The notes below the pieces were generated by a model that searched no databases, was not told the DNA's origin, and saw nothing but the letters and a program-made list of their open reading frames with translations. A program made the position numbers and the translations under genes. 64,000 nt of DNA from Acidobacteriota bacterium (GTDB lineage Bacteria; Acidobacteriota; Thermoanaerobaculia; Gp7-AA8), in contig JAJXWV010000026.1 in assembly GCA_021781455.1 (NCBI GenBank), positions 40,304 to 104,303 of the forward strand, read 5' to 3'. Below are positions 1-64,000 of the stretch, in pieces (position 1 is the first letter of the stretch; the number at the start of each line of letters is the position of its first letter).

Positions 1-291
1 GACGATGCAGTCCAGGTGGGTACAGGTCGCCGAGAACGCCTTGAACTCCGTATCCGAGAGCCGGATCAGGATGACCGGCTCGGCACCGAAACGGACGATC
101 TTGAATCCTTTGTCCATCAGCGCGGGATCGTTCGCAGGGCCGGCTTCGATCTGGTTTGTCGATGCCTCGGGGACCCTCGGCGGACTGATGTACCGGAGGA
201 CGGGGTAGAGCACTGAGGCGGCCAGGGCGCCAAAGGCGGAACCGAGGAACCAGTTGATGAACCGCCGGCGATCGGGGGCGAAAGCTTCCAT
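1..291 (-). CDS. Rieske [2Fe-2S] protein, N-terminal part (gene runs off the left edge)
   Basis: Absent from the ORF track because there is no stop in the window. Reverse translation from ATG 291-289 gives MEAFAPDRRRFINWFLGSAFGALAASVLYPVLRYISPP...FSATCTHLDCIV. This shows a twin-arginine motif, one TM helix and the first Rieske box C-x-H-x-x-C, a PetC/QcrA-like layout. Confidence 0.7.
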   Translation of the reverse strand, partial: MEAFAPDRRRFINWFLGSAFGALAASVLYPVLRYISPPRVPEASTNQIEAGPANDPALMDKGFKIVRFGAEPVILIRLSDTEFKAFSATCTHLDCIV

Positions 292-525
292 GTTGGTGGG
301 GCGTCCTTTCGGATTGGTTCGGTCTACGGGCAGATGCGTTATGAAACGCTGAGGCTAGAACCATCACGTGTGCCTGGACTCACGTGTTCTGGTGAGACGA
401 CGCACAGAGGCTTTGGACCGCTCAAGGTATCCGTGATCCACGCACATCACATCGCCAAGCTTTGGCGAGTTTCGTCGCGCCACCTTGAAACGAGCGGTTG
501 CACGTAGAGTCGACGGAGAGCGTCT

Positions 526-2196
526 ATGGCCGTAGCAGTCGATCTGGAAAACCGGGTTGAGCAGCTCGACGCACGGCTTCGCGCGATTGAGGATCGCCTT
601 GCCAGAATCGAGCAGTCGGACGCTGCCCCCCTCCCGCGGATCGAAGTCCCCGCCGCGGAACCGGCGAAAGCCGCCGCATTCGCAGTTCCGGATACCCGCA
701 CCGACATCGCCCTCGCCGGCCGAAGCCTGATCGGCCTGGGGGGCGCCTACCTCCTGCGCGCCCTGACCGAATCAGGGGTCATCCCCCACCTCGCGGGTCT
801 CGTCGTCGGTCTCCTCTACGCCGCCTTCTGGATCTACCTGACACATCGACAGTCGTCACGTCACGAGGTCCACGCGGCCACGGCCTCGTCGATGGTCGCC
901 GCGCTGGTCGCCTATCCGCTGATCTGGGAGGCAACCGCGCGCTTCGAAACCTTCACGATCGAGATGGCCTGCTTCCTCATGCTGGCCACATCGACCGCGC
1001 TTCTCGCCGTCGCCTGGCGCCACAATTTCGCAACGGCCGCGTGGATCTCCTGCCTCGGCTCGATCATGTGTGCCGGCGGGCTGGCGCTGGCGGCACAGGA
1101 CCCGACGGTTCCGCTCATCGCCTTCTCGATCTCCGGCGCGCTGACATGGCACATCGCGTCGGCGAAGAGGTGGTTCGTCCGCTGGCCGGCGCTAGCGCCG
1201 GCGTGGATCGCCGCGGTCGCGCTGCAGCTCATGGCCGTGAACCGCGGAAATGAACCGATGGACTTCGCGGCAGTGGCTCTCCTGATCTCCGCGTTCGCGT
1301 ACCTCGGCGCAATCGCCGCGAAGAACCTCATCGCGCGAGAGGACATCACCTGGTACGACGTGGCCCAGGCGTTCGGCACGATCACGTTCGTGCTCAGCGG
1401 AGCGGCCTGGATCGCCGCGCAGTCGCACTCGCTGATGCTCCCGGTCATGATGGCGATCGCCACGGTTGCCGGCGGCGCGTACTTCACGGCGCTGCGACAG
1501 ACGCCGGAAGACATCGTCGCGCCGTACTACTTCGGCGGCCTGGCCATCGCCTGCACACTCTTCGCGACGGCGATGGCGGCGACGCCGACGAAGGCCGGCA
1601 TGATCTGGATCGTGTTCGCGACCGTGAGCATTTTCGCGGCGCGGGCGCTGGCGACCTCGCAGTTCGTCGTGCATGCGATCGTCTACAGCATTGCCGGAGC
1701 GATCGCCACGGGACTCCTCGGCGGAGCGATCGGCGCGATCACCGGGATGGGAACGCGCCCACCGATCGCGATCGCACCCGGCGTGGCCACGGTCGGGATC
1801 GCCATCGCCGCGGTCACAGCCCTGCTGGTGCGCGACACCACCTCGAGGACGTGGCGAATCGGCCGGGTCGTGCTCTTCGCGCTGGCCTCTCTCGTCGTGA
1901 TCGCGGGCGCCACGCTGATCGTGCTCCGCATCGGCAGAACGGACGCAGCGGCCTCGTCGGCCGTGCGCAGTGCGATGATCGCGATCGCAGCGGTCGCGCT
2001 GGCGTACGTGTCGCGCCTGCCGATCTTCGCGGATGCCTCGCTGCTCGTCTACCCGATTCTCGGCATCGGCGCGGCGAAGTTCATCGTGGACGACTTCATG
2101 AGCGGCCGCGCGGCCACGCTGTTCGTCTCTCTGGCCGTCTACGGGTGCGCGCTTCTGCTGCTGGCACGCATGCGCCGGACGACCGCGACGGCCTGA
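526..2196 (+). CDS. Polytopic membrane protein with N-terminal coiled coil (resembles DUF2339 family)
   Basis: 556 aa. The N-terminus LENRVEQLDARLRAIEDRLARIEQ is followed by more than 12 hydrophobic helices. The family name is from memory only. Confidence 0.6.
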   Translation: MAVAVDLENRVEQLDARLRAIEDRLARIEQSDAAPLPRIEVPAAEPAKAAAFAVPDTRTDIALAGRSLIGLGGAYLLRALTESGVIPHLAGLVVGLLYAAFWIYLTHRQSSRHEVHAATASSMVAALVAYPLIWEATARFETFTIEMACFLMLATSTALLAVAWRHNFATAAWISCLGSIMCAGGLALAAQDPTVPLIAFSISGALTWHIASAKRWFVRWPALAPAWIAAVALQLMAVNRGNEPMDFAAVALLISAFAYLGAIAAKNLIAREDITWYDVAQAFGTITFVLSGAAWIAAQSHSLMLPVMMAIATVAGGAYFTALRQTPEDIVAPYYFGGLAIACTLFATAMAATPTKAGMIWIVFATVSIFAARALATSQFVVHAIVYSIAGAIATGLLGGAIGAITGMGTRPPIAIAPGVATVGIAIAAVTALLVRDTTSRTWRIGRVVLFALASLVVIAGATLIVLRIGRTDAAASSAVRSAMIAIAAVALAYVSRLPIFADASLLVYPILGIGAAKFIVDDFMSGRAATLFVSLAVYGCALLLLARMRRTTATA

Positions 2197-2203
2197 AGAC
2201 GCC

Positions 2204-2393
2204 TGTCATCCCGAGCACTCGAATCGCGCAGGCGCGACACTGGAGAGAAGAAACATTCGATCGTTCCCCCTTCTCCCCGCCGCAGCGGGCAGAGGGCCGG
2301 GGTGAGGGGTCTCGTTCAAAAGGAGACCCCTCCGCCTTCGGCACCTTCTCCCCGCTGCGGCGGGGAGAAGGGCAAAAACGCCAGAGCCCGCAT
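2204..2393. repeat. 190-bp nested-hairpin repeat element, copy 1 (second copy at 47567-47764)
   Basis: Roughly 90 percent identical by eye to 47567-47764. Contains an 18-bp inverted repeat TTCTCCCCGCCGCAGCGG / CCGCTGCGGCGGGGAGAA that encloses the 10-bp stem GAGGGGTCTC / GAGACCCCTC. Lies between convergent genes. Confidence 0.85.
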
Positions 2394-2402
2394 AGTCACC
2401 CC

Positions 2403-4529
2403 TCAGCGGGTCTGGAACTGCGACAGCGTCTTTTTCAGATGGCCGGCGAGGGCATCGAAGCTCTCCACGATCTGCTTCATGCGCGACACGAACGTCAGCG
2501 TCTCGCGGGCGGCCGTCCGGATGCTGGAGGCCTCGCTCACCGCGCGTTCCACGAGCTGCTTGCTCTCCTGCGAAGCCTTGCTGACCTCCTGGGTCAGATG
2601 GTTGGAGTCAATGCTCGCCCTGGAGATCACCTTGACGGTGCCGGTCTGCTCTCCCATGGCCCGGCGGACGTGCTCGGCGAGCTCGCGCATGCTCTCCACG
2701 GCGCGGATGATGGTCTCGCTGCCCTGGGCCTGCTGCACGGTGGCTCGCGAGATCTCGGTCGACAGATCCAAAACGTCCTGGATGGAGCGCGCCACCTCGC
2801 GACTGCCGGCGGCCTGCTCGCTCGTCGCGTGCGCCATCCGCGAGCTCATGAGCAGGGCCCGGTCGGCGCTGGCGATGATGTGCTTCAATGCCTGATCGGT
2901 GCGGTTCACCGACTGCACGCCCACGTCGACACGCTCGATCCCTTCGCGCACCAGGGCCTTCACGTTCCCGGTTTCGGTCTGAATCCCGGAGATCACGCGC
3001 GAGATCTCCTGGGTGGAGGAGGTCGTGCGCTCGGCAAGCTCCCGGATCTCATCCGCAACGACCGCAAACGATCGGCCGTGCTCGCCGGCCTGGGCCGCGA
3101 TGATCGCGGCGTTGAGGGCGAGAAGGTTCGTCTGGGTGGTGACATGGTCGATCACCACCAGGATGTCGCCGATATTGCCCACACTGGCGGAGAGTCTGGA
3201 CACGGTCTCGGAGAGCGCCACGACTGCGGTCCGGATCCTGGTCATCTCTCCGATGGCCGCCTGAATGACGACGCTGCCCTCTTTCTCGGCATCGTCCTTG
3301 ACCTCGTTGGAGATGTGCTGAGAGTCCTGAGCGAGCGACTCCACTTCCTTGATGCTCTTGTCGATCTGGGCGACGCCCACCGACGCCTTCGAGATCAGCA
3401 TGTTGAGCGCTTCGACGTTGCGGGAGACTTCCTTGTTCGAGTTCAGAACCTCGATGACCGACGACCCGGTGTCCTCGACCGAGGCCGAGAGCGAGTCGGC
3501 ATTCCTCGAGACTTCCTCGATGGAGGCGATCATCTCCATGATCGAGGTGGATGTTTCCTCGGACTTGCTGGCCTGGCTTTCCATGCTGCGCACGACGCCG
3601 CCGGCCTGCTCGTTCACCCGGGAGATGAACGCGGCGATCTCGTCGACCGACTGGGACTGCTTGTCGGCTCCCGTCTGCAGGCCCGCAGCCACGGCGGAGA
3701 CGTCGCCGATGGCGCTCTCCAGCTCATGGAATGCGGCGGCCACGCGACCCTGCAGGTCGCGCAGATTCGTGAGCATGTCGTTGAAGGCGCGATAGAGATC
3801 GCTGATCTCGTCGTCTGCGCCGTTCGTCAGAGATCCCCCCTCGCCCTCGTCGAGCGACACGCGGAGGTCTCCGCCTGCCACGACCCGCACTTTGTCCACG
3901 ATCCTGCCGAGTGAGCGAGAAATGTTCCGCGCCATCAGACCACCGAGGAGAACGATGATGACGAGCAGGACGACCACGCCGGCCATCACCACACGCGCCG
4001 TGGCCTGCAGACTCGCCGCTGCCCGGGCCGACTCCTCTTCCCGTTGTATGCGGGATTGCTGCTGCTGTTGCTGGATGGCGTCGAGCAAGGCCTGGTACGC
4101 CGGTGTCGATTCGTCGATGAATCTGGAGTGGGCGGTGGCGCCCTCGGCCACCATCACCGACTCCCGCACGTGGTCGTTCGCCCTGGCGAAGGCGGTGAAC
4201 GCCGCCACCACCGGCCCGCCCTTCCCGCCGGACTCCAGCTGCTTGCCGAGAGCGCCGGTCGCCTCCTGACTCCGCTTCATCAGCGACTCGATGTTGTCCA
4301 AGTCCTTCTCGCGAACGAGCTTCAGCGTCAGGTCCTGGATTGTCGCCGCCTGCTGAATGGCGCCGAATGCCGACTCGAACTGAGACTTCGATTCCGCATT
4401 GATCTGCGCCAGCGTGTTCTGAGAGGAGCGGAGGAGAAACGCGAACGCGCCGATGCAGCCGATCATGCCGAGAGCGGCTGCCGCGAGAATCAATGCAAGC
4501 TTGAGTCTGATGCTAAGTCGTGTGCCCAT
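2403..4529 (-). CDS. Methyl-accepting chemotaxis protein
   Basis: 708 aa with two TM helices flanking a periplasmic domain of about 170 aa, then a HAMP domain. Carries the MCP signalling hairpin [36 protein letters not shown]. Confidence 0.9.
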
Positions 4530-4580
4530 CAGGCGGGGCCTCGATTCCGTTTCCAGGGACGCTTCGTCCCCAGGTCCGTT

Positions 4581-5135
4581 CTATTTGAGCTTGGAAACCT
4601 CGAAACCGGCCACGATGGAGCCGATCGGTTTACCGGCATCCAGGACCGGCAGGCCGATCTGGATCTGCTCCACTCCCGTCGATTCATCGAGCTCGACCGG
4701 CCCCGTATAGACCTTTCCCTTCATCGGCACTTCGTGCTTGGCCTTCCCTTTGTGGGACCAGTTCGTCGTCTTGTTGAAGATGGCCACCTTCGTCCCGTCC
4801 GCACCGGAGACGAAGAGCTCGGAAATCGCGGGGTCTCGCTTGCTCTTGAGATACTCGGCGAGGTCATTCTTGCTCAGACCGCGGACGATCGGATCGAGGA
4901 CGGGCAGGCTCTTCCACTTCGCCTCGGTCATGTTCCTGGTTGCAGCAGGCGGATTTGCATTGTGCTGCCTGACGGCCGCGACAACCCTGGGGTCGGTGCT
5001 CATCCACTGAAGCTCCTTGACCTTGGCCTGGACTTTCGCATGCAACGCCGCCGGGTCGGTCGCGGCCAGCGCGGTGCCCGCCAGGATCGTGGTCGTGGCA
5101 CAAACGAACAGGGCGGACTTCGCGAGATTCTTCAT
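4581..5135 (-). CDS. Secreted periplasmic protein, possibly a PDC/Cache-like ligand-binding domain
   Basis: 184 aa with signal peptide MKNLAKSALFVCATTTILAGTALA. Lies 51 nt upstream of the MCP on the same strand. The fold assignment is weak and based on pattern only. Confidence 0.6.
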   Translation of the reverse strand: MKNLAKSALFVCATTTILAGTALAATDPAALHAKVQAKVKELQWMSTDPRVVAAVRQHNANPPAATRNMTEAKWKSLPVLDPIVRGLSKNDLAEYLKSKRDPAISELFVSGADGTKVAIFNKTTNWSHKGKAKHEVPMKGKVYTGPVELDESTGVEQIQIGLPVLDAGKPIGSIVAGFEVSKLK

Positions 5136-5330
5136 CGTCTATCTCCTTGACAAGCCGTTCCACTTTCGACTTCGGGCACAGCGCGCGTTGATTGATGAAC
5201 GTGTAAGGGCGTCGTGGAGAGTGGACGCGCGCCAGCGCACACTCCGCATCGACGGACCCGGTTTCGACGGCAAGATAGTGCTCGGACCCGACAGATCATA
5301 ACGCTGTCGAATTCGGGTGCAGCATGCTTC

Positions 5331-5452
5331 TCATTCCGAGCGTTCGCGAGGAATCTGGGGGAATGGGCGGCGCACGGGTCCGGCCACAGGCAGTTGCAGT
5401 ACCGATCGCGCGCCACCCGCCCGCCCAGATTCCTCGCGAACGCTCGGAATGA
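5331..5452. repeat. MITE-like element with perfect 29-bp terminal inverted repeats
   Basis: TCATTCCGAGCGTTCGCGAGGAATCTGGG at 5331-5359 and its exact reverse complement at 5424-5452, separated by a 64-bp centre. Intergenic. Confidence 0.8.
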
Positions 5453-5486
5453 CAGGATCGCCCTTCGATTCTTGCCTCATTGGGAA

Positions 5487-6662
5487 CTACCGCTCGCGGC
5501 GCACGCTGCGCCGGCATTTGGCCTCGGCGCGCGACTCGATCTGGCGGACGCGCTCGCGGGAGAGGCCGAGGATCTCGCCGATGTCGCGAAGCGTGAGCTC
5601 GTCGTCCTGGAGGATGCCGTAGCGCAGCTTCACGATCGTCTTTTCCTCGAGCGAGAGCTCGTCGACGGCCGTCTGCACGGCACCGTGCTGGCGAAGGGAG
5701 CGGAGGTACTCCATGCGCGGCTTGCTCAGGTTCGGAGACATGCCGGGCGTCAGGTCGCCGAGGTCGTACCAGAAATGCGGCCAGGCCTTCGGGTTCGGGT
5801 TCGTGTAAAGCAGAAGGACAGCCAGCTCGCTCTCGTCGATGAGGAGCTTCTCGCAGATGGTCTGCTTGGCGCGCCGTACGATCTCGCCGACGTTCTCGGC
5901 GTCGCGATTGAGGAACTGGGCCACCTCGTCGACGCGTTTCGGCACGTTGTCACTGACTCCGTGGCGCAGGGTCAGCACCAGCCGTTCTTTCGGCGAGAGG
6001 ACCGACATCTGCGCGAGCAGCTCCTCGCGCCGCGACGCCTCCGCCATCTCGTCTTCGGCCGACGGAATCGTCGTCTGCTCGATCACGTCCGCCAGCTCCG
6101 TGTGCGATTCGTCGTCGAGCTCCGTGTTCAGCGAGAAGTTGTCGCTGTTCGCCTGCAGAAGGGTCTGCACTTCCTTGACCGTGACGCCGAGCTCCTTCGC
6201 CAGCTCGTCCGGCGTCGGCATGTGATTGCCATCCGTCATGGCTGCGGCGATGGCCTTCTCCAGCCTGTACATCAGGTTGGCGCGCTTCGGCGGAAGACGG
6301 AAGGCGCCTCCCTGCTCGGAAAGCGCGTGAAGAATGGCCTGACGGATCCACCACACCGCGTACGTGATGAACTTGACGTTCTTGTCGGGATCGTACTTCT
6401 TGGCCGCGTGGATCAGGCCGATGTTTCCTTCGTTGATCAGATCGAGGAACAGGACGTGGGCGTTGCGGTAGCGCTTCGCATAGGACACGACGAATCGGAG
6501 ATTCGCCTTCACGAGCTCTTCGATGGCCGTCTTGTCGTTCTGCTGCACACGGCGGCCGAGCTCGCGTTCGCGCTCGGGGGTGAGACGCGGTATGCGAGAA
6601 ATCTCCTGCAGATACTGGTTCAGCAGATCGTAGGAGTCGTCGCGCTGTTCGTGGCGAGCCAT
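5487..6662 (-). CDS. RNA polymerase sigma-70 family factor (RpoD-like group) with two sigma-4-like domains
   Basis: 391 aa. Region 2 reads FLDLINEGNIGLIHAAKKYDPDKNVKFITYAVWWIRQAI. A divergent region 4 reads LSPKERLVLTLRHGV...VDEVAQFLNRDAENVGEIVRRAKQ. A canonical region 4 reads LSLEEKTIVKLRYGI...LTLRDIGEILGLSRERVRQIESRA. Confidence 0.85.
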   Translation of the reverse strand: MARHEQRDDSYDLLNQYLQEISRIPRLTPERERELGRRVQQNDKTAIEELVKANLRFVVSYAKRYRNAHVLFLDLINEGNIGLIHAAKKYDPDKNVKFITYAVWWIRQAILHALSEQGGAFRLPPKRANLMYRLEKAIAAAMTDGNHMPTPDELAKELGVTVKEVQTLLQANSDNFSLNTELDDESHTELADVIEQTTIPSAEDEMAEASRREELLAQMSVLSPKERLVLTLRHGVSDNVPKRVDEVAQFLNRDAENVGEIVRRAKQTICEKLLIDESELAVLLLYTNPNPKAWPHFWYDLGDLTPGMSPNLSKPRMEYLRSLRQHGAVQTAVDELSLEEKTIVKLRYGILQDDELTLRDIGEILGLSRERVRQIESRAEAKCRRSVRRER

Positions 6663-6791
6663 GATTCCGGGTGTGCGGCGATTCTACGACGGAATCCGCG
6701 ATCGGCGCGCGTGGAGGATCACCTACGAACGGGTGAGACATGAGGAACGATGAAGGATGAACGTCACGCAGTTGTCCCTCATCCCGATCCA

Positions 6792-6877
6792 GTAGGGACG
6801 CGCAGCTGCGCGTCCGCTCTCTCGTGGGCGAGGGCACGACGACCAAAGCTGCGGACGCGCTGGCTGCGCGTCCCTAC
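6792..6877. repeat. REP-like palindromic unit pair (inverted)
   Basis: GTAGGGACGCGCAGCTGCGCGTCCGC at 6792-6817 and GCGGACGCGCTGGCTGCGCGTCCCTAC at 6851-6877. Each unit is itself a palindrome. The same unit recurs at 12970, 18615 and 63533. Confidence 0.8.
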
Positions 6878-6904
6878 CGCCAGACCTCAGCCCGCTCCCA
6901 TCCC

Positions 6905-7396
6905 TCATCGCCAGGCAACCTGGAGATGATTTCCGTGGTGATCGCGATTGATCTCCTCGCTGAGGCGCTTCGGATCGAGGAGCACGCGCACGACGACCGT
7001 GTCGGAGCGATCGTGCGTGACGAGGAGCATGTCCATCAGATTGCTCCGGCCCGGGCGGGCGTAGATGTAGGTCCATTCGCCGTTGCGCGAATGAGTGGCC
7101 ACCATCGGCCGGTAGTCCGCTCCCTCCTTGGCGTGCAGCAGCGGCTCGATCTCGCGCGCATCGATCGAGAAGTGCTTGTCTTCCCAGGTTGCCAGCTCGA
7201 GGTCGTGAACGCCGTCGGGATGAGCGAACCAGATCACCATGCGCACCAGACCGAACAGCGGGATGGCCGTCCTGTGGTGGCCGCCCTTCGCCTCGATCGC
7301 GCGCACCACGTCCGCGAACTCAGCCCGGGCCCTGGCCGCCGGAATGACGAAAAGAAGGGCGGCCAGCACGAGGGTGATGATGCGACTCCTAGTCAT
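6905..7396 (-). CDS. Secreted hypothetical protein (last gene of the ECF sigma operon)
   Basis: 163 aa with signal peptide MTRSRIITLVLAALLFVIPAARARA. Its start overlaps the upstream gene's stop by 8 nt. Confidence 0.6.
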   Translation of the reverse strand: MTRSRIITLVLAALLFVIPAARARAEFADVVRAIEAKGGHHRTAIPLFGLVRMVIWFAHPDGVHDLELATWEDKHFSIDAREIEPLLHAKEGADYRPMVATHSRNGEWTYIYARPGRSNLMDMLLVTHDRSDTVVVRVLLDPKRLSEEINRDHHGNHLQVAWR

Positions 7397-7934
7397 GGTT
7401 CTTCCCCTTTCCCCTGCCGCTCATTCTCGGGATCCCGAACTGCCCTTCGAGCGACGAGAGCCGGTCGAGATCGACGGGCCCAACCAGGTTTACGATCGTC
7501 AGCTCTTTTGGTTCAGCGGAGAGGATGACCAGGCCGGCCACCTTGTTGCTGCCTTCGCGGGTGTCGACGTAGATCTCGACGTTTTCCTTGTTGCGGCTCT
7601 GCACGGTCACGATCTTCTTCCACGACGGGCCGAGCTGTGAGCGCAACCCGTTGAGAATGGAGCGGTCGTACTCCCCTTCCTTGTCGAACTCGTAACTGCG
7701 GACGTAGATGCCCTGCAGTCCGCTCACCATCTCGCGAACGGCGCGCGCGTCGGCGTCGCTGTCGTCATTCATGAACTTCGAAGCGAGCTTCAGCATCGGC
7801 CCGTCGAGGGTCACGTCGACGCTTTCGGCGGCGCGCGCGGCCAGGTCCGCCGGAAGATCGATTCTCAACCTCTGGGCGAATGCTGCGGGCGTGAGCAGCA
7901 GGGCCATGGCGATGGTCAGTGCGATTCTCTTCAT
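7389..7934 (-). CDS. Secreted DUF4252-like protein
   Basis: 181 aa with signal peptide MKRIALTIAMALLLTPAAFA. Its position directly after an ECF sigma / anti-sigma pair is typical of DUF4252. The family name is from memory. Confidence 0.6.
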   Translation of the reverse strand: MKRIALTIAMALLLTPAAFAQRLRIDLPADLAARAAESVDVTLDGPMLKLASKFMNDDSDADARAVREMVSGLQGIYVRSYEFDKEGEYDRSILNGLRSQLGPSWKKIVTVQSRNKENVEIYVDTREGSNKVAGLVILSAEPKELTIVNLVGPVDLDRLSSLEGQFGIPRMSGRGKGKNHD

Positions 7935-7946
7935 GATCTTGTCCTT

Positions 7947-8255
7947 TCAACCATTCGTGTGGGATCCGATGCCGCGCACCTGCTCCTGTGCGAAGCGAAC
8001 CTTGGCGCCGGCAATACGCAGCGCGAGCAGCGCCTGATCGCGGGCGCGTTCACCGGCGCGGCGTTCCATCTCGTGGCGCGCCACCCAGCCGCCACCCAGC
8101 ACCACCAGCACCAGGGCCGCAGCGACGGCCTGCCATCGCCGGGCGCGGACCTGCCGCGGCGGCGCCGGTTCGAGCCGTTTGAGCACGCGATCGGCGAGAC
8201 CCGGCGCCGGGTCTGCGCGGTGAAGCGCGCGTTCGAGGTTGCGTTCCAGGTGCAT
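7947..8255 (-). CDS. Single-pass anti-sigma factor (putative)
   Basis: 102 aa with one TM helix, WQAVAAALVLVVLGGGWV. Its start overlaps the ECF sigma stop in an ATGA arrangement. Confidence 0.5.
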   Translation of the reverse strand: MHLERNLERALHRADPAPGLADRVLKRLEPAPPRQVRARRWQAVAAALVLVVLGGGWVARHEMERRAGERARDQALLALRIAGAKVRFAQEQVRGIGSHTNG

Positions 8256-8797
8256 CAGCAGTCTCCGAGTTTCTTCCGCAGCGCCTGCAGCGCGCGGTAA
8301 AGGTGGCTCTTCACGGTCCGCAGCGGGATGCCGAGGATCCGGCAGATCTCGGCGGGATCGAGGTCTTCCTGGTAACGAAGCGTGATGGCGATGCGCTGGG
8401 CGTCGGGCAGCTCGACGACGAGCTCGCGCAGCCGGCGCTCGAGCAGCAGGTCGGGCTCGGGCGACTCCACGGCGCGCGCATCCGCTTCGTCGAGGGGAAC
8501 CGCGCGCAACCGGAAGCGCCGCTTCTCGTCGATGCAGCGGCGCGACGTCACCTGCCGAAGCCAGAAAACGAGGTGCGAGGACGACTCGATGGCGGCCAGC
8601 GAACGGTAAAGGCGGACGAAGACGTCCTGCGCGATCTCATCGGCTCTGTCCCGATCACCGAAGAAGTGCAGGGCGATCGAGAAAACCATCGCCTCGTGCT
8701 CGTCGATCAACCGGCTGAACGCGTCGTGATCTCCCCGTTGTGCGGATCGGAGGGTCTCGTCCGGATCACCGGCAGCCTCGATGATCGCAGTCATCAA
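8255..8797 (-). CDS. ECF-type RNA polymerase sigma factor
   Basis: 180 aa. Region 2 reads DEIAQDVFVRLYRS and region 4 reads LPDAQRIAITLRYQEDLDPAEICRILGIPLRTVKSHLYRA. The track start is TTG at 8797; ATG at 8794 is more likely. Confidence 0.85.
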   Translation of the reverse strand: MMTAIIEAAGDPDETLRSAQRGDHDAFSRLIDEHEAMVFSIALHFFGDRDRADEIAQDVFVRLYRSLAAIESSSHLVFWLRQVTSRRCIDEKRRFRLRAVPLDEADARAVESPEPDLLLERRLRELVVELPDAQRIAITLRYQEDLDPAEICRILGIPLRTVKSHLYRALQALRKKLGDC

Positions 8798-8835
8798 TGG
8801 CTATATACGGAGAAAACGGGCGGGCGACTGCAGAT

Positions 8836-8894
8836 GGGGTGACCGGGTCACCGTGTCACCAAGTCACCCGGTGACCCGGTGACTCGGTGACCCC
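8836..8894. repeat. Tandem-word-arm hairpin HAH1 (word GTCACC, spacing about 8 nt)
   Basis: GGGTCACCGTGTCACCAAGTCACCC is followed by GGTGACCCGGTGACTCGGTGACCCC, forming an imperfect hairpin. Lies between the cytochrome c stop and the ECF sigma start. Confidence 0.6.
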
Positions 8895-8908
8895 GAAGTC
8901 GATCCCAC

Positions 8909-9478
8909 TCATCGCGACACAGGCGGAGTCGCCGGCGGTGCCGCATTCGGCGCGGCGGGCGCCGCGCCCGGACGCTGCGGCGCTGGACCGGCCGGCATCA
9001 CCTCGGGAACGGTGTGGCCGCGATGGCAGGTGAAGCAGGTGACCGCTTCTCCGGCCGCTTCTCCGTGCGCGTTGACCTTGCTGATGTACTCCGTGTTGAT
9101 GGCGCGAGTCATCAGAAGCATCGTGCGGGCAGTCCGCTTCTCCGGCTTGGCGTCATTCGGAAAATCGAACTCCGGCCGCGGCTCGGTGGCCGTCTGCACA
9201 TGGCAGTGCTCGCAGCGCGTGCCGAGGGAGCGGGAAATGCCGCGCATCGTGGCGATGAGCTCGTCGTGCGTGATGTTCGGCGAGAGAACGCGCAGGTTGT
9301 GGAACTCGAGGTTGTCCGGCTGGGCGGGCATCGCCTTCTGCTGGCTGACCGCGGCACATCCGGCGATGATCAGGAAAACGGACACGATCGCACTGCGTCG
9401 AATCAACACGAGCCTCCTCAGGTCGAGATGGGGCAACATCGTAGCCGTACGAGTGAGAAGACGTGCGAGGGGTGACAC
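8909..9478 (-). CDS. c-type cytochrome lipoprotein, similar to photosynthetic reaction-centre cytochrome c subunit family
   Basis: Two CxxCH motifs, CEHCH and CFTCH. Context FHNLRVL...M..ISRSLGTRCEHCH. Lipobox IIAGC. The track start is GTG at 9478; an alternative ATG lies at 9439. Confidence 0.7.
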   Translation of the reverse strand: MSPLARLLTRTATMLPHLDLRRLVLIRRSAIVSVFLIIAGCAAVSQQKAMPAQPDNLEFHNLRVLSPNITHDELIATMRGISRSLGTRCEHCHVQTATEPRPEFDFPNDAKPEKRTARTMLLMTRAINTEYISKVNAHGEAAGEAVTCFTCHRGHTVPEVMPAGPAPQRPGAAPAAPNAAPPATPPVSR

Positions 9479-9493
9479 GGCGTCACCGATCCG

Positions 9494-11515
9494 TCACCAC
9501 CCGATTCCGTAGTCCTCGCCGTGGTTGCTCGAGCCTCCCCACATCGTGCCGTGGGCCTGATCGAACAGGATCGCGTTGATCGGTCCCGAGGTTCGGGCCT
9601 CGAAGATCTGACTGAAGCCCATCCGCCGCAGCTCACTGCGGACGTACGGCGGGGTGTCGTCGTTCAGGAGGATGCGTCCCGGCGCGATGTCGTGATTTCC
9701 GAACGAGCTTCGCATCTGGAAGCTGTTGAAGTTCGGCGCCTCGGTCGCTTCCTGCACCGTGAAACCGAATTCGACGATGTCGAGAAAGAACTGCAGCAGG
9801 TTCTGATCCTGGCTGTCGCCGCCCTGCACCGAAAAACAGAGGAACGGCTTGCCGCCCTTGAAGGCCAGCGTCGGCGTCAGTGTCACTCGCGGACGCTTCC
9901 CTGGCTCCACCACGTTGAACGGACCCTCGGCCGGATCGGTGACGAAACTCTGCATCCTCTCGCTCAGTCCGACGCCGCTGTGCCCGGCGATGACCGCCGG
10001 GACCCAGCCGCCGCTCGGAGTCACGGAGATCACCCAGCCGTCTGCGTCGGCAGCTTCGACCGAGGTCGTGCCGGCGTAAAAAGTCTCGAGGTAGCTGTCG
10101 CTCTGGTTTCCCGTGGCCCGAGTCTCCGCGGCGGTCGCCCGCGGCGCGAACTCCGCGGTCTGTGCCGCAGCGGGTCGAATCCACGATCCGGATGACGAAG
10201 CGGGACGCGTGATGTTCGCGGTCGACCACCAGCTCTTGAGCAGGTCTTTGTACGGGTTGGTCTCGCCCTGGAACGGATACGGATCGCCGGGACCGAGGCG
10301 CGGCTCGTTGTGATCCGGGTTGATCAGCTTGGCCCGCTCGCGGGCGTACTCCTTCGACATCAACCCGCGAATCGGCTCGACCGGCGGGAAATAGATGTCG
10401 CCGTAGTAGAAATCGCGGTCGGCAAAGGCGAGGCTCATGGCCTGGTAGACGGTGTTGATGTAGCGCGACGTGTTGAAGCCCATCGACTTCAGGTCGAAGT
10501 TCTCGAGGATGTTCAGCGACGCCAGCATGGCCGGTCCCTGAGTCCACTCGCGGAGCTTGTAGACCTCGATGCCGCGGTAGTTGGTCGAGAGCGGCTCCTC
10601 GATGCGCACCTGCCATTTCGCGAGATCGTCAGCGGTGAAGAGCCCGCCCTGTTCCTGAACGCTGCGGACGATCTCCTTCGCGATGTCGCCCTTGTAGAAT
10701 CGGTCGTAGGCAGCGTAAATCGCCTCTTTGCGGCTCTTCCCGTGCTTCAGAGCGTCCTGCTCGGTCTCGACGAGCTTTCGCAGCGTCGCCGCGAGATCGG
10801 GCTGCCGGAACATCTCACCGGGATACGGGCCTTCGTGGTGTCCGCCGACCGGAGCGGCCACGGCGCGATCCTGCGCGGGCGTCGGTCCCCCCGATGTGGT
10901 CGCCGGCGCGGCGGCCGCATTGGCGCCATTCGACTCGTGCACGAGGAACGTCTTCCGCGAGTAGGGCCACTGCTTGATGCGCGCCTTCTGCGATTCGATG
11001 GTGTTCACGAGCTGCGCTTCGATCGGATAGCCGTCCGCCATCTGGATGGCCGGCGCGAGCACGTCCTTCAGCGACAGCTTTCCGTACTCCGCCTCCATGA
11101 CCATCAGGCCGCCGGGCGTGCCGGGCGTGACCGCGGCCAGAGGACCGTACTCCGGCGGATACTTCATGCCCTTGCTGTGGAAGAACTCCGGGGTCGCACC
11201 TGTCGGGGCGACGCCGAGAGCATCGATGCCGATGACCTTCTTGGTCTGCGGGTTGTAGATGAGGGCCTGGGTCTCGCCGCCCCAGCTCAGCGTGTCCCAC
11301 ATCGTGCAGGTGGCGGCCAGCATGGCCATGGCCGCGTCGATGGCATTTCCGCCGCGGTCGAAGATCATGGCGCCCGCGGTGGCGGCGAGGGGCTTGCCCG
11401 TGATGGCCATCCAGTGAGCGCCGTGAAGAGGCGGCTTCTCGGTGCGCATCTGGGCGGTGGCGGTCGAGGCGAGCACGAGAATCGAGAGCACGAGGAAGAT
11501 CCGTTTCGCGGTCAT
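9494..11515 (-). CDS. ggt: Gamma-glutamyltransferase
   Basis: The ORF is trimmed to MTAKRIFLVLSILVLASTATA (signal peptide) at 11515. GGT-like N-terminus AITGKPLAATAGAMIFDRGGNAIDAAMAM and autoprocessing region YAGTTSVEAADADGW. The longer track ORF (to 12400) overlaps the divergent gene. Confidence 0.85.
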   Translation of the reverse strand: MTAKRIFLVLSILVLASTATAQMRTEKPPLHGAHWMAITGKPLAATAGAMIFDRGGNAIDAAMAMLAATCTMWDTLSWGGETQALIYNPQTKKVIGIDALGVAPTGATPEFFHSKGMKYPPEYGPLAAVTPGTPGGLMVMEAEYGKLSLKDVLAPAIQMADGYPIEAQLVNTIESQKARIKQWPYSRKTFLVHESNGANAAAAPATTSGGPTPAQDRAVAAPVGGHHEGPYPGEMFRQPDLAATLRKLVETEQDALKHGKSRKEAIYAAYDRFYKGDIAKEIVRSVQEQGGLFTADDLAKWQVRIEEPLSTNYRGIEVYKLREWTQGPAMLASLNILENFDLKSMGFNTSRYINTVYQAMSLAFADRDFYYGDIYFPPVEPIRGLMSKEYARERAKLINPDHNEPRLGPGDPYPFQGETNPYKDLLKSWWSTANITRPASSSGSWIRPAAAQTAEFAPRATAAETRATGNQSDSYLETFYAGTTSVEAADADGWVISVTPSGGWVPAVIAGHSGVGLSERMQSFVTDPAEGPFNVVEPGKRPRVTLTPTLAFKGGKPFLCFSVQGGDSQDQNLLQFFLDIVEFGFTVQEATEAPNFNSFQMRSSFGNHDIAPGRILLNDDTPPYVRSELRRMGFSQIFEARTSGPINAILFDQAHGTMWGGSSNHGEDYGIGW

Positions 11516-11550
11516 GAGGCCCTCCGGGGCGGGGAGTCTATCGAATCCCG

Positions 11551-11688
11551 GAGCGCAGAGGGCAGAGCGCGGAGCGCGGAGCGCAGGTTGCATGGATGTG
11601 TGGCCGCGAGCACAATTCCATTCGTTCCAACAGGAATCGCATGACCGGCGCGCACTCACCCGCGCTCTGCCCTCTCCGCTCTGCGCTC
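11551..11688. repeat. Tandem-word-arm hairpin HAH2 (words GCAGAGG/GCGGAGC; 74-nt loop)
   Basis: Left arm GAGCGCAGAGGGCAGAGCGCGGAGCGCGGAGCGCAG at 11551-11586. Right arm CGCGCTCTGCCCTCTCCGCTCTGCGCTC at 11661-11688. Lies in the divergent region between ggt and the MBL-fold gene. Confidence 0.7.
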
Positions 11689-11707
11689 TTCGAAAAAGGA
11701 GCCCGCG

Positions 11708-12463
11708 ATGATCACCAACCCGCAGTCCGGCACCACCATCGACGAGATCGCGGACGGGATCTACCGCATCAGCACGCCTGTTCCTCCAACGGTCATGCCG
11801 GGCGGCTTCTCGTTCAATCAGTACCTGATCGCCGACGCCGCTCCGACGATCTTCCACGCCGGACCGCGGCGCATGTTCCCGCTGGTGCGCGAAGCGATCA
11901 ATACGGTTCTGCCGGCGGAGAGGCTGCGCTACATCTCTTTCTCGCACGTCGAGGCCGACGAATGCGGGGGCCTCAACGATTTCCTGGCCATCGCGCCGGA
12001 GGCGGTCCCGCTGTGCAGCCGCGTGGCGGCGCAGGTCTCCATCAACGACATGGCCTCGCGGCCGGCGCGCGCCATGGCCGATGGCGAGGCGCTCTCCATC
12101 GGCAGCCGGGAGCTCGAATGGATCGACGCTCCTCACCTGCCCCACAACTGGGAAACCGGATACCTCTTCGATCGGCACACGCGCACGTTTTTCTGCGGCG
12201 ATCTCTTCACGCAGGGCGGCCATCAGACTCCGGCACTCACCGCCGGGGACATCCTCGGTTCGAGCGAGGCCTTCCGCGCCGGATCCTCGGCGGTCATGGG
12301 CGACTACGTCAGCGGCAGCCGCAACTCGCGGAAGATCTTCGATCGGATGATCGCGCTCGCTCCGCTGACGCTGGCCTGCATGCACGGCAGCGCTTGGCAC
12401 GACGGCACGCCGACCGGCGCGGGAGCGCTGCTCATCGCGCTGGCCGACAAGATCAGCGCATGA
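11708..12463 (+). CDS. MBL-fold metallo-hydrolase superfamily protein
   Basis: 251 aa. The motif FSHVEADECGG resembles the H-x-E-x-D-H variant of the metallo-beta-lactamase fold. Confidence 0.55.
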   Translation: MITNPQSGTTIDEIADGIYRISTPVPPTVMPGGFSFNQYLIADAAPTIFHAGPRRMFPLVREAINTVLPAERLRYISFSHVEADECGGLNDFLAIAPEAVPLCSRVAAQVSINDMASRPARAMADGEALSIGSRELEWIDAPHLPHNWETGYLFDRHTRTFFCGDLFTQGGHQTPALTAGDILGSSEAFRAGSSAVMGDYVSGSRNSRKIFDRMIALAPLTLACMHGSAWHDGTPTGAGALLIALADKISA

Positions 12464-12469
12464 GCCGAT

Positions 12470-12578
12470 GGAGCGCCGGCTGCCAGCCGGCCGGTGCGGC
12501 GGCGGCCCGCGCCGCCGCTACTCGAATCACCGCGCGTGCTGGCAGCCCGCGCACCGGCCGGCAGGCTGCCGGCGCTCC
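12470..12578. terminator. Long GC-rich inverted repeat between convergent genes (possible bidirectional terminator)
   Basis: GGAGCGCCGGCTGCCAGCCGGCCGGTGCG at 12470-12498 pairs with CGCACCGGCCGGCAGGCTGCCGGCGCTCC at 12550-12578, 27 of 29 positions complementary. There is no U-tract. Confidence 0.4.
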
Positions 12579-12583
12579 CCTCG

Positions 12584-12850
12584 TCATCGCGACGTCGTCG
12601 TCTGCGCGACCTGGAGCTTGTTGAAGTAGTTGTCCATGTCGCGCATGCGGTCGCTCATCTGCTGCACCGCCTGCTGCTGCTGGACGATCTCTTTCCTCGC
12701 TGCCAGCAGATCGTCTTCGACCGCTTTGACGCGCTGATTGAGCACATCGATCTTGACCTGCATCTCGTCGATGCGCGCGTTCGTCCTGGTGTCCCCGCCA
12801 CATCCCACGAGCAGCACCGCGCAAAGGCTGACCGATAAGAGAGTCTTCAT
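12584..12850 (-). CDS. Small coiled-coil lipoprotein (Lpp-like)
   Basis: 88 aa with signal peptide and lipobox LLVGC, then a heptad-rich helical sequence. Confidence 0.6.
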   Translation of the reverse strand: MKTLLSVSLCAVLLVGCGGDTRTNARIDEMQVKIDVLNQRVKAVEDDLLAARKEIVQQQQAVQQMSDRMRDMDNYFNKLQVAQTTTSR

Positions 12851-12914
12851 CGGCGATCTCCTCAGCGGAAAAGCGTAACGCCATGCGCGCTCAACCGGAT
12901 GTGATCGGTGGGCG

Positions 12915-12998
12915 AATTGCAGGGACGCGAGAAGCGTGTCCGCAATTTGGGCGGGGCCTAAGAACCGAAGCTGCGGACGCGCTGCTGCGCGTCCCTAC
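12915..12998. repeat. REP-like unit pair (first unit degenerate)
   Basis: AATTGCAGGGACGCGAGAAGCGTGTCCGCAATT at 12915-12947 and GCTGCGGACGCGCTGCTGCGCGTCCCTAC at 12970-12998. Confidence 0.6.
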
Positions 12999-13019
12999 CG
13001 ATCGCCGGACGCTCGCGAC

Positions 13020-14333
<1,314 letters not shown>

Positions 14334-14345
14334 GGTTTCTGTGCC

Positions 14346-14452
14346 GGTTCCTCGGGTTCCTCGGGTTCCTCGGGTTCCTCGGGGTTCCTCGGGCTTCCTG
14401 GCACCGAGGAACCGAGGAACTCCGAGGAACTCCGAGGAACTCCGAGGAACTC
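14346..14452. repeat. Tandem-word-arm hairpin HAH3 (GGTTCCTCG x5 / CCGAGGAACT x5)
   Basis: The left arm has a 9-nt period and the right arm a 10-nt period of the reverse complement, with essentially no loop. Fills the nuoF-nuoE gap. Confidence 0.85.
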
Positions 14453-14982
14453 TATTTCAGCTTTTCGAGCAGCGACTCCATCTTCTGAACGTCCATCTCT
14501 TCGTGGTAGTCGTTGTTGACCTGCACGACCGGGGCCGTGCCGCAGGAGCCGAGGCACTCGACCTCGGTCACTGTGAACAGGCCGTCCGGCGTGGTCTGGC
14601 CCGGCTCGATCTTCAGCTTGTCGCAGAGATCGTCGTAGATGTCGTACGCGTTGCGGATCATGCAGCTCAGATTGGTGCAGACCTGCAGGTGGTATTTCCC
14701 GACCGGCTTCTGGTTGTACATGTTGTAGAACGACACGACACCGAAGACGTTGGCGGGCGACAGGTCGAGCAGCGACGACACGTAGTGCACCGCCTCGGGC
14801 GAGATCCAGCCCCACGTCTCCTGGACGAGATGGAGAGTCGGCAGCAGCGCCGCTTCCTTGCTCGGATACCTCGTCAGGATGTAGTCGAATTTCTTCTTCG
14901 CCTCGGGCGGAAACTCGACGCTCTTTGCGGGATCGGCGAAGCGGTCCTTCGCGTAGGGATTGTCGGGGTGAAGTTCAGCCAT
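14452..14982 (-). CDS. nuoE: NADH-quinone oxidoreductase subunit E
   Basis: 176 aa. 2Fe-2S cysteines in HLQVCTNLSC...ECLGSCGTAP. Confidence 0.95.
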   Translation of the reverse strand: MAELHPDNPYAKDRFADPAKSVEFPPEAKKKFDYILTRYPSKEAALLPTLHLVQETWGWISPEAVHYVSSLLDLSPANVFGVVSFYNMYNQKPVGKYHLQVCTNLSCMIRNAYDIYDDLCDKLKIEPGQTTPDGLFTVTEVECLGSCGTAPVVQVNNDYHEEMDVQKMESLLEKLK

Positions 14983-14988
14983 TAATAA

Positions 14989-15060
14989 GTCCTGAGTCCT
15001 GAGTCCTGAGTCCTGAGTCTGAGTTAGGTCACTCAGGACTCAGGACTCAGCACTCAGGAC
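14989..15060. repeat. Tandem-word-arm hairpin HAH4 (GTCCTGA x4-5 / TCAGGAC)
   Basis: Left arm 14989-15024, loop TAGGTC, right arm 15031-15060. Fills the nuoE-nuoA gap and abuts the nuoA stop. Confidence 0.9.
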
Positions 15061-15443
15061 TATTTCCAGTCGAAAGCCTTCTTCTTCCACACGTACACGT
15101 ATCCGACGCCGAGCAGTGCGATGAAGAGCAGCATCTCGGTGAAGAGGAAGAGGCCGCTCGGACCGTGCGAAGCGCCGCGATAGATGACGGCCCAGGGGTA
15201 GAGGAACGCTGCTTCGATGTCGAACAGGATGAAGAGCATGGCGATCTGGTAGAAGCGGACGTTCATGCGCTTGCGGTTCTGGTCGAGCAGAGGCACTCCG
15301 CTCTCATAGGGCGCGAGCTTCGAGGGATTGCGCTGGTGGCGGCCGATCACCGAGTTCAGGCCGAGGATCGTCCCGGCCACGACGACGGCGAAGAGCAGCA
15401 TCAGGAGGATCGGAACAAACGTGTGGGTCATAGACGGCGGCAC
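15060..15443 (-). CDS. nuoA: NADH-quinone oxidoreductase subunit A
   Basis: 127 aa with three TM helices. Carries the NuoA/ND3 signature YESGVP...RFYQIAMLFILFDIEAAFLYPWA. Confidence 0.9.
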   Translation of the reverse strand: MPPSMTHTFVPILLMLLFAVVVAGTILGLNSVIGRHQRNPSKLAPYESGVPLLDQNRKRMNVRFYQIAMLFILFDIEAAFLYPWAVIYRGASHGPSGLFLFTEMLLFIALLGVGYVYVWKKKAFDWK

Positions 15444-15493
15444 ATGCTAATGGCAAACCAGGCGGGTGACAACTGCGGGTAACACGAGCGCGT

Positions 15494-15513
15494 GCCGCCG
15501 GCTCAGGATGACA
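15494..15513 (-). repeat. Post-stop motif copy (GTCATCCTGAGCCGGCGGC on the coding strand)
   Basis: The plus strand reads GCCGCCGGCTCAGGATGACA. Lies 8 nt downstream of the STAS gene stop, in sense orientation. Confidence 0.5.
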
Positions 15514-15520
15514 CGCGTTC

Positions 15521-15883
15521 TCAGGCGGCGCCGTCGGTCAGATAGGCCATTGCCGCTTCGCGTGAATCGAAAATCTTGAAGACGGTGTCGAGTTTGGTGA
15601 TCTTGAGGAGAGCCAGAATCCGGTGCGAAGGCTTGACCAGCGCCATCTTCCGCTGGCGGTCCTCGAATTTCTGGAGATATCCGATCAGCTCGCCGAGGCC
15701 GGTCGAGTCCATGTAGTTGATGGCCTCGAAGTTGATCATGACCGGACCGGTCTCTTCGTTGAGCACTTGCTCGAGATAGCTCGAAAACTCACGGGCGCTC
15801 TCACCGAGCTTGATGACGCCCTGAATGTCGAGGACCGTGACGGCATCCACGCGGTTCTTGATGATGTTCATAAACTTTTGCAA
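15521..15883 (-). CDS. STAS-domain anti-sigma-factor antagonist
   Basis: 120 aa with a SpoIIAA-like layout and the phosphorylatable-serine context MDSTGLGELIG. Confidence 0.8.
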   Translation of the reverse strand: MQKFMNIIKNRVDAVTVLDIQGVIKLGESAREFSSYLEQVLNEETGPVMINFEAINYMDSTGLGELIGYLQKFEDRQRKMALVKPSHRILALLKITKLDTVFKIFDSREAAMAYLTDGAA

Positions 15884-15909
15884 GTGTAGTCAAAGCGTTA
15901 CCGGCACGT

Positions 15910-16260
15910 CTACTCGCGTCTCTCCCGGCTGCCGATGCGATTCGTGACCATCGACACGAGGGCCAGCACGATGGCACCGACGATCGCCCATCCGAAGCCG
16001 TCGATCGTGAATCCGGGCGCGAACGAGGCGGTGATCTCGAGCATCAGCGCATTCAGCACGATCAGGAAAAGGCCGAGGGTGACGATCGTCAGAGGCAGAG
16101 TCAGCAGGAAGAGGATCGGCTTCACGACGGCGTTGAGGAGTCCCAGGATCGCCGCGGCGATGGCCAGGTTGACGATGGACCCGTAGTGGAAGTGCGGCAC
16201 GAGCGTGACCACGATGAAGAGCGCCAGGGTGTTGAGGATCCAGCGAAAGATCAGGTGCAT
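15910..16260 (-). CDS. Small four-TM membrane protein (Phage_holin_4_2-like family)
   Basis: 116 aa. LNAVVKPILFLLTLPLTIVTLGLFLIVLNALML is typical of this family, recalled from memory. There is no phage context. Confidence 0.6.
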   Translation of the reverse strand: MHLIFRWILNTLALFIVVTLVPHFHYGSIVNLAIAAAILGLLNAVVKPILFLLTLPLTIVTLGLFLIVLNALMLEITASFAPGFTIDGFGWAIVGAIVLALVSMVTNRIGSRERRE

Positions 16261-16286
16261 CGGTCAGCTATCTCCCTGGTTGTCTT

Positions 16287-17417
16287 TCACACCCACGATT
16301 CGCGAACATCGATCCGGCGCTTCGCCAGTTCCGTCATGAACAGCTCGGGCGGAACGCAGCGCTCCTGGGGCAACGCACCCTTCTTCTCGATCTGACCGCG
16401 CGCCATCATCAACGCCACGATCGCAGCGGGGAACGCCGTCGTGCGCATCATCGAACTGAGGCCGTTCTTCGCATCGAACGAGTCGATGATGTCGTAACGC
16501 AGCCGTTTCCCTCCGCCGCTGAACTCGACGCGCACCAGAACCACGTCGTGCCCGTCGTGGGGCAGATTGCGCATGAGGAGCTCGGCCATCACGCGCCGCG
16601 GCGCGATCCGCAGTCCGTCGACACTGATCGGCGAGCTGCTGCAGAGGCCGAGGTCGATCATGGTCTTGAACTTCTCGCAATGTCCGGGAAAACGGATGGT
16701 CTTGTAATCGAGGTTGCGAACGCGGCCCTGATAGGTCTGCGGAAGTGTCGACGTTCCGCCTGAGGTCTGGAACGCTTCCATCGTTCCGAACGGCGCCGGG
16801 AAATCGAGTGCTTCGAGCTCGGTCATCGACTCGACTTCGACGATCCGGCCGTCGCGAAGCACGCGGGCCGGCTCGATGTATTCGTTGATCAGGCCCTCGA
16901 CGGAGAAGATGAGCTGATAGCCGAGCGGCGGCTGGGGATTCTGCGGAAGACCGCCCACGCGGATCTTCACGTCATCAACCTTTTCGAAGCGGTTGATTCC
17001 ATGCGCTGCGAGGACCGCCACCATGCCGGGAGCGAGCCCGCAGTCCGGAATGACGCTGACTCCGCGACGGCGCGCATCGGCGTCGAGGGCGAGCTCCTTA
17101 GCCACGACGTCGTTGTTGCCGCCGAGGTCGCAGAAACTGGTTCCCGCCTCGATCGCGCAGCCCGCCAGCTGCTCGTTGAGCTTGTAGACCACGCAGCTGA
17201 GCACGGCGGCGTGGCCGCGCATCAGGTCGACGGCCGCGCTGTGATTGCTGACGTCGAGGGCCACGGCTCGTGCCTTCGCGCCGATTTTCGCGGCCACGTC
17301 CTTCGCCCGTCCGCCGTCGACGTCCGCCACGGTCACTTGCTCGACGTCGCTCTGCTGCGCAAAATCAAACGCGGCGCCGTGGCCCATGCGGCCCGCACCG
17401 AGAACGAGAAGCTTCAC
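16287..17417 (-). CDS. Saccharopine dehydrogenase family oxidoreductase
   Basis: 376 aa. Rossmann N-terminus KLLVLGAGRMGHGAAFDF. GTG start. Confidence 0.75.
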   Translation of the reverse strand: MKLLVLGAGRMGHGAAFDFAQQSDVEQVTVADVDGGRAKDVAAKIGAKARAVALDVSNHSAAVDLMRGHAAVLSCVVYKLNEQLAGCAIEAGTSFCDLGGNNDVVAKELALDADARRRGVSVIPDCGLAPGMVAVLAAHGINRFEKVDDVKIRVGGLPQNPQPPLGYQLIFSVEGLINEYIEPARVLRDGRIVEVESMTELEALDFPAPFGTMEAFQTSGGTSTLPQTYQGRVRNLDYKTIRFPGHCEKFKTMIDLGLCSSSPISVDGLRIAPRRVMAELLMRNLPHDGHDVVLVRVEFSGGGKRLRYDIIDSFDAKNGLSSMMRTTAFPAAIVALMMARGQIEKKGALPQERCVPPELFMTELAKRRIDVRESWV

Positions 17418-17436
17418 TGGCTACCCCCGCTGAAAC

Positions 17437-17577
17437 GAGTGCTGAGTACTGAGTGCTGAGTACTGAGTTCATTCGCTGAGCTGTGAGTTCGAGACTCTTG
17501 TGACGAGCGGCTGAGGGATCGTTAGAATCGGCCGCTCGCATTCTCGACTCAGTACTCAGCACTCAGTACTCAGCACT
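17437..17577. repeat. Tandem-word-arm hairpin HAH5 (alternating CTGAGTA/CTGAGTG; 78-nt loop)
   Basis: Left arm 17437-17468 and right arm 17547-17577 are perfectly complementary over 31 nt. The loop holds an inner stem, CGAGCGGC...GCCGCTCG. Confidence 0.9.
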
Positions 17578-17584
17578 TCACTAG

Positions 17585-18529
17585 CTATTGCGTCGCCGTC
17601 GGTACTGTCGGAATCGCCAACGCGGCGCCGAAGAACTTCGGGTCGTAATCGATCTTCGCGCTCTTCTGCAGCTTCTCCACACTGGCGGTGACTGTCGCCT
17701 GCTGGACCTGGCGCTGCAGAGCCGGTTTCACTTCTTCGAACGACTGGGCAGTCTTCTGTCCGACCTTGAAGATGTGAACACCGAACCGGCTCTGGATCGG
17801 CTGGGACACCTCGCCCGGTTTCAAGCTGATGATGGCCGGCTGGAGGTCGGGAGGAAGCTGCGAAGCATTGACGTTGCCGAGCTGTCCGCCCTGGGCTCCC
17901 GAGGCGGCGTCGTCGGAGACGGAGGCGGCGATCGCGCCGAAATTCGCGCCGGCGCGGAGCTGGGCCTCGATTCGGGATGCTTTCGCCATGGCCTGTTCGG
18001 GCGGCAGCGGCCTGCCGTCCTTCGCCGGAATCTGCCCGCCCTGGTACGCCACGACGATCTGGCTGAGATCGAAGGAGGCGAATTCGTCGCGATGCTTGTC
18101 GTACTCGGCGCGCAGCTGCGCATCGGTCGGCGTCCCGGCGAGTTTCTCGGCGGCCCACTGTGCCACCACGTTGGCGTCGCTGAGGTTGAGGCGGGCCAGC
18201 ACCTCGCCGTCCGTTTGCGCACCGAGCTTCTGCGCTTCCTGCTGCAGGACCAGCAGGCGTGCCAGCTGCTCGGCGACCTGTTTGCGTCCGCCAGGCGTCG
18301 CCGCATACGGCTGCATCTGCTCGGGAAGCGTGGAAACGTACAGCGCGAATTCGCGCTCGGTGACCGGCTGTCCGTTGACGCGCAGCATCACGTTACCGGG
18401 AATGACGCGCAGCCCGGCAACGGAGTTGCGCGTCTTGATCGTTGCGAAACCGAAGTGGATCGCAGCAGCGGCTGCCACTATGCAGACTGCCAGGGTGCCC
18501 GCGATCGCGATGAGGATGTGTTTTTTCAT
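17585..18529 (-). CDS. Parvulin-type peptidyl-prolyl isomerase (SurA/PpiD-like), paralog 1
   Basis: Trimmed to MKKHILIAIAGTLAVCIV (N-terminal TM anchor). PpiC domain SDDAASGAQGGQLGNV...SRFGVHIFKV. Confidence 0.8.
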   Translation of the reverse strand: MKKHILIAIAGTLAVCIVAAAAAIHFGFATIKTRNSVAGLRVIPGNVMLRVNGQPVTEREFALYVSTLPEQMQPYAATPGGRKQVAEQLARLLVLQQEAQKLGAQTDGEVLARLNLSDANVVAQWAAEKLAGTPTDAQLRAEYDKHRDEFASFDLSQIVVAYQGGQIPAKDGRPLPPEQAMAKASRIEAQLRAGANFGAIAASVSDDAASGAQGGQLGNVNASQLPPDLQPAIISLKPGEVSQPIQSRFGVHIFKVGQKTAQSFEEVKPALQRQVQQATVTASVEKLQKSAKIDYDPKFFGAALAIPTVPTATQ

Positions 18530-18614
18530 GGCGGCGTACGGTACCACTGTCGCCGCACGCGGCGGGTAACGGATCACGCGCAGAACTGTGATTCGAAGTG
18601 GCGGCCCGGCGAGC

Positions 18615-18643
18615 GTAAGGGACGCGCTGCTGCGCGTCCCTAC
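18615..18643. repeat. REP-like palindromic unit (single)
   Basis: GTAAGGGACGCGCTGCTGCGCGTCCCTAC, a self-complementary 29-mer between the two PPIase paralogs. Confidence 0.75.
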
Positions 18644-18660
18644 TCGGCCTTCCTTATCCG

Positions 18661-19635
18661 TTATCCGTTTGGTTCCCGCTGCGGCGGCGCCTGCGGCACC
18701 GGAACCGGCGCTGCGGCATTGAAGAACTTGGGGTCGTACTGGATGTCGGCGCCCTTCTGCAGCTTGTCGATGGCGAGGGTGATCGCCGCCTGCTGCGCCT
18801 GACGCTGCAGCGCCGGCTTCAATTGCTCGAACGGCTGCGTGGTCTGCTTGCCCATCTTGAAGATGTGGATGCCGAAGCGGCTCTGGACAGGCTTCGAGAT
18901 CTCGCCCGGCTTGAGGCTGGCGATGGCCTGCACGATGTCGGGCGGCAGCTGCGACGGGCTCACGTTGCCGAGGCTTCCGCCCTGAGCTCCCGAGGCAGCA
19001 TCATCCGAGACGGCCGCGGCCAGAGATCCGAAACTGGCGCCCGAGCGCAGCTGTGTCTCGACCTGCTCGGCCTTCTTCATGGCCTGTTCCGGAGAAAGAG
19101 CCTTCCCGTTCTTCGGCGGAATCTCCCCACCCTGGTAGGCGATGAGGATGTGGCTCAGCTCGAAGCCTGCGTATTCGTTCTGGTGCTTGTTGTACTCGGC
19201 GCGAAGCTGAGCGTCGCTGGGCGTCCCTGCCAGTTTTTCGGCGGCCCACTGGGCGGCGACGTTGGCCTCGCCGATGCTGAGGCGGGCCTGGACGTCGGGG
19301 TCGGCCTGCGCTCCGAGCTTCTTCGCTTCCTGCTGAAGGACGATCAGTCGCGCCAGTTGCTCGCCGATCTTCTTCCGTCCGACGGGAGTGCCGGCGAACG
19401 GCTGCATCTGCTCGGGAAGAGTCGAGACGAAGAGGTCGAATTCCTTCTGCGTCACGGGCTGGCCGTTCACGCGCATGATCACGTTGCCGACGACCGGGCG
19501 CGGCTGTTCGGCCGCAGTGGTGGTCAGCGGCGGCGACGGAGGAACCGGTGTCTGCGGGATCAGACTGGCCAGACCGAAGCAGATCGCAGCGATGGCCAGG
19601 GCACCGGCGATCGTGAAGAGGATGTCTTTTTTCAT
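18661..19635 (-). CDS. Parvulin-type peptidyl-prolyl isomerase, paralog 2
   Basis: Trimmed to MKKDILFTIAGALAIAAICF. Collinear with paralog 1 along its whole length. The leader of about 25 nt is also conserved. Confidence 0.8.
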   Translation of the reverse strand: MKKDILFTIAGALAIAAICFGLASLIPQTPVPPSPPLTTTAAEQPRPVVGNVIMRVNGQPVTQKEFDLFVSTLPEQMQPFAGTPVGRKKIGEQLARLIVLQQEAKKLGAQADPDVQARLSIGEANVAAQWAAEKLAGTPSDAQLRAEYNKHQNEYAGFELSHILIAYQGGEIPPKNGKALSPEQAMKKAEQVETQLRSGASFGSLAAAVSDDAASGAQGGSLGNVSPSQLPPDIVQAIASLKPGEISKPVQSRFGIHIFKMGKQTTQPFEQLKPALQRQAQQAAITLAIDKLQKGADIQYDPKFFNAAAPVPVPQAPPQREPNG

Positions 19636-19660
19636 CGCGGCGTAAGGTACCACTCTGATC

Positions 19661-19780
19661 AGCGGGTAGCGAGCAGCGGGTAGCGGGTAGGAGGCATGAT
19701 TCGAGGGTGCGGATCGTCACTGAAAAGCGAGGCGATTCCGCGCGCTGCCCCGACCCGCTACACGCTGCCTGCTACCCGCT
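19661..19780. repeat. Tandem-word-arm hairpin HAH6 (word GCGGGTA; 62-nt loop)
   Basis: Left arm AGCGGGTAGCGAGCAGCGGGTAGCGGGTAGG at 19661-19691. Right arm CCCGCTACACGCTGCCTGCTACCCGCT at 19754-19780, with 2 mismatches. Lies between the PPIase start and the nuoG promoter. Confidence 0.75.
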
Positions 19781-19788
19781 TGTTTTCG

Positions 19789-19817
19789 TTGACGCTCCAG
19801 ATTTGAATCACTATGAT
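19789..19817 (+). promoter_or_regulatory. Sigma-70-type promoter candidate for the nuoG operon
   Basis: TTGACG (19789-19794), a 17-nt spacer, then TATGAT (19812-19817), about 120 nt upstream of nuoG. Confidence 0.5.
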
Positions 19818-19827
19818 CCGCGCTTGC

Positions 19828-19845
19828 TTGTGAAACTTTTCACGG
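19828..19845 (+). promoter_or_regulatory. Rex operator, site 1 upstream of nuoG
   Basis: TTGTGAAACTTTTCACGG matches the Rex consensus TTGTGAA-N4-TTCACAA at 12 of 14 defined positions. Lies 11 nt after the -10 box. Confidence 0.65.
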
Positions 19846-19851
19846 GCTCAT

Positions 19852-19869
19852 CCGTGAATCGCTTCACCG
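19852..19869 (+). promoter_or_regulatory. Rex operator, site 2 (weaker)
   Basis: CCGTGAATCGCTTCACCG. The core GTGAA-N4-TTCAC is intact, matching 10 of 14 defined positions. Confidence 0.4.
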
Positions 19870-19934
19870 AAGGCCTTCCCCTCGTCGAGCACGGACCTGC
19901 CTTGGTCCGTTGAGTGCAGCCCAGAAACTCCTTT

Positions 19935-21536
19935 ATGGCCAAAGTTACGATCGACGGAATCGAAGTCGAAGTTCAAGAAGGGATCAATGTGATCGAAGCC
20001 GCCAAAGCGGCCGACATCCACGTCCCCCACTTCTGCTATCACCCCTCTCTCAGCGTCGTCGGCCAGTGCCGGATGTGCCTGGTGGAGATCGAAGGCATGC
20101 CGAAGCTTCAGGTCGGCTGCGGCACCACCGTTCGCGACGGCATGAAGATCCACGTCTGGAGCGAGAAGGTCGACAAGGCGCGCAGAGGCCAGATGGAGTT
20201 CCTGCTCATCAACCACCCGCTCGACTGCCCGATCTGCGACAAAGCCGGCGAGTGCCCGCTGCAGGACTACGCCTTCAATTACGGCAGCGTGGTCTCGCGC
20301 TTTACCGACACCAAGCGCACCTATCCGGGCATGGACCGCACGGCCATCGGGCCGCACGTCGTGCAGAACATGAACCGCTGCATCCACTGCACGCGCTGCA
20401 TCCGCTTCTGCGCGGAGGTCACCGGAACCGACGAACTGGCATTCTTCAAGCGCGGCGCGTCGACCGAGGTCGGCGTGTTTCCCGGCGTGCCGCTCGACAA
20501 CTGGATGAGCGCGTGCGTGACCGACGTCTGTCCCACCGGCGCGCTGACGACGCGTGAGTTCCGTTTCGAATCGCGCGTCTGGAACCTCGAGTCCACCGAT
20601 TCCATCTGCAACGGCTGCGACATCGGGTGCAACATCTTCATCGGCCAGCGCAACGGGCAGATCTTCCGCTACCGGCCGCGCGTGAATCCCGAGGTGAACG
20701 ATCACTGGCTCTGCGACTACGGCCGCTTCTCGTACGAGCGCTACGACACCGACCGCGTGGTCGTGCCCAAGGTGCGCACTGACGATGAATACCTCGGCAT
20801 CGCCACATGGGTCGAAGCCCTCGACGCCATCGAGAAGGCGGTGCGCGGCACGACTGGCGACAGGATCGCCGTCATCGCTTCGGCCAATCACACCAACGAA
20901 GAGGCCTGGCTGGCGAAGAAGCTCTTCGTCGACCATCTGAAAGCAGCCACCGTCGACGTCATGGCCGACCCGATCGGCCCGATCAAGATGAAGTCGCGCA
21001 CCGAGTGGCTCGTCGGAGCCCAGGGCGCGCCGAACCTTCGCGGCGTGAAGAGCGTCGGGATTGGCGAGAAGACGTCCCGCACCGTCGAGGAGCTGATGAC
21101 CAGGGGCGCCGACGGAATCGACGTCCTCTACATCGTCGACTCCGCATTCAGCGAACGCGCCAGCGACCCCGCCGTCGTGGCCAATCTCCGCAAGGCCAAG
21201 TTCCTCATCGTGCACTCGTGGGATGCGGGCCATCCGCTGTCCGACGCCGCCGACGTGCTCCTCCCCGGCGCCATCCACGCCGAGAAGGAAGGGACGTTCA
21301 CGAATCTTCAGAACCGTGTGCAGCGAATCCATCAGGCCTACGCGCCGAAGGGGCAGGCAGTCGGTGACCTCGAGATCCTCCGCAGGATCGGCGCGCGGCT
21401 GTTCCCACAGGCTGAAGACTTCAAGTCGATCGATGTGTTCGACCTGTTCGATGAAATGAGAGAGAGCGTCCCGGCGCTCCAGAACCTCGTGCCGTCCGAA
21501 GACGCGGTCGGCGAGTACGTCGTGCAGAACGCATAG
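19935..21536 (+). CDS. nuoG: NADH-quinone oxidoreductase subunit G (short form)
   Basis: MAKVTIDGIEVEV start; the track begins at GTG 19914. 2Fe-2S and 4Fe-4S motifs CYHPSLSVVGQCRMC, HPLDCPICDKAGEC and CIHCTRCIRFC. Its 534 aa lack the long C-terminal domain of many NuoG proteins. Confidence 0.9.
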   Translation: MAKVTIDGIEVEVQEGINVIEAAKAADIHVPHFCYHPSLSVVGQCRMCLVEIEGMPKLQVGCGTTVRDGMKIHVWSEKVDKARRGQMEFLLINHPLDCPICDKAGECPLQDYAFNYGSVVSRFTDTKRTYPGMDRTAIGPHVVQNMNRCIHCTRCIRFCAEVTGTDELAFFKRGASTEVGVFPGVPLDNWMSACVTDVCPTGALTTREFRFESRVWNLESTDSICNGCDIGCNIFIGQRNGQIFRYRPRVNPEVNDHWLCDYGRFSYERYDTDRVVVPKVRTDDEYLGIATWVEALDAIEKAVRGTTGDRIAVIASANHTNEEAWLAKKLFVDHLKAATVDVMADPIGPIKMKSRTEWLVGAQGAPNLRGVKSVGIGEKTSRTVEELMTRGADGIDVLYIVDSAFSERASDPAVVANLRKAKFLIVHSWDAGHPLSDAADVLLPGAIHAEKEGTFTNLQNRVQRIHQAYAPKGQAVGDLEILRRIGARLFPQAEDFKSIDVFDLFDEMRESVPALQNLVPSEDAVGEYVVQNA

Positions 21537-21547
21537 AGGACGAATCG

Positions 21548-22648
21548 ATGGCATTCGACGCAACCGACATCGTCCTTTCGATCGTAAAAATCGCAATCGT
21601 GCTCTCGTTCGTGCTCAGCGTGACTCCGGTCATGGCCTGGGTCGAGCGCCGCGGCGCCGGCATGATCCAGGACCGGCCCGGACCGAACCGGGTGGGACCG
21701 TTCGGGCTCCTGCAGCCGTTTGCCGACGCGCTGAAGTTCCTGACGAAGGAAGACATCATCCCGGCCCAGGCGAACAAGCTGCTGTACACGCTGGCGCCCG
21801 CCTTCGGCCTTCTCCCCGCGTTGACGACCATCGCCGTCGTGCCGTGGGGCCGGCCTTTCGTGATTCCTCAGATGACCATCGGCGGCCACGTCCTGTTCAC
21901 CGGCGGCCGTCTGTTCGAGCCGATCATCGCCGACGTGAACGCCGGGATCCTGGTGGTCTTCGCGCTGGCTTCGCTGAGCGTCTACGGCGTGACCACGGCG
22001 GGGTGGTCTTCGGCCAACAAGTACTCCATGTTCGGAGCCATCCGCTCCTCGGCGCAGATGATCTCGTACGAGCTCTCGCTGGCCATGGCGGCGCTGGGAG
22101 TCCTGCTCGTGACCGGCTCGCTCCGCCTCAGCGACGTCGTGTGGACACAGGCCGGCTCGTTCGTGCTTTTCGACACGATCAGGGTGCCGGCCTGGAACTG
22201 CTTCTCGCCCGGCATGTGGCTGAGCATGGTCGTCTTCATCGCCGCCGCATTCGCCGAAACGAACCGCCTCCCCTTCGATTTTGCGGAGGCGGAAGCCGAG
22301 CTGGTGGCCGGGTATCACACCGAGTATTCGTCGATGAAGTTCGCGCTGTTCTTCATGTCCGAGTACATGTCGATGGCCACCATGTCGGCGGTCATCGTGA
22401 CGCTGTTCTTCGGCGGATGGGGCATTCCCTGGTATCACGTCCCGCCGACGTTCCTCGGTTTCCTGCTGTCGGCGATCGCGTTCCTGATCAAGATCTGCAT
22501 CATGTTGTTCGTCTTCGTCTGGGTCCGCTGGACGATCCCGCGGCTCAAGTACGACATCCTCATGCGCCTCGGCTGGAAGGTGTTCCTGCCGCTGGCCATC
22601 GTGAACCTCGTGATCGTGGCGGGGTTCATTGCGAAGGGCTGGATTTGA
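21548..22648 (+). CDS. nuoH: NADH-quinone oxidoreductase subunit H
   Basis: 366 aa, polytopic. NuoH/ND1 motifs VMAWVERRGAGMIQDRPGPNRVGPFGLLQPFADALK and AETNRLPFDFAEAEAELVAGYHTEYS. Confidence 0.95.
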   Translation: MAFDATDIVLSIVKIAIVLSFVLSVTPVMAWVERRGAGMIQDRPGPNRVGPFGLLQPFADALKFLTKEDIIPAQANKLLYTLAPAFGLLPALTTIAVVPWGRPFVIPQMTIGGHVLFTGGRLFEPIIADVNAGILVVFALASLSVYGVTTAGWSSANKYSMFGAIRSSAQMISYELSLAMAALGVLLVTGSLRLSDVVWTQAGSFVLFDTIRVPAWNCFSPGMWLSMVVFIAAAFAETNRLPFDFAEAEAELVAGYHTEYSSMKFALFFMSEYMSMATMSAVIVTLFFGGWGIPWYHVPPTFLGFLLSAIAFLIKICIMLFVFVWVRWTIPRLKYDILMRLGWKVFLPLAIVNLVIVAGFIAKGWI

Positions 22649-22657
22649 AACCGATGA

Positions 22658-22752
22658 CGGTTGCGCGGTTGCGCGGTTACGGGGTTGCGCGGTGTGATTC
22701 AAGGACACCAGCGCACGTCGCCACCGCGGAACCGCGAAACCGCGGAACCGCG
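22658..22752. repeat. Tandem-word-arm hairpin HAH7 (octamers GGTTGCGC / GCGGAACC; 31-nt loop)
   Basis: Left arm 22658-22692 and right arm 22724-22752, with about one mismatch per octamer. Fills the nuoH-nuoJ gap. Confidence 0.7.
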
Positions 22753-22757
22753 TAATC

Positions 22758-23311
<554 letters not shown>

Positions 23312-23315
<4 letters not shown>

Positions 23316-23614
23316 TTCCGACCACGTGGTTCCTGATCCTCGGCGCGATTCTGTTCTCCATCGGAGTGTGCGGGGTGCTGACCCGCAGAAACGGCATCAC
23401 CATCTTCATGTCCATCGAGCTGATGGTGAACGCGGTGAACCTGACGTTCCTGGCCTACGCCCGCCAGTTCAATCAGCTCCACGGGCTCATCTTCGTGTTT
23501 TTCATCATGGCGATCGCGGCCGCAGAAGCCGCGGTCGGGCTCGCCATCTTCATCTCGCTGTTCCATCACCGCGAGACGATCGATGTCGACGAAGCGAATC
23601 TGATGCACTGGTAG
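23312..23614 (+). CDS. nuoK: NADH-quinone oxidoreductase subunit K
   Basis: 100 aa, [44 protein letters not shown]. Its ATG overlaps the nuoJ stop in an ATGA arrangement. Confidence 0.9.
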
Positions 23615-23618
23615 AAAC

Positions 23619-23700
23619 GAGTGCTGAGTACTGAGTGCTGAGTACTGAGTACTGAGTGGTTTGTGGCGGACTCAGTACTCAGCACTCAGTACTCAGCACT
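23619..23700. repeat. Tandem-word-arm hairpin HAH8 (alternating CTGAGTA/CTGAGTG)
   Basis: Left arm 23619-23657, 12-nt loop, right arm 23670-23700. The left arm carries one extra ACTGAGT unit. Shares the 5' flank GAAACGAGTGCTGAG with HAH5. Confidence 0.9.
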
Positions 23701-23723
23701 GGCGTAGGGGTCGCATTGCTTCG

Positions 23724-24152
23724 ATGCAGGAGATCGAAGCGATGGACAAGACCGAAAAGCTCATTGACTGGGAAGAAGACGAGAAGCGGGACCGGAATCG
23801 GGATGGCATCGACGACCGGATCGAACCTCCGGTGCCGAATGTGGCGGCCGGGTCGGCGAAGCTCGCCGAGCGGCTGCGGGAGAACACGGCAACCGATCCT
23901 TCTCTCTCCGGCGGCGACGTAGACGCAAGCTGGGACATGGCCGAGTCGGCTGGCGACGAGACCGTGTCCGGGAGCATGCCCACTCCGGAACAGAACAACG
24001 TCGAGGAAATGGGCGAGGCGCTCGGAGTCACCTACGCCGACGATGAGGAGCTGAAGGCGGGAGAGAAGGAACGGAGCCGGGACGAACACCGTTGGGAGCT
24101 CGATCCGGCTTCCTCCGACGATTACCAGGATCGCGCCCGGGACGAACACTAG
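23724..24152 (+). CDS. Acidic hydrophilic hypothetical protein inserted between nuoK and nuoL
   Basis: 142 aa from ATG 23724; the track ORF starts inside the repeat at 23661. The sequence is rich in D/E, for example GGDVDASWDMAESAGDETVSGSMPTPEQNNVEEMGEALGVTYADDEEL...RDEHRWELDP. No TM helix and no cofactor motif. Confidence 0.55.
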   Translation: MQEIEAMDKTEKLIDWEEDEKRDRNRDGIDDRIEPPVPNVAAGSAKLAERLRENTATDPSLSGGDVDASWDMAESAGDETVSGSMPTPEQNNVEEMGEALGVTYADDEELKAGEKERSRDEHRWELDPASSDDYQDRARDEH

Positions 24153-24170
24153 ACGCAGACGCGGGGAGAA

Positions 24171-24203
24171 CCTCCTCACGTTCTGCGAAGAAAACGTGAG
24201 GAG
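24171..24203 (+). terminator. Perfect 11-bp stem-loop after the acidic ORF (no U-tract)
   Basis: CTCCTCACGTT, a 10-nt loop, then AACGTGAGGAG, about 20 nt after the stop. nuoL lies downstream, so this can be at most a partial terminator or a processing site. Confidence 0.35.
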
Positions 24204-24207
24204 ATAC

Positions 24208-24282
24208 GAGTCCTGAGTGCTGAGTCCTGAGTCCTGAGTAGAACGGCTTTACTCAGGACTCAGGACTCAGGACTCAGGACTC
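24208..24282. repeat. Tandem-word-arm hairpin HAH9 (GTCCTGA family)
   Basis: Left arm 24208-24239 contains one GTGCTGA unit. The loop is 11 nt. Right arm 24251-24282 is (ACTCAGG)x4. Ends 9 nt before the nuoL ATG. Confidence 0.9.
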
Positions 24283-24291
24283 ACCCCGCAG

Positions 24292-26214
24292 ATGCTCAAC
24301 GCACTCTGGCTGATTCCCGCCGCACCGTTCGCCGGCTTCGTGGTGAACGGACTGTTCGGCAAGCGCGCCGGCAAGTCGTTCGTCAGCGCCGTCGCCATCC
24401 TTGGCTCGCTGCTGGCCGCCATCTTCGGCACGGTGGCCGTCTTCCAGTACCACGCGCTCTACCCCCACGGCGAGCGCTACGTCGACCTCGTCTACAACTG
24501 GTTCAGCTCCGGCAACGTCGGCGCCGACGTGGCCTTCCAGCTCGATCCCCTCTCCGTGGTCATGCTGCTCGTCGTGACCTGGGTCGGATTCCTGATCCAC
24601 GTCTACTCCGTCGGCTACATGCACGACGACACCGGGTACTTCCGCTATTTCGCCTACCTGAACCTCTTCCTGTCCGAGATGCTGATCCTGGTGCTGGGGA
24701 GCAGCTACCTGGTGATGTTCGTCGGATGGGAGGGAGTCGGGCTCTGTTCGTACCTGCTGATCGGCTTCTACTACAAGACCGATTACGCTCCTGCCGCGGG
24801 CACGAAGGCGTTCGTCCTCAATCGCATCGGCGATTTCGGGTTCCTGATCGCGATGTTCCTGATGTTCGCCTACTTCGGATCGGTGGACTTCGCGCGCGTC
24901 TCGCAGCTCGCGGCGGGAGGCGGCGTCGAGCCGTGGCTGCTCACGGCCATCTGCCTGCTCCTGTTCCTCGGGGCCACTGGCAAGTCCGCGCAGATCCCGC
25001 TTTACGTCTGGCTGCCCGACGCCATGGCCGGCCCGACTCCCGTGTCCGCTCTCATCCACGCGGCCACGATGGTCACGGCCGGCGTGTACATGGTGGCGCG
25101 CTCGAACGTCCTCTATCGGCTGGCACCCGACGCCATGATGGTCGTGGCGGTCATCGGCGGCGCCACGGCTCTCTTCGCGGCCACCATCGCCCTGCGGCAG
25201 TGGGACATCAAGAAAGTCCTCGCCTACTCCACGATCTCGCAGCTGGGATTCATGTTCATCGGCGTGGGCGTCGGCGCCTTCAGCGCGGGCGTGTTCCACC
25301 TGGTCACCCACGCGTTCTTCAAGGCCTGCCTCTTTCTCGGATCCGGCTCGGTCATTCACGCCATGAGCGGCGAGCAGGACATGCGCTCCATGGGCGGGTT
25401 GAAGACGAAGATCCCGCACACCTACCGCACCTTTGCCATCGCCACCTACGCCATCGCCGGGCTTCCTCTGGCCTCGGGCTTCTTCTCGAAGGACGAGATC
25501 CTGGCCTCGGCCTGGGCCACGCCGTACTTCCCGACGGTCGGAAAGATCGTCTGGGCGCTCGGGACCATCGCCGCGTTCTGCACGGCGTTCTACATGTACC
25601 GGCTGCTCTACCTCACCTTCGACGGCAAGTTCCGGGGAACGCACGAGCAGGAGCATCACCTGCACGAGTCGCCCTCGTCGATGGTCGTGCCGCTGTGGAT
25701 CCTGGCCATCCTGGCGATCTTCGGCGGGCTCCTCGGATTGCCCGAGATCTTCCACGCGCCGAACTTCATCGGCAGCTGGCTGGCCGGGGCCGTGCCGGAG
25801 ATCCCCGGTGCACACCATCTCATCGAGATTCCGGCCGGCAGCGAGTGGACGGTCATGATCGTCTCGACGCTCATCGCCCTAGCGGGCTGGTGGGTGGCCC
25901 GGTCGATGTACAAGGACAAGCAGCTCGACACCGATCGCGCCATCGAACAGCGTGTGCCAGGGCTTGCCCGCGCAGTCGAGAACAAGTGGTACGTCGACGA
26001 GTTTTACGGAGCCACGGTCGTCGGCCCGCTCAAGCAGCTGTCGATCTTCTTCTGGCGCATCGTCGACGGCATCATCGACGGGATCGCGGCCATGCTCGGC
26101 TACATCGTGGCCGGGATCGGCGATCTGCTGCGCTTCTTCCAGACCGGGAACGTGCGCAATTACGCGCTGATGCTGTTCGCCGGGGTGGTCGTCTTCATCT
26201 GGATCTTCACGTGA
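24292..26214 (+). CDS. nuoL: NADH-quinone oxidoreductase subunit L
   Basis: 640 aa antiporter-like subunit. Motifs WEGVGLCSYLLIGFYY and TGKSAQIPLYVWLPDAMAGPTPVSALIHAATMV. Confidence 0.95.
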   Translation: MLNALWLIPAAPFAGFVVNGLFGKRAGKSFVSAVAILGSLLAAIFGTVAVFQYHALYPHGERYVDLVYNWFSSGNVGADVAFQLDPLSVVMLLVVTWVGFLIHVYSVGYMHDDTGYFRYFAYLNLFLSEMLILVLGSSYLVMFVGWEGVGLCSYLLIGFYYKTDYAPAAGTKAFVLNRIGDFGFLIAMFLMFAYFGSVDFARVSQLAAGGGVEPWLLTAICLLLFLGATGKSAQIPLYVWLPDAMAGPTPVSALIHAATMVTAGVYMVARSNVLYRLAPDAMMVVAVIGGATALFAATIALRQWDIKKVLAYSTISQLGFMFIGVGVGAFSAGVFHLVTHAFFKACLFLGSGSVIHAMSGEQDMRSMGGLKTKIPHTYRTFAIATYAIAGLPLASGFFSKDEILASAWATPYFPTVGKIVWALGTIAAFCTAFYMYRLLYLTFDGKFRGTHEQEHHLHESPSSMVVPLWILAILAIFGGLLGLPEIFHAPNFIGSWLAGAVPEIPGAHHLIEIPAGSEWTVMIVSTLIALAGWWVARSMYKDKQLDTDRAIEQRVPGLARAVENKWYVDEFYGATVVGPLKQLSIFFWRIVDGIIDGIAAMLGYIVAGIGDLLRFFQTGNVRNYALMLFAGVVVFIWIFT

Positions 26215-26283
26215 GACCGCAGACCGCAGATCGCAGACCGCAGGAGAACGAACTGCGGTCTGCGGTCTGCGGTCTGCGATCTG
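26214..26283. repeat. Tandem-word-arm hairpin HAH10 (GCAGACC x4 / GGTCTGC x4)
   Basis: Left arm 26214-26243, 9-nt loop, right arm 26253-26283. Starts at the last base of the nuoL stop codon and fills the nuoL-nuoM gap. Confidence 0.9.
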
Positions 26284-26293
26284 AGGTTTAATA

Positions 26294-27928
26294 ATGCCAT
26301 TACTCAGCACCATCGTCTGGCTTCCGATCATCGCGGCCGTCGTGCTCGCTTTCTTTCCGCGGAGCGCGGCGAATGCGATCAAGGGTGCCGGCCTCGTCGT
26401 TTCGCTGGCGATCTTCGCGATCTCCCTCGGCATCCTGCCGAACTTCACCGACGCTCCCGGCTTCCAGCTCGTCGAGCATCACGCCTGGATCCCGCAATGG
26501 GGCATCAGCTACAGCCTCGGCGTCGACGGCATCTCGCTGTGGCTGGTCCTGCTGACCACGCTGCTGACTCCGATCGTCCTGCTCTCCTCGTGGAAAGCCA
26601 TCCACAAGTACCCCAAGGAGTACGTGATCTCCTTCCTGGTCATGGAAGCGGCCATGATCGGCTTCTTCCTGGCCATGGACCTGGTGCTCTTCTACGTCTT
26701 CTTCGAGCTGACGCTGCTGCCGATGTACCTGGTGATCGGCGTGTGGGGCGGCGCGAACCGCGTCTACGCCGCGATCAAGTTCTTCCTCTTCACCATCACC
26801 GGGTCGCTGCTGATGCTGCTCGGCATCATCTACGTCGGGTTCAAGTACTCCGAGCAGATGCCGGCCAGCTTCGCCATCCTCGACCTCTACGGCGTCTCGC
26901 TCGCTCCGCGCGTAGCCACGATCCTTTTCTTCGCCTTCTCACTGGCCTTCGCCATCAAGGTGCCGCTCTTCCCGCTACACACCTGGCTGCCTGACGCCCA
27001 CGTCGAGGCTCCCACCGGCGGCTCGATCATCCTTGCCGCAGTCATGCTGAAGATGGGCACGTACGGATTCGTCCGGATCGTGCTGCCGATGTTCCCGGGG
27101 GCGTCGTTGCGCTGGGCGCACCTACTTCTGACGTTGAGCGTCATCGGCATCCTTTACGGCGCGCTCGTGGCCTGGGTGCAGCCGGACATGAAGAAGCTCG
27201 TCGCCTACTCCTCGGTCTCGCACCTCGGCTTCTGCGTCATGGGCCTCTTCGCCCTCAATCAGACCTCGATCGAAGGATCGATCCTGCAGATGGTCAACCA
27301 CGGCCTCTCCACCGGCGCGCTCTTCCTTCTCGTCGGCGTGATCTACGAGAGGCGCCACACGCGTCTGCTCGCTGATTACGGCGGGCTGGCAGCCACGATG
27401 CCGGTGTACGCGACCTTCTTCGTGATCGCCATGCTCTCGTCGGTCGGTTTGCCCGGCCTCAACGGATTCGTCGGCGAGTTCCTGATCCTGGCCGGCACCT
27501 TCCAGACCTATCCGGTATACGCCGTCATCGCCGCGATCGGCGTCATTCTGGCGGCCATCTATCTGCTGTGGCTGATCCAGAAGGTGTTCTACGGCCCGAT
27601 CACGAACGAAGAGAACACGAAAGTGCACGACATCGCCTGGCACGAAGTGGCGGCCCTCGTGCCTCTCGTCGTCCTCATGGTCTGGATCGGCGTGCATCCG
27701 AGCACGTTCCTCAGACGGATGTCGCCCAGTGTCACGCAACTGATCGCAACAGTGAAGCAGGAGCAGCCGGGGAAGGTCATGGTCACGGAGAACCTGCGTG
27801 CTAGGGAACGCTCAGCGAGACTTCGCGATGAATCCTTTGCCGCGCCACGCCCCTCCGGGGTCTCGCCCGCTCAGCATGTCAGGCACGCCCTGCAGCACGG
27901 CGCCTCGATCGCCGGAGGTGCGCGATGA
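26294..27928 (+). CDS. nuoM: NADH-quinone oxidoreductase subunit M
   Basis: 544 aa. Motifs FAIKVPLFPLHTWLPDAHVEAPTGGSIILAAVMLKMGTYG and KKLVAYSSVSHLGF. Confidence 0.95.
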   Translation: MPLLSTIVWLPIIAAVVLAFFPRSAANAIKGAGLVVSLAIFAISLGILPNFTDAPGFQLVEHHAWIPQWGISYSLGVDGISLWLVLLTTLLTPIVLLSSWKAIHKYPKEYVISFLVMEAAMIGFFLAMDLVLFYVFFELTLLPMYLVIGVWGGANRVYAAIKFFLFTITGSLLMLLGIIYVGFKYSEQMPASFAILDLYGVSLAPRVATILFFAFSLAFAIKVPLFPLHTWLPDAHVEAPTGGSIILAAVMLKMGTYGFVRIVLPMFPGASLRWAHLLLTLSVIGILYGALVAWVQPDMKKLVAYSSVSHLGFCVMGLFALNQTSIEGSILQMVNHGLSTGALFLLVGVIYERRHTRLLADYGGLAATMPVYATFFVIAMLSSVGLPGLNGFVGEFLILAGTFQTYPVYAVIAAIGVILAAIYLLWLIQKVFYGPITNEENTKVHDIAWHEVAALVPLVVLMVWIGVHPSTFLRRMSPSVTQLIATVKQEQPGKVMVTENLRARERSARLRDESFAAPRPSGVSPAQHVRHALQHGASIAGGAR

Positions 27929-29385
27929 CGCTCACTCCTCTGGTCGAGCCGGGCTGGATGAACGCCATCCTGCCGGAGATCATCCTCTGCCTCGGCGGAA
28001 TGCTCCTCATCCTGTGGGACGCCTTCGCTCCGAAAGCGAAAGGGGCGCTGGCGCCGCTGGCACTGATCGTCCTGATCGTCGGTGCCTGGTCGGAGAGGCT
28101 CGTCATCGGCGGCACCTTTTTCGGCGGCACCTACGAGATCTCCGGCATCACGCACCTCTTCGACATCACCTTCTTTCTGGCGGCGATGCTGGCCACGCTC
28201 TTCGCCCGCGATTATCTCGACCGCGAAGGCAACGAGGGCGGCGAGTTCTACGCCCTGCTGCTCTGGGGCACCGTCGGCATGATGTTGATGGCCAAGGGCC
28301 TCGACCTCCTGATCATCATCCTCGGCCTGGAGACGCTGTCGATCTGCATCTTCGTGCTGGTCGGCTACGCGCGCCGGCTTCCGATCTCGAACGAAGCCAG
28401 CCTGAAGTACTTCCTCATGGGTGCGTTCGCCACGGGGTTCGTTCTCTATGGCACGGCGCTGTTCTACGGAGCGACGCAGTCGACGAACATCACGGTCATG
28501 GCGCGTTACTTCGCGACGGCCGACGGATCGAATCCCCTCTTGACCGTGGCTTTCGTGCTGATCATGGCCGGCTTCGGCTTCAAGCTCGCCCTCGCGCCGT
28601 TCCATCCCTGGGCTCCGGACGTCTATCAGGGCGCCCCCACTCCGGTCGCAGGCTGGCTCTCCGTGGCCCCGAAGGCGGCCACCCTCATCGTGCTCGTGCG
28701 GCTGTTCACGGCCATGACGCCGCTGCTGTCGAAGGTGCCGTGGATGCACTTGGTGGCCGTGCTCTCGGTGCTGTCGATGATCGTTGGCAACGTCGTGGCC
28801 ATCGTGCAGCGCGACCTCAAGCGCATGCTGGCCTACTCCGGCATCGCTCATGTCGGGTACATGACCATCGCCCTGCTGACGATGCGTGACGACAACATCG
28901 CCGCGGTCGCCGTCTACACTATCGTCTACGCGCTGATGAACATCGGTGCCTTCGGCGTGATCTCGCTGCTGGTGAAGAACCAGAACGACCCGCAGACCCT
29001 GGACGACATCGCCGGGCTCGGCTTCCGACGCCCGTACTTCGGGCTGGCCCTGGCCATCTGCATGTTCTCACTCTCCGGCCTGCCGCCCACGGCGGGATTC
29101 ATCGCCAAGTTCTACATCTTCAAATCGGCCATCCTGTACGGCCACACCACCATTGCTCTGATCGGCATCCTGGCCAGCATCACTTCGGTCTACTACTACC
29201 TTCGCGTCGTCTACTACCTCTACATGAAGGAACCGGCCGAGGGAATGGTCGTGGAGACGATCGGCGACGTGTTCTCGGTCGGTGCGCTGGCGATTTCCAT
29301 GATCTTCATCCTGGTGATCGGTATTTACCCGACGCCGCTGTTCAACGTGGCTGGAGCGGCCGCGAGGGCGCTCCTGCAGCAGTAA
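27925..29385 (+). CDS. nuoN: NADH-quinone oxidoreductase subunit N
   Basis: 486 aa. Motifs FKLALAPFHPWAPDVYQGAPTPVAGWLSVAPKAA and KRMLAYSGIAHVGY. Its ATG overlaps the nuoM stop. Confidence 0.95.
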   Translation: MTLTPLVEPGWMNAILPEIILCLGGMLLILWDAFAPKAKGALAPLALIVLIVGAWSERLVIGGTFFGGTYEISGITHLFDITFFLAAMLATLFARDYLDREGNEGGEFYALLLWGTVGMMLMAKGLDLLIIILGLETLSICIFVLVGYARRLPISNEASLKYFLMGAFATGFVLYGTALFYGATQSTNITVMARYFATADGSNPLLTVAFVLIMAGFGFKLALAPFHPWAPDVYQGAPTPVAGWLSVAPKAATLIVLVRLFTAMTPLLSKVPWMHLVAVLSVLSMIVGNVVAIVQRDLKRMLAYSGIAHVGYMTIALLTMRDDNIAAVAVYTIVYALMNIGAFGVISLLVKNQNDPQTLDDIAGLGFRRPYFGLALAICMFSLSGLPPTAGFIAKFYIFKSAILYGHTTIALIGILASITSVYYYLRVVYYLYMKEPAEGMVVETIGDVFSVGALAISMIFILVIGIYPTPLFNVAGAAARALLQQ

Positions 29386-29394
29386 CCAACGGCG

Positions 29395-30057
29395 ATGCCG
29401 GCCAAAATGACAGAGCGCGATATCTCGGAAGTCACGACGAGCCGGCTCTCGGTGTACCTGCGCTGCCTGACGTATCTGCAGTCGATCAACCAGAAGACCG
29501 TCTCCTCGCACGAGCTCGCGGAGCGGTTTCATCTGAACTCGTCGCAGATCCGCAAGGACCTGGCGTGCCTGGGCGAGTTCGGCACGCGCGGCGTCGGCTA
29601 CGACGTCTCGCATCTCAAGCAGCAGCTCGTTCACGAGCTTGGCATCGACGGGACGCGCAACGCTGTCATCGTCGGAGCGGGAAACCTCGGCCTGGCTCTG
29701 GCCGACTACCGCGGCTTCAACAGCAACGGTTTCCACATCGTGGCGCTCCTCGACAACGACCCGGAGAAGTTCGGCCGGACGTCGCGCAGTGGAGTTCCGG
29801 TCATCGATGTCTCCAGGATGCGGGACGTGGTGCGCGATCAGCAGGTCGCCATCGGAGTGATCGCCGTGACGCCGGAGAGCGCCCAACAGGTGCACGACGA
29901 GCTCGCCGCTGCCGGCGTCAATGCCATCCTGAATTTCGCGCCGGCGCAACTCCGGCTGCGGAGCGGCGTCAAGGTGCGCAGCGTCGACCTGCGCATCAAC
30001 CTGGAGTCGCTCTCGTTCTACCTGAAGAACTCCAACGGCGCAAAGCAGCAGGACTAA
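29395..30057 (+). CDS. rex: Redox-sensing transcriptional repressor Rex
   Basis: 220 aa. Winged helix SRLSVYLRCLTYL...SSHELAERFHLNSSQIRKDLACLGEFGTRGVGYDV followed by Rossmann motif VIVGAGNLGLALADY. Starts 9 nt after nuoN. Confidence 0.9.
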   Translation: MPAKMTERDISEVTTSRLSVYLRCLTYLQSINQKTVSSHELAERFHLNSSQIRKDLACLGEFGTRGVGYDVSHLKQQLVHELGIDGTRNAVIVGAGNLGLALADYRGFNSNGFHIVALLDNDPEKFGRTSRSGVPVIDVSRMRDVVRDQQVAIGVIAVTPESAQQVHDELAAAGVNAILNFAPAQLRLRSGVKVRSVDLRINLESLSFYLKNSNGAKQQD

Positions 30058-32465
30058 CCGGCCGCCGCGAGGCGCGCGCCCAGCTCCCGAAGCGCTTCTT
30101 CCAGCTGCGGCATCAGGGCGCGGGCGGCGGCGAAATCGCCCGTCCGGCCGCTGTTCTCCAGGCGTGCCGCGAGGTTCATCGCCTCGCCTTCGAAGTGGCT
30201 CACCGAACCCTTCAGCTTGTGAGCGTGGCGGCACAGCGCCTCCGCGTCGGCCTGCTCGATCGCTTCCTCGATCGCGGCGACGAGAAGTGGCGTCTGTTCC
30301 GCGAACGCCGCCCTGACACGCGCCAGGAGCTTCGTGTTGCCGCCTACGGAATCGAGAACCGTGCGTTCTTCCGGCGCGATATCGCGGAGCATATCCGCCA
30401 GCTCGCGGCGGTCGATCGGTTTGGTGAGCACCGCATCCATCCCCGCTTCCAGGCAGCGGGTGCGCTCCTCCGGCCGCGTGTGCGCGGTCATGGCGATGAT
30501 CGGTATGCGCGCGCCACCCTCGCGCGCCCGGATGTGGCGGGTCGCTTCCAGGCCGTCCATGCCCGGCATCTGCACGTCCATCAGGATGGCGTCGAAGTGC
30601 TCTCGATCCGCCAGGGACACCGCCTCGGAGCCATTGGCGGCGATGACCGCGCTGTGGCCCATTCGCCGCAACGCCTCCACCGCGAATTCCTGGCCGATGG
30701 GATGATCCTCCACCACCAGAACGCGCAGCCTTCTGGCAGCCAGGCGTGATGACATGCGCACGACTCGCAACCGCTCCGGAGTGATCAGCCCGAGCGCGGC
30801 GCCGACGGCTTCGATGAGCTCGTGTTCCTCGACCGGCCGGGACAACGACTCGCCCGTGGGGTCGTGCTCGAGCGGCGAGCGGATCACCACCACGGCCCGG
30901 TAGCGGTTGCGCGGCTCGGTCGCCACGACCACCTCGTAGGGCTGCTCGGGTGCCTCGTCGAACCAGGCCGCCGTGTCCACCCTCATCCCGTGCGCCGTCA
31001 GCATCTGCTCGACGGCGCCCCGCTCGCGGTCGTGGTGATCGACGACGAGCACGCGCCTGCCGGCCAGACCCTTCTCCCATTGCGGCCGCTCCGGCGCGGC
31101 GAAGCGGTCCGTCTCCGCGGCGATCGAGAACGCAAAGCGGCTTCCCTTCTGCTCGCTGCTCTCGACATCGATCGACCCGCCCATGGCCTCGACGAGACGG
31201 GCCACGATGGACAGGCCCAGGCCGGTGCCCGCATACCGGCGGGTGCGCGACGAGTCGACCTGCGTAAAAGGCTCGAAGATCAGCCGCTGCAGTGAGGGAT
31301 CGACGCCGATGCCGGTGTCCTCGACCTCACCGCGCAACAGAAGCCGATTCTCTTCCAACCTCTCGCATCGGATGCGCACCGAGATCTCGCCCGACTGAGT
31401 GAACTTGATGGCGTTCCCCACCAGGTTGGTGACGATCTGCCGAAGCCGCAGCGGATCGGTCCAGATTGCGTCCGGAACGTCGGAATCGATGACGCAGCTG
31501 ATGACCAGGCCCTTGGCCGCGGCCGTCACGCCGAGCGGCTTCATCGTTTCCTGCAGGAGCTCCCGCACCGAGAAATAGACCGGCTCCAGATCGAGCTTGC
31601 GGGCCTCGATCTTCGAGAATTCCAGCACGTCGTCGATGGTCCCGAGCAGCGACTCCGCCGATTGGCGAGCCAGGTCGATGTGGCGCGCCCGCTCGCCCGA
31701 CATCTCGCCGTCATGCGCCAGTTGCAGCATTCCGATCACGCCGTGGAGCGGCGTCCGCATCTCGTGGGACATGTTCGCCAGAAACTCGCTCTTGGCGGCG
31801 TTGGCCTCTTCCGCTTTGGCTCGAGCCTCACGGAGATCCACCGAGCGTTCCTCCAGCTGCCGGATCAGATCGTGCGACATGTGGATGGCCGTGCGGACCT
31901 GAAGGCGCCGCCTTTCGGCTGTTCGCGCAGCCAGGGCGATGTAGAGGCCGGAGACGGCGATGAAGATCAGTTTGACCGCCGAACCGCCGGCGTCGACGGC
32001 CCGGCCATCCACGAAGGCCGCCCAGGCCACCATGCCCGAGTAGCAGACGATGCCCAACCCCACGAATGCCAGGCAACGGCGGAACGTGGTCTGCGTCTGA
32101 TCGGCGACGCGCAGCAGCAGGATGAAATAGAGCCGGCTCTGCTCCGCGCCCGACGCGTAGATCGCGTAGGTCCAGACGATCATGTCCGCGATCAGGAAGA
32201 AGAGCGTGAGGTCCCGGCCTTTGCGCCAGGCGATCACGATGGCGACCCACGAGACGGCGCAATACGCGCCCATCACCACCGTCGCGTTCAACCAGGCCGT
32301 GAGCGACAGATCGTGAAGGAAGTACCGGTTGTTGAGAAGAATGCCGATGGAGAGGAAGAAAAGGCCCGTGGCACGAAGGGCTGGAATCTCGAAGAGGGAG
32401 AGCCGCGCAGCGTTCTCGCGACGGTGCCGCTCGACTTCATCGGGCTGAAGAGCGATCGCCGTCAT
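30054..32465 (-). CDS. Hybrid sensor histidine kinase with receiver and C-terminal Hpt domain
   Basis: 803 aa. The N-terminus has about 6 TM helices. HisKA motif FLANMSHEMRTPLHGVIGM and HATPase motif GTGLGLSIV. A degenerate receiver-like segment is followed by the receiver LRVLVVEDHPIGQ...ILMDVQMPGMDG. Hpt motif HAHKLKGSVSHF. Confidence 0.85.
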   Translation of the reverse strand: MTAIALQPDEVERHRRENAARLSLFEIPALRATGLFFLSIGILLNNRYFLHDLSLTAWLNATVVMGAYCAVSWVAIVIAWRKGRDLTLFFLIADMIVWTYAIYASGAEQSRLYFILLLRVADQTQTTFRRCLAFVGLGIVCYSGMVAWAAFVDGRAVDAGGSAVKLIFIAVSGLYIALAARTAERRRLQVRTAIHMSHDLIRQLEERSVDLREARAKAEEANAAKSEFLANMSHEMRTPLHGVIGMLQLAHDGEMSGERARHIDLARQSAESLLGTIDDVLEFSKIEARKLDLEPVYFSVRELLQETMKPLGVTAAAKGLVISCVIDSDVPDAIWTDPLRLRQIVTNLVGNAIKFTQSGEISVRIRCERLEENRLLLRGEVEDTGIGVDPSLQRLIFEPFTQVDSSRTRRYAGTGLGLSIVARLVEAMGGSIDVESSEQKGSRFAFSIAAETDRFAAPERPQWEKGLAGRRVLVVDHHDRERGAVEQMLTAHGMRVDTAAWFDEAPEQPYEVVVATEPRNRYRAVVVIRSPLEHDPTGESLSRPVEEHELIEAVGAALGLITPERLRVVRMSSRLAARRLRVLVVEDHPIGQEFAVEALRRMGHSAVIAANGSEAVSLADREHFDAILMDVQMPGMDGLEATRHIRAREGGARIPIIAMTAHTRPEERTRCLEAGMDAVLTKPIDRRELADMLRDIAPEERTVLDSVGGNTKLLARVRAAFAEQTPLLVAAIEEAIEQADAEALCRHAHKLKGSVSHFEGEAMNLAARLENSGRTGDFAAARALMPQLEEALRELGARLAAAG

Positions 32466-32477
32466 CGCCGGGGGATG

Positions 32478-33629
32478 TTACTCCGCGCCCGCCTGGCCGC
32501 GCTGCTTACGCTGCAGGATCGAGCGGATGTGCGGCAGAAGGACTTCTTTGCGGATGGGTTTGCGCAGGAAATCGGCCGCCCCCAGCTCGAGGCTGCGCGC
32601 CTCCACTTCCGGCCCCGGGATTCCGGTGATGAACACCGCCGGCGTCTCGATTCCCTTCTGCACCATGATCTCGAACAGGCGCAGTCCGTTGAGCGTGGGG
32701 ATATTGATGTCCATGACCAGCAGGTCGAACGTGCGTCGGGCGATCTCCATCAGGGCATCGGCGCCATCCGCGACCAGGACCACCTCGTAGCCCGCTTCCT
32801 GGAGAAACCCTTCCACGAGCGTCGCGGAGACGGCGTCGTCCTCGACCAAGAGCACGAGCACCGGTGCGTCGTGGGGCTTTCGGGTCACCTCGCGCGGAGC
32901 GGGCGCAATCTGCAGCGCACCGACGATCTCTTCACGAACGCGCTGCGTCTCCGGGCTCGGCTCCCGACCGAACTCGCGGCGGAGGATCTCGGCGCATTCC
33001 TCGTACCGGCGCAATGCCGAGTCCGGACGCCCCTGCTCCAGCTGCAGGCGCATCAGCGTGCGGTGCACCACTTCCTGAGTCGGGTCGAGCGCCAGCAGGC
33101 GGCTGGCGGTGTCGACGGCGCTCTCCCACCATTCGGCCTTGACCTGAGCAGCGAGAAGGCGCCCGAAGACGGTCACCGCTCCCTGCCAGTAGGCCAGCCG
33201 CTTCTGGGTCAGCCACTCGTCGAAGGCGGCGCTGGCAATCGAGAAACCCTCGGCCACAGTGCCCCGGTAGAGTTCGGCCGCGGCGCGGACGGCCGTCAGC
33301 GACGGTGAATCGAGCATGTCGTCGAACGAGCGCGTGTCGACGCTGACCAGATCACGATCGAACGCGACCCCATCCGCGGTCGCGACCACGACACCGGGAA
33401 TCTCGCTGAGCGCCTGCTTCAGGTCGCGTTCCACGTCGCGAATGCGCCCGTCCTCGCCCTCGGAGCCAAAAAGCAGTTTGGACGCCTTGCGGAGCGAGGG
33501 ACGGCGGCCGATCTCGAGCGCCAGATAAATGGCGAATGCCTGAACACGCCTGCCCGTCAGCACAACGGGATTGCCGCGTGCATCAGCCAGTGAGAAGCCG
33601 CCGAAAAGACGAATGTTCAGAGCAGTCAT
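32478..33629 (-). CDS. SARP-like DNA-binding / BTAD regulator with C-terminal receiver domain
   Basis: 383 aa. The N-terminus IRLFGGFSLADARGNPVVLTGRRVQAF is a SARP-type winged helix. The BTAD region reads AAELYRGTVAEGF...LALDPTQEVVHRTLMRLQLEQGRPDSALRRYEECAEILRREFGREPSPET. The C-terminal REC domain reads VLLVEDDAVS...LLVMDINIPTLNG...K. Confidence 0.75.
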   Translation of the reverse strand: MTALNIRLFGGFSLADARGNPVVLTGRRVQAFAIYLALEIGRRPSLRKASKLLFGSEGEDGRIRDVERDLKQALSEIPGVVVATADGVAFDRDLVSVDTRSFDDMLDSPSLTAVRAAAELYRGTVAEGFSIASAAFDEWLTQKRLAYWQGAVTVFGRLLAAQVKAEWWESAVDTASRLLALDPTQEVVHRTLMRLQLEQGRPDSALRRYEECAEILRREFGREPSPETQRVREEIVGALQIAPAPREVTRKPHDAPVLVLLVEDDAVSATLVEGFLQEAGYEVVLVADGADALMEIARRTFDLLVMDINIPTLNGLRLFEIMVQKGIETPAVFITGIPGPEVEARSLELGAADFLRKPIRKEVLLPHIRSILQRKQRGQAGAE

Positions 33630-33727
33630 GATGGATCAACCGACAGGCTAACACGGCGGCGGATGCGTTGACTGAACTAAGGATATATGCCGTACATCTT
33701 TTTGGATGGAGGACTGTAGGAGCGATC

Positions 33728-33797
33728 GGCTGCTGGCCGTCGGCTCTCGGCCTGGCTCCTGGGAACTTTCGGCTTCCAAGAGCCCATAGCCAGGACC
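33728..33797. repeat. Tandem-word-arm hairpin HAH11 (GGCTCCT-type words, degenerate)
   Basis: GGCTGCTGGCCGTCGGCTCTCGGCCTGGCTCCTGGG at 33728-33763 pairs with CCAAGAGCCCATAGCCAGGACC at 33776-33797. Lies 40 nt upstream of the KAS gene. Confidence 0.5.
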
Positions 33798-33836
33798 TCA
33801 ATGCTACGATCGACTCCTCAGCGACTCTAATCGGAC

Positions 33837-35087
33837 ATGAGCTCCCGGATCGTCATTACCGGAATCGGCGCCGTCAGTCCCAATGGCCTGGGGCGCGAAT
33901 GCTATTTCGAAGCGCTGCGAAGCGGGCGCAGCGGTATCCGCCGGATCTCGCAGTTCGACGCCGCCTCCCTTCCCTGTCAGGTTGCCGCCGAGATCAACAG
34001 CGGCTTCGATCCCGGCCAGTGGGTCGACGCGAAGGACATGAAGCACGTCTCCCGCGTGGTGCCGATGGCTGTGGCCGCCACGGACGAGGCCCTCCGCGAC
34101 GCCGGGCTCGACCCGCGGGCAATGGACCTGGAAACGCGCCGCTCGATCGGGGTGATGCTCGGCTCGGGCGGCGGCGCCATCGAGTTCAGCGAGCGCATGT
34201 ACGAGCTCTGGTACAAGGGCGCCGTCAAGCAGGCCTCCGTCTACGCCATCCCCTCCGGCACGATCGGCACGATCGCCTCGGAGATCTCGATGGCCTACGA
34301 TTTCCACGGGTTCTCGCACCTGATCTCCACCGGCTGCACCTCTTCGACCGATGCGATCGGCTACGCCTACCGCAACCTCAAGCTCGGCGTGGCTGACTAC
34401 GTGATCACCGGAGGCGCCGACGCCACGATCACCGAGGGGGTGATGACCGGCTTCTGCATCATGCGCATCGTGTCGACGGCTTACAACACGAATCCGGAGG
34501 CGGCGTCGCGTCCCTTCTCCCGCGATCGCGACGGGTTCGTTCTCGGCGAAGGTGCCTGGATGTTCGTCATGGAGCGTGAAGAGACGGCCCGTGCCCGCGG
34601 CGCACGCATCTACGCGGAAGTGGCCGGCTATGGATCGACCTGCGACGCGTACCACCGCGTGCGCCTCGACGAATCGGGAGAGGAGCCCGCTCGCGCCATG
34701 CTCCTGGCGATCAGGGACGCGAACCTCGACAGCAGCGATATCGGGTACCTGAACTACCACGGCACTTCGACGGACCTGAACGACCGCATCGAGACACGGG
34801 CCGTGAAGCGCGCCTTCGGCAAACACGCCACGAAGCTGGCGGGCTCGGCCACGAAGTCGATGATCGGTCATCCGCAGGGGGCCTGCGGCGCGGCCGGAGT
34901 CGCGGCTACGATCATGGCCATGCGCGACGGCGTCCTGCCGCCGACGATCAACCTCGAAGACCCCGATCCGGAATGCGATCTCGACTACGTGCCGGACATT
35001 GGCCGCAGAGCGCGCTTCGACGTGGCCGTCTGCAACACCATCGCCTTCGGATCGAAGAACTCGGCGCTGGTGCTGGCGAAAGCGTGA
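33837..35087 (+). CDS. Beta-ketoacyl synthase, KAS I/II (FabF-like) type
   Basis: 416 aa with a Cys-His-His triad in the contexts ISTGCTSSTDAIG, YHGTSTDLND and IGHPQGACGA. No ACP gene is adjacent. Confidence 0.85.
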   Translation: MSSRIVITGIGAVSPNGLGRECYFEALRSGRSGIRRISQFDAASLPCQVAAEINSGFDPGQWVDAKDMKHVSRVVPMAVAATDEALRDAGLDPRAMDLETRRSIGVMLGSGGGAIEFSERMYELWYKGAVKQASVYAIPSGTIGTIASEISMAYDFHGFSHLISTGCTSSTDAIGYAYRNLKLGVADYVITGGADATITEGVMTGFCIMRIVSTAYNTNPEAASRPFSRDRDGFVLGEGAWMFVMEREETARARGARIYAEVAGYGSTCDAYHRVRLDESGEEPARAMLLAIRDANLDSSDIGYLNYHGTSTDLNDRIETRAVKRAFGKHATKLAGSATKSMIGHPQGACGAAGVAATIMAMRDGVLPPTINLEDPDPECDLDYVPDIGRRARFDVAVCNTIAFGSKNSALVLAKA

Positions 35088-35092
35088 TCAGA

Positions 35093-35226
35093 CGGTTACG
35101 CGGTTGCGCAGTTCCGCGGTTCCGCGGTGCTCGATGGACGAACTGAAATGCAAACACCGTTGACTTGCCTGCAGATCGCGACGCTGGCACACAGCGGAAC
35201 CGCGCAAGCGCGGAACCGCGCAACCC
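35093..35226. repeat. Tandem-word-arm hairpin HAH12 (octamers GGTTGCGC/GGTTCCGC; 66-nt loop)
   Basis: Left arm 35093-35127 and right arm 35194-35226, the same word family as HAH7. Lies between the KAS gene and the methyltransferase gene. Confidence 0.7.
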
Positions 35227-35242
35227 GTTGATCCCTGCTCAC

Positions 35243-35935
35243 ATGTCTCTGCTCGTCCCCAAACGCATCGACGCCCCCGAGCTCCTCGACGAAGAGGACG
35301 CTCCCCGTCCCGACATGGAGCGCTCGCTGCGCGATCTGCGGCGATTCAACCGCTACATGGGCGGCACCCGCGTGTACAGGCGATTGCTGCGCCGACTGGC
35401 CGGGCGTAGCTCGAGCCGCCTCGCCATCATCGACCTCGGCACCGGCACATCGGATCTGCTGGAGAGCGTGAGCGGCGACGGGCTGCGGGTGGGGCTCGAC
35501 TTCAAGATCGATCACCTGCTCTACGGCCGCGAGCTCCGCCGGAAGCGCAAGGCCGGGCAGAAGATTGCCCTCGTCGTTGGTGACGCGACGAACCTGCCGT
35601 TCCGTGAACGAGCGGCCGACATCGTCACGTCGTCCCATTTCGCGCACCACTTCACGCCCGACGAGAATGCGTCCATGCTCCGCGAATCGCTTCGCGTTGC
35701 GCGCCGCGGAGTGGTCGTGAGCGACACGAACCGCCATCGCGTGCCGCTGCTGTGGGTGCAGCTGATGGCCGCGTTCCGTCTGGTCGGCCGTATCACCCGC
35801 TCCGACGCGCCGGGATCCATCGCCCGCGGCTACACGCCCGAAGAGGCGCGCGCATTCGCGACGCGAAGCGGAGCGTCCCGCATCGAGATCGTCGCCATGT
35901 GGCCTTTCCGGACCGGCGTACTGCTGTGGAAGTGA
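35243..35935 (+). CDS. Class I SAM-dependent methyltransferase
   Basis: Trimmed to MSLLVPKRID to avoid the repeat. Motif I reads IIDLGTGTSDLL. The stop overlaps the next gene's GTG start in a GTGA arrangement. Confidence 0.7.
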   Translation: MSLLVPKRIDAPELLDEEDAPRPDMERSLRDLRRFNRYMGGTRVYRRLLRRLAGRSSSRLAIIDLGTGTSDLLESVSGDGLRVGLDFKIDHLLYGRELRRKRKAGQKIALVVGDATNLPFRERAADIVTSSHFAHHFTPDENASMLRESLRVARRGVVVSDTNRHRVPLLWVQLMAAFRLVGRITRSDAPGSIARGYTPEEARAFATRSGASRIEIVAMWPFRTGVLLWK

Positions 35936-37149
35936 ATGTCGACGTCGCCGTGATCGGCGCGGGCCCGGCCGGCTCCGTGCTGGCCGCTCTCCTCGCATGG
36001 AGAGGCGCACGCGTCGCCCTGATCGAGCGCACGACTTTTCCTCGCGACAAAGTCTGCGGCGAGTTTCTCTCCTACGACGCGCTGCCGCTGCTCGAGCGGC
36101 TCAACCTCGTCGACGATCTCGACCATCATGGATCTCCCACCATCAGGCGCTGCCGGATCGTCGGCCGCCATCGCCAGTACGAGTTTCTGCTTCCCGAACC
36201 GGCCCGCGGCGTGTCGCGACTGCTCCTCGATGACCTCCTCTTCCGGAAGGCCGTCGCTCATGGCGCGGAGCCGTGGGAGGGATGGACTGCGGACAGCATC
36301 GAGGCGCACTCGGTCGCCCTCTCCCGCAACGGCGAGCATGTCTCGATCGCGGCGCGCGTGGTCGCCGGAGCCTGGGGCCGCTGGGGCCGGTTCGACGCCC
36401 AGCTCGGGCGTGCATTCGTCCGCGACCGGGCGCATCGCAACTTCGGATTCAAGCGCCATTACCGCCGCGAGCCAGCGTCAGCCGCCCTCCAGCACGACGT
36501 CATCGAGTTGCATTCGCTCGGCCGCGGATACCTCGGTGTCAACGACATCGAGGGCGGCCTGACCAACATCTGCGGGCTGGTTCACTCCAGCCGCCTGGCG
36601 GGCCATCGCGGGCGGTGGGAATCGTTCGTCGACATGCTCCGGGCCGAGGAGCCGTCGCTCGAGACGATGTACTCGGCGTATGAGCCGGCTCAGGACGACT
36701 TCCTTTCATCGGAGCCGGTCATTTTCCGCGCGCGCCGCCCCGTCGAAGGCGGCCTCTTCATGGCCGGCGACGCTTCGGGCGTGGTGGATCCGCTGACCGG
36801 CAACGGCATGGCCATGGCCATTCAATCCGCCCTTCTCCTGGCACCGCTCCTGTTGCGGCTCCTCGCCAACGGCGCGCAGCGCGCGGCCATCGAGAGTGAG
36901 TATGCGGTTGCGCATGCGGCGATGTTTCGTCCTCGCATCGCCTGGAGCCGGCGCATCGCCGGGCTGCTGTCTCACCCGACGGCTCTCGACAACGCGCTCC
37001 GCATTGCTCGCGGAAATGCCATCGGCGGGTTTCTCGTGCGCCGCACGCGCTCGGATCACGCCGCCGTCGCTCGCCTCGCCGATGTCTTTTTCAAGAGCGC
37101 AGAGGGCAGAGTGCAGAGCGCAGGAGGGGCGCCGGTCGGGCCGTCCTGA
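35932..37149 (+). CDS. FAD-dependent oxidoreductase (geranylgeranyl-reductase / aromatic-hydroxylase-like)
   Basis: GTG start. Dinucleotide fold VDVAVIGAGPAGSVLAALLAWRGARVALIER, plus the later motif MAGDASGVVDPLTGNGM. The last 18 codons are encoded by the left arm of HAH13. Confidence 0.75.
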   Translation: MNVDVAVIGAGPAGSVLAALLAWRGARVALIERTTFPRDKVCGEFLSYDALPLLERLNLVDDLDHHGSPTIRRCRIVGRHRQYEFLLPEPARGVSRLLLDDLLFRKAVAHGAEPWEGWTADSIEAHSVALSRNGEHVSIAARVVAGAWGRWGRFDAQLGRAFVRDRAHRNFGFKRHYRREPASAALQHDVIELHSLGRGYLGVNDIEGGLTNICGLVHSSRLAGHRGRWESFVDMLRAEEPSLETMYSAYEPAQDDFLSSEPVIFRARRPVEGGLFMAGDASGVVDPLTGNGMAMAIQSALLLAPLLLRLLANGAQRAAIESEYAVAHAAMFRPRIAWSRRIAGLLSHPTALDNALRIARGNAIGGFLVRRTRSDHAAVARLADVFFKSAEGRVQSAGGAPVGPS

Positions 37150-37233
37150 GAGAACTCCCTGCAGCGCGGGCCAACCGCCGCAACGTACTCGCCTATCCTT
37201 GCCTGCCCTCCGCCCTCCGCCCTTCTGCCCTCT
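37096..37233. repeat. Tandem-word-arm hairpin HAH13 (GCAGAGG-type / CCCTCYG-type; 77-nt loop)
   Basis: Left arm AGCGCAGAGGGCAGAGTGCAGAGCGCAGG at 37096-37124. Right arm CCTGCCCTCCGCCCTCCGCCCTTCTGCCCTCT at 37202-37233. The pairing is imperfect. Confidence 0.55.
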
Positions 37234-37258
37234 CCATCCGGTGCTACAGTAACCGGCG

Positions 37259-37921
37259 ATGGCGCTTCATCGGGAAGGCGAGTTTCTGCTGCCTCTTTTT
37301 CCGCTGCCGGACCTCGTTTTCTTCCCGAGCACACGCATGCCGCTTCACATCTTCGAGCCACGCTACCGGCAGATGATCACCGACGCCCTGGCCGGCGAGG
37401 CGCGCTTCGGGATCGTCCTGCTGCGGCCGGGCTGGCAGACCGATTACTACGGCGCGCCGCCCGTCTACCCCTACGGAACCGTCGGAGCGATCGAGCAGGC
37501 GGTGACTCTCCAGGACGGACGGTTCAACATCCTCATCCGCGGCGATGTTCGATTCCGAATCGTCGACGAAGTCTCGCGCGATCCGTACCGCACGGCTCGC
37601 GTCATCGCGCAACCGGAGACCGTCAGCAGGGCCGAGGAAGCGTACGCGCAACGCGAATGGCTCGCAGACCTTTCCCGGCAATATCTCGAGTACCTGCCGA
37701 ATCAGACGCCCGTGCCGGAGATCGAAACCGTTGGCCTCGAGGCGCTGACCAACGCGCTGATCATGTCGCTGAATCTCCAGTCGGAGGAGAAGCAGAAGCT
37801 GCTTGAAGTCGACGACCTGCTGAAGCGCGCGGAACGCGTCGGAGCGGAGCTCTCCAACCGCATCGACACTCTCCGATTCCTGCGGCCCTACCGGCGTGCC
37901 AACGATCCCCGCCAGAACTGA
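37259..37921 (+). CDS. LON N-terminal (substrate-binding) domain protein
   Basis: 220 aa. LPLFPLPDLVFFPSTRMPLHIFEPRYRQMI is the classic Lon N-domain start. There is no AAA or protease domain. Confidence 0.8.
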   Translation: MALHREGEFLLPLFPLPDLVFFPSTRMPLHIFEPRYRQMITDALAGEARFGIVLLRPGWQTDYYGAPPVYPYGTVGAIEQAVTLQDGRFNILIRGDVRFRIVDEVSRDPYRTARVIAQPETVSRAEEAYAQREWLADLSRQYLEYLPNQTPVPEIETVGLEALTNALIMSLNLQSEEKQKLLEVDDLLKRAERVGAELSNRIDTLRFLRPYRRANDPRQN

Positions 37922-37947
37922 TCGAGGTCACGAGGGTTCGCCGTGCC

Positions 37948-38454
37948 TCACTTTTTGACCCGATCGCGTTTCGTCTTCCTCTCGACGTTCACCTGGTATT
38001 CCGCGGCGACGTTGCCGCCCCAGTAACCGCTCACTTCGTAGTGACCCGGCTTCAATGGGGGGAGCTTGAACGTCACGACCTTGGCGCCCTTCATCGGCTT
38101 CGCCTCGGTGTAGACCTGCTTTCTCGATTCATCGAGGACGTGAACGCTCGACTGAAGCCCTGCTGGCGACTGCTTGAAGCGCATGGTCACGTAGACCGGC
38201 TCTCCGGCCCGAAACGTCGTCAGCTCTCCGGTCACTGTGCCGTCCGGTCCCAACTGATCGCCGATGGCGTTCTTGTCGATGAACTTCGGGATGGCCGGAT
38301 CGATGAGCTTGTTCACTTTCGCATTTCGCTCGTCCTTCACCGCAACGGCCGTCGTGCGGGTCGAGGAACGCAGCGTTGATGCTGTGGTCCCGTTCTTTCG
38401 GCAAGCGGATGCGGCAAGGATGATGGCGAGGAAGACCAGCGTTGATTTACGCAT
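37948..38454 (-). CDS. Lipoprotein, unknown function
   Basis: Trimmed to MRKSTLVFLAIILAASAC (lipobox). Confidence 0.6.
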   Translation of the reverse strand: MRKSTLVFLAIILAASACRKNGTTASTLRSSTRTTAVAVKDERNAKVNKLIDPAIPKFIDKNAIGDQLGPDGTVTGELTTFRAGEPVYVTMRFKQSPAGLQSSVHVLDESRKQVYTEAKPMKGAKVVTFKLPPLKPGHYEVSGYWGGNVAAEYQVNVERKTKRDRVKK

Positions 38455-38476
38455 CGTCGCTCTTTTCGTCGATAGA

Positions 38477-39244
38477 ATGCCGCGCATGGCCGAAGCGGTC
38501 GTTTATCGCGATTTCTACTTTCCGCTCAACGCGTTCCTGCATATCCTCAGCCACGAGGAAGGAGCCGCGCGGTACCTCCATTATGGCCTGTTCGAGCGCG
38601 AAAACGAGCCGATTCTGCACGCCCAGGAGCGCTCCACGGCCATGCTGCTGGAGCGCCTTCCGCCGCCGCCGGCGCGCATTCTCGATGTCGGTGTCGGACT
38701 GGGCACGACGGTCGCCACGCTGCGCCGCCTCGGCTACGACGCCGAGGGGATCACGCCCGACGAAGAACAGATCGTGGCAGTGGAACAGCGATACGGGGAT
38801 CAGGTCGTCGTCGCCTGCGCCGCGTTCGAAGGCTTCACCGGACGTGCGCCGTACGATGCCGTGCTCTTTCAGGAATCGTCGCAGTACATCGACTCCGACG
38901 CGCTTTTCAACGCCGCCGCGGCCATCACCAGGCACGTGATCGTGCTGGATGAATTCGCGGTCGGCCGCGTCGACCCCTCCGGAGCGCTCCACGATTTCGA
39001 CGGATTCCTCGAGGCGGCGGCAAGCCATGGCTTCCGCAAGATCGAGGAGATCGACGTCTCGAAGATGGCCGCACCCACCATCGACTACTACATGCAGCGG
39101 ATCCCGCGCTACCGCGATTCGCTCATCACGCAACTCGGCCTGACCGCGGAAATGCTGGACGACCTGGTCGAGCGCGGACACCGCTACCGCGAGCTCTACG
39201 CGAACGGCACCTACGTCTACCGCTTGCTGCAGTTCAAGCGGTGA
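38477..39244 (+). CDS. Class I SAM-dependent methyltransferase
   Basis: Motif I reads ILDVGVGLGTTVATL. The start is ATG 38477 or 38486, only 22-31 nt from the divergent lipoprotein start. Confidence 0.7.
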   Translation: MPRMAEAVVYRDFYFPLNAFLHILSHEEGAARYLHYGLFERENEPILHAQERSTAMLLERLPPPPARILDVGVGLGTTVATLRRLGYDAEGITPDEEQIVAVEQRYGDQVVVACAAFEGFTGRAPYDAVLFQESSQYIDSDALFNAAAAITRHVIVLDEFAVGRVDPSGALHDFDGFLEAAASHGFRKIEEIDVSKMAAPTIDYYMQRIPRYRDSLITQLGLTAEMLDDLVERGHRYRELYANGTYVYRLLQFKR

Positions 39245-40351
39245 TCAGCGCGTGCGTGCGAACACACAATTCCGGCAGATGAAGTCGTCCGGCGCTTCTT
39301 CGATCCCGTACGTCCAGCGGCGCATCCGGGAGAGATCGTCACCGGCGAGCACCTCGGAGATTGTTGCCGAGGTCAGGTCACCCACGACGTAGTTCTCGTC
39401 GTAGTCCTCGCAGCAAAGCACGCACTTGCCGGTCGGCGTGATGTGCAGGTGCTGGAGCGGCCGGGAGCCGAGATTGTCGCATCCGGCCAGCCGGACGTGC
39501 GGTTGCGGCGGACGCAACCCGACATCGAGCCATCCTGCGCGATCCATGACCAGGTGCCGGTCGACGGCAAAGCGGCTGCCGGCGAATCGTTCGCGGATGG
39601 CCGCGAAATCGCGATCGTGATCATCGTCGCCCTTGCCCAGGACGACGATGCGCATCTCCTCGGCCACCGCGCGATTCTTCATGTAATCGAGGTTTCGCAG
39701 GACTCCATTCAGGTGATCTTCTCCTCGCTCCTGACGATAGCGTTCCCTGTCGAGCGTCGAGAGATTGATGCACAGATACCGCAGCGGCCCATCCTCGAGC
39801 AGCGCGTCGACCTTCGCCGGGGTGAACCCCGAACCGTTGCTCAAGACCGCCACGGGAAGCTTCGCCTCGAACAAAGCGCGGCAATGTTCGACGAATCGCC
39901 GGTCCAGAGTGGGCTCGTTGTAGCTCTGGAGGAACACGCCCTCCAGGGTGCTTCGATAACGGCCGAGCTCCGCGACGATCCGCGTGAAGAGTTCCGCGGC
40001 CATCGTGGCGTCCTCGCGCGGCTGGAGAGACACCGGGCAGAAGTAGCACTTCTGATTGCACGCGGTCATCGTCTCCAGCGAAACGACCTTCAGGCGATGC
40101 TGTCTCGACAGGTCACCCTCAGCCACGATCCAGCCGTCGGATTCCAGAGAGGGATCCGCAGGGATCTGCGAACTGGAATCGAGGAATGAACGCAGCTCTG
40201 CCCACGCGGGATCGGCAGCGGTGAGGGTACGGTCCGTCAGCGGGTTGTAGATTCGATTGGAGTCGACATGCAGGAAAGGGTTGGGGACGAGCCGCTTCTG
40301 TTCCCTCGAGGCAGAGCCTGATCGGGAGGGTGAAGTTTCTGAAGTCGACAT
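39245..40351 (-). CDS. Radical SAM protein with C-terminal SPASM/twitch-like Cys cluster
   Basis: Trimmed to MSTSETSP. The CxxxCxxC motif is CNQKCYFC. C-terminal cysteines lie in GKCVLCCEDYD...FICRNCVF. An N-terminal extension of about 95 aa precedes the core. Confidence 0.8.
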   Translation of the reverse strand: MSTSETSPSRSGSASREQKRLVPNPFLHVDSNRIYNPLTDRTLTAADPAWAELRSFLDSSSQIPADPSLESDGWIVAEGDLSRQHRLKVVSLETMTACNQKCYFCPVSLQPREDATMAAELFTRIVAELGRYRSTLEGVFLQSYNEPTLDRRFVEHCRALFEAKLPVAVLSNGSGFTPAKVDALLEDGPLRYLCINLSTLDRERYRQERGEDHLNGVLRNLDYMKNRAVAEEMRIVVLGKGDDDHDRDFAAIRERFAGSRFAVDRHLVMDRAGWLDVGLRPPQPHVRLAGCDNLGSRPLQHLHITPTGKCVLCCEDYDENYVVGDLTSATISEVLAGDDLSRMRRWTYGIEEAPDDFICRNCVFARTR

Positions 40352-40455
40352 TCGACACCTTGGATACGGATTCGCGTTGCCGGACGTCCAACAGGCTCCT
40401 CCGATGCATTCTTCCGCTTGACTTCGCCTCCACCGCCGTGCGAAACAGCCACTGG

Positions 40456-41604
40456 ATGGCAATCGCCGTTCTTTACCCGCGCTTCGATCATCCGGCCATC
40501 GAGGAGCGCTACGCCAGCTGGCAGACGCAGATGCTCCTGCAGGCCGGCGGCGCGGCGCTGTATTTCTACGACCTCGACGAATGCGCACGCGACATCGTCA
40601 AGGAAATCGGCGAAGAGCACCTGCTCGTCGTCACCGACCCGATCCTGGTTCCTCCCGCGCACCTGGCCGCGCGCCTGCTGGAGCGTCTGACCGACGGGGC
40701 TGCGGCCGCGGTTCCGGTCTCGAACGAGGCGCAGAACGAGCAGCAGAAGCGCGCACCCGCGGGCCTGTATCTGACTCTCCGCGAATTCCAGCAGATGTCC
40801 GCTGCCATGCAGTCGCAACCGGCGCCGCCGCGCCATGTGACCTGGGAAGGCTCCGATCCGGCGGTCTTCCTCTGCCGCACGTCCCTTCTCGCGGAATCGA
40901 AGCAGCCCATCTCAGCCGTGCTCGCCGGCCGTGATGTGGTCATCTCCGACAACGATTACGTCCACCGATGGAGCTCCTTGCGAGGACAGGTGCGCATGGA
41001 TCTCTTGAGCCGCATCAGTCCCGAGGCGAAGTCGATCCTCGAGTTCGGTTGCGGCGAAGCTCCCCTCGGCGAAGCGCTCAAGAAGCGGCAGAAGTGCCGC
41101 GTCATCGGCATCGAGCTCGACCCAAAGGCGGCGGCGATCGCCCGCCGCCGCATCGACGACGTCTACTGCGGCGACGTCCGCGAGATCGTCTCCATCATCC
41201 ACGAGCGATTCGACTGGATCGTCGGCGGCGACATCGTCGAGCACCTCGACGAGCCCTGGTCATTCCTCGCCGAATTGCGCCGCATCGCTGCTCCCGGAGG
41301 GTATCTGCTGCTCAGCCTCCCTAACATCGGCAATGCTTCGCTCGTTGCCGACCTGCTGCAGGGGCGCTTCGACTATGTGTACATGGGGCTGACCTGCGTC
41401 GGCCACCTGCGCTTCTTCACCCGCAAGACGATCGAGGACATGCTGACCATCGCCGGATGGAGCGTGGCGGAGATCGCGCCGCAGGCAGCGATTCCGACGC
41501 CGGCGACCGAGGCTCTGTTCGCGGCACTCGAACAGGGCGGCGCTCCGCATTCGAAGCAGGACCTGACCGCACCCGGTTACTACGTCATCGCCCGGAATTC
41601 GTGA
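40456..41604 (+). CDS. Two-domain protein: unknown N-terminal domain plus C-terminal class I SAM methyltransferase
   Basis: Trimmed to MAIAVLYPRF. The methyltransferase motif I reads ILEFGCGEAPLG, followed by GGDIVEHLDEP. Confidence 0.65.
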   Translation: MAIAVLYPRFDHPAIEERYASWQTQMLLQAGGAALYFYDLDECARDIVKEIGEEHLLVVTDPILVPPAHLAARLLERLTDGAAAAVPVSNEAQNEQQKRAPAGLYLTLREFQQMSAAMQSQPAPPRHVTWEGSDPAVFLCRTSLLAESKQPISAVLAGRDVVISDNDYVHRWSSLRGQVRMDLLSRISPEAKSILEFGCGEAPLGEALKKRQKCRVIGIELDPKAAAIARRRIDDVYCGDVREIVSIIHERFDWIVGGDIVEHLDEPWSFLAELRRIAAPGGYLLLSLPNIGNASLVADLLQGRFDYVYMGLTCVGHLRFFTRKTIEDMLTIAGWSVAEIAPQAAIPTPATEALFAALEQGGAPHSKQDLTAPGYYVIARNS

Positions 41605-42623
41605 TGCCTGAATCTCTCCGCATTTCTTACCTCGTCGAAGACACTGCACAATCCGGCGGCGTACGAGTGCAGCTGGCGCAGGCCGATGCGCTGATCGCCC
41701 GCGGCCACGAAGTCCGCCTCGTCACCAAAGGCCTGCCGCTGACCTGGCGGCCGACGCGCGCGGAGTGGGTCTACGTCGACGATTTCCGGCAGTACGACGC
41801 GACGCGCGACGACTTCGTGGTCGGCACGTTCTGGATCACCGTTCCGCTCGCGTATCAGATTGCCGGCGCACGGGCGGTGCATCTCTGCCAGGGTTACGAG
41901 GGTGCGTTCTCGGCCTATCGGAAGATCCGGGACGACATCGATGCGGCCTACCGGCTGCCCGTTCCGAAGGTCGTCGTATCGAAGGCGTTGATTCCGGTCG
42001 TGCGGCAGTTCGCCGAGGACGTGACGTTCATCGGCCAGATCGTCGACGACGAGTTCTACCGAGCCCTCACTCCGCGCGAGCACGACCCGCTGCGCGTGCT
42101 CCTATGCGGTCAATCGCAAGGCGACATGAAGGGAATCGACGACGGCTACGGAGCGGTCGCACACGCCCGCTGGTTTCACCAGAAAGTGGATCTCATCCGC
42201 GTCTCGCCGTGGGCGCCGTCGCGCGAAGAGCCGCTCGACGACGTTCAGGAGTTCCACGTCGGCCTCTCGACCGTCGAGATGACCCGCGTCATGCACTCGT
42301 CCGACGTGCTAATCGCACCGAATCACCGCGAGGAGGGTTTCGGTCTGCCGGCCGCGGAAGCGCTTGCCTCGGGCATTCCGACCCTTCTCACTTCGATTCC
42401 TTCGTATCTGGCCTGGGACGACCAGCACGATTACGCGCTCTTCGCTCCCGAGGACAATGCCGTTGAGCTCGGCGAGAAGTTGATCGAGCTCATCGGCGAT
42501 GCCGGCCTGCGGGAGCGATTGCGCCTGCGCGGTCGTGAAGTCGCCGAGCAGTGGCGCGCAGAAAACGTCGCGGACCGCCTGGAGGCGTTCTTCCTCGAGC
42601 GACGAAGGCGGGCTCGCGCATGA
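41604..42623 (+). CDS. Glycosyltransferase, GT-B fold (GT4-like)
   Basis: The start ATG overlaps the previous stop by 1 nt. The N-terminus SGGVRVQLAQADALIARGHEV and the C-terminal motif EEGFGLPAAEALASGIPTL are typical of GT4. Confidence 0.8.
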   Translation: MPESLRISYLVEDTAQSGGVRVQLAQADALIARGHEVRLVTKGLPLTWRPTRAEWVYVDDFRQYDATRDDFVVGTFWITVPLAYQIAGARAVHLCQGYEGAFSAYRKIRDDIDAAYRLPVPKVVVSKALIPVVRQFAEDVTFIGQIVDDEFYRALTPREHDPLRVLLCGQSQGDMKGIDDGYGAVAHARWFHQKVDLIRVSPWAPSREEPLDDVQEFHVGLSTVEMTRVMHSSDVLIAPNHREEGFGLPAAEALASGIPTLLTSIPSYLAWDDQHDYALFAPEDNAVELGEKLIELIGDAGLRERLRLRGREVAEQWRAENVADRLEAFFLERRRRARA

Positions 42624-42707
42624 GAGCGCCGGCGCCGGCAGTCGGCGCTGCCAAAAGGGGCGCTGGTTTCGCATGAAAGAGGCGGCGAGGCGAGCGCGTT
42701 CACAGCC

Positions 42708-42725
42708 TTGTGAAAGATTTCTCAA
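42708..42725 (+). promoter_or_regulatory. Rex operator upstream of nuoB
   Basis: TTGTGAAAGATTTCTCAA matches 13 of 14 defined positions of TTGTGAA-N4-TTCACAA. Confidence 0.7.
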
Positions 42726-42736
42726 ACCCTTAGAAT
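42708..42736 (+). promoter_or_regulatory. Sigma-70-type promoter candidate for nuoB-CD-I, overlapped by the Rex site
   Basis: TTGTGA (42708-42713), a 17-nt spacer, then TAGAAT (42731-42736), about 70 nt upstream of nuoB. Confidence 0.5.
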
Positions 42737-42803
42737 CCGGGCTCCTACCCGCCGCCGGGCCGTCGTATCATTCGCCCTCGCGCCTGCCCGGAACAAGAGC
42801 TAA

Positions 42804-43394
42804 GTGATGCCGATAGAAAAGATTGATAACCCAAACTCGATCATTGGCCGCAAGCTGAACCAGCTCCCCGGCTCTGGCCCTGAAAAGGGTATTCAAACTC
42901 TTCCAGGCGAGTCCGAACGCGACATTGCCGATTTTGCGGGCGGCTCGTACCTCACCACGACCGTCGACACGATGGTCAACTGGGCCCGGAGCAACTCGCT
43001 GTGGCCTTTCCCGTTCGGAACGGCCTGCTGTGCCATCGAGTTCATGTCGATGGTCGGCTCTCATTACGACGTCTCCCGCTTCGGCGCCGAGGTCGTCCGC
43101 TTCTCGCCGCGCCAGGCCGACCTGCTGCTCGTCGAGGGGACGATCGTCGACAAGATGGGCCCCGTGCTGAAGAAGATTTATGACCAGATGCCGGAACCGC
43201 GATACGTCATCGCCATGGGTGCGTGCGCGACCTCCGGCGGTTTCTACCGCGCCTACCACGTCATGCAGGGCATCGACGAGATCATCCCCGTGGACATCTG
43301 GGTGCCGGGCTGCCCGCCCACTCCCGACGGACTGATGTACGGGATCCTCAAGCTGAAGGAAAAGATCGATCGCGGGGAGATCAGGCGGTCATGA
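42804..43394 (+). CDS. nuoB: NADH-quinone oxidoreductase subunit B
   Basis: N2-cluster motifs [19 protein letters not shown] and VPGCPPTP. The start is GTG 42804 or ATG 42807. Confidence 0.95.
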
Positions 43395-45169
43395 GCACAC
43401 TCACCAGATACAGCGCAATCCCGTACACCGGCCCCGCGCCGACGAACCGTGCGCCGTACGTTCCGAAGAACGCGGAACCGGCGAACGCGCGTGGCGAAGC
43501 GATCGCCACAACGCTCGGCAATGCCGCCATGACGCAGGAACGCGGCCAGGACATGCCGACGTTTCTCGTCGAGCGCGCCCGCATCGCCGACGTGCTGCGC
43601 AACCTCGCCGAGAATCCCGATCTCGCGTTCATCCTGCCGCTCGACTGCTTCGGCACCGATTACCCGGACCGCGAAGAGCGCTTCGACGTCGTTTACCAGC
43701 TTTATTCGCTGAAGAACAACGAGCGCATCCGCCTGAAGGTCCGGGTGGGCGAAAACGACACCGTGCCTACCAGCACCGGTGTATTCAAGTCCTTCGACTG
43801 GTTCGAGCGCGAAGTGTTCGACATGTTCGGCGTGCGCTTCGAAGGCCATCCGAACATGCGGCGCATCCTCTGCCATGAGGCCTTCCAGGGCCACGCCCTG
43901 CGCAAGGACTACGACCCGGCCCAGCGCTGGATCCTCACTGAGCAGAACGTGGCCAGGATCATCCCGAAGATCGATCCCCGCTTTGCCACCGAGGACACCG
44001 ACTTCGAGCGCGTGACACTGAACCTCGGGCCTTCTCATCCGGCCACCCACGGCACGCTGCGCATCGTGGTCACGCTCGACGGCGAGAAGATCATCGGCGC
44101 CGACGCCGAGATCGGGTACCTGCACCGCTGCTTCGAGAAGATGTCGGAGACACACACCTACCAGCAGGTCATCCCGTACACCGACCGCCTGAACTACTGC
44201 TCGGCGATCATCAACAACGTCGGTTATGCGCTGGCTGTGGAGAAGCTCCTGGGCATCGAGGCGCCGGCGCGCGCGCAACAGGTCCGCCTCATGCTGTCGG
44301 AGTTCTGGCGGATCGCCGATCACATCGTCTGCATCAGCGCGAACCTCGTCGACATCGGCGCGTTGACCAACTACTGGTACCTGATGCAGCCCCGCGAAGA
44401 GATCATCGGCCTGACCGAGGCCTGCTCCGGAGCGCGCCTGCTGCCGAGCTACGTCCGCGTGGGCGGGCTGGCCGTGGACGTGCCGTCGAACTTCCTCGAG
44501 CAGGCGCAGCGGCTCGTGGACATGCTCCCGCGTTACATCGACGACGTCGAAAAGCTGATCTGGAAGAACCGCATCTTCCGGGAGCGCGTCCAGGGTGTCG
44601 CCGTCATCTCGAAGGAAGATGCGATCAACTTCGGCTTCACGGGACCTTGCCTGCGCGCCTGTGGCGTGCCGTACGACGTGCGCAAGGCCAGTCCGTACAT
44701 CGGCTATGAGACTTACGACTGGGACGTACCGATCGCCGAGGGCGGCGACACGTACGCGCGCTTTCTGGTGAGGTTCGAGGAGATGCGGCAGTCGCTGCGC
44801 ATCCTGCAGCAGGCTATCGACCGCGGCCTGCCGGCCGGGCCGGTCATCGTCGACAACCCATATGTGGCCCTTCCCCCGAAGTCGAAGGTCTACAACGAAA
44901 TGGAATCGCTGATCTATCACTTCAAGCTGATCATGCACGGCATCCAGCCGCCGGTCGGCGAGACGTATTTCCAGGTCGAAGGCGGCAATGGTGAGCTCGG
45001 CTTCTACGTCGTCTCCGACGGAACCAAGAACCCGTACCGGGTGCGCGTCCGGCCGCCCTGTTTCCCGCTCTTCGAGGCCTTCGGCCAGATGATCACGGGA
45101 CAGACGATCCCCGACGCCATCGGCGCACTCGGATCGTTGAACATCATTGCCGGAGAGTTGGATCACTGA
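43391..45169 (+). CDS. nuoCD: NADH-quinone oxidoreductase fused subunits C/D
   Basis: Trimmed to MSTLTRYS; its ATG overlaps the nuoB stop. The NuoC part reads [20 protein letters not shown]. The NuoD part starts at [17 protein letters not shown] and ends ...NIIAGELDH. Confidence 0.9.
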
Positions 45170-45172
45170 TGC

Positions 45173-45270
45173 GGCTCTTGGCTCCTGGCTCCTGGCTCCT
45201 GGCTCTTCGGAGCACGAGCCGAGCTGGAGCTAAGAGTCGATAGCGCACCCAAGAGCCAACAGCAAAGAGC
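45173..45270. repeat. Tandem-word-arm hairpin HAH14 (GGCTCCT/GGCTCTT; degenerate right arm)
   Basis: The left arm (GGCTCYT)x5 at 45173-45210 is clear. The right arm at 45219-45270 retains AAGAGCC-type units but with many mismatches. Fills the nuoCD-nuoI gap. Confidence 0.55.
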
Positions 45271-45277
45271 TAACGAA

Positions 45278-45928
45278 ATGGCCATCACACGCGTTGCACC
45301 CGGAATCGTCAGAGTCGAGCGGCAGCCGCTCACGTTCTCGCAGCGGCTTTACATCCCGCAGATCCTGGCCGGGATGATGGTGACCCTGGGCCACCTGCTG
45401 AAGAACCTGGTCAACATGAAGCGGATGCTGATCATCTCCTATCCGGAGGTGAAGCGGGTGTACTCGGAGCGCTTTCGCGGCCGACACATTCTCACCTCGC
45501 GCGAGGATGGCACGACGCGCTGCGTGGCCTGTTTCATGTGCTCCACCGCCTGCCCTGCCGAGTGCATCACCATCGAGGCCGGCGAGGACGAGCGAACGCG
45601 CGAGAAGTTCCCCGTGCGCTACGACATCGACCTGCTGCGCTGCATCTTCTGCGGCTATTGCGTGGACGCCTGCCCTGAGGACGCCATTTACATGACCCGG
45701 GACTACGAGATGGCCATCGACACGCGGGCCCGAGCGGTCGTCGGCCTTCGCGATCTCGTCGTGCCGCCGAATTTCCCGGTCGATCCGATGGGATACCGGC
45801 CTTACTACGGCAAGATCCAGAAAAGCGGCACCGCCGGCGGAACCGGCGTCGGCCAGCCCCTGCGGCAGGCTCCATTCGACGATGACACCGCGCCGAATCC
45901 CGAGCTGTACCGCGGCGGCAACGCCTGA
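45278..45928 (+). CDS. nuoI: NADH-quinone oxidoreductase subunit I
   Basis: 216 aa with two 4Fe-4S motifs, CVACFMCSTACP and CIFCGYCVDACP. Has a C-terminal extension of about 60 aa. Confidence 0.9.
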   Translation: MAITRVAPGIVRVERQPLTFSQRLYIPQILAGMMVTLGHLLKNLVNMKRMLIISYPEVKRVYSERFRGRHILTSREDGTTRCVACFMCSTACPAECITIEAGEDERTREKFPVRYDIDLLRCIFCGYCVDACPEDAIYMTRDYEMAIDTRARAVVGLRDLVVPPNFPVDPMGYRPYYGKIQKSGTAGGTGVGQPLRQAPFDDDTAPNPELYRGGNA

Positions 45929-46071
45929 AGAAGGACTCCGCAGTGAGCGCTTTCCGGTGATAACAGGGGACTGTCACCGAATCGTTCTCCACGCTCACCA
46001 CTGAGCCGGGGTGCCGGCTCGCTCTCGAGCCGCCTTGAACGGAGCTATCATTCTCGAAGTCCGCTCCCATC

Positions 46072-46536
46072 ATGAAACCGCTCGAGACCACCGTCGAAGA
46101 GGTGCTTCGGAACGCCATCCAGGCCGAGGTCGAAACGCGTCTCTTCTACCAGAGGATGGCCGAGCGCACCTCGATCCACGCCGTTCGCAAGCGCATGCTC
46201 GAGCTCGCCGACGCGGAGCTGGTCCATCGCGCCAAGCTGGAGCGCAAGTACCGCGACACCGTCGGTCAAGAACCGCCCGAGCCGAAGCCCGTGGCGTTCG
46301 AGCTCCCTCCGGAGTTTCAGAATCTGGACATGGGCCGAGCCCTGAAGATCTCTCTCGATCGCGAGCGAGACAGCGAATCGTATTTCCGCTTTCTCGCTGA
46401 GCGCGTGCCCGACACCAGCGACCTCGGCAAGCTCTTCATGGAGCTCGCCGAGATCGAATGGAAGCACAAGTCCGACCTGCAGGCCGAGTACGACGCCACC
46501 GTGGCCGACCCCGAGCAGTTCCTGCTGGACATCTAG
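46072..46536 (+). CDS. Ferritin-like / rubrerythrin-type diiron four-helix-bundle protein
   Basis: 154 aa with two E...ExxH pairs: AEVETRLFY...DAELVHR and RERDSESYF...AEIEWKHK. Confidence 0.6.
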   Translation: MKPLETTVEEVLRNAIQAEVETRLFYQRMAERTSIHAVRKRMLELADAELVHRAKLERKYRDTVGQEPPEPKPVAFELPPEFQNLDMGRALKISLDRERDSESYFRFLAERVPDTSDLGKLFMELAEIEWKHKSDLQAEYDATVADPEQFLLDI

Positions 46537-46570
46537 CGGACTCGGTCCTGCCTGGCGTTCATCAAGCGCG

Positions 46571-46614
46571 CAAAAAACAGTCAGGCGGATGGCGCCACGC
46601 GCGCCACCCGCCTG
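46571..46614 (-). terminator. Intrinsic terminator on the minus strand
   Basis: A 14-bp GC-rich stem with 1 mismatch spans 46582-46614. On the minus strand it is followed by ACTGTTTTTTG. No annotated minus-strand gene ends nearby; the def stop is 400 nt upstream. Confidence 0.55.
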
Positions 46615-46617
46615 CCG

Positions 46618-46633
46618 TCTCTCTCTCTCTCTC
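46618..46633. repeat. (TC)8 dinucleotide microsatellite
   Basis: TCTCTCTCTCTCTCTC lies directly beside the terminator stem. Confidence 0.9.
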
Positions 46634-46942
46634 GTACAACGCGCGGCCGGTAGAAACCGATGCGCCTCGTACGTTTTGAAATCTAAGCCGCGAACATCAG
46701 CCTCTCGTCTCCGGCCGCGCAAAAAAACCGTGCAGGATTCGCTCGCGGTTCCTGGGCGTGAATCGGCGCTCGCGGTCGCGTCAAGGCAGCGCAAAAGAAG
46801 GCCGTCACCGGTGCGGGGCAGGCTTTTCAGCCTGCCCCCAGCGGTGGTGTGGAAAGCCCGCCCCACACGGGTTGCTCAGTCTCCAGCCGATAAATCGTCC
46901 CGGCAAGAGTCTCTTCGCCGTGCTCCACCGCCCTCGCGGTTG

Positions 46943-46992
46943 CGCCGGCTCAGAGTGACGGGACTGCGGTTCCGCCGGCTGAGGATGACGGG
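46943..46992 (-). repeat. Post-stop motif, two tandem copies downstream of def
   Basis: The plus strand reads CGCCGGCTCAGAGTGACGGG at 46943-46962 and CGCCGGCTGAGGATGACGGG at 46973-46992. On the def coding strand these read CCCGTCACTCTGAGCCGGCG and CCCGTCATCCTCAGCCGGCG. Confidence 0.6.
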
Positions 46993-47008
46993 ATCAGTTC
47001 CACCGCCC

Positions 47009-47524
47009 CTACAGCACGATCGTGTAGCCGAGGCTCTTCAGGTCGGGCATGCGGTCGAGATAGACGTGGCCGTCGGTGTGATCGATCTCATGCTGGAAAA
47101 TACGCGCTGTGAATCCGCTGGCCTCGAACTGCAGCGGATCGCCGTCGTGGTCGACACCGCGCACGCGCACTTTCTTGTACCGCGGCACTTCGCCACCGAG
47201 AAATGGAACGCTCAGGCACCCCTCCCAATCGGTGATCGTCTCGTCGCCGATGGGCTCGTAGACACCGTTGAAGATGACTCCCACGCCGACCTTGGCCACG
47301 CCGCGTTTCTTTGCCACCTTCTCTTCGACTTCAAAGACGAAGATGCGCAACGGAAGATGCACCTGCGGACCGGCCAGGCCAACGCCCTCGTACGCGTGCA
47401 TCGTCTCGACCATGTCGTCGATGAGCGCCCGGAACTTGCCGGCTTTGATGTCGGCCACATCGACTTCCGCGGAACGCTCGCGGAGAACGGGATGACCGAG
47501 GCGTGAGACTTTGAGAATCGACAT
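47009..47524 (-). CDS. def: Peptide deformylase
   Basis: All three PDF motifs are present: GVGLAGPQV, EGCLSVP and QHEIDH. Confidence 0.95.
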   Translation of the reverse strand: MSILKVSRLGHPVLRERSAEVDVADIKAGKFRALIDDMVETMHAYEGVGLAGPQVHLPLRIFVFEVEEKVAKKRGVAKVGVGVIFNGVYEPIGDETITDWEGCLSVPFLGGEVPRYKKVRVRGVDHDGDPLQFEASGFTARIFQHEIDHTDGHVYLDRMPDLKSLGYTIVL

Positions 47525-47566
47525 ACCGTCAGTTTACTGAGATCCGAATTGAAAGTTGAGGTGCTT

Positions 47567-47764
47567 TGTCAGCTCCTGAGCACTCGAATCGCGCAGGCGC
47601 GACACCGGAGAGAAGAAACGTTCGATCATTCCCCCTCTCCCCGCCGCAGCGGGGAGAGGGCCGGGTGAGGGGTCTCGTTCTGGTTCAAAAGGAGACCCCT
47701 CCGCCTTCGGCACCTTCTCCCCGCTGCGGCGGGGAGAAGGGCAACGAAACGCCAGAGCCCGCAT
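47567..47764. repeat. 190-bp nested-hairpin repeat element, copy 2
   Basis: Collinear with 2204-2393 in the same orientation, with a small CTGGTT insertion in the inner loop. Lies between the def start and the MFS stop. Confidence 0.85.
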
Positions 47765-47942
47765 GAACACTGGGGGTTTCTTGGAAGCGTCAGCGAGGGA
47801 TCTCGGCGGTCGGGCGGCGCACGAATTCAATCGGTTTGCGGTGCGGGGCGGCGGCGCCTAACCGGCTGTTGTCGCGCCCCTCCCTCCCGGATCCCTGCTG
47901 ACGCTCGGGACGACAAGGTCGGATCCACGGTTCTTCGCTCGG

Positions 47943-49187
47943 TCATTCCGCGGGCCCGACGGTCGCGGCCTCCGATTTTGTCCACTCTTCCTTTTCCGTC
48001 AGCAGCGGCAGCTTGCGCATCCACAGCGACACGGCGAAGGCGATGGCGGTCAGGGTGGCGCCCGTGTAGAACGCGCCGGGTGCTTTGGCCATGTCGTAGA
48101 AGAATCCCGAGATGATCGGCCCGAGGAATCGCGCCAGCGAGCCGATGCCGGACGCCAGCCCCAGCATGCTCCCGTGCTCTTTCGGCGGCGAAGCCTTCGT
48201 CACGAGCGACGTCAGCGACGGATAGCAGAGCCCCTGGCCGACGGCGATGAAGAACGCAATCACGTACAGCAGCGACACGCGGTAGACCGACGGCACCATA
48301 ACCAGGCCGATTGTGAACGACGCTGCCCCGATGGCCACGAGCTTCCGCTCGCCGAGAGCGCGTGCCAGGCGGCCGATCAGGCCTCCCTGAATGCCGGCCA
48401 CGATCACACCCATGAAGAAGAAGAGGTAAGCCATGTCGATCTGCTCGAAGTGGAAGCGGTCGCGCGCGTGCAGCGTGACACTCGTTTCCATCCCGGCCAC
48501 GGACAGCAGCGTGATGAAGAGCGTGGCCATGATGGCCAGCATCATGTGGTGATGGCTCATCTCCTTCCAGACGCGGCGGTCGAACTGAGGAGGAAGGCCG
48601 CTCCGTACGGTGACGTCGGGAGCCTTCGATTCGCCGAGGACGAAGAGGGCGATCGTCAGCGCGCAGAGCGACAGCCCGGCCGCGGCCATGCCGGGAAGGA
48701 GATTGCCGGCCAGACCATGGTGCGTTCCCACCTCCGAGAGGATGCCGCTCAGCGGTGGCCCGAGGATGAACCCCATGCCGAACGCCGCGCCGATGAGCCC
48801 CATCCCTTTGGCGCGATTCTCCGGGGTCGTGGTGTCTGCGATGTACGCCTGGGCCGTCCCGATGTTCGCGCCCCCCGCTCCCGCGATGATGCGCGAGGCG
48901 AAGAGAATGCCCAGACCGTGTGCGATCCCGAAGAGGAAGTAACCGGTGCAGCTCGCGGTCAGGCTGATCAGGATCACCGGCCGGCGGCCGATCCGGTCCG
49001 ACAGCCTTCCCCACACGGGCGCGAAGAAGAACTGCATGATCGAGTAGATGCCGACCACCGCGCCCACCATCGTTCCGCTGGCGCCGTACTCGCGCGCATA
49101 AAACGGCAGGAACGGGATCACCATCCCGAAGCCGATGAGATCGATGAAGACGGTCAGGAAGAGGACGAGGAGTGAGGACTTGCGCAT
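47943..49187 (-). CDS. MFS transporter (drug/H+ antiporter-like, 12 TM)
   Basis: 414 aa. MFS motif A reads GRLSDRIGRRPVIL. Confidence 0.85.
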   Translation of the reverse strand: MRKSSLLVLFLTVFIDLIGFGMVIPFLPFYAREYGASGTMVGAVVGIYSIMQFFFAPVWGRLSDRIGRRPVILISLTASCTGYFLFGIAHGLGILFASRIIAGAGGANIGTAQAYIADTTTPENRAKGMGLIGAAFGMGFILGPPLSGILSEVGTHHGLAGNLLPGMAAAGLSLCALTIALFVLGESKAPDVTVRSGLPPQFDRRVWKEMSHHHMMLAIMATLFITLLSVAGMETSVTLHARDRFHFEQIDMAYLFFFMGVIVAGIQGGLIGRLARALGERKLVAIGAASFTIGLVMVPSVYRVSLLYVIAFFIAVGQGLCYPSLTSLVTKASPPKEHGSMLGLASGIGSLARFLGPIISGFFYDMAKAPGAFYTGATLTAIAFAVSLWMRKLPLLTEKEEWTKSEAATVGPAE

Positions 49188-49242
49188 GGGCGGGCGAAGT
49201 GTATAGCAGCGAATAGTGCCATCCGATGAGGTTTGTCATGCC

Positions 49243-49335
49243 GAGATCGCAGAGGGCAGATCGCAGGTTCAGGCGGACCCGCGGAACAAGCACGACTTTT
49301 CGCTGACCCACCTGCGATCTGCCATCTGCCATCTC
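49243..49335. repeat. Tandem-word-arm hairpin HAH15 (GCAGATC/GCAGAGG; 41-nt loop)
   Basis: GAGATCGCAGAGGGCAGATCGCAGGT at 49243-49268 pairs with ACCTGCGATCTGCCATCTGCCATCTC at 49310-49335. Lies in the divergent region between the MFS and HAD genes. Confidence 0.75.
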
Positions 49336-49356
49336 GTCGTCGTAGACTGCGCGGCC

Positions 49357-50055
49357 ATGTACCGACGCCTCGTCCTCTTCGATGTCGACGGAACGCTGAT
49401 CACCGACCGCGGCGCCGCACGGCAGGCGTACGAGACTGCCCTGCACGAGGTCTACGGCTACTCCGGCGATCTCAGGCGCTACGACTTCTCGGGCCGCACC
49501 GACCCGCAGATCACGCACATGGTGCTGGGCGACGCCGGCCTTTCTTCGGGAGACATCGACTCCCGGATGCCGGCACTCTGGGAGCGCTATCTCGCCGCCC
49601 TGGCCCGCAACGCCACTGCGGACCGTGTGCACGCGCTGCCCGGGATCCCGAAGCTGCTCGAATCGCTGAGCGCCAGACCCGACGTCATGCTCGCGCTACT
49701 GACCGGCAACATCGAGCCAGGCGCCCGCCTGAAGCTCGCGCCGCCGGCGCTGAACGGCTATTTCCCGTTCGGCGCATTCGGCAGTGATTCGCCACGGCGC
49801 GAGGAGCTGCCGCCCATCGCCGTGGAGCGCGCCTCCCAAATCGACGGACATCGCTTCCGCGGCCGCGACGTCGTCATCATCGGCGACTCCATCTACGACG
49901 TCCGCTGTGGCACGCCGCACGACGCGACCACGATCGCCATCGCCTCGGGGAAAACGTCCGCCGAGACGCTGCAGGCCGAAGGTCCGCACTATTTCTTCCA
50001 CTCCGCCGAAGATCTCGACGCGGTGCTCGGCGCGATCCTTTCCCCGCCAGTCTGA
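49357..50055 (+). CDS. HAD-superfamily hydrolase (phosphoglycolate-phosphatase-like)
   Basis: Trimmed to MYRRLVLFDVDGTL (motif I DxDGT). Motif IV reads IIGDSIYD. Confidence 0.8.
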   Translation: MYRRLVLFDVDGTLITDRGAARQAYETALHEVYGYSGDLRRYDFSGRTDPQITHMVLGDAGLSSGDIDSRMPALWERYLAALARNATADRVHALPGIPKLLESLSARPDVMLALLTGNIEPGARLKLAPPALNGYFPFGAFGSDSPRREELPPIAVERASQIDGHRFRGRDVVIIGDSIYDVRCGTPHDATTIAIASGKTSAETLQAEGPHYFFHSAEDLDAVLGAILSPPV

Positions 50056-50089
50056 GCCGGCGCAACCGCAACCCCGTCACTCTGACGGG
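50051..50089 (+). repeat. Post-stop motif copy overlapping the HAD stop codon
   Basis: In TCTGAGCCGGCGCAACCGCA the TGA is the gene's stop codon. It is followed by CCCCGTCACTCTGACGGG, a 7-bp hairpin. Confidence 0.6.
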
Positions 50090-50479
50090 ACCGCTCCGGC
50101 GACTCGGGATCACGGCAAGTCGGATTCGCCGACATGCGCGCCGACAACCCCGCATGCACATCGATGAACAAGTCGCCGCGTCCGTCGGGCTGACCGCTCC
50201 CTCTGTGGTGCGTGTCACGCCCTCCCCCCGCCGGACGGACACATACGTTGCGATGCCGCTGCCACGGTGAAGCCGTTCACGTGGTTACGGTCGTTTTTTC
50301 GTTGCTGCGTAACACTGCACTCAGAGATGGCGCAGAGGAATTCAACACCGACGGCCCCGTGATGAAAACAACCGCTAACGCCATCATCACCATCGTCAGG
50401 CCGAAGTAATCGAACCATCCACCCACGAGACTCGTGGGCCAAACGGACGGCGCAACCGCCGTTCGAAGGAGCGAGTGAG

Positions 50480-51247
50480 ATGTCGAAAGGGATCCTGTAC
50501 GACGCCACGCTCTGCATCGGCTGTCTGGAATGCGAGCGAGCCTGCGCCAAGGAAAACCACCTCCCGTACACCGAAACACTCGAGAAGCAGAAGAGGACTA
50601 ACGAGTACAAGTTCACCTACGTCGCCGCCCACGAGAACGAGAAGTACATGCGCCGGATGTGCATGCATTGCGAGGACCCGGCCTGCGCGTCGGTGTGCCC
50701 GGTAGGAGCTCTCGAGAAGACGAAGCTCGGGCCGGTGGTCTACGACGCCTCCAAGTGCATGGGTTGCCGCTACTGCATGATCGGCTGTCCGTTCGGCATC
50801 CCGAAGTACGAGTGGAGCAAGGCCATTCCGACGGTCAAGAAGTGCATCCTCTGCCACGAGCGGGTGGAGGCTGGCAAGCAGACGGCGTGCGCCGAGGCCT
50901 GTCCGACCGGCGCGACACTGTTTGGCGAGCGCAGCGCGCTCCTCGCGGAGGGACGCAAACGGCTGCAGGAGAACCCGACCAACTACGTCAATCACATCTA
51001 CGGCGAGAAGGAAGTCGGCGGCACCTCGGTGATGATGCTCTCTTCGGTCCCCTTCGAGCAGTTCGACCTCAAACCTTTCCAGCCCCAGCCGCTGCCGGAG
51101 CTCACCGGGCGCGTCCTGGCGAAAATCCCTCAGATCGTCAGCCTCAGTGCAACGATGCTGGGCGGCATTTACTGGATCACCAATCGCCGTGAAGCGGTCG
51201 AGCGCGTGGAAAAGACGCGCGAACGCAGCCAGAAGGACGAAAAGTGA
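50480..51247 (+). CDS. Four-cluster [4Fe-4S] ferredoxin-type subunit (PsrB/NrfC/HybA family) without signal peptide, with C-terminal TM helix
   Basis: 255 aa with four Cys groups: CIGCLECERAC, CMHCEDPACASVCP, CMGCRYCMIGCP and CILCH...CAEACP. Starts MSKGILYDATLC with no twin-arginine leader. C-terminal TM helix IVSLSATMLGGIYWI. Confidence 0.85.
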   Translation: MSKGILYDATLCIGCLECERACAKENHLPYTETLEKQKRTNEYKFTYVAAHENEKYMRRMCMHCEDPACASVCPVGALEKTKLGPVVYDASKCMGCRYCMIGCPFGIPKYEWSKAIPTVKKCILCHERVEAGKQTACAEACPTGATLFGERSALLAEGRKRLQENPTNYVNHIYGEKEVGGTSVMMLSSVPFEQFDLKPFQPQPLPELTGRVLAKIPQIVSLSATMLGGIYWITNRREAVERVEKTRERSQKDEK

Positions 51248-51255
51248 GGTCTGCA

Positions 51256-52437
51256 ATGAAGATGACACTTCCGAAAATCACGTTCTGGCGGGCGATCTTC
51301 GTCGTCGTCCTTCTCTTCGGTGCGTACGCGACCTATCTCCGCTTCTTCCACGGCCTGGGCGCATCGACGAACCTCTCCGACAACTTTCCATGGGGGCTCT
51401 GGATCGGCTTCGACATGCTTTGCGGCGTCATGCTCGCCGCGGGCGGATTTACCCTGATGGCCGCCGTCCACGTGCTCAATCTCAAGAAATACGCTCCAAT
51501 CGGCCGGCCGGCTGTCCTGACCGCGTTCCTGGGATACCTGCTGGTCATCGGCGCGCTGCTGTATGACCTGGGCAAGCCCTACAACATCTGGCATCCCATG
51601 ATCATGTGGCAGCCCCGCTCGGTGATGTTCGAGGTGGGATGGTGCGTCATGCTCTACACCACCGTCCTGGCGCTGGAGTTCGCTCCGATCATCCTGGAGC
51701 GTTTCCATCTCGAGAAACCGATCCGCATCCTGCACGCCATCTCAGTGCCGCTGATCATCCTGGGCGTCGTGCTCTCCACCCTTCACCAGTCCTCACTGGG
51801 CAGCCTCTATCTGATCGTTCCGGGAAAGCTCTACCCGCTCTGGTACACGCCGATGCTGCCGGTGCTGTTCTTTCTTTCCGCGATCGCCAGCGGGATGGGC
51901 ATGACCATCTTCGAGTCGACGATGTCGGCCCGTCATTTCGATCACGCGCTGGAAGCGCCGCTCATCCGCGGCCTGGGCCGGGGAATGCTGGTCACGCTTC
52001 TGATCTACGGAGTGGTCCGCTTTCATGACCTCATCAGCTCCGGCCGGATCAAATACGCGTTCGTGCAGAACTACGAGTCGACGATGTTCTGGGTGGAGGT
52101 CTCTCTGTCGATCTTCATCCCCGTGGTCCTGCTGCTGCTCCCGCGGGTCCGGGAGAACCCGATCAGCCTCTACATCACGTCGATTCTGATGATCTGCGGC
52201 TTCGTCATGAACCGCATGAACGTGGCCATGACGGGAATGGAGCGCTCTGCCGGAGTGCGTTACGTCCCGCGATGGAGCGAAGTCGTGATCACGCTCTGCA
52301 TCGTCGGCGTGGGCATAACGATCTTCACCCTGGCCACGAAATACCTGCCGATCTTCACGCACGCCAGTGCGCCGCAACGCGTGCCTGAGCGCACCGTCGC
52401 CGCGACCGCCCAGCCGGTGCCGGAGCTGGCGAGGTAG
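51256..52437 (+). CDS. NrfD/PsrC/HybB-family integral membrane quinone-interacting subunit
   Basis: About 10 TM helices. FPWGLWIGFDMLCGVMLAAGGF is typical of NrfD/HybB. A GAGG motif lies 6 nt upstream of ATG 51256. Confidence 0.8.
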   Translation: MKMTLPKITFWRAIFVVVLLFGAYATYLRFFHGLGASTNLSDNFPWGLWIGFDMLCGVMLAAGGFTLMAAVHVLNLKKYAPIGRPAVLTAFLGYLLVIGALLYDLGKPYNIWHPMIMWQPRSVMFEVGWCVMLYTTVLALEFAPIILERFHLEKPIRILHAISVPLIILGVVLSTLHQSSLGSLYLIVPGKLYPLWYTPMLPVLFFLSAIASGMGMTIFESTMSARHFDHALEAPLIRGLGRGMLVTLLIYGVVRFHDLISSGRIKYAFVQNYESTMFWVEVSLSIFIPVVLLLLPRVRENPISLYITSILMICGFVMNRMNVAMTGMERSAGVRYVPRWSEVVITLCIVGVGITIFTLATKYLPIFTHASAPQRVPERTVAATAQPVPELAR

Positions 52438-52440
52438 ACC

Positions 52441-54054
52441 ATGACCGCCGCCGAGCGAAACTCGCGCTGGGCGGCGGTCGTTCGCCGCATCAGCGGAAGC
52501 GTTGGCGCAAAGCTGTACACGCTTCTCTTCTCCGTCCTGCTGCTCAGTCTGGGGCTGCTGGGATACATGAACGTCCGCCTGCACCGCTCGCATCTCGAGT
52601 CGGCCCGGCTCGTCGATGCGCAGAGGATGGCCGAAGTCATCCGGCGCAGCACCTCGTATTACATGCTGCGCAATGACCGGCCGGCACTGCAGCACATCGT
52701 GGAGACGGTCGGCAATCAGGAGGATCTGGTGGCGCTGCGCGTCTACAACGCGAACGGCGCCATCGCCTTCTCGACGGACCGCAGCGAGTTGAACCGCAAC
52801 ATGGGCAGGCGGGGCCTGCCGACGTCCGGCGCCCGCATCTACCTGCGCGGTCCCGATCGCGTCATCGGCGTGGCCACTCCCATCCTGAACTCCCCTTCCT
52901 GCTCCTCGGCCGCCTGCCACGCTCATCCGGCGTCCCAGATGGTGCTGGGCGTCCTCGACACCAACGTCTCTCTGGCCGCCGCGGATGCGGACGTCGGCAC
53001 GACGACGCGGCAGTTCTTCTGGTACAGCGCCGCCGGTGTCTTCGTGACGTTGCTCAGCACGGCGGTATTCGTCTGGAACTTCGTCCACAAGCCCGTGCGG
53101 GCCTTGCGGATCGGCACCGAGCAGATTGCCGCTGGCGAGCTGGGAGTCCACATCAACGTGCTCTCCCATGACGAGCTGGGCGGCCTGGCCAGGTCGTTCA
53201 ACGACATGAGCAGCCGTCTCAAGGAAGACCAGGACGAGATCACCGCCTTCACCCGCACACTGGAGCGCCGCGTGGAGATGAAGACGGCCGAGCTCCGCAG
53301 CGCCCAGGAGGCGATGATCCAGGCCGAGAAGCTGACCTCGCTCGGCAAGCTGGCCGCCGTCGTGGCGCACGAGATCAACAACCCGCTCTCGGGCATCCTC
53401 ACCTACGCGAAGCTGCTGCGGAAGTGGATCGACCGCGGAGATGATCTCGAGAGCCGCTCGCGTGAGATGCGCGACGCGCTGGTGTTGATCGAGTCCGAGA
53501 GCCGCCGCTGCGGCGACATCGTCCGCAGCCTGCTCACCTTCGCCCGAGTGGCGCCGATGAACGTGGTCGACTTCGACGTCAACACCGTGATCTGCCAGTG
53601 CATGAAACTGGTCGAGCACAAGCTGGAGGTCGGCAACATCGTGGCCCAGCTCGAGCTCGAGGATCTGCCGCTGATCCGCGGCGACTCCGCGCACATCGAA
53701 CAGCTCATCCTGGCCCTGGTGATGAACGCCATCGAGGCCATGCCCCACGAAGGCAACCTGCGCGTGGCCACGCGCAAGGAGGAAGGCAGCGTGGTCATCA
53801 CCGTCGAGGACAACGGCATGGGCATCCCCCCGGAAGTGCTGCCGCGCCTCTTCGAGCCGTTCGTCACCACCAAGGAAGACAGCAAGGGGACGGGGCTCGG
53901 ATTGGCCATCAGCCGCAGCATCGTCGATCGACACAACGGCCGTATCGCCGTCGAGTCCGAAGTGGGCCGGGGCACGACCTTCACAATCACTCTGCCGTCC
54001 GGCGAGCGCATGACCGTCGCCGCCGAACCGAAACCAGCGGCCACGGTCGCGTGA
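52441..54054 (+). CDS. Sensor histidine kinase with periplasmic domain carrying Cys-x4-Cys-His
   Basis: 537 aa. TM1 covers about residues 25-43, followed by a periplasmic region of about 155 aa containing SPSCSSAACHAHP, then TM2 and HAMP. HisKA motif VVAHEINNPLSG and HATPase motif GTGLGLAISR. Confidence 0.85.
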   Translation: MTAAERNSRWAAVVRRISGSVGAKLYTLLFSVLLLSLGLLGYMNVRLHRSHLESARLVDAQRMAEVIRRSTSYYMLRNDRPALQHIVETVGNQEDLVALRVYNANGAIAFSTDRSELNRNMGRRGLPTSGARIYLRGPDRVIGVATPILNSPSCSSAACHAHPASQMVLGVLDTNVSLAAADADVGTTTRQFFWYSAAGVFVTLLSTAVFVWNFVHKPVRALRIGTEQIAAGELGVHINVLSHDELGGLARSFNDMSSRLKEDQDEITAFTRTLERRVEMKTAELRSAQEAMIQAEKLTSLGKLAAVVAHEINNPLSGILTYAKLLRKWIDRGDDLESRSREMRDALVLIESESRRCGDIVRSLLTFARVAPMNVVDFDVNTVICQCMKLVEHKLEVGNIVAQLELEDLPLIRGDSAHIEQLILALVMNAIEAMPHEGNLRVATRKEEGSVVITVEDNGMGIPPEVLPRLFEPFVTTKEDSKGTGLGLAISRSIVDRHNGRIAVESEVGRGTTFTITLPSGERMTVAAEPKPAATVA

Positions 54055-54062
54055 GGTGACAC

Positions 54063-55451
54063 ATGAGTGCGAAAGGAAGCATTCTCATCGTCGACGACGA
54101 GCCGAGCGTACGCGACTCGCTGAACCGGTGGTTCCGCGACGACGGGTATGAAGTGGGCGTGGCCGAGGGTGCGAACGACGCGCTGACGCGACTGGCGGAA
54201 CGCCACTGGGATCTGGCGCTGCTCGACATCCGCATGCGCGGCACCGACGGCATCGAGCTGCAGCGCCGGATCCACGAGCTCGATCCCGAGCTCGTCGTCA
54301 TCATGATGACCGGATACGCGTCCGTCGACACCGCCGTCACCGCCCTGAAGAACGGCGCTTACGACTACATCACCAAGCCGCTCGATCCCGACGACGTCGC
54401 CCACCTCGTGCAGAACGCGCTCGGCCACCGGAGGTCGCGCGAAGAGAACGCTCGGCTTCGGGAAATCGTCGAGAAACAGGCCCCCCACGTCTCCGAGCTG
54501 ATCGGTCAGAGCGCGGCCATGCAGAAGGTGCTGCACTCCATCGAGACCGTCGCCGCCACCGACGCGACGGTCCTCATCACCGGCGAGAGTGGGACCGGCA
54601 AGGAGCTCGTGGCCCGGGCTCTTCACTCCGGCAGCCCGCGGCGCTTCCATCCGCTCGTGGCCATTCACTGCGGAGCGCTCACCGAGACCCTGCTGGAGAG
54701 CGAGCTCTTCGGTCACGAAAAGGGCGCCTTTACCGGTGCCCAGTATCGGAAGAAGGGCAAATTCGAGGTGGCCGAGGGGGGCACGGTCTTCCTCGACGAG
54801 ATCGGTGACATCAGCCTCAAGACGCAGACCGACCTGCTGCGCGTCCTGCAGGAGCACGAGATCACGCGCGTCGGCGGTCACCAGCCCATCAAGGTCGATT
54901 TCCGCTGCGTGGCGGCCACGAACAAGGACCTCGAGGGCCTGATCCGCGACGGGCAGTTCCGTCCCGATCTCTACTACCGCCTGAATGTCTTCCGGATCGA
55001 GCTGCCTCCCCTGCGGGCCCGGCGCGACGACATCCCGCTGCTCGTGGATCACTTCGTGCGCAAGTACGCCAGCGCCATGAACAAGAAGATCACGCGCGTC
55101 TCGCCCGAGGCCATGGCCCTGATCCAGGAGCACGACTGGCCGGGGAACATCCGCGAGCTGGAGAATGCCGTGGAGCGGGCGCTGGTCGTGGCGCACGAGC
55201 CGGAGCTGCGCGAGGTGGACTTCGCCATCAAGCCGATGCAGGCGCTGATGGGCGGATCCATGAACGGGCCCACCGCTGACGGGGGAAGCCTCACGCTCGA
55301 AGAAGTCGAGAAGGCGCACATCCTGCGTGTCCTCGAGCAGTGCAATTTCAACCAGACTCGGGCGGCCGAGATGCTGCACATCGACCGCGTGACGCTGCAC
55401 AACAAGCTGAAGAAATACGGCTGGTCGCGGCCGCTCGTCGAAGTTCGATGA
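54063..55451 (+). CDS. Sigma-54-dependent response regulator (NtrC family)
   Basis: 462 aa. REC domain ILIVDDEPSV...LLDIRMRGTDG. AAA+ domain with GESGTGKE and the sigma-54 contact loop GAFTGA. C-terminal Fis-type HTH QTRAAEMLHIDRVTLHNKLKKYG. Confidence 0.9.
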   Translation: MSAKGSILIVDDEPSVRDSLNRWFRDDGYEVGVAEGANDALTRLAERHWDLALLDIRMRGTDGIELQRRIHELDPELVVIMMTGYASVDTAVTALKNGAYDYITKPLDPDDVAHLVQNALGHRRSREENARLREIVEKQAPHVSELIGQSAAMQKVLHSIETVAATDATVLITGESGTGKELVARALHSGSPRRFHPLVAIHCGALTETLLESELFGHEKGAFTGAQYRKKGKFEVAEGGTVFLDEIGDISLKTQTDLLRVLQEHEITRVGGHQPIKVDFRCVAATNKDLEGLIRDGQFRPDLYYRLNVFRIELPPLRARRDDIPLLVDHFVRKYASAMNKKITRVSPEAMALIQEHDWPGNIRELENAVERALVVAHEPELREVDFAIKPMQALMGGSMNGPTADGGSLTLEEVEKAHILRVLEQCNFNQTRAAEMLHIDRVTLHNKLKKYGWSRPLVEVR

Positions 55452-55972
55452 AGCCCATCCGTCTCCTGGCAGTTGGCGACGTGGAACGGCGCCTGATGGA
55501 CGCCGTTCGCGATTCGCTTGCCGAGGAGTACCGAACACGATGTTCGATCGACCGCCAGGTCGTCGATCCCGTCTCTGCCTATCACCCCGAGCGCAATCAG
55601 TACCATTCCACCGATCTCGTCGAGAAACTGACCAGGCTCGACGGCGCGAATCAGCAGCTCCTCGGGATCACCGCCGTCGATCTGTTCATCCCGATCCTGA
55701 CGTTCGTGTTCGGTGAGGCGCAGCTCGGTGGATCGTGTGCGGTCGTTTCGTATCACCGGCTGCACCAGTCCTTCTATGGATTACCGCCGGATGACGACCT
55801 GCTCCTCGACAGACTGGTGAAGGAAGCGATTCACGAAATCGGGCACACCTTCGGTCTGACGCATTGCGACGATTACGAGTGCGTCATGGCCGCCTCGCAT
55901 AGCGTGGAATGGCTGGACATGAAGGGCCCGTCGCTGTGCCCCGATTGCCGGAGTCGCTGCGGCGTGTCGTGA
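55448..55972 (+). CDS. Archaemetzincin-like zinc metalloprotease (M54-like)
   Basis: Trimmed to MKPIRLL; its ATG overlaps the regulator's stop in an ATGA arrangement. Signature HEIGHTFGLTHCDDYECVM plus CPDC. Confidence 0.8.
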   Translation: MKPIRLLAVGDVERRLMDAVRDSLAEEYRTRCSIDRQVVDPVSAYHPERNQYHSTDLVEKLTRLDGANQQLLGITAVDLFIPILTFVFGEAQLGGSCAVVSYHRLHQSFYGLPPDDDLLLDRLVKEAIHEIGHTFGLTHCDDYECVMAASHSVEWLDMKGPSLCPDCRSRCGVS

Positions 55973-56092
55973 AGTTCCTCGGCGTCGCCGCTGCATTTCT
56001 CTGCTGCAAATCACCACAACCCGGACGCTGAAGAAACGGCCAATTTACCCTTAGTGCAGCGTCGTCAATCGCTTGACTACGTTAAGCCAACG

Positions 56093-56108
56093 CGGCACCT
56101 CCCTTGCG
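56093..56108 (+). promoter_or_regulatory. Sigma-54 (-24/-12) promoter
   Basis: CGGCACCTCCCTTGCG has GGCAC-N5-TTGC with exact GG-N10-GC spacing. Lies 60 nt upstream of the small ORF at 56168 and downstream of the NtrC-type regulator gene. Confidence 0.65.
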
Positions 56109-56167
56109 ATATATCACGGTCAGAAGCAGTCCGGAAAACGGGGCTGCAGATCACAAGGAGGCTCACC

Positions 56168-56302
56168 ATGGTCGCTCTGCTCGTCGTCATCAGCTTCGTC
56201 GCCGCCGTCATCGTCGATCACCTGCTCCACCGCCGCCCGGCTGTCACACTTCGCGGCGTTGAACAACACACGAACGAGGTATATCGAGCCACAGCCGCGT
56301 GA
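56168..56302 (+). CDS. Small single-TM peptide (44 aa), hypothetical
   Basis: MVALLVVISFVAAVIVDHLLHRR... A strong AGGAGG lies 6 nt upstream of the ATG. It is the first ORF after the sigma-54 promoter. No homology could be assessed. Confidence 0.4.
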   Translation: MVALLVVISFVAAVIVDHLLHRRPAVTLRGVEQHTNEVYRATAA

Positions 56303-56356
56303 ATGCACCCCCCTGACAATCCCCCCAGCGGAAACGCCAATCGAAAGGGGATTCAG

Positions 56357-56647
56357 ATGAAGAAGATTGCAGCACTCTTGATCATTGCCATCATCGTCGC
56401 AGCCGTCCCGGCCATGGCCGCCGAAGACGGAGCGGCCCTGTTCAAGGCCAAATGCGCCGCCTGCCACGGAACTGATGGCGCGAAGATGGCCAAAGCCAAT
56501 CTCGGCAGCGCCGCGATTCAGGCCAAGACCGATGCCGATCTCATCACATTCATCGGCACCAACCCGAAGCACAACTTCCTCAAGAAGAACGTCACCGAGG
56601 AGCAGATCAAGGCCCTCGTGGCGCACATCCGGACCCTGAAGAAGTAG
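56357..56647 (+). CDS. Periplasmic monoheme class I cytochrome c (c553/c6-like)
   Basis: Trimmed to MKKIAALLIIAIIVAAVPAMAA (signal peptide). Heme site KCAACHG. 96 aa. Confidence 0.8.
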   Translation: MKKIAALLIIAIIVAAVPAMAAEDGAALFKAKCAACHGTDGAKMAKANLGSAAIQAKTDADLITFIGTNPKHNFLKKNVTEEQIKALVAHIRTLKK

Positions 56648-56675
56648 CCTCCGGCCCCGCCGGATCCGAGACCAG

Positions 56676-56705
56676 GGGACTGCCGCAAGGCAGTCCCTTT
56701 TTCTT
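56676..56705 (+). terminator. Canonical Rho-independent terminator of the cytochrome c unit
   Basis: GGGACTGCC, loop GCAA, GGCAGTCCC, followed by TTTTTCTT. Lies 29 nt after the stop. Confidence 0.85.
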
Positions 56706-56797
56706 AGTGCTGAGTACTGAGTGCTGAGTACTGAGTCATTGCGGGCGAATGCACTCAGTACTCAGCACTCAGTACTCAGCACTCAGTACTCAGCACT
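56706..56797. repeat. Tandem-word-arm hairpin HAH16 (alternating CTGAGTA/CTGAGTG)
   Basis: Left arm 56706-56736 (31 nt), 16-nt loop, right arm 56753-56797 (45 nt, two extra units). Starts immediately after the canonical terminator. Confidence 0.9.
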
Positions 56798-56817
56798 TCA
56801 CTCGGTGCCGCGCTAGG

Positions 56818-57366
56818 ATGCTTCCCGTGTTCCGCGACGAAGAGCTGCGGCAGAAGCTGGAAGCCTTTCTCCTGCCGCTGTATCAGGATCTGGACGGCGC
56901 TTCGCACGTCGACGAGGCGGAGCGCATCGGGGACATTGCTCGCGACCTCTACGTTCCCGCAACGCCCGTGGAGAGCCGCACGCTGGAGCTGCTGCTCGCG
57001 TTTCATCTGCTCGGCCACTGGCTGGAGAAAGTCGGCAACATCTCCCGGACGGTGCTGGCGGTCGGTGGCATCGATGAAGCGGATCTGCGGCGGACGGCCA
57101 CTTCGATCCGGCGCCTGAGCGAGCCGACCACCGGCGCAGAACGAGCCGTGGCCTCGGCGGTGCTGATCGATCGCGCCGGTGTGCGCGGTCTGGCCGAGCG
57201 CCTGGCGGGAGCACGCCGCGAAGGCCGGTCGCTCGCCGAGGTTGCGCGAGAGGCCCTGCACGAGGACGAGGTCCCGGAATGGCTCAGCGATGACGCGCGC
57301 GCCGAACTGGAACGCCGGCGCGCGCAGCGGAACGCATTCTGTCTGCAGTTGCTCGACGAGACCTAG
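56818..57366 (+). CDS. Hypothetical protein
   Basis: Trimmed to MLPVFRDEEL to avoid the repeat. 182 aa, helical and Arg/Glu/Leu-rich. I recognise no motif. It is convergent with the HD-GYP gene. Confidence 0.45.
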   Translation: MLPVFRDEELRQKLEAFLLPLYQDLDGASHVDEAERIGDIARDLYVPATPVESRTLELLLAFHLLGHWLEKVGNISRTVLAVGGIDEADLRRTATSIRRLSEPTTGAERAVASAVLIDRAGVRGLAERLAGARREGRSLAEVAREALHEDEVPEWLSDDARAELERRRAQRNAFCLQLLDET

Positions 57367-57367
57367 G

Positions 57368-59299
57368 CTACACGCGCAACACGCCGGCGCGGGTGAAGAC
57401 CTTGGCGTCGATGAAGACGTCGACGAGCTCGCGATCGAGCAGTCCGTCCTTGACTTCCATTTTCAGGATGTCGAGCGCCCGGTCCGTCGGCACGGCGCGT
57501 TTGTATGGGCGGTCGCTGGCGGTGAGCGCGTCGTAGATGTCGGAGACGGTCATCATCCGCGACTGCACCGGGATGTCCGCGGCACTGAGCTTGCGCGGAT
57601 ACCCGCGTCCGTTGAGCTTCTCGTGGTGGGCGTAGGCGATCGCGGCCACGGAGTTCAGGTCCTTGGTCCAAGGGATCTTCTGCAGGAAGTGGAAGGTGTG
57701 CGTGACGTGGCTCTCGATCTCTCCGCGCTCGCCGTCGTCGAGGTTTCCCTTGCGGATCGAGAGGATGCGCGCCTCCTCCGGCTCGAGCAGCAGCTTCTGC
57801 TCTCCGTGGATGTTGGTGTAGAGGCGGCTGGCCAGGTCCTGCAGGTGCTGGAACTCGCCTTCCGGAAGAACGGTAGGCTCGTTGGACTGGGTGACGAACG
57901 AGAATTCCTTCTGCAGCCGTGCGTACTCCTGCCGGAACTCCTCGTCCACGCGCGCCGCAAACTCCTCGTATCCGTCGCGGCCGTGCTTCAGCAGGTAGTC
58001 GAGCTTGCGCTTGTTGGCGTCGTTCTCGACCGACTTCATCGTGAACTCGAAGCGTCCGCGGATGGTCTCGAGCTGCATCGGATAGAGCTTCTTCTCCTTG
58101 ACCAGCACCTGCTCGCGCACGCCGACTTTTCCGAAGTCGTGGAGCAGCGAGGCGTATCGGATCTCGCGGATCTGCTCGGAGTCGAAGCGCACTTCGCGGT
58201 AGGGTCCCTGGTCGACCTTGTCGAGCACTCTGGCCAGCTCGACGGTCAGGTCGGCCACGCGGAACGAATGACCGGAGGTGGTCGGATCGCGTTGCTCGAT
58301 GGCCGTGACCGCCGCCGTGACGAAGCCCTCGAAAAGGCGCTCGATCGATTCGTAGAGGAGGTTGTTCTCGACCGACACCGCCGCCTGCCCGGCCAGGGAT
58401 CGCATCAGATCCACGGTCTCCTGGTCGAACTCGATCACCTCCTGCGGAACCGTGGCCGCCGTCAGCTTCCTCGGCGCGCCCAGCCTCTTGCGGTTGATCA
58501 GCTGAAGGACGCCGATGAGGTCGCCCTCGTGATTCGTCATCGGGAACACGAGGAGCGAGCGGGTCAGATACGAGTTCGCTTCGTCGAACGAGCGGGCAAT
58601 CGAGTACTCGGCGCTCGCCGGAAGGTTGTAGGCATCGTCGATGACCAGCGTCTCGCCCGTCATGGCCACGTAGCCCGCCAGGCTGCGACGCGTGATGGGA
58701 AGGACCTTTTCCTCGAACGTCCCGACGTCGATGGAGTCGCTCTGCGCCAGCTTCCAGCGAAGCACCGGTCCCTGCCCCTCGATGTTGTCGAGCAGGTAGA
58801 GCGACCCGGCGTCGGAGCGCGACAGCTCGCGCGCCTTCGCCAGGATCATGGTCAACAGCACCTGGTGGTCGCGGATGGTGGCCAGCGCCGTCCCGACCTC
58901 GTTGACCTTCCTGAGCTCGCTCGTGCGTTCGTTGAGCTGCCGCTCCAGCTGCTCGGCGCGCACCTTCTGGAAGAGGTACTGGTAAGCGTGCTTGATCGTC
59001 TTCAAGAGCGCAGGAGTGGAGGGATTTGTGGGCACTTCCAGGTAGAAGCTGTCGTCCTTGAGCCAGAGAGGCTGCTCGGAGAGTCCCACGCCGACGATGG
59101 CCGTTCGGGAGTCGACCGCCACCGAGCTCCGCGTTCCGGTGATCTCGGGATCGATCAGGACCACTCGAAGCGAAGAGCGGTCGGACTCGAGTGTGTCGAG
59201 GTTCACCATGGGACGCGGGTCGATCGACTCCCGCTGGAGGGCCTCGACATAACGGCCGATCGGAAAATCCCGGGGATAGAGCAACGTCAGCGTCTGCAT
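57368..59299 (-). CDS. GAF-domain HD-GYP phosphodiesterase-family protein
   Basis: 643 aa. HD motif LLHDFGKVG and GYP motif HHEKLNGRGYP, with a preceding GAF-like region. An unusually long segment lies between the HD and HHE motifs. Confidence 0.8.
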   Translation of the reverse strand: MQTLTLLYPRDFPIGRYVEALQRESIDPRPMVNLDTLESDRSSLRVVLIDPEITGTRSSVAVDSRTAIVGVGLSEQPLWLKDDSFYLEVPTNPSTPALLKTIKHAYQYLFQKVRAEQLERQLNERTSELRKVNEVGTALATIRDHQVLLTMILAKARELSRSDAGSLYLLDNIEGQGPVLRWKLAQSDSIDVGTFEEKVLPITRRSLAGYVAMTGETLVIDDAYNLPASAEYSIARSFDEANSYLTRSLLVFPMTNHEGDLIGVLQLINRKRLGAPRKLTAATVPQEVIEFDQETVDLMRSLAGQAAVSVENNLLYESIERLFEGFVTAAVTAIEQRDPTTSGHSFRVADLTVELARVLDKVDQGPYREVRFDSEQIREIRYASLLHDFGKVGVREQVLVKEKKLYPMQLETIRGRFEFTMKSVENDANKRKLDYLLKHGRDGYEEFAARVDEEFRQEYARLQKEFSFVTQSNEPTVLPEGEFQHLQDLASRLYTNIHGEQKLLLEPEEARILSIRKGNLDDGERGEIESHVTHTFHFLQKIPWTKDLNSVAAIAYAHHEKLNGRGYPRKLSAADIPVQSRMMTVSDIYDALTASDRPYKRAVPTDRALDILKMEVKDGLLDRELVDVFIDAKVFTRAGVLRV

Positions 59300-59481
59300 C
59301 GCATCGAGCTCAACAATTGCTTTTCAGGTGACGTGCCGTGGAACCGCGACCGTAATCCTGTTCTTCCACGGGCCCACGGAAGCTGCTTACAATGCCGCGC
59401 TACCGAACCATTATCGCACCCCCGCCGCAGAATTGAGTTCCGCGCGCGGGCGTTGTTCCCGATGTTCCCGAGGAGGACCGT

Positions 59482-60738
59482 TTGCCCGCGTACACGACCG
59501 AGACGATTGCACCGCGCTACCACGAGGCACTCGTGGACTGGCAAAAAAAGAACTTCCCTGAGTTCTCGTTTCTCGAAGAGAACTGGCCGAAGTTCTATCC
59601 CACGCAAACTCCCTATCAGCTCCTTGCCAAAGTCGGGAAACTGAATTCGGAATCGATCGGCTACGGCCGCTTCGCGGGGCACGCACGTTTCGAAAATGCC
59701 GGAGACATGGTCGGCAACATGTTCTACTCCGCGCGCGACATCATCCGCGCCCAGGCCTCGACCGAGCTCGGGTCGATCCAGCAGCACCGCCTCACTCTGG
59801 AAAAAGCGCCCACGGACCAGATGAAGGTGGCGGTCCTGCGCATCATGGCGGAGGAGCTCCGGCACGCGTACCAGATGTTCTGGGTCCTCGCTCACGATTC
59901 TTCGTGGAAGAAGCCTGGCCATCCCGACATCGCCGCGGAGACGATGGAAGAGCTCCTGAGCATGGAGCTCGGCAATCACGTCCTGGACGCGTTCAACATC
60001 CCCTTCTCGAATTTTCTCGATAACGTCGTCTTTGCCGCGGTCATCGACCTCGTCGGCAAGTACCAGCTCGAAATGCAGAAGGTCTTCTCATACGCGCCGA
60101 TGGCGCGCTCGATGGGACCGATGCTCTCGGAAGAAGGCTTCCACATCGGGTCGGGCCGCGGGTTCCTCAAGGAGCTCGCCGTCGGAGCGACGAACGACAG
60201 CGGCCACTACTCGATCTCCGACATCCAGAAGGCGCTCAATGCCTGGATTCCGCGCGGCCTGGAGATGTTCGGCAACGAGCGGGGAGGTGAGACCGCGGTG
60301 GCCTTCGGGTTCAAGGACCGGAACAACGGGACGGCGCAGGCCGAGTACCACGGAGAAGTGCGTGAAGTCCTCGAGCTCATCAACGTGGAGATCGTCAAGC
60401 AGAAAGTGAAGGAGATCACCGCTCCCGATGCGCGCAGCGTCGTTCGTGAAGTGCAGGACACCGGCGAGACCGTCAAGGACGTGCGTCCCCAGGATCTGTT
60501 GTTCGTCCCCGATGTGAAGTTCTTCCGCAAGCGCGGCGTCGAGGAGATCGCCCTGATGCCGTACGACGTCACCGGGAACCTGATCACCGAAAACGGCCAT
60601 CCCATCACCGGCGAGCAATATCTCGGCTACCTGGCCACAGTTCTCCCCGACTACTACATGGCGACCCGCGATTTCGCGACCTACCGCGAAGCGCTGCTCG
60701 GTCACGAGCGGGTGGCGCCCGGATCCTATGGGTGGTGA
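59482..60738 (+). CDS. Ferritin-like diiron oxygenase of the BoxB/PaaA type (acyl-CoA epoxidase-like)
   Basis: 418 aa with a TTG start and GAGGAGGA 5 nt upstream. Two EExxH motifs, MAEELRHAYQMF and LSEEGFHIGSG. The layout resembles benzoyl-CoA oxygenase component B, recalled from memory. Confidence 0.6.
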   Translation: MPAYTTETIAPRYHEALVDWQKKNFPEFSFLEENWPKFYPTQTPYQLLAKVGKLNSESIGYGRFAGHARFENAGDMVGNMFYSARDIIRAQASTELGSIQQHRLTLEKAPTDQMKVAVLRIMAEELRHAYQMFWVLAHDSSWKKPGHPDIAAETMEELLSMELGNHVLDAFNIPFSNFLDNVVFAAVIDLVGKYQLEMQKVFSYAPMARSMGPMLSEEGFHIGSGRGFLKELAVGATNDSGHYSISDIQKALNAWIPRGLEMFGNERGGETAVAFGFKDRNNGTAQAEYHGEVREVLELINVEIVKQKVKEITAPDARSVVREVQDTGETVKDVRPQDLLFVPDVKFFRKRGVEEIALMPYDVTGNLITENGHPITGEQYLGYLATVLPDYYMATRDFATYREALLGHERVAPGSYGW

Positions 60739-60743
60739 GAGCT

Positions 60744-60800
60744 CCCCGTCACTCTGAGCCGGCGTAACCGCAGCCCCGTCACTCTGCAACCGCGCAACGC
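60744..60800 (+). repeat. Post-stop motif, two tandem copies after the diiron gene
   Basis: CCCCGTCACTCTGAGCCGGCGTAACCGCA at 60744-60772 and CCCCGTCACTCTGCAACCGCGCAACGC at 60774-60800. They start 6 nt after the stop. Confidence 0.6.
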
Positions 60801-60863
60801 CGTTTCCCTTTCGTAACTCCTCTGCTGTCACCATTTCCGCCCGTGCTACTCTGGATCATCAAC

Positions 60864-61289
60864 ATGAAACGTGTGGCGGTCGTGGCCCTGCTCTCGCTTT
60901 TCTGCGCGTGTGGCAAGCTGAAGGAGCCGACGGCACCCGGGACTGGAGGGGGAGATCCGATCGACCCGACGGCGACCTTCTCGCGCGTACAGGCCGAGAT
61001 CTTCTCGCCTACTTGTGCAGCCATCGGCTGCCATGATCCCCTCGGCCAACAACAGGGAATGGTCCTCTCAGCCGGGCGCGCCTACGCGAACACCGTCGGC
61101 AAGCAGAGCACCGAGATGCCACAGCTCGCCCGCGTCCAGCCGGGCGATCCCGCCAATTCCTACCTCTATCGCAAGATCACCGGCGCCGGCATCACCGGCA
61201 ACCGCATGCCGCAGGGCGGACCTTACCTGAGCGACGCCCAGATCAAACTGGTCCGCGACTGGATCCGGCGCGGGGCGCCTAACGACTAG
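60864..61289 (+). CDS. Lipoprotein with Cys-x4-Cys-His motif (cytochrome-c-like / PSCyt-like domain)
   Basis: Trimmed to MKRVAVVALLSLFCACG. Motif IFSPTCAAIGCHD, plus a C-terminal ...NRMPQGGPYLSDAQIKLVRDWIRRGAP resembling planctomycete-type cytochrome domains, recalled from memory. Confidence 0.6.
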   Translation: MKRVAVVALLSLFCACGKLKEPTAPGTGGGDPIDPTATFSRVQAEIFSPTCAAIGCHDPLGQQQGMVLSAGRAYANTVGKQSTEMPQLARVQPGDPANSYLYRKITGAGITGNRMPQGGPYLSDAQIKLVRDWIRRGAPND

Positions 61290-61293
61290 GGAT

Positions 61294-61368
61294 AGATGTT
61301 TGAATGCCGAATGTCGAATGTAGGCGCCGCCCGCGCCTGCGTTCATTCAACATTCGACATCTGAATCT
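61294..61368. repeat. Tandem-word-arm hairpin HAH17 (AT-richer word CGAATGT)
   Basis: AGATGTTTGAATGCCGAATGTCGAATGTAGGCG at 61294-61326 pairs with CGCCTGCGTTCATTCAACATTCGACATCTGAATCT at 61334-61368, with a 7-nt loop. Confidence 0.75.
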
Positions 61369-61391
61369 TCGTGGCGGTGGTGAAGACTCTC

Positions 61392-62276
61392 ATGAAAAGA
61401 AAATCGCTCCCCTGCCCTCTGCCCTCTGCCCTCTGCGCTCTCGGCCTCGGCGCTCTCCTCATGACTGCCACCTCTGCGTTCGCGCAAGAGCAGCCGTACG
61501 CACCCGTTCGTCCGCTTCCCCTCGGTGACATCCTCCTGTCGCTGCCGACTTCGCACATGCCCTCCACCGGCGTCTGGGAAGTGCGGTTCAGCCATCGCTT
61601 CAATCAGGCCATCGACAAGGGAAGCTTCAGCGACCGCCTGCATTCCCTCTGGGGCCTCGACAGCAACGCCGACGTCGGCATCGGTCTTTCCTACGTGCCT
61701 GTGCGCGATCTTCAGCTGTCGTTTCTCCGCAGCAACGCCATGGACGACATCGAATTCGGCGCGAAGTACGAGGTCTTTCAGCAGGCGCCGGCGATTCCGT
61801 TCACCGCAGCGCTGCGCATCGGCACCGACTGGCGGACGGAGAAGAACCTCAGCGACCGCAGCTCCGTGTTCGGCCAGGCGATCCTCTCGCGCCAGCTCGG
61901 CCGCCGCGCCGAGGTTTTTCTGATTCCGACCTGGGTCTCGAATGCGGGCCGCGCGGTCAGCGGACAGACGTCGACCGCCCTCTTCCGGCACGCCTTCAAC
62001 GTCCCGGTGGGAGCGGCCGTCATGGTGGCTCCCGCCTTCAGCATCGTCGGCGAGATCATCCCGAAGAATCGCGACCTGCCCACCGGCACGCACGCCGACT
62101 TCGGATGGTCGCTGGGATTTAAGAAGGCTCTCGGCGGACACTTCTTCGAGCTGTTGTTCACGGACACCAACGCCACGCACGCCGATCAGTACGTCACCAC
62201 GACGTACCAGGGGACGCCGCTCAGCAGCCACGACATTCACATCGGCTTCAACATCGAGCGCCGCTTCGGGCACTGA
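61392..62276 (+). CDS. Secreted protein, probable outer-membrane beta-barrel (DUF5777-like)
   Basis: Trimmed to MKRKSL. The signal peptide ends SAFAQ. Alternating-hydrophobic strands and a C-terminal IGFNIERRF-type ending. The family name is from memory. Confidence 0.55.
   Translation: MKRKSLPCPLPSALCALGLGALLMTATSAFAQEQPYAPVRPLPLGDILLSLPTSHMPSTGVWEVRFSHRFNQAIDKGSFSDRLHSLWGLDSNADVGIGLSYVPVRDLQLSFLRSNAMDDIEFGAKYEVFQQAPAIPFTAALRIGTDWRTEKNLSDRSSVFGQAILSRQLGRRAEVFLIPTWVSNAGRAVSGQTSTALFRHAFNVPVGAAVMVAPAFSIVGEIIPKNRDLPTGTHADFGWSLGFKKALGGHFFELLFTDTNATHADQYVTTTYQGTPLSSHDIHIGFNIERRFGH
61412..61440. repeat. One-armed heptamer run (GCCCTCT)x3-4 inside a signal-peptide coding region
   Basis: CTGCCCTCTGCCCTCTGCCCTCTGCGCTC uses the same word family as the right arms of HAH2 and HAH13. 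There is no partner arm nearby. Confidence 0.7.
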
Positions 62277-62282
62277 GGCCGG

Positions 62283-62301
62283 CCCCGTCACACTGAGAGC
62301 C
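62283..62301 (+). repeat. Post-stop motif copy (variant)
   Basis: CCCCGTCACACTGAGAGCC lies 7 nt after the stop of the 61392-62276 gene. Confidence 0.45.
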
Positions 62302-62507
62302 TGGGCAGAAAGCGCTGAAGCCGCGATTACCCGACTGGTGGTGCACCACAGAGAGCACTGAGCACACAGAGGTTCAGCCCACCGAGTCGCGGCGCCACGT
62401 CGCAATCGAACGTGCGGCGGCCACCGCCCAGCCCGCTTATCTTCCATACTCTGAGATCCACCGTTCCGCCCGAGCCATGGCGGCACCTTTGCACTTCGCA
62501 AGGGTAG

Positions 62508-63527
62508 ATGCGATGCCCGGAATGCCACTCGATGAATGAGCCAGGCGCGGCGGCGTGCAGCACGTGCGGCCTGCTCGTGGTCAACGTTGCGCCGAAGCGC
62601 CGTTCCGAGGACTTCGCGCAGAGGAAGCGCCGCTCATCGGACATCGAGGATGTGCAGTGCCCGTTCTGCGAAGGGACGATCAACTCGCGCGCCATCCGCT
62701 GCCGGCACTGTTCCGAGATCGTCAACGAAACCTACTACCGCGAGCGCAACCGGCGCATTCGTACACGCATCAACTACACCAGCTGGGTGGCCTATCTGTT
62801 CGGCCTCGGCGCCCTGCTGGTATTCCGTCCGGTGGGGCTCCTGTCGATCGCCACAGGGCTTCTGCTGTCGATCGTCTATTACGCCATTCCCGTCGAGCCG
62901 CCGCCGGCACGCAACGCGAAGAAGACTCCGTTCGGCACTTTCATCCGGCGGCAGCTGAAGATGGAGCGCGTCGCCTTTCCGCTGCCGCATCTTCGGAACA
63001 AGAAGCTGATCTTCGTCGGAACACCACTCATCGCCGCACTGGTCGGCTACTCGGCCAATTTCCTGCTCCTGCAGCAGCCGATGAACGACGTGCTGAAGGA
63101 AAACGCCGCCTTCCGCGGCATGGACGTGTCCACGCATTACGAGTACTGGGTCATTCCCGGCGTGGTCGTCTATGACCTGCGCGGCCTCAGCTTTCGCCAG
63201 ACGCCGATCGACGTTCACACGGCTCTGCTGGAGTTCGCGACGAAGATGAAGGACAAGCGCTACTCACGTGTGGAGTTGGCGTACCGCGGCATCGAGAAGT
63301 TCTCGATCGACGGAGGGTCGTTCCAGAAGCTGGGAGTCGAGTACGCGAAGCACGACTTCGATTTCGTGCTTTACAAGTTCCCTCGCCTGTTCCACGCCGA
63401 GGACGGCTCGCATCCGATCACGACCACGGGTTCGGGCAGGGACGCGCTGCTGCAGTTTCATCGCGAGTGGTACGGCCAGGACCAGATGACGCAGACGCTC
63501 GGCAACGGCATGCTGGCCGGGCGGTGA
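62508..63527 (+). CDS. Membrane protein with two N-terminal zinc-ribbon motifs and an uncharacterised C-terminal domain
   Basis: 339 aa. Zinc ribbons CPECH...CSTCG and CPFCEG...CRHC, then three hydrophobic helices and a soluble domain of about 150 aa. Confidence 0.6.
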   Translation: MRCPECHSMNEPGAAACSTCGLLVVNVAPKRRSEDFAQRKRRSSDIEDVQCPFCEGTINSRAIRCRHCSEIVNETYYRERNRRIRTRINYTSWVAYLFGLGALLVFRPVGLLSIATGLLLSIVYYAIPVEPPPARNAKKTPFGTFIRRQLKMERVAFPLPHLRNKKLIFVGTPLIAALVGYSANFLLLQQPMNDVLKENAAFRGMDVSTHYEYWVIPGVVVYDLRGLSFRQTPIDVHTALLEFATKMKDKRYSRVELAYRGIEKFSIDGGSFQKLGVEYAKHDFDFVLYKFPRLFHAEDGSHPITTTGSGRDALLQFHREWYGQDQMTQTLGNGMLAGR

Positions 63528-63532
63528 AGACA

Positions 63533-63614
63533 GTAGGGACGCGCAGCAGCGCGTCCGCAGCTCTTGTCATCCCTTCTGACCTGTGGTTGCGGACGCGCTG
63601 CTGCGCGTCCCTAC
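63533..63614. repeat. REP-like palindromic unit pair (inverted)
   Basis: GTAGGGACGCGCAGCAGCGCGTCCGCAGC at 63533-63561 and TGCGGACGCGCTGCTGCGCGTCCCTAC at 63588-63614. Lies between convergent genes. The second unit contains the stop codon of the HAD gene. Confidence 0.8.
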
Positions 63615-64000
63615 TTGCCCGTGACGAGCAAGTGCTCCGCCTCGAGCTCCTTCAGCAGCGCTTCGCTGCCGCGAAACTGGAACGCTTTCAGCCCGACATC
63701 GCGCGCAGCGACGACGTTCTCGATCAGGTCGTCGATGAACACCACGTGCTGCGGCAACGCGCCGATGACTTCGAGGGCTCGATGAAAGATTTCCGGATCG
63801 GGCTTGGCCACCTTGAACCGGTACGAGTAGACGAAGCGGTCGTCGGGCTGGAAAAGGGCCGAGAAGCGCTTCGGGATCACGTCGGCGTGAACCTCGTTGG
63901 AGTTCGACAGGAAGGCCACGCGGTAGCGCCGGCGGACGCGCTCCAGCACGTCTTCGATTCCCGGCACCGGCCCGTCGAAAAAATCGCTCCAGATGTCCTG
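63611..64000 (-). CDS. HAD-superfamily hydrolase, C-terminal part (gene continues beyond the right edge)
   Basis: The reading frame is open to position 64000 (...QDIWSDFFDGPVPGIEDVLERV...). HAD motifs SNSN, K..PDPEIF and FIDD. Confidence 0.7.
   Translation of the reverse strand, partial: QDIWSDFFDGPVPGIEDVLERVRRRYRVAFLSNSNEVHADVIPKRFSALFQPDDRFVYSYRFKVAKPDPEIFHRALEVIGALPQHVVFIDDLIENVVAARDVGLKAFQFRGSEALLKELEAEHLLVTGK

Follow-up and report, generated by a model that had tools for sequence, protein, structure and literature searches.

Complementary heptamer-array hairpins as a lineage-wide feature of gene junctions in soil Thermoanaerobaculia

We describe a hairpin design that is real, rule-bound and spread over a whole bacterial class, in which a 7-8-nt word, repeated in tandem to form a short array, faces the inverted copy of that array, with a short unique loop usually lying between the two. 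These array hairpins are a lineage-wide feature of soil Thermoanaerobaculia and not one sequence family, and on our best reading they are not a terminator, CRISPR, REP or MITE. With moderate confidence, we interpret them as a DNA-level palindromic simple-sequence repeat whose ability to fold on itself makes it tolerable in operons.

Results

Array hairpins in the window

The window is a 64-kb stretch of DNA from a soil Thermoanaerobaculia (Acidobacteriota) MAG. It was searched with Tandem Repeats Finder, an inverted-repeat finder and a custom hairpin scan, for which arms of at least 18 nt, complementarity of at least 80% and a span of no more than 260 nt were required. Sixteen loci consist of a 5' tandem array followed by a 3' reverse-complement array, with a period of 7 or sometimes 8-10 (Table 1). 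The custom scan returned 18 long hairpins, 12 of which have periodic arms; beyond these 12 there are four looser paired loci (22658, 37094, 45173 and 61294). The first-pass annotation had described this design in 17 intergenic copies. Complementary array pairs were recovered by the two repeat finders at every example locus that it named, and the total stands at 16 paired loci and one solo array. Whether 37094-37232 is intergenic is uncertain, since its left arm runs into the end of a predicted ORF. The window contains at least eight unrelated words; a CTGAGTN word is found at five loci, and three loci share identical 31-nt arms around unrelated loops. The stem and T-tract terminator that had been reported to adjoin one hairpin is present as well. 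It should be noted that gene contexts outside the nuo junctions come from our own crude GC3-based gene caller.

Table 1. Array hairpins and contrasting features of the window. dG in kcal/mol; TRF, Tandem Repeats Finder; IRF, inverted-repeat finder; "named", example of the first-pass annotation recovered as a pair; "added", pair recovered additionally.
Feature	Position	Strand	Arms and fold	Setting	Recovery
hairpin	8837-8893	.	octamer arms GGGTCACC / GGTGACCC, 24 nt, 21 paired; loop ~1 nt; period 8, 5.5 + 3.5 copies (TRF); dG -55.7	cytochrome-c-like gene and ECF sigma gene, both - strand	added
hairpin	11551-11689	.	heptamer arms GAGCGCA/GAGGGCA ... GCGCTCT; loop ~70 nt; dG -83.1	divergent spacer: gamma-glutamyltranspeptidase start (-, 11515), ODP gene start (+, 11708)	added
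hairpin	14346-14452	.	(GGTTCCTCG)x5.8 / (CCGAGGAACT)x5.1; RNA dG -89.6, z -11.2	nuoE-nuoF junction; first unit abuts nuoE stop codon	named
hairpin	14988-15061	.	(GTCCTGA)x5.4 / (TCAGGAC)x4.4; 31 nt, 97% (IRF); dG -61.2, z -11.0	nuoA-nuoE junction	named
hairpin	17437-17577	.	alternating GTGCTGA/GTACTGA, 31 nt, 100% complementary; 78-nt loop; dG -98.3	PPIase gene and saccharopine dehydrogenase gene, both - strand	named
hairpin	19661-19780	.	(AGCGGGT)x4.3 / complement; loop ~60 nt; dG -82.4	divergent spacer: PPIase gene (-), nuoG (+); promoter-like match downstream, 19789-19817	added
hairpin	22658-22752	.	octamers CGGTTGCG x4.5 / ACCGCGGA x3.8; dG -67.4, z -5.4	nuoH-nuoJ junction	named
hairpin	23619-23700	.	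alternating GTGCTGA/GTACTGA, 5.6 / 4.4 copies; 31 nt, 100%; dG -65.1, z -10.7	nuoK and DUF6335 gene	named
hairpin	24208-24283	.	(GTCCTGA)x4.6 / (TCAGGAC)x4.7; 33 nt, 97%; dG -70.7, z -9.7	DUF6335 gene and nuoL	added
hairpin	26214-26287	.	(GCAGACC)x4.3 / (GGTCTGC)x5; dG -64.9, z -11.7	nuoL-nuoM junction	named
hairpin	35093-35225	.	octamers CGGTTCCG/CGGTTGCG x4.5 / GCGCAACC x4; 44 nt, 80% (IRF); loop ~60 nt; dG -74.8	directly follows beta-ketoacyl synthase gene	named
degenerate pair	37094-37232	.	(AGAGCGC)x4.3 ... (GCCCTCC)x3.9; loop ~80 nt; dG -71.7	FAD-binding oxidoreductase gene and LON-domain gene; left arm overlaps predicted ORF end	added
array with degenerate complementary units downstream	45173-45275	.	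(GGCTCCT)x4.7; dG -54, z -3.5; weakest member	fused nuoCD and nuoI	added
hairpin	49242-49336	.	(AGATCGC/AGAGGGC) / (CCATCTG); 27 nt, 93%; 41-nt loop; dG -56.2	divergent spacer: MFS transporter gene (-), HAD hydrolase gene (+)	added
ordinary terminator, outside the family, for contrast	56676-56705	+	GGGACTGCC-GCAA-GGCAGTCCC TTTTT; sequence and fold	cytochrome c gene	
hairpin	56706-56797	.	alternating GTGCTGA/GTACTGA, 4.4 / 6.7 copies; dG -65, z -10.9	adjoins, directly after, terminator of cytochrome c gene	named
hairpin	61294-61368	.	~3 (GAATGYC) units per arm, GC-rich inner stem (fold); period 7, 2.9 copies at 61302-61321 (TRF)	small cytochrome-c-like gene and DUF5777 gene	named
solo C-rich array	61409-61441	.	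(CTGCCCT)x4.3	no complementary partner nearby	

The predicted RNA stems in the window are 24-45 bp long, with dG of -53 to -98 kcal/mol and folding z-scores of -9.7 to -11.7 at six loci; 22658 and 45173 fold less distinctly (Table 1). Thirty dinucleotide-preserving shuffles of the window gave on average 1.07 long hairpins and no periodic one, as against the 18 and 12 observed. The probability that the hairpins are assembly or sequencing artefacts, i.e. chimeric inverted repeats, is negligible. Repeats can cause breaks or mis-joins in short-read assemblies, and one ENA contig (L002) stops 18 nt short of the hairpin at 8837. Nonetheless, the window sequence, hairpins included, is present in two other ENA assemblies at 100% and 99.99% identity, making three assemblies that agree; the architecture is common to MAGs of many studies and assemblers and to single-contig chromosomes of 5.9 and 6.6 Mb; and orthologous hairpins of relatives are separated by ordinary substitutions.

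Architecture across relatives

The sample of relatives comprised 2.1 Mb in about 160 related loci and was centred on one genomic region. It holds 150 periodic hairpins, 142 of them unique, with a period of 7 in 106 (75%), of 8 in 31 (22%) and of all other lengths together in 5. A reverse-complement partner lies within 160 nt of 207 of the 249 intergenic arrays of period 7 and 57 of the 60 of period 8 (83-95%), so that 17% of intergenic period-7 arrays are unpaired; arrays of period 6 and period 9 are found inside genes, unpaired. The G-rich arm comes first in 118 hairpins as against 13 (9:1), and this polarity extends to all 14 divergent and all 3 convergent spacers. Dozens of unrelated words are used across the relatives. 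The first-pass view that the family is defined by architecture, not sequence, agrees with the approximately 20 unrelated words at the nuoE-nuoF junction of different relatives but needs qualification, as different sites share a word roughly five times more frequently within one genome (20%) than between unrelated genomes (4.3%).

Gene context

Nearly all hairpins occupy spacers that lead into a gene; most are at operon junctions, where they are optional inserts into spacers otherwise 2-6 nt long. They lie between co-directional genes (87%) or divergent ones, where they are often 4-50 nt upstream of the start codon, and rarely occupy convergent spacers (3 of 126; Fisher p=2.6e-6 as compared with non-periodic hairpins), a four- to eight-fold deficit. 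Of 158 loci, 134 have a nuoA-nuoE spacer of 15 nt or less and 24 have one of 33-114 nt; of 145 loci, about 96 have a nuoE-nuoF spacer of 30 nt or less and about 49 have one of 46-360 nt. A long nuoH-nuoJ junction is present in 12 of 26 relatives. Occupancy is thus about one third of lineages at nuoE-nuoF and about half at nuoH-nuoJ. The hairpin makes up the whole spacer: by median distances, pairing begins -1 nt from the stop codon and ends 8.5 nt before the ATG. Shine-Dalgarno-like motifs are about as infrequent at hairpin junctions (10-24%) as at short junctions (6-22%), and sequestration of a ribosome-binding site is therefore unsupported.

No Rfam family match was obtained. As had been stated before, the hairpins are neither CRISPR nor the REP-like palindrome of the same genome. 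Intrinsic terminators were likewise rejected, as T tracts are absent, the terminator scan found none of the hairpins and convergent placement is so rare.

Turnover and arm variants

Close relatives differ in the hairpins they carry. In L084, whose coding DNA is about 98% identical to that of the window, the nuoE-nuoF site is empty, with a 45-nt spacer that lacks an array, and the nuoA-nuoE site carries GTACTGA/GTGCTGA units that differ from those of the window. Species at 94-96% identity differ in which sites are filled and in the word used. For example, four sites within 12 kb distinguish L098 from L110 (95% identical), two same-word hairpins of L110 are missing from L098, and L021/L022 and L104/L105 hold unrelated words at one site (AGTGCTG in L021 and AAGGATG in L022, each being the word family of its own genome). 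Hairpins common to relatives differ by single unmirrored substitutions. Comparison of filled with empty sites revealed neither a target-site duplication nor a clean boundary of insertion; the entire short spacer is replaced. Loops are unrelated in 27 of 28 pairs of same-word hairpins. REP-like elements use the same junctions and, in L121/L122, sit in the loops of periodic hairpins.

Unit variants of the 5' arm are mirrored in the 3' arm in 159 of 329 cases, where about 3% would be expected of independent arms by our own estimate. Among stem mismatches of operon hairpins, read on the sense strand, G·U (69) and A·C (66) are equally common (p=0.86), a comparison of little power if the elements arose recently and single mismatches are tolerated in long stems.

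Discussion

The reading that we hold with moderate confidence is that both the formation and the upkeep of the structure take place at the DNA level. Polymerase slippage would create a short array, and strand or template switching, i.e. fold-back copying of the array, its inverted copy; the hairpin would therefore be born as a near-perfect palindrome that carries the unit variants of the array. Thereafter it would decay by ordinary point substitution, a step backed by the counts above, and would probably be lost, replaced or duplicated wholesale and not unit by unit through slippage. Copying or recombination of arms may account for the recurrence of words within a genome. At a junction, an insert would be tolerable only if self-folding, because folding would hold the stop and start codons spatially close and leave no naked untranslated RNA. 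Once transcribed, the hairpin would be a 25-45-bp double-stranded RNA and should therefore be cleaved by RNase III, and it would be expected to block 3' exonucleases and to hinder ribosomes terminating at its base. We regard these effects as consequences of the hairpins and not as the reason for them. Plain slippage and fold-back fail to predict the G-first polarity, the identical arms around unrelated loops at three window loci, the within-genome sharing of words and the convergent-spacer deficit. A neutral insert would be expected to do the least harm between convergent genes, and the repeated occupation of the same junctions (nuoE-nuoF, nuoH-nuoJ) could reflect selection for function.

It is possible, albeit rather unlikely, that the hairpins are intercistronic double-stranded stems selected for RNase III cutting or for stopping 3' exonucleases. 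They would then give the cistrons of one operon differing stabilities or tune translation of the downstream gene, and the tandem-repeat build would merely be the easiest evolutionary path to a long stem. Co-directional placement and the scarcity between convergent genes agree with such a role, as do the close fit between stop codon and next start, the proximity to start codons in divergent spacers, the many words at nuoE-nuoF across lineages and the very stable predicted stems. E. coli REP elements, moreover, reportedly have comparable effects on mRNA stability and translation termination. However, most relatives have no hairpin at the same junctions, and even L084 lacks one; a sense-strand bias towards G·U over A·C is absent; a stem needs neither the period of 7 or 8 nor the G-first rule, which holds in divergent spacers too; and Shine-Dalgarno-like motifs are equally rare at hairpin and short junctions.

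We consider it clearly unlikely that these are non-autonomous mobile elements (REPIN- or MITE-like), copied by an enzyme whose gene lies elsewhere in the genome and which would recognise either the hairpin form or a genome-specific word and insert the copies at gene junctions or into existing hairpins. Such copying would accord with the word sharing within genomes, the two hairpins by which L110 differs from its sister, the genome-specific words of sister species at one site, the identical arms in the window and the REP-like elements at the same junctions and in the loops. Yet target-site duplications and clean boundaries were not found at the replaced spacers, and the unrelated loops argue against copying, because a copied element would keep its interior; the number of unrelated words in 64 kb would also require many specificities. 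The window ORFs that were scanned yielded neither a transposase nor a Y1/RAYT (REP-associated tyrosine transposase) domain. Highly improbable, finally, is that the arms serve a protein as a series of binding sites, the 7-nt word being read on single-stranded DNA or RNA and the hairpin hiding or presenting the sites. The strict period, the leading G-rich arm, the recurrence of words within a genome and the occurrence of CTGAGTN arrays in unrelated viral contigs are consistent with this, and the TAACTGA arrays of Beggiatoaceae have been suggested to act in regulation (PMC4679880). Against it stand the diversity of words, both across relatives and in the window, and the nearly full pairing of the arms, which would conceal the sites.

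Among long simple-sequence repeats (SSRs), heptanucleotide repeats are the most frequent in many bacteria, and slippage of the polymerase has been given as the cause (Mrazek 2007, as summarised in PMC4679880). The first-pass annotation had taken paired complementary heptamer arrays to be undescribed as a dispersed family, which is contradicted by Rehm et al. 2015 (PMC4692102), who reported 70-75 GGGAATC array pairs "in convergent orientation" per Xanthomonas genome and noted possible stem-loops or cruciforms. Intergenic and mainly located between co-oriented genes, these pairs are the closest precedent, a one-word version of the design.

Paired arrays in the window

The first-pass annotation had described 17 intergenic inverted heptamer arrays, and Tandem Repeats Finder located paired arrays with a period of 7-10 nt at all the positions it gave in the window, as well as at several additional ones, with 2.9-6.7 copies per array. 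According to an inverted-repeat finder, the right array is the reverse complement of the left and lies 1-80 nt from it, with arms of 24-46 nt that are 80-100% complementary. Our own hairpin scan considered arms of at least 18 nt, a complementarity of at least 80% and a span of at most 260 nt, and yielded 18 long hairpins in the window, 12 of them with periodic arms; four looser paired cases and one unpaired array fill out the annotated list (Table). With 30 dinucleotide-preserving shuffles of the window, the scan gave on average about one long hairpin and no periodic one; the paired complementary arrays are confirmed and far from chance. Predicted RNA folding energies range from -53 to -98 kcal/mol, with z-scores of -9.7 to -11.7 at six loci, -5.4 at the locus starting at 22658 and, as the weakest value, -3.5 at the locus starting at 45173. 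The window sequence, hairpins included, also occurs in two separate ENA assemblies and forms part of contig DAHYCD010000076.1 (MAG GCA_027388875.1).

Complex I (nuo) genes are split into three clusters within the window, with nuoC and nuoD fused, and seven of their junctions are occupied exactly by hairpins, namely A/E, E/F, H/J, K/DUF6335, DUF6335/L, L/M and CD/I. Three hairpins lie in divergent spacers, and between one of these and nuoG we observed a sigma-70-like promoter match; if this match is real, the hairpin would lie outside the nuoG transcript. Arrays without a partner also occur: apart from the one in the window, the nuoA-nuoE spacer of a related locus (L061) has only a 3' arm, (ACTCAGG)n, left, which looks like the remnant of a hairpin minus its other arm and loop. 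Among the non-periodic REP-like palindromes of the window, two are copies of the CCCTTCTCCCCGCCGCAGCGGGGAGAAGGG type and one reads TCATTCCGAGCG...CGAGGAATC. Relatives of the latter (CATCCTGAGCG...CGAAGGATC) fill the nuoE-nuoF junction in three related loci (L062, L026 and L108) and are also found within periodic-hairpin loops of two others (L121 and L122).

Table. Features of the window; a single number is the start of a locus.
Feature	Position	Strand	Remarks
nuoA-E-F cluster	13020-15443	-	complex I cluster 1 of 3
nuoG-H-J-K-DUF6335-L-M-N-rex cluster	19935-30057	+	complex I cluster 2 of 3
nuoB-CD-I cluster	42804-45928	+	complex I cluster 3 of 3
Hairpin	11551		divergent spacer
Hairpin	19661-19780		divergent spacer
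Hairpin	49242		divergent spacer
Hairpin	56706		adjoins a normal terminator
Hairpin	22658		looser paired case
Hairpin	37094		looser paired case
Hairpin	45173		looser paired case
Hairpin	61294		looser paired case
Solo array	61409-61441		C-rich (CTGCCCT)x4.3, without partner
Sigma-70-like promoter match	19789-19817	+	TTGACG-17-TATGAT (10/12), between hairpin 19661-19780 and nuoG
REP-like palindrome	2268-2372		non-periodic; copy separate from the hairpins
REP-like palindrome	47626-47747		non-periodic; copy separate from the hairpins
REP-like palindrome	5331-5452		non-periodic; copy separate from the hairpins
REP-like palindrome	12470-12578		non-periodic
REP-like palindrome	63532-63615		non-periodic

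Architecture across the clade

To characterize the hairpins in relatives, we used 160 loci, half of them from species-representative genomes and half from metagenomes (80 each), 2.1 Mb in total, all drawn around one genomic neighbourhood, that of nuoE. By its NuoE relatives, the window falls within Thermoanaerobaculia, Acidobacteriota; the relatives are soil MAGs, some labelled 'gp7'. Our scan yielded 150 periodic hairpins (142 unique) in this sample, so that the pattern is indeed present in relatives, with a density of about 1 per 15 kb, as compared to about 1 per 4 kb in the window. The genomes that carry them come from many projects and assemblers and include single-contig chromosomes of 5.9 and 6.6 Mb, which, being single contigs, are taken as long-read assemblies.

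The period is 7 in 106 of the 142 unique hairpins, 8 in 31 and another value in five, with a scan that would also have caught periods of 5, 6 and 9-11. The sample contains 58 distinct period-7 words, and the commonest, AGTCCTG and AGTGCTG, have no G runs. When counting was started from the arrays rather than from the hairpins, a reverse-complement partner was found within 160 nt for 207 of 249 intergenic period-7 arrays (83%) and for 57 of 60 period-8 arrays (95%), while period-6 and period-9 arrays lie within genes and are unpaired. The hairpins also present a clear polarity, with more G than C in the 5' arm of 118 hairpins and less in 13; the arms contain 38% G and 17% C, with A and T about equal. 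As the element is palindromic, this polarity is the same on both strands, and the G-rich arm comes first in 14/14 divergent and 3/3 convergent spacers.

Gene context

By flanking genes, 116 periodic hairpins are co-directional, 14 divergent and 3 convergent, while the non-periodic hairpins of the same DNA divide into 165, 36 and 46, respectively; it should be noted that contexts outside the nuo junctions come from our own GC3-based gene caller, which is crude, whereas the nuo junctions were defined by homology. Periodic hairpins are thus deficient in convergent spacers, both relative to the number of such spacers (3/126 vs 12 expected, p=0.0013) and relative to non-periodic hairpins (Fisher p=2.6e-6).

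At the nuo junctions, the start of the stem lies at a median of -1 nt from the stop codon (range -3 to +10), and its end at a median of 8.5 nt before the ATG (range -2 to +28). We dropped the closeness to the stop codon as a sign of function, as it follows trivially from an ancestral junction of just 2-6 nt. Shine-Dalgarno-like motifs upstream of nuoE and nuoF are rare in all relatives (6-24%), with or without a hairpin, and the stretch between hairpin and ATG at the nuoA-nuoE and nuoE-nuoF junctions is A/C/U-rich and G-poor. Taken together, these sequence features suggest that translation initiation in the clade may be independent of the Shine-Dalgarno sequence.

Several readings of the hairpins were considered and dropped. 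Sequestration of ribosome-binding sites was rejected because Shine-Dalgarno-like motifs are rare in hairpin and short junctions alike, although look-alikes exist (the final unit ahead of nuoE contains AGGA, and a GAGG precedes nuoM). The arrays could serve as stop signals in all frames, as 52 of 106 period-7 5'-arm units contain a stop codon vs 33% expected, but this excess is modest and inflated by shared words. Growth of arrays around an older core hairpin was also abandoned: structure in the loops does not exceed that of control intergenic segments (mean fold z -0.86 vs -0.51; z below -2 in 18% vs 15%), although a few loops hold REP-like elements or small terminator-like stems. In two related loci (L091 and L067), the nuoE-nuoF loop contains a small stem followed by TTTT (e.g., CCCGCCCACCCTGGGCGTTTTC), a terminator-like core between periodic arms. 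DUF6335 looks like a hairpin-flanked cassette, with a hairpin on either side, yet 31 of 34 relatives have it between nuoK and nuoL, so that it is clade-typical rather than hairpin-borne. G-quadruplexes were discarded because most words have no G runs, and Chi sites by reasoning, as the words are far too many and different. Finally, (CTGAGTN)4 or longer arrays occur in 31 viral stretches of IMG/VR (L164-L194) with a GC content of 0.35 to 0.65, but as these are mostly long unpaired arrays, they are uninformative about a link to phages. Paired versions were seen in a few viral contigs (L179, L183, L188 and L193).

Turnover at the junctions

Spacer lengths at three nuo junctions are bimodal. Of 158 nuoA-nuoE spacers, 134 measure at most 15 nt and the other 24 measure 33-114 nt; of 145 nuoE-nuoF spacers, about 96 measure at most 30 nt and about 49 measure 46-360 nt; and of 26 nuoH-nuoJ spacers, 12 are short and 12 are long. 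The nuoG-nuoH and nuoJ-nuoK spacers are short in every case. The bimodality indicates that the hairpins are optional inserts in compact junctions, such as TAGCAATG or TAATG. Comparison of filled and empty sites showed that the short ancestral spacer was replaced rather than interrupted, and no target-site duplication was found at the sites compared.

Gain and loss are seen even between close relatives. A locus with ~98% identical coding DNA (L084) has no nuoE-nuoF hairpin and presents GTACTGA/GTGCTGA units where the window has GTCCTGA, two loci that are 95% identical (L098 and L110) differ in hairpin presence at four sites within 12 kb, and in each of the pairs L021/L022 and L104/L105, one shared site is filled by unrelated words. 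Hairpins common to relatives differ by single unmirrored substitutions and by indels in the loop rather than by unit number, which the first-pass annotation had proposed to compare between orthologous intergenic regions. In two cases, a whole hairpin was tandemly duplicated with neighbouring sequence (the 279-nt nuoE-nuoF spacer of L103, where the duplicate takes in the final nuoE codons, and positions 7547-7719 of L061), which indicates that hairpin sites are also prone to larger duplications.

The proposal that this family is defined by architecture and not by sequence holds in part. About 20 unrelated words are found at the nuoE-nuoF junction across lineages, in line with the proposal, while the nuoA-nuoE junction presents a drifting series of related words (CTGAGTN, CCGAGTG, CCCAGTG). 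Against it, words are shared within genomes, recurring at different sites in 20% of pairs vs 4.3% between unrelated genomes. Such same-word hairpins have unrelated loops in 27 of 28 pairs (z near 0), and the sole exception has a REP-like element nested in both loops.

The two arms are coupled, with 159 of 329 unit variants in the 5' arm mirrored by a complementary change in the 3' arm. Among the mismatches of operon hairpins, sense-strand G·U (69) is not commoner than A·C (66). For non-periodic long hairpins between co-directional genes of the related loci, A·C mismatches on the sense strand exceed G·U (122 vs 68, p=1e-4), whereas selection on the sense RNA would predict the reverse; this excess may be due to repeated REP-like copies with fixed mismatches.

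Origin and meaning of the hairpins

Four findings point to a structure that originates and persists as DNA rather than one moulded by selection on one transcript: arm variants are mirrored, mismatches show no sense wobble bias, polarity is independent of context, and the hairpins are gained, lost or replaced wholesale and, once present, change at ordinary substitution rates. A function at the RNA level is kept as a live alternative, given the deficit in convergent spacers and the repeated use of the same junctions. A transcribed duplex of 25-45 bp would, in general, be expected to attract RNase III, to stand in the way of exonucleases and to impede ribosomes at termination. An element mobilised in trans is likewise kept in consideration, as word families exist within genomes, but the absence of target-site duplications and the unrelated loops of nearly all same-word pairs speak against it and against a MITE.

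For an origin at the DNA level, we propose the simplest scheme, whose every step we infer: slippage would give a short array, strand switching would then copy this array in inverted orientation, and the resulting palindrome would decay until lost. Operon junctions would tolerate such inserts because the insert folds away. This scheme leaves unexplained the G-first polarity, the 7-8-nt step, the identical arms with unrelated loops and the convergent deficit. It is conceivable, though we consider it improbable, that the polarity, the step and the inverted pairing all stem from a dedicated process of repeat generation common to distant GC-rich bacteria, here Xanthomonas and Thermoanaerobaculia, for example synthesis of repeats at the two 3' ends of a break, or fold-back copying by a polymerase that would work only with a G-rich new strand. 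It would insert palindromes defined by structure and not by sequence into the spacers that precede genes, and would be a new mutational or mobile mechanism and not ordinary slippage.

If origin and upkeep at the DNA level is the right reading, the hairpins are a natural record of bacterial genomes making long palindromes from nothing, and show which inserts tightly coupled operons can tolerate. If they are instead functional, much operon expression in a dominant uncultured soil lineage would run through 25-45-bp intercistronic RNA duplexes, with a bearing on the interpretation of metatranscriptomes and on the expression of these operons. In practical terms, short-read assemblies are probably broken at the hairpins, gene callers can be misled by them (arrays being taken for ORF ends), and closely related strains can be separated with them as sensitive markers. 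The rules found here, namely a period of 7-8, a leading G-rich arm, pairing that is close to obligatory and few cases in convergent spacers, make the old question of the abundance of heptamer repeats in bacteria a testable one.

Comparison with known elements

Nearest to the hairpins among described elements are GGGAATC heptamer arrays in two Xanthomonas species, X. campestris and X. axonopodis (Rehm et al. 2015, PLoS One, PMC4692102), of which 70-75 pairs among ~185 arrays (about three quarters) are convergent, with typically ~4 tandem units. The arrays are 89-93% intergenic, mostly between co-oriented genes and on average 28 nt from the upstream ORF, in a GC-rich genome; sister species differ in repeat length but keep the repeat type (single or paired), and possible stem-loops were noted, although the arrays were discussed as G-quadruplex motifs (PMC4692102). 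The hairpins described here share the 7-nt tandem units, the convergent pairing, the mainly co-oriented genes and the nearness to the upstream ORF, and as the Xanthomonas arrays converge, their G-rich array also comes first, which suggests that the mechanism may be general. The first-pass annotation, which was not aware of a description of paired heptamer arrays as a dispersed family and named the STRR repeats as the nearest thing it knew, had missed this precedent; its interpretation is partly right. Xanthomonas differs in having essentially one word, GGGA(A/N)T(C/N), which is quadruplex-capable, whereas dozens are found here, with many per genome, most of them not quadruplex-capable (e.g., CTGAGTN, GCAGACC). 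Also unlike Xanthomonas, a different phylum, the present hairpins lie inside tightly packed operon junctions, and only 2% are between convergent genes, as compared to 16%.

The STRR repeats of heterocystous cyanobacteria and the TAACTGA repeats of Beggiatoaceae and cyanobacteria are also intergenic tandem heptamers of 2-6 copies with lineage-specific words, often located immediately upstream of start codons, and the Beggiatoa genome has 169 direct repeat sets vs one inverted (PMC4679880). In Anabaena, just 'a few' arrays are paired. These are direct repeats, whereas 83-95% of the arrays studied here are paired, and with an acidobacterial host, other words and a complement nearly always present, the hairpins fall outside the STRR definition of direct tandem heptamers with a few fixed words. 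In the RNase P RNA of cyanobacteria, one helix is reportedly extended by STRR units (Vioque, 1997). CTGAGTN arrays have ACTGA in common with the TAACTGA repeats of Beggiatoaceae.

REP, BIME and REPIN elements resemble the hairpins in being dispersed, intergenic, often in operons near stop codons, genome-specific and variably present in strains. Effects of REP elements on translation termination and on the stability of mRNAs are known. Instead of a tandem array, a REP arm consists of a single imperfect palindrome whose GTAG/CGTC head is conserved (PMC3733652), and REPs comprise one or few high-copy sequences per genome, linked to a RAYT transposase. The hairpins, with periodic arrays as arms, do not correspond to the 20-40-nt imperfect palindrome of a REP/REPIN unit; no GTAG or CGTC head was seen in their sequences, as judged by eye, and no transposase domain in the ~55 window ORFs examined. 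As had been stated, they are also distinct from the window's own REP-like palindromes. MITE features, namely target-site duplication and a conserved interior between terminal inverted repeats, are lacking as well.

Termination was another reading that we dropped. Rho-independent terminators are likewise GC-rich stem-loops 3' of a gene, but the hairpins have no T tract and stems 3-5x longer, they are almost absent between convergent genes, and a terminator scan picks up none of those in the window. As the first-pass annotation held for terminators, so it did for CRISPR, rightly in both cases: CRISPR has 24-48-nt repeats with unique spacers, while the period here is 7-10 nt, with no spacers.

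Long simple-sequence repeats (SSRs) of prokaryotes, as related in two later papers (Mrazek, Guo and Shah 2007, via PMC4679880 and PMC4060949), have units of 5-11 nt, 7 being the commonest, are intergenic and are ascribed to polymerase slippage poorly corrected by mismatch repair. As far as these accounts go, that literature concerns single direct arrays, and it includes neither an obligatory partner in inverted orientation nor a polarity nor a location at gene junctions. Rfam, at the gathering threshold, gave 0 matches on both strands of the 64-kb window, and our literature search returned nothing on Acidobacteria, and the only named elements it gave were those of the Xanthomonas, Beggiatoa and STRR studies. 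The hairpins are a multi-word variant of a known, little-studied kind of element, the inverted pair of heptamer SSRs, for which clear rules are now documented across a bacterial class.
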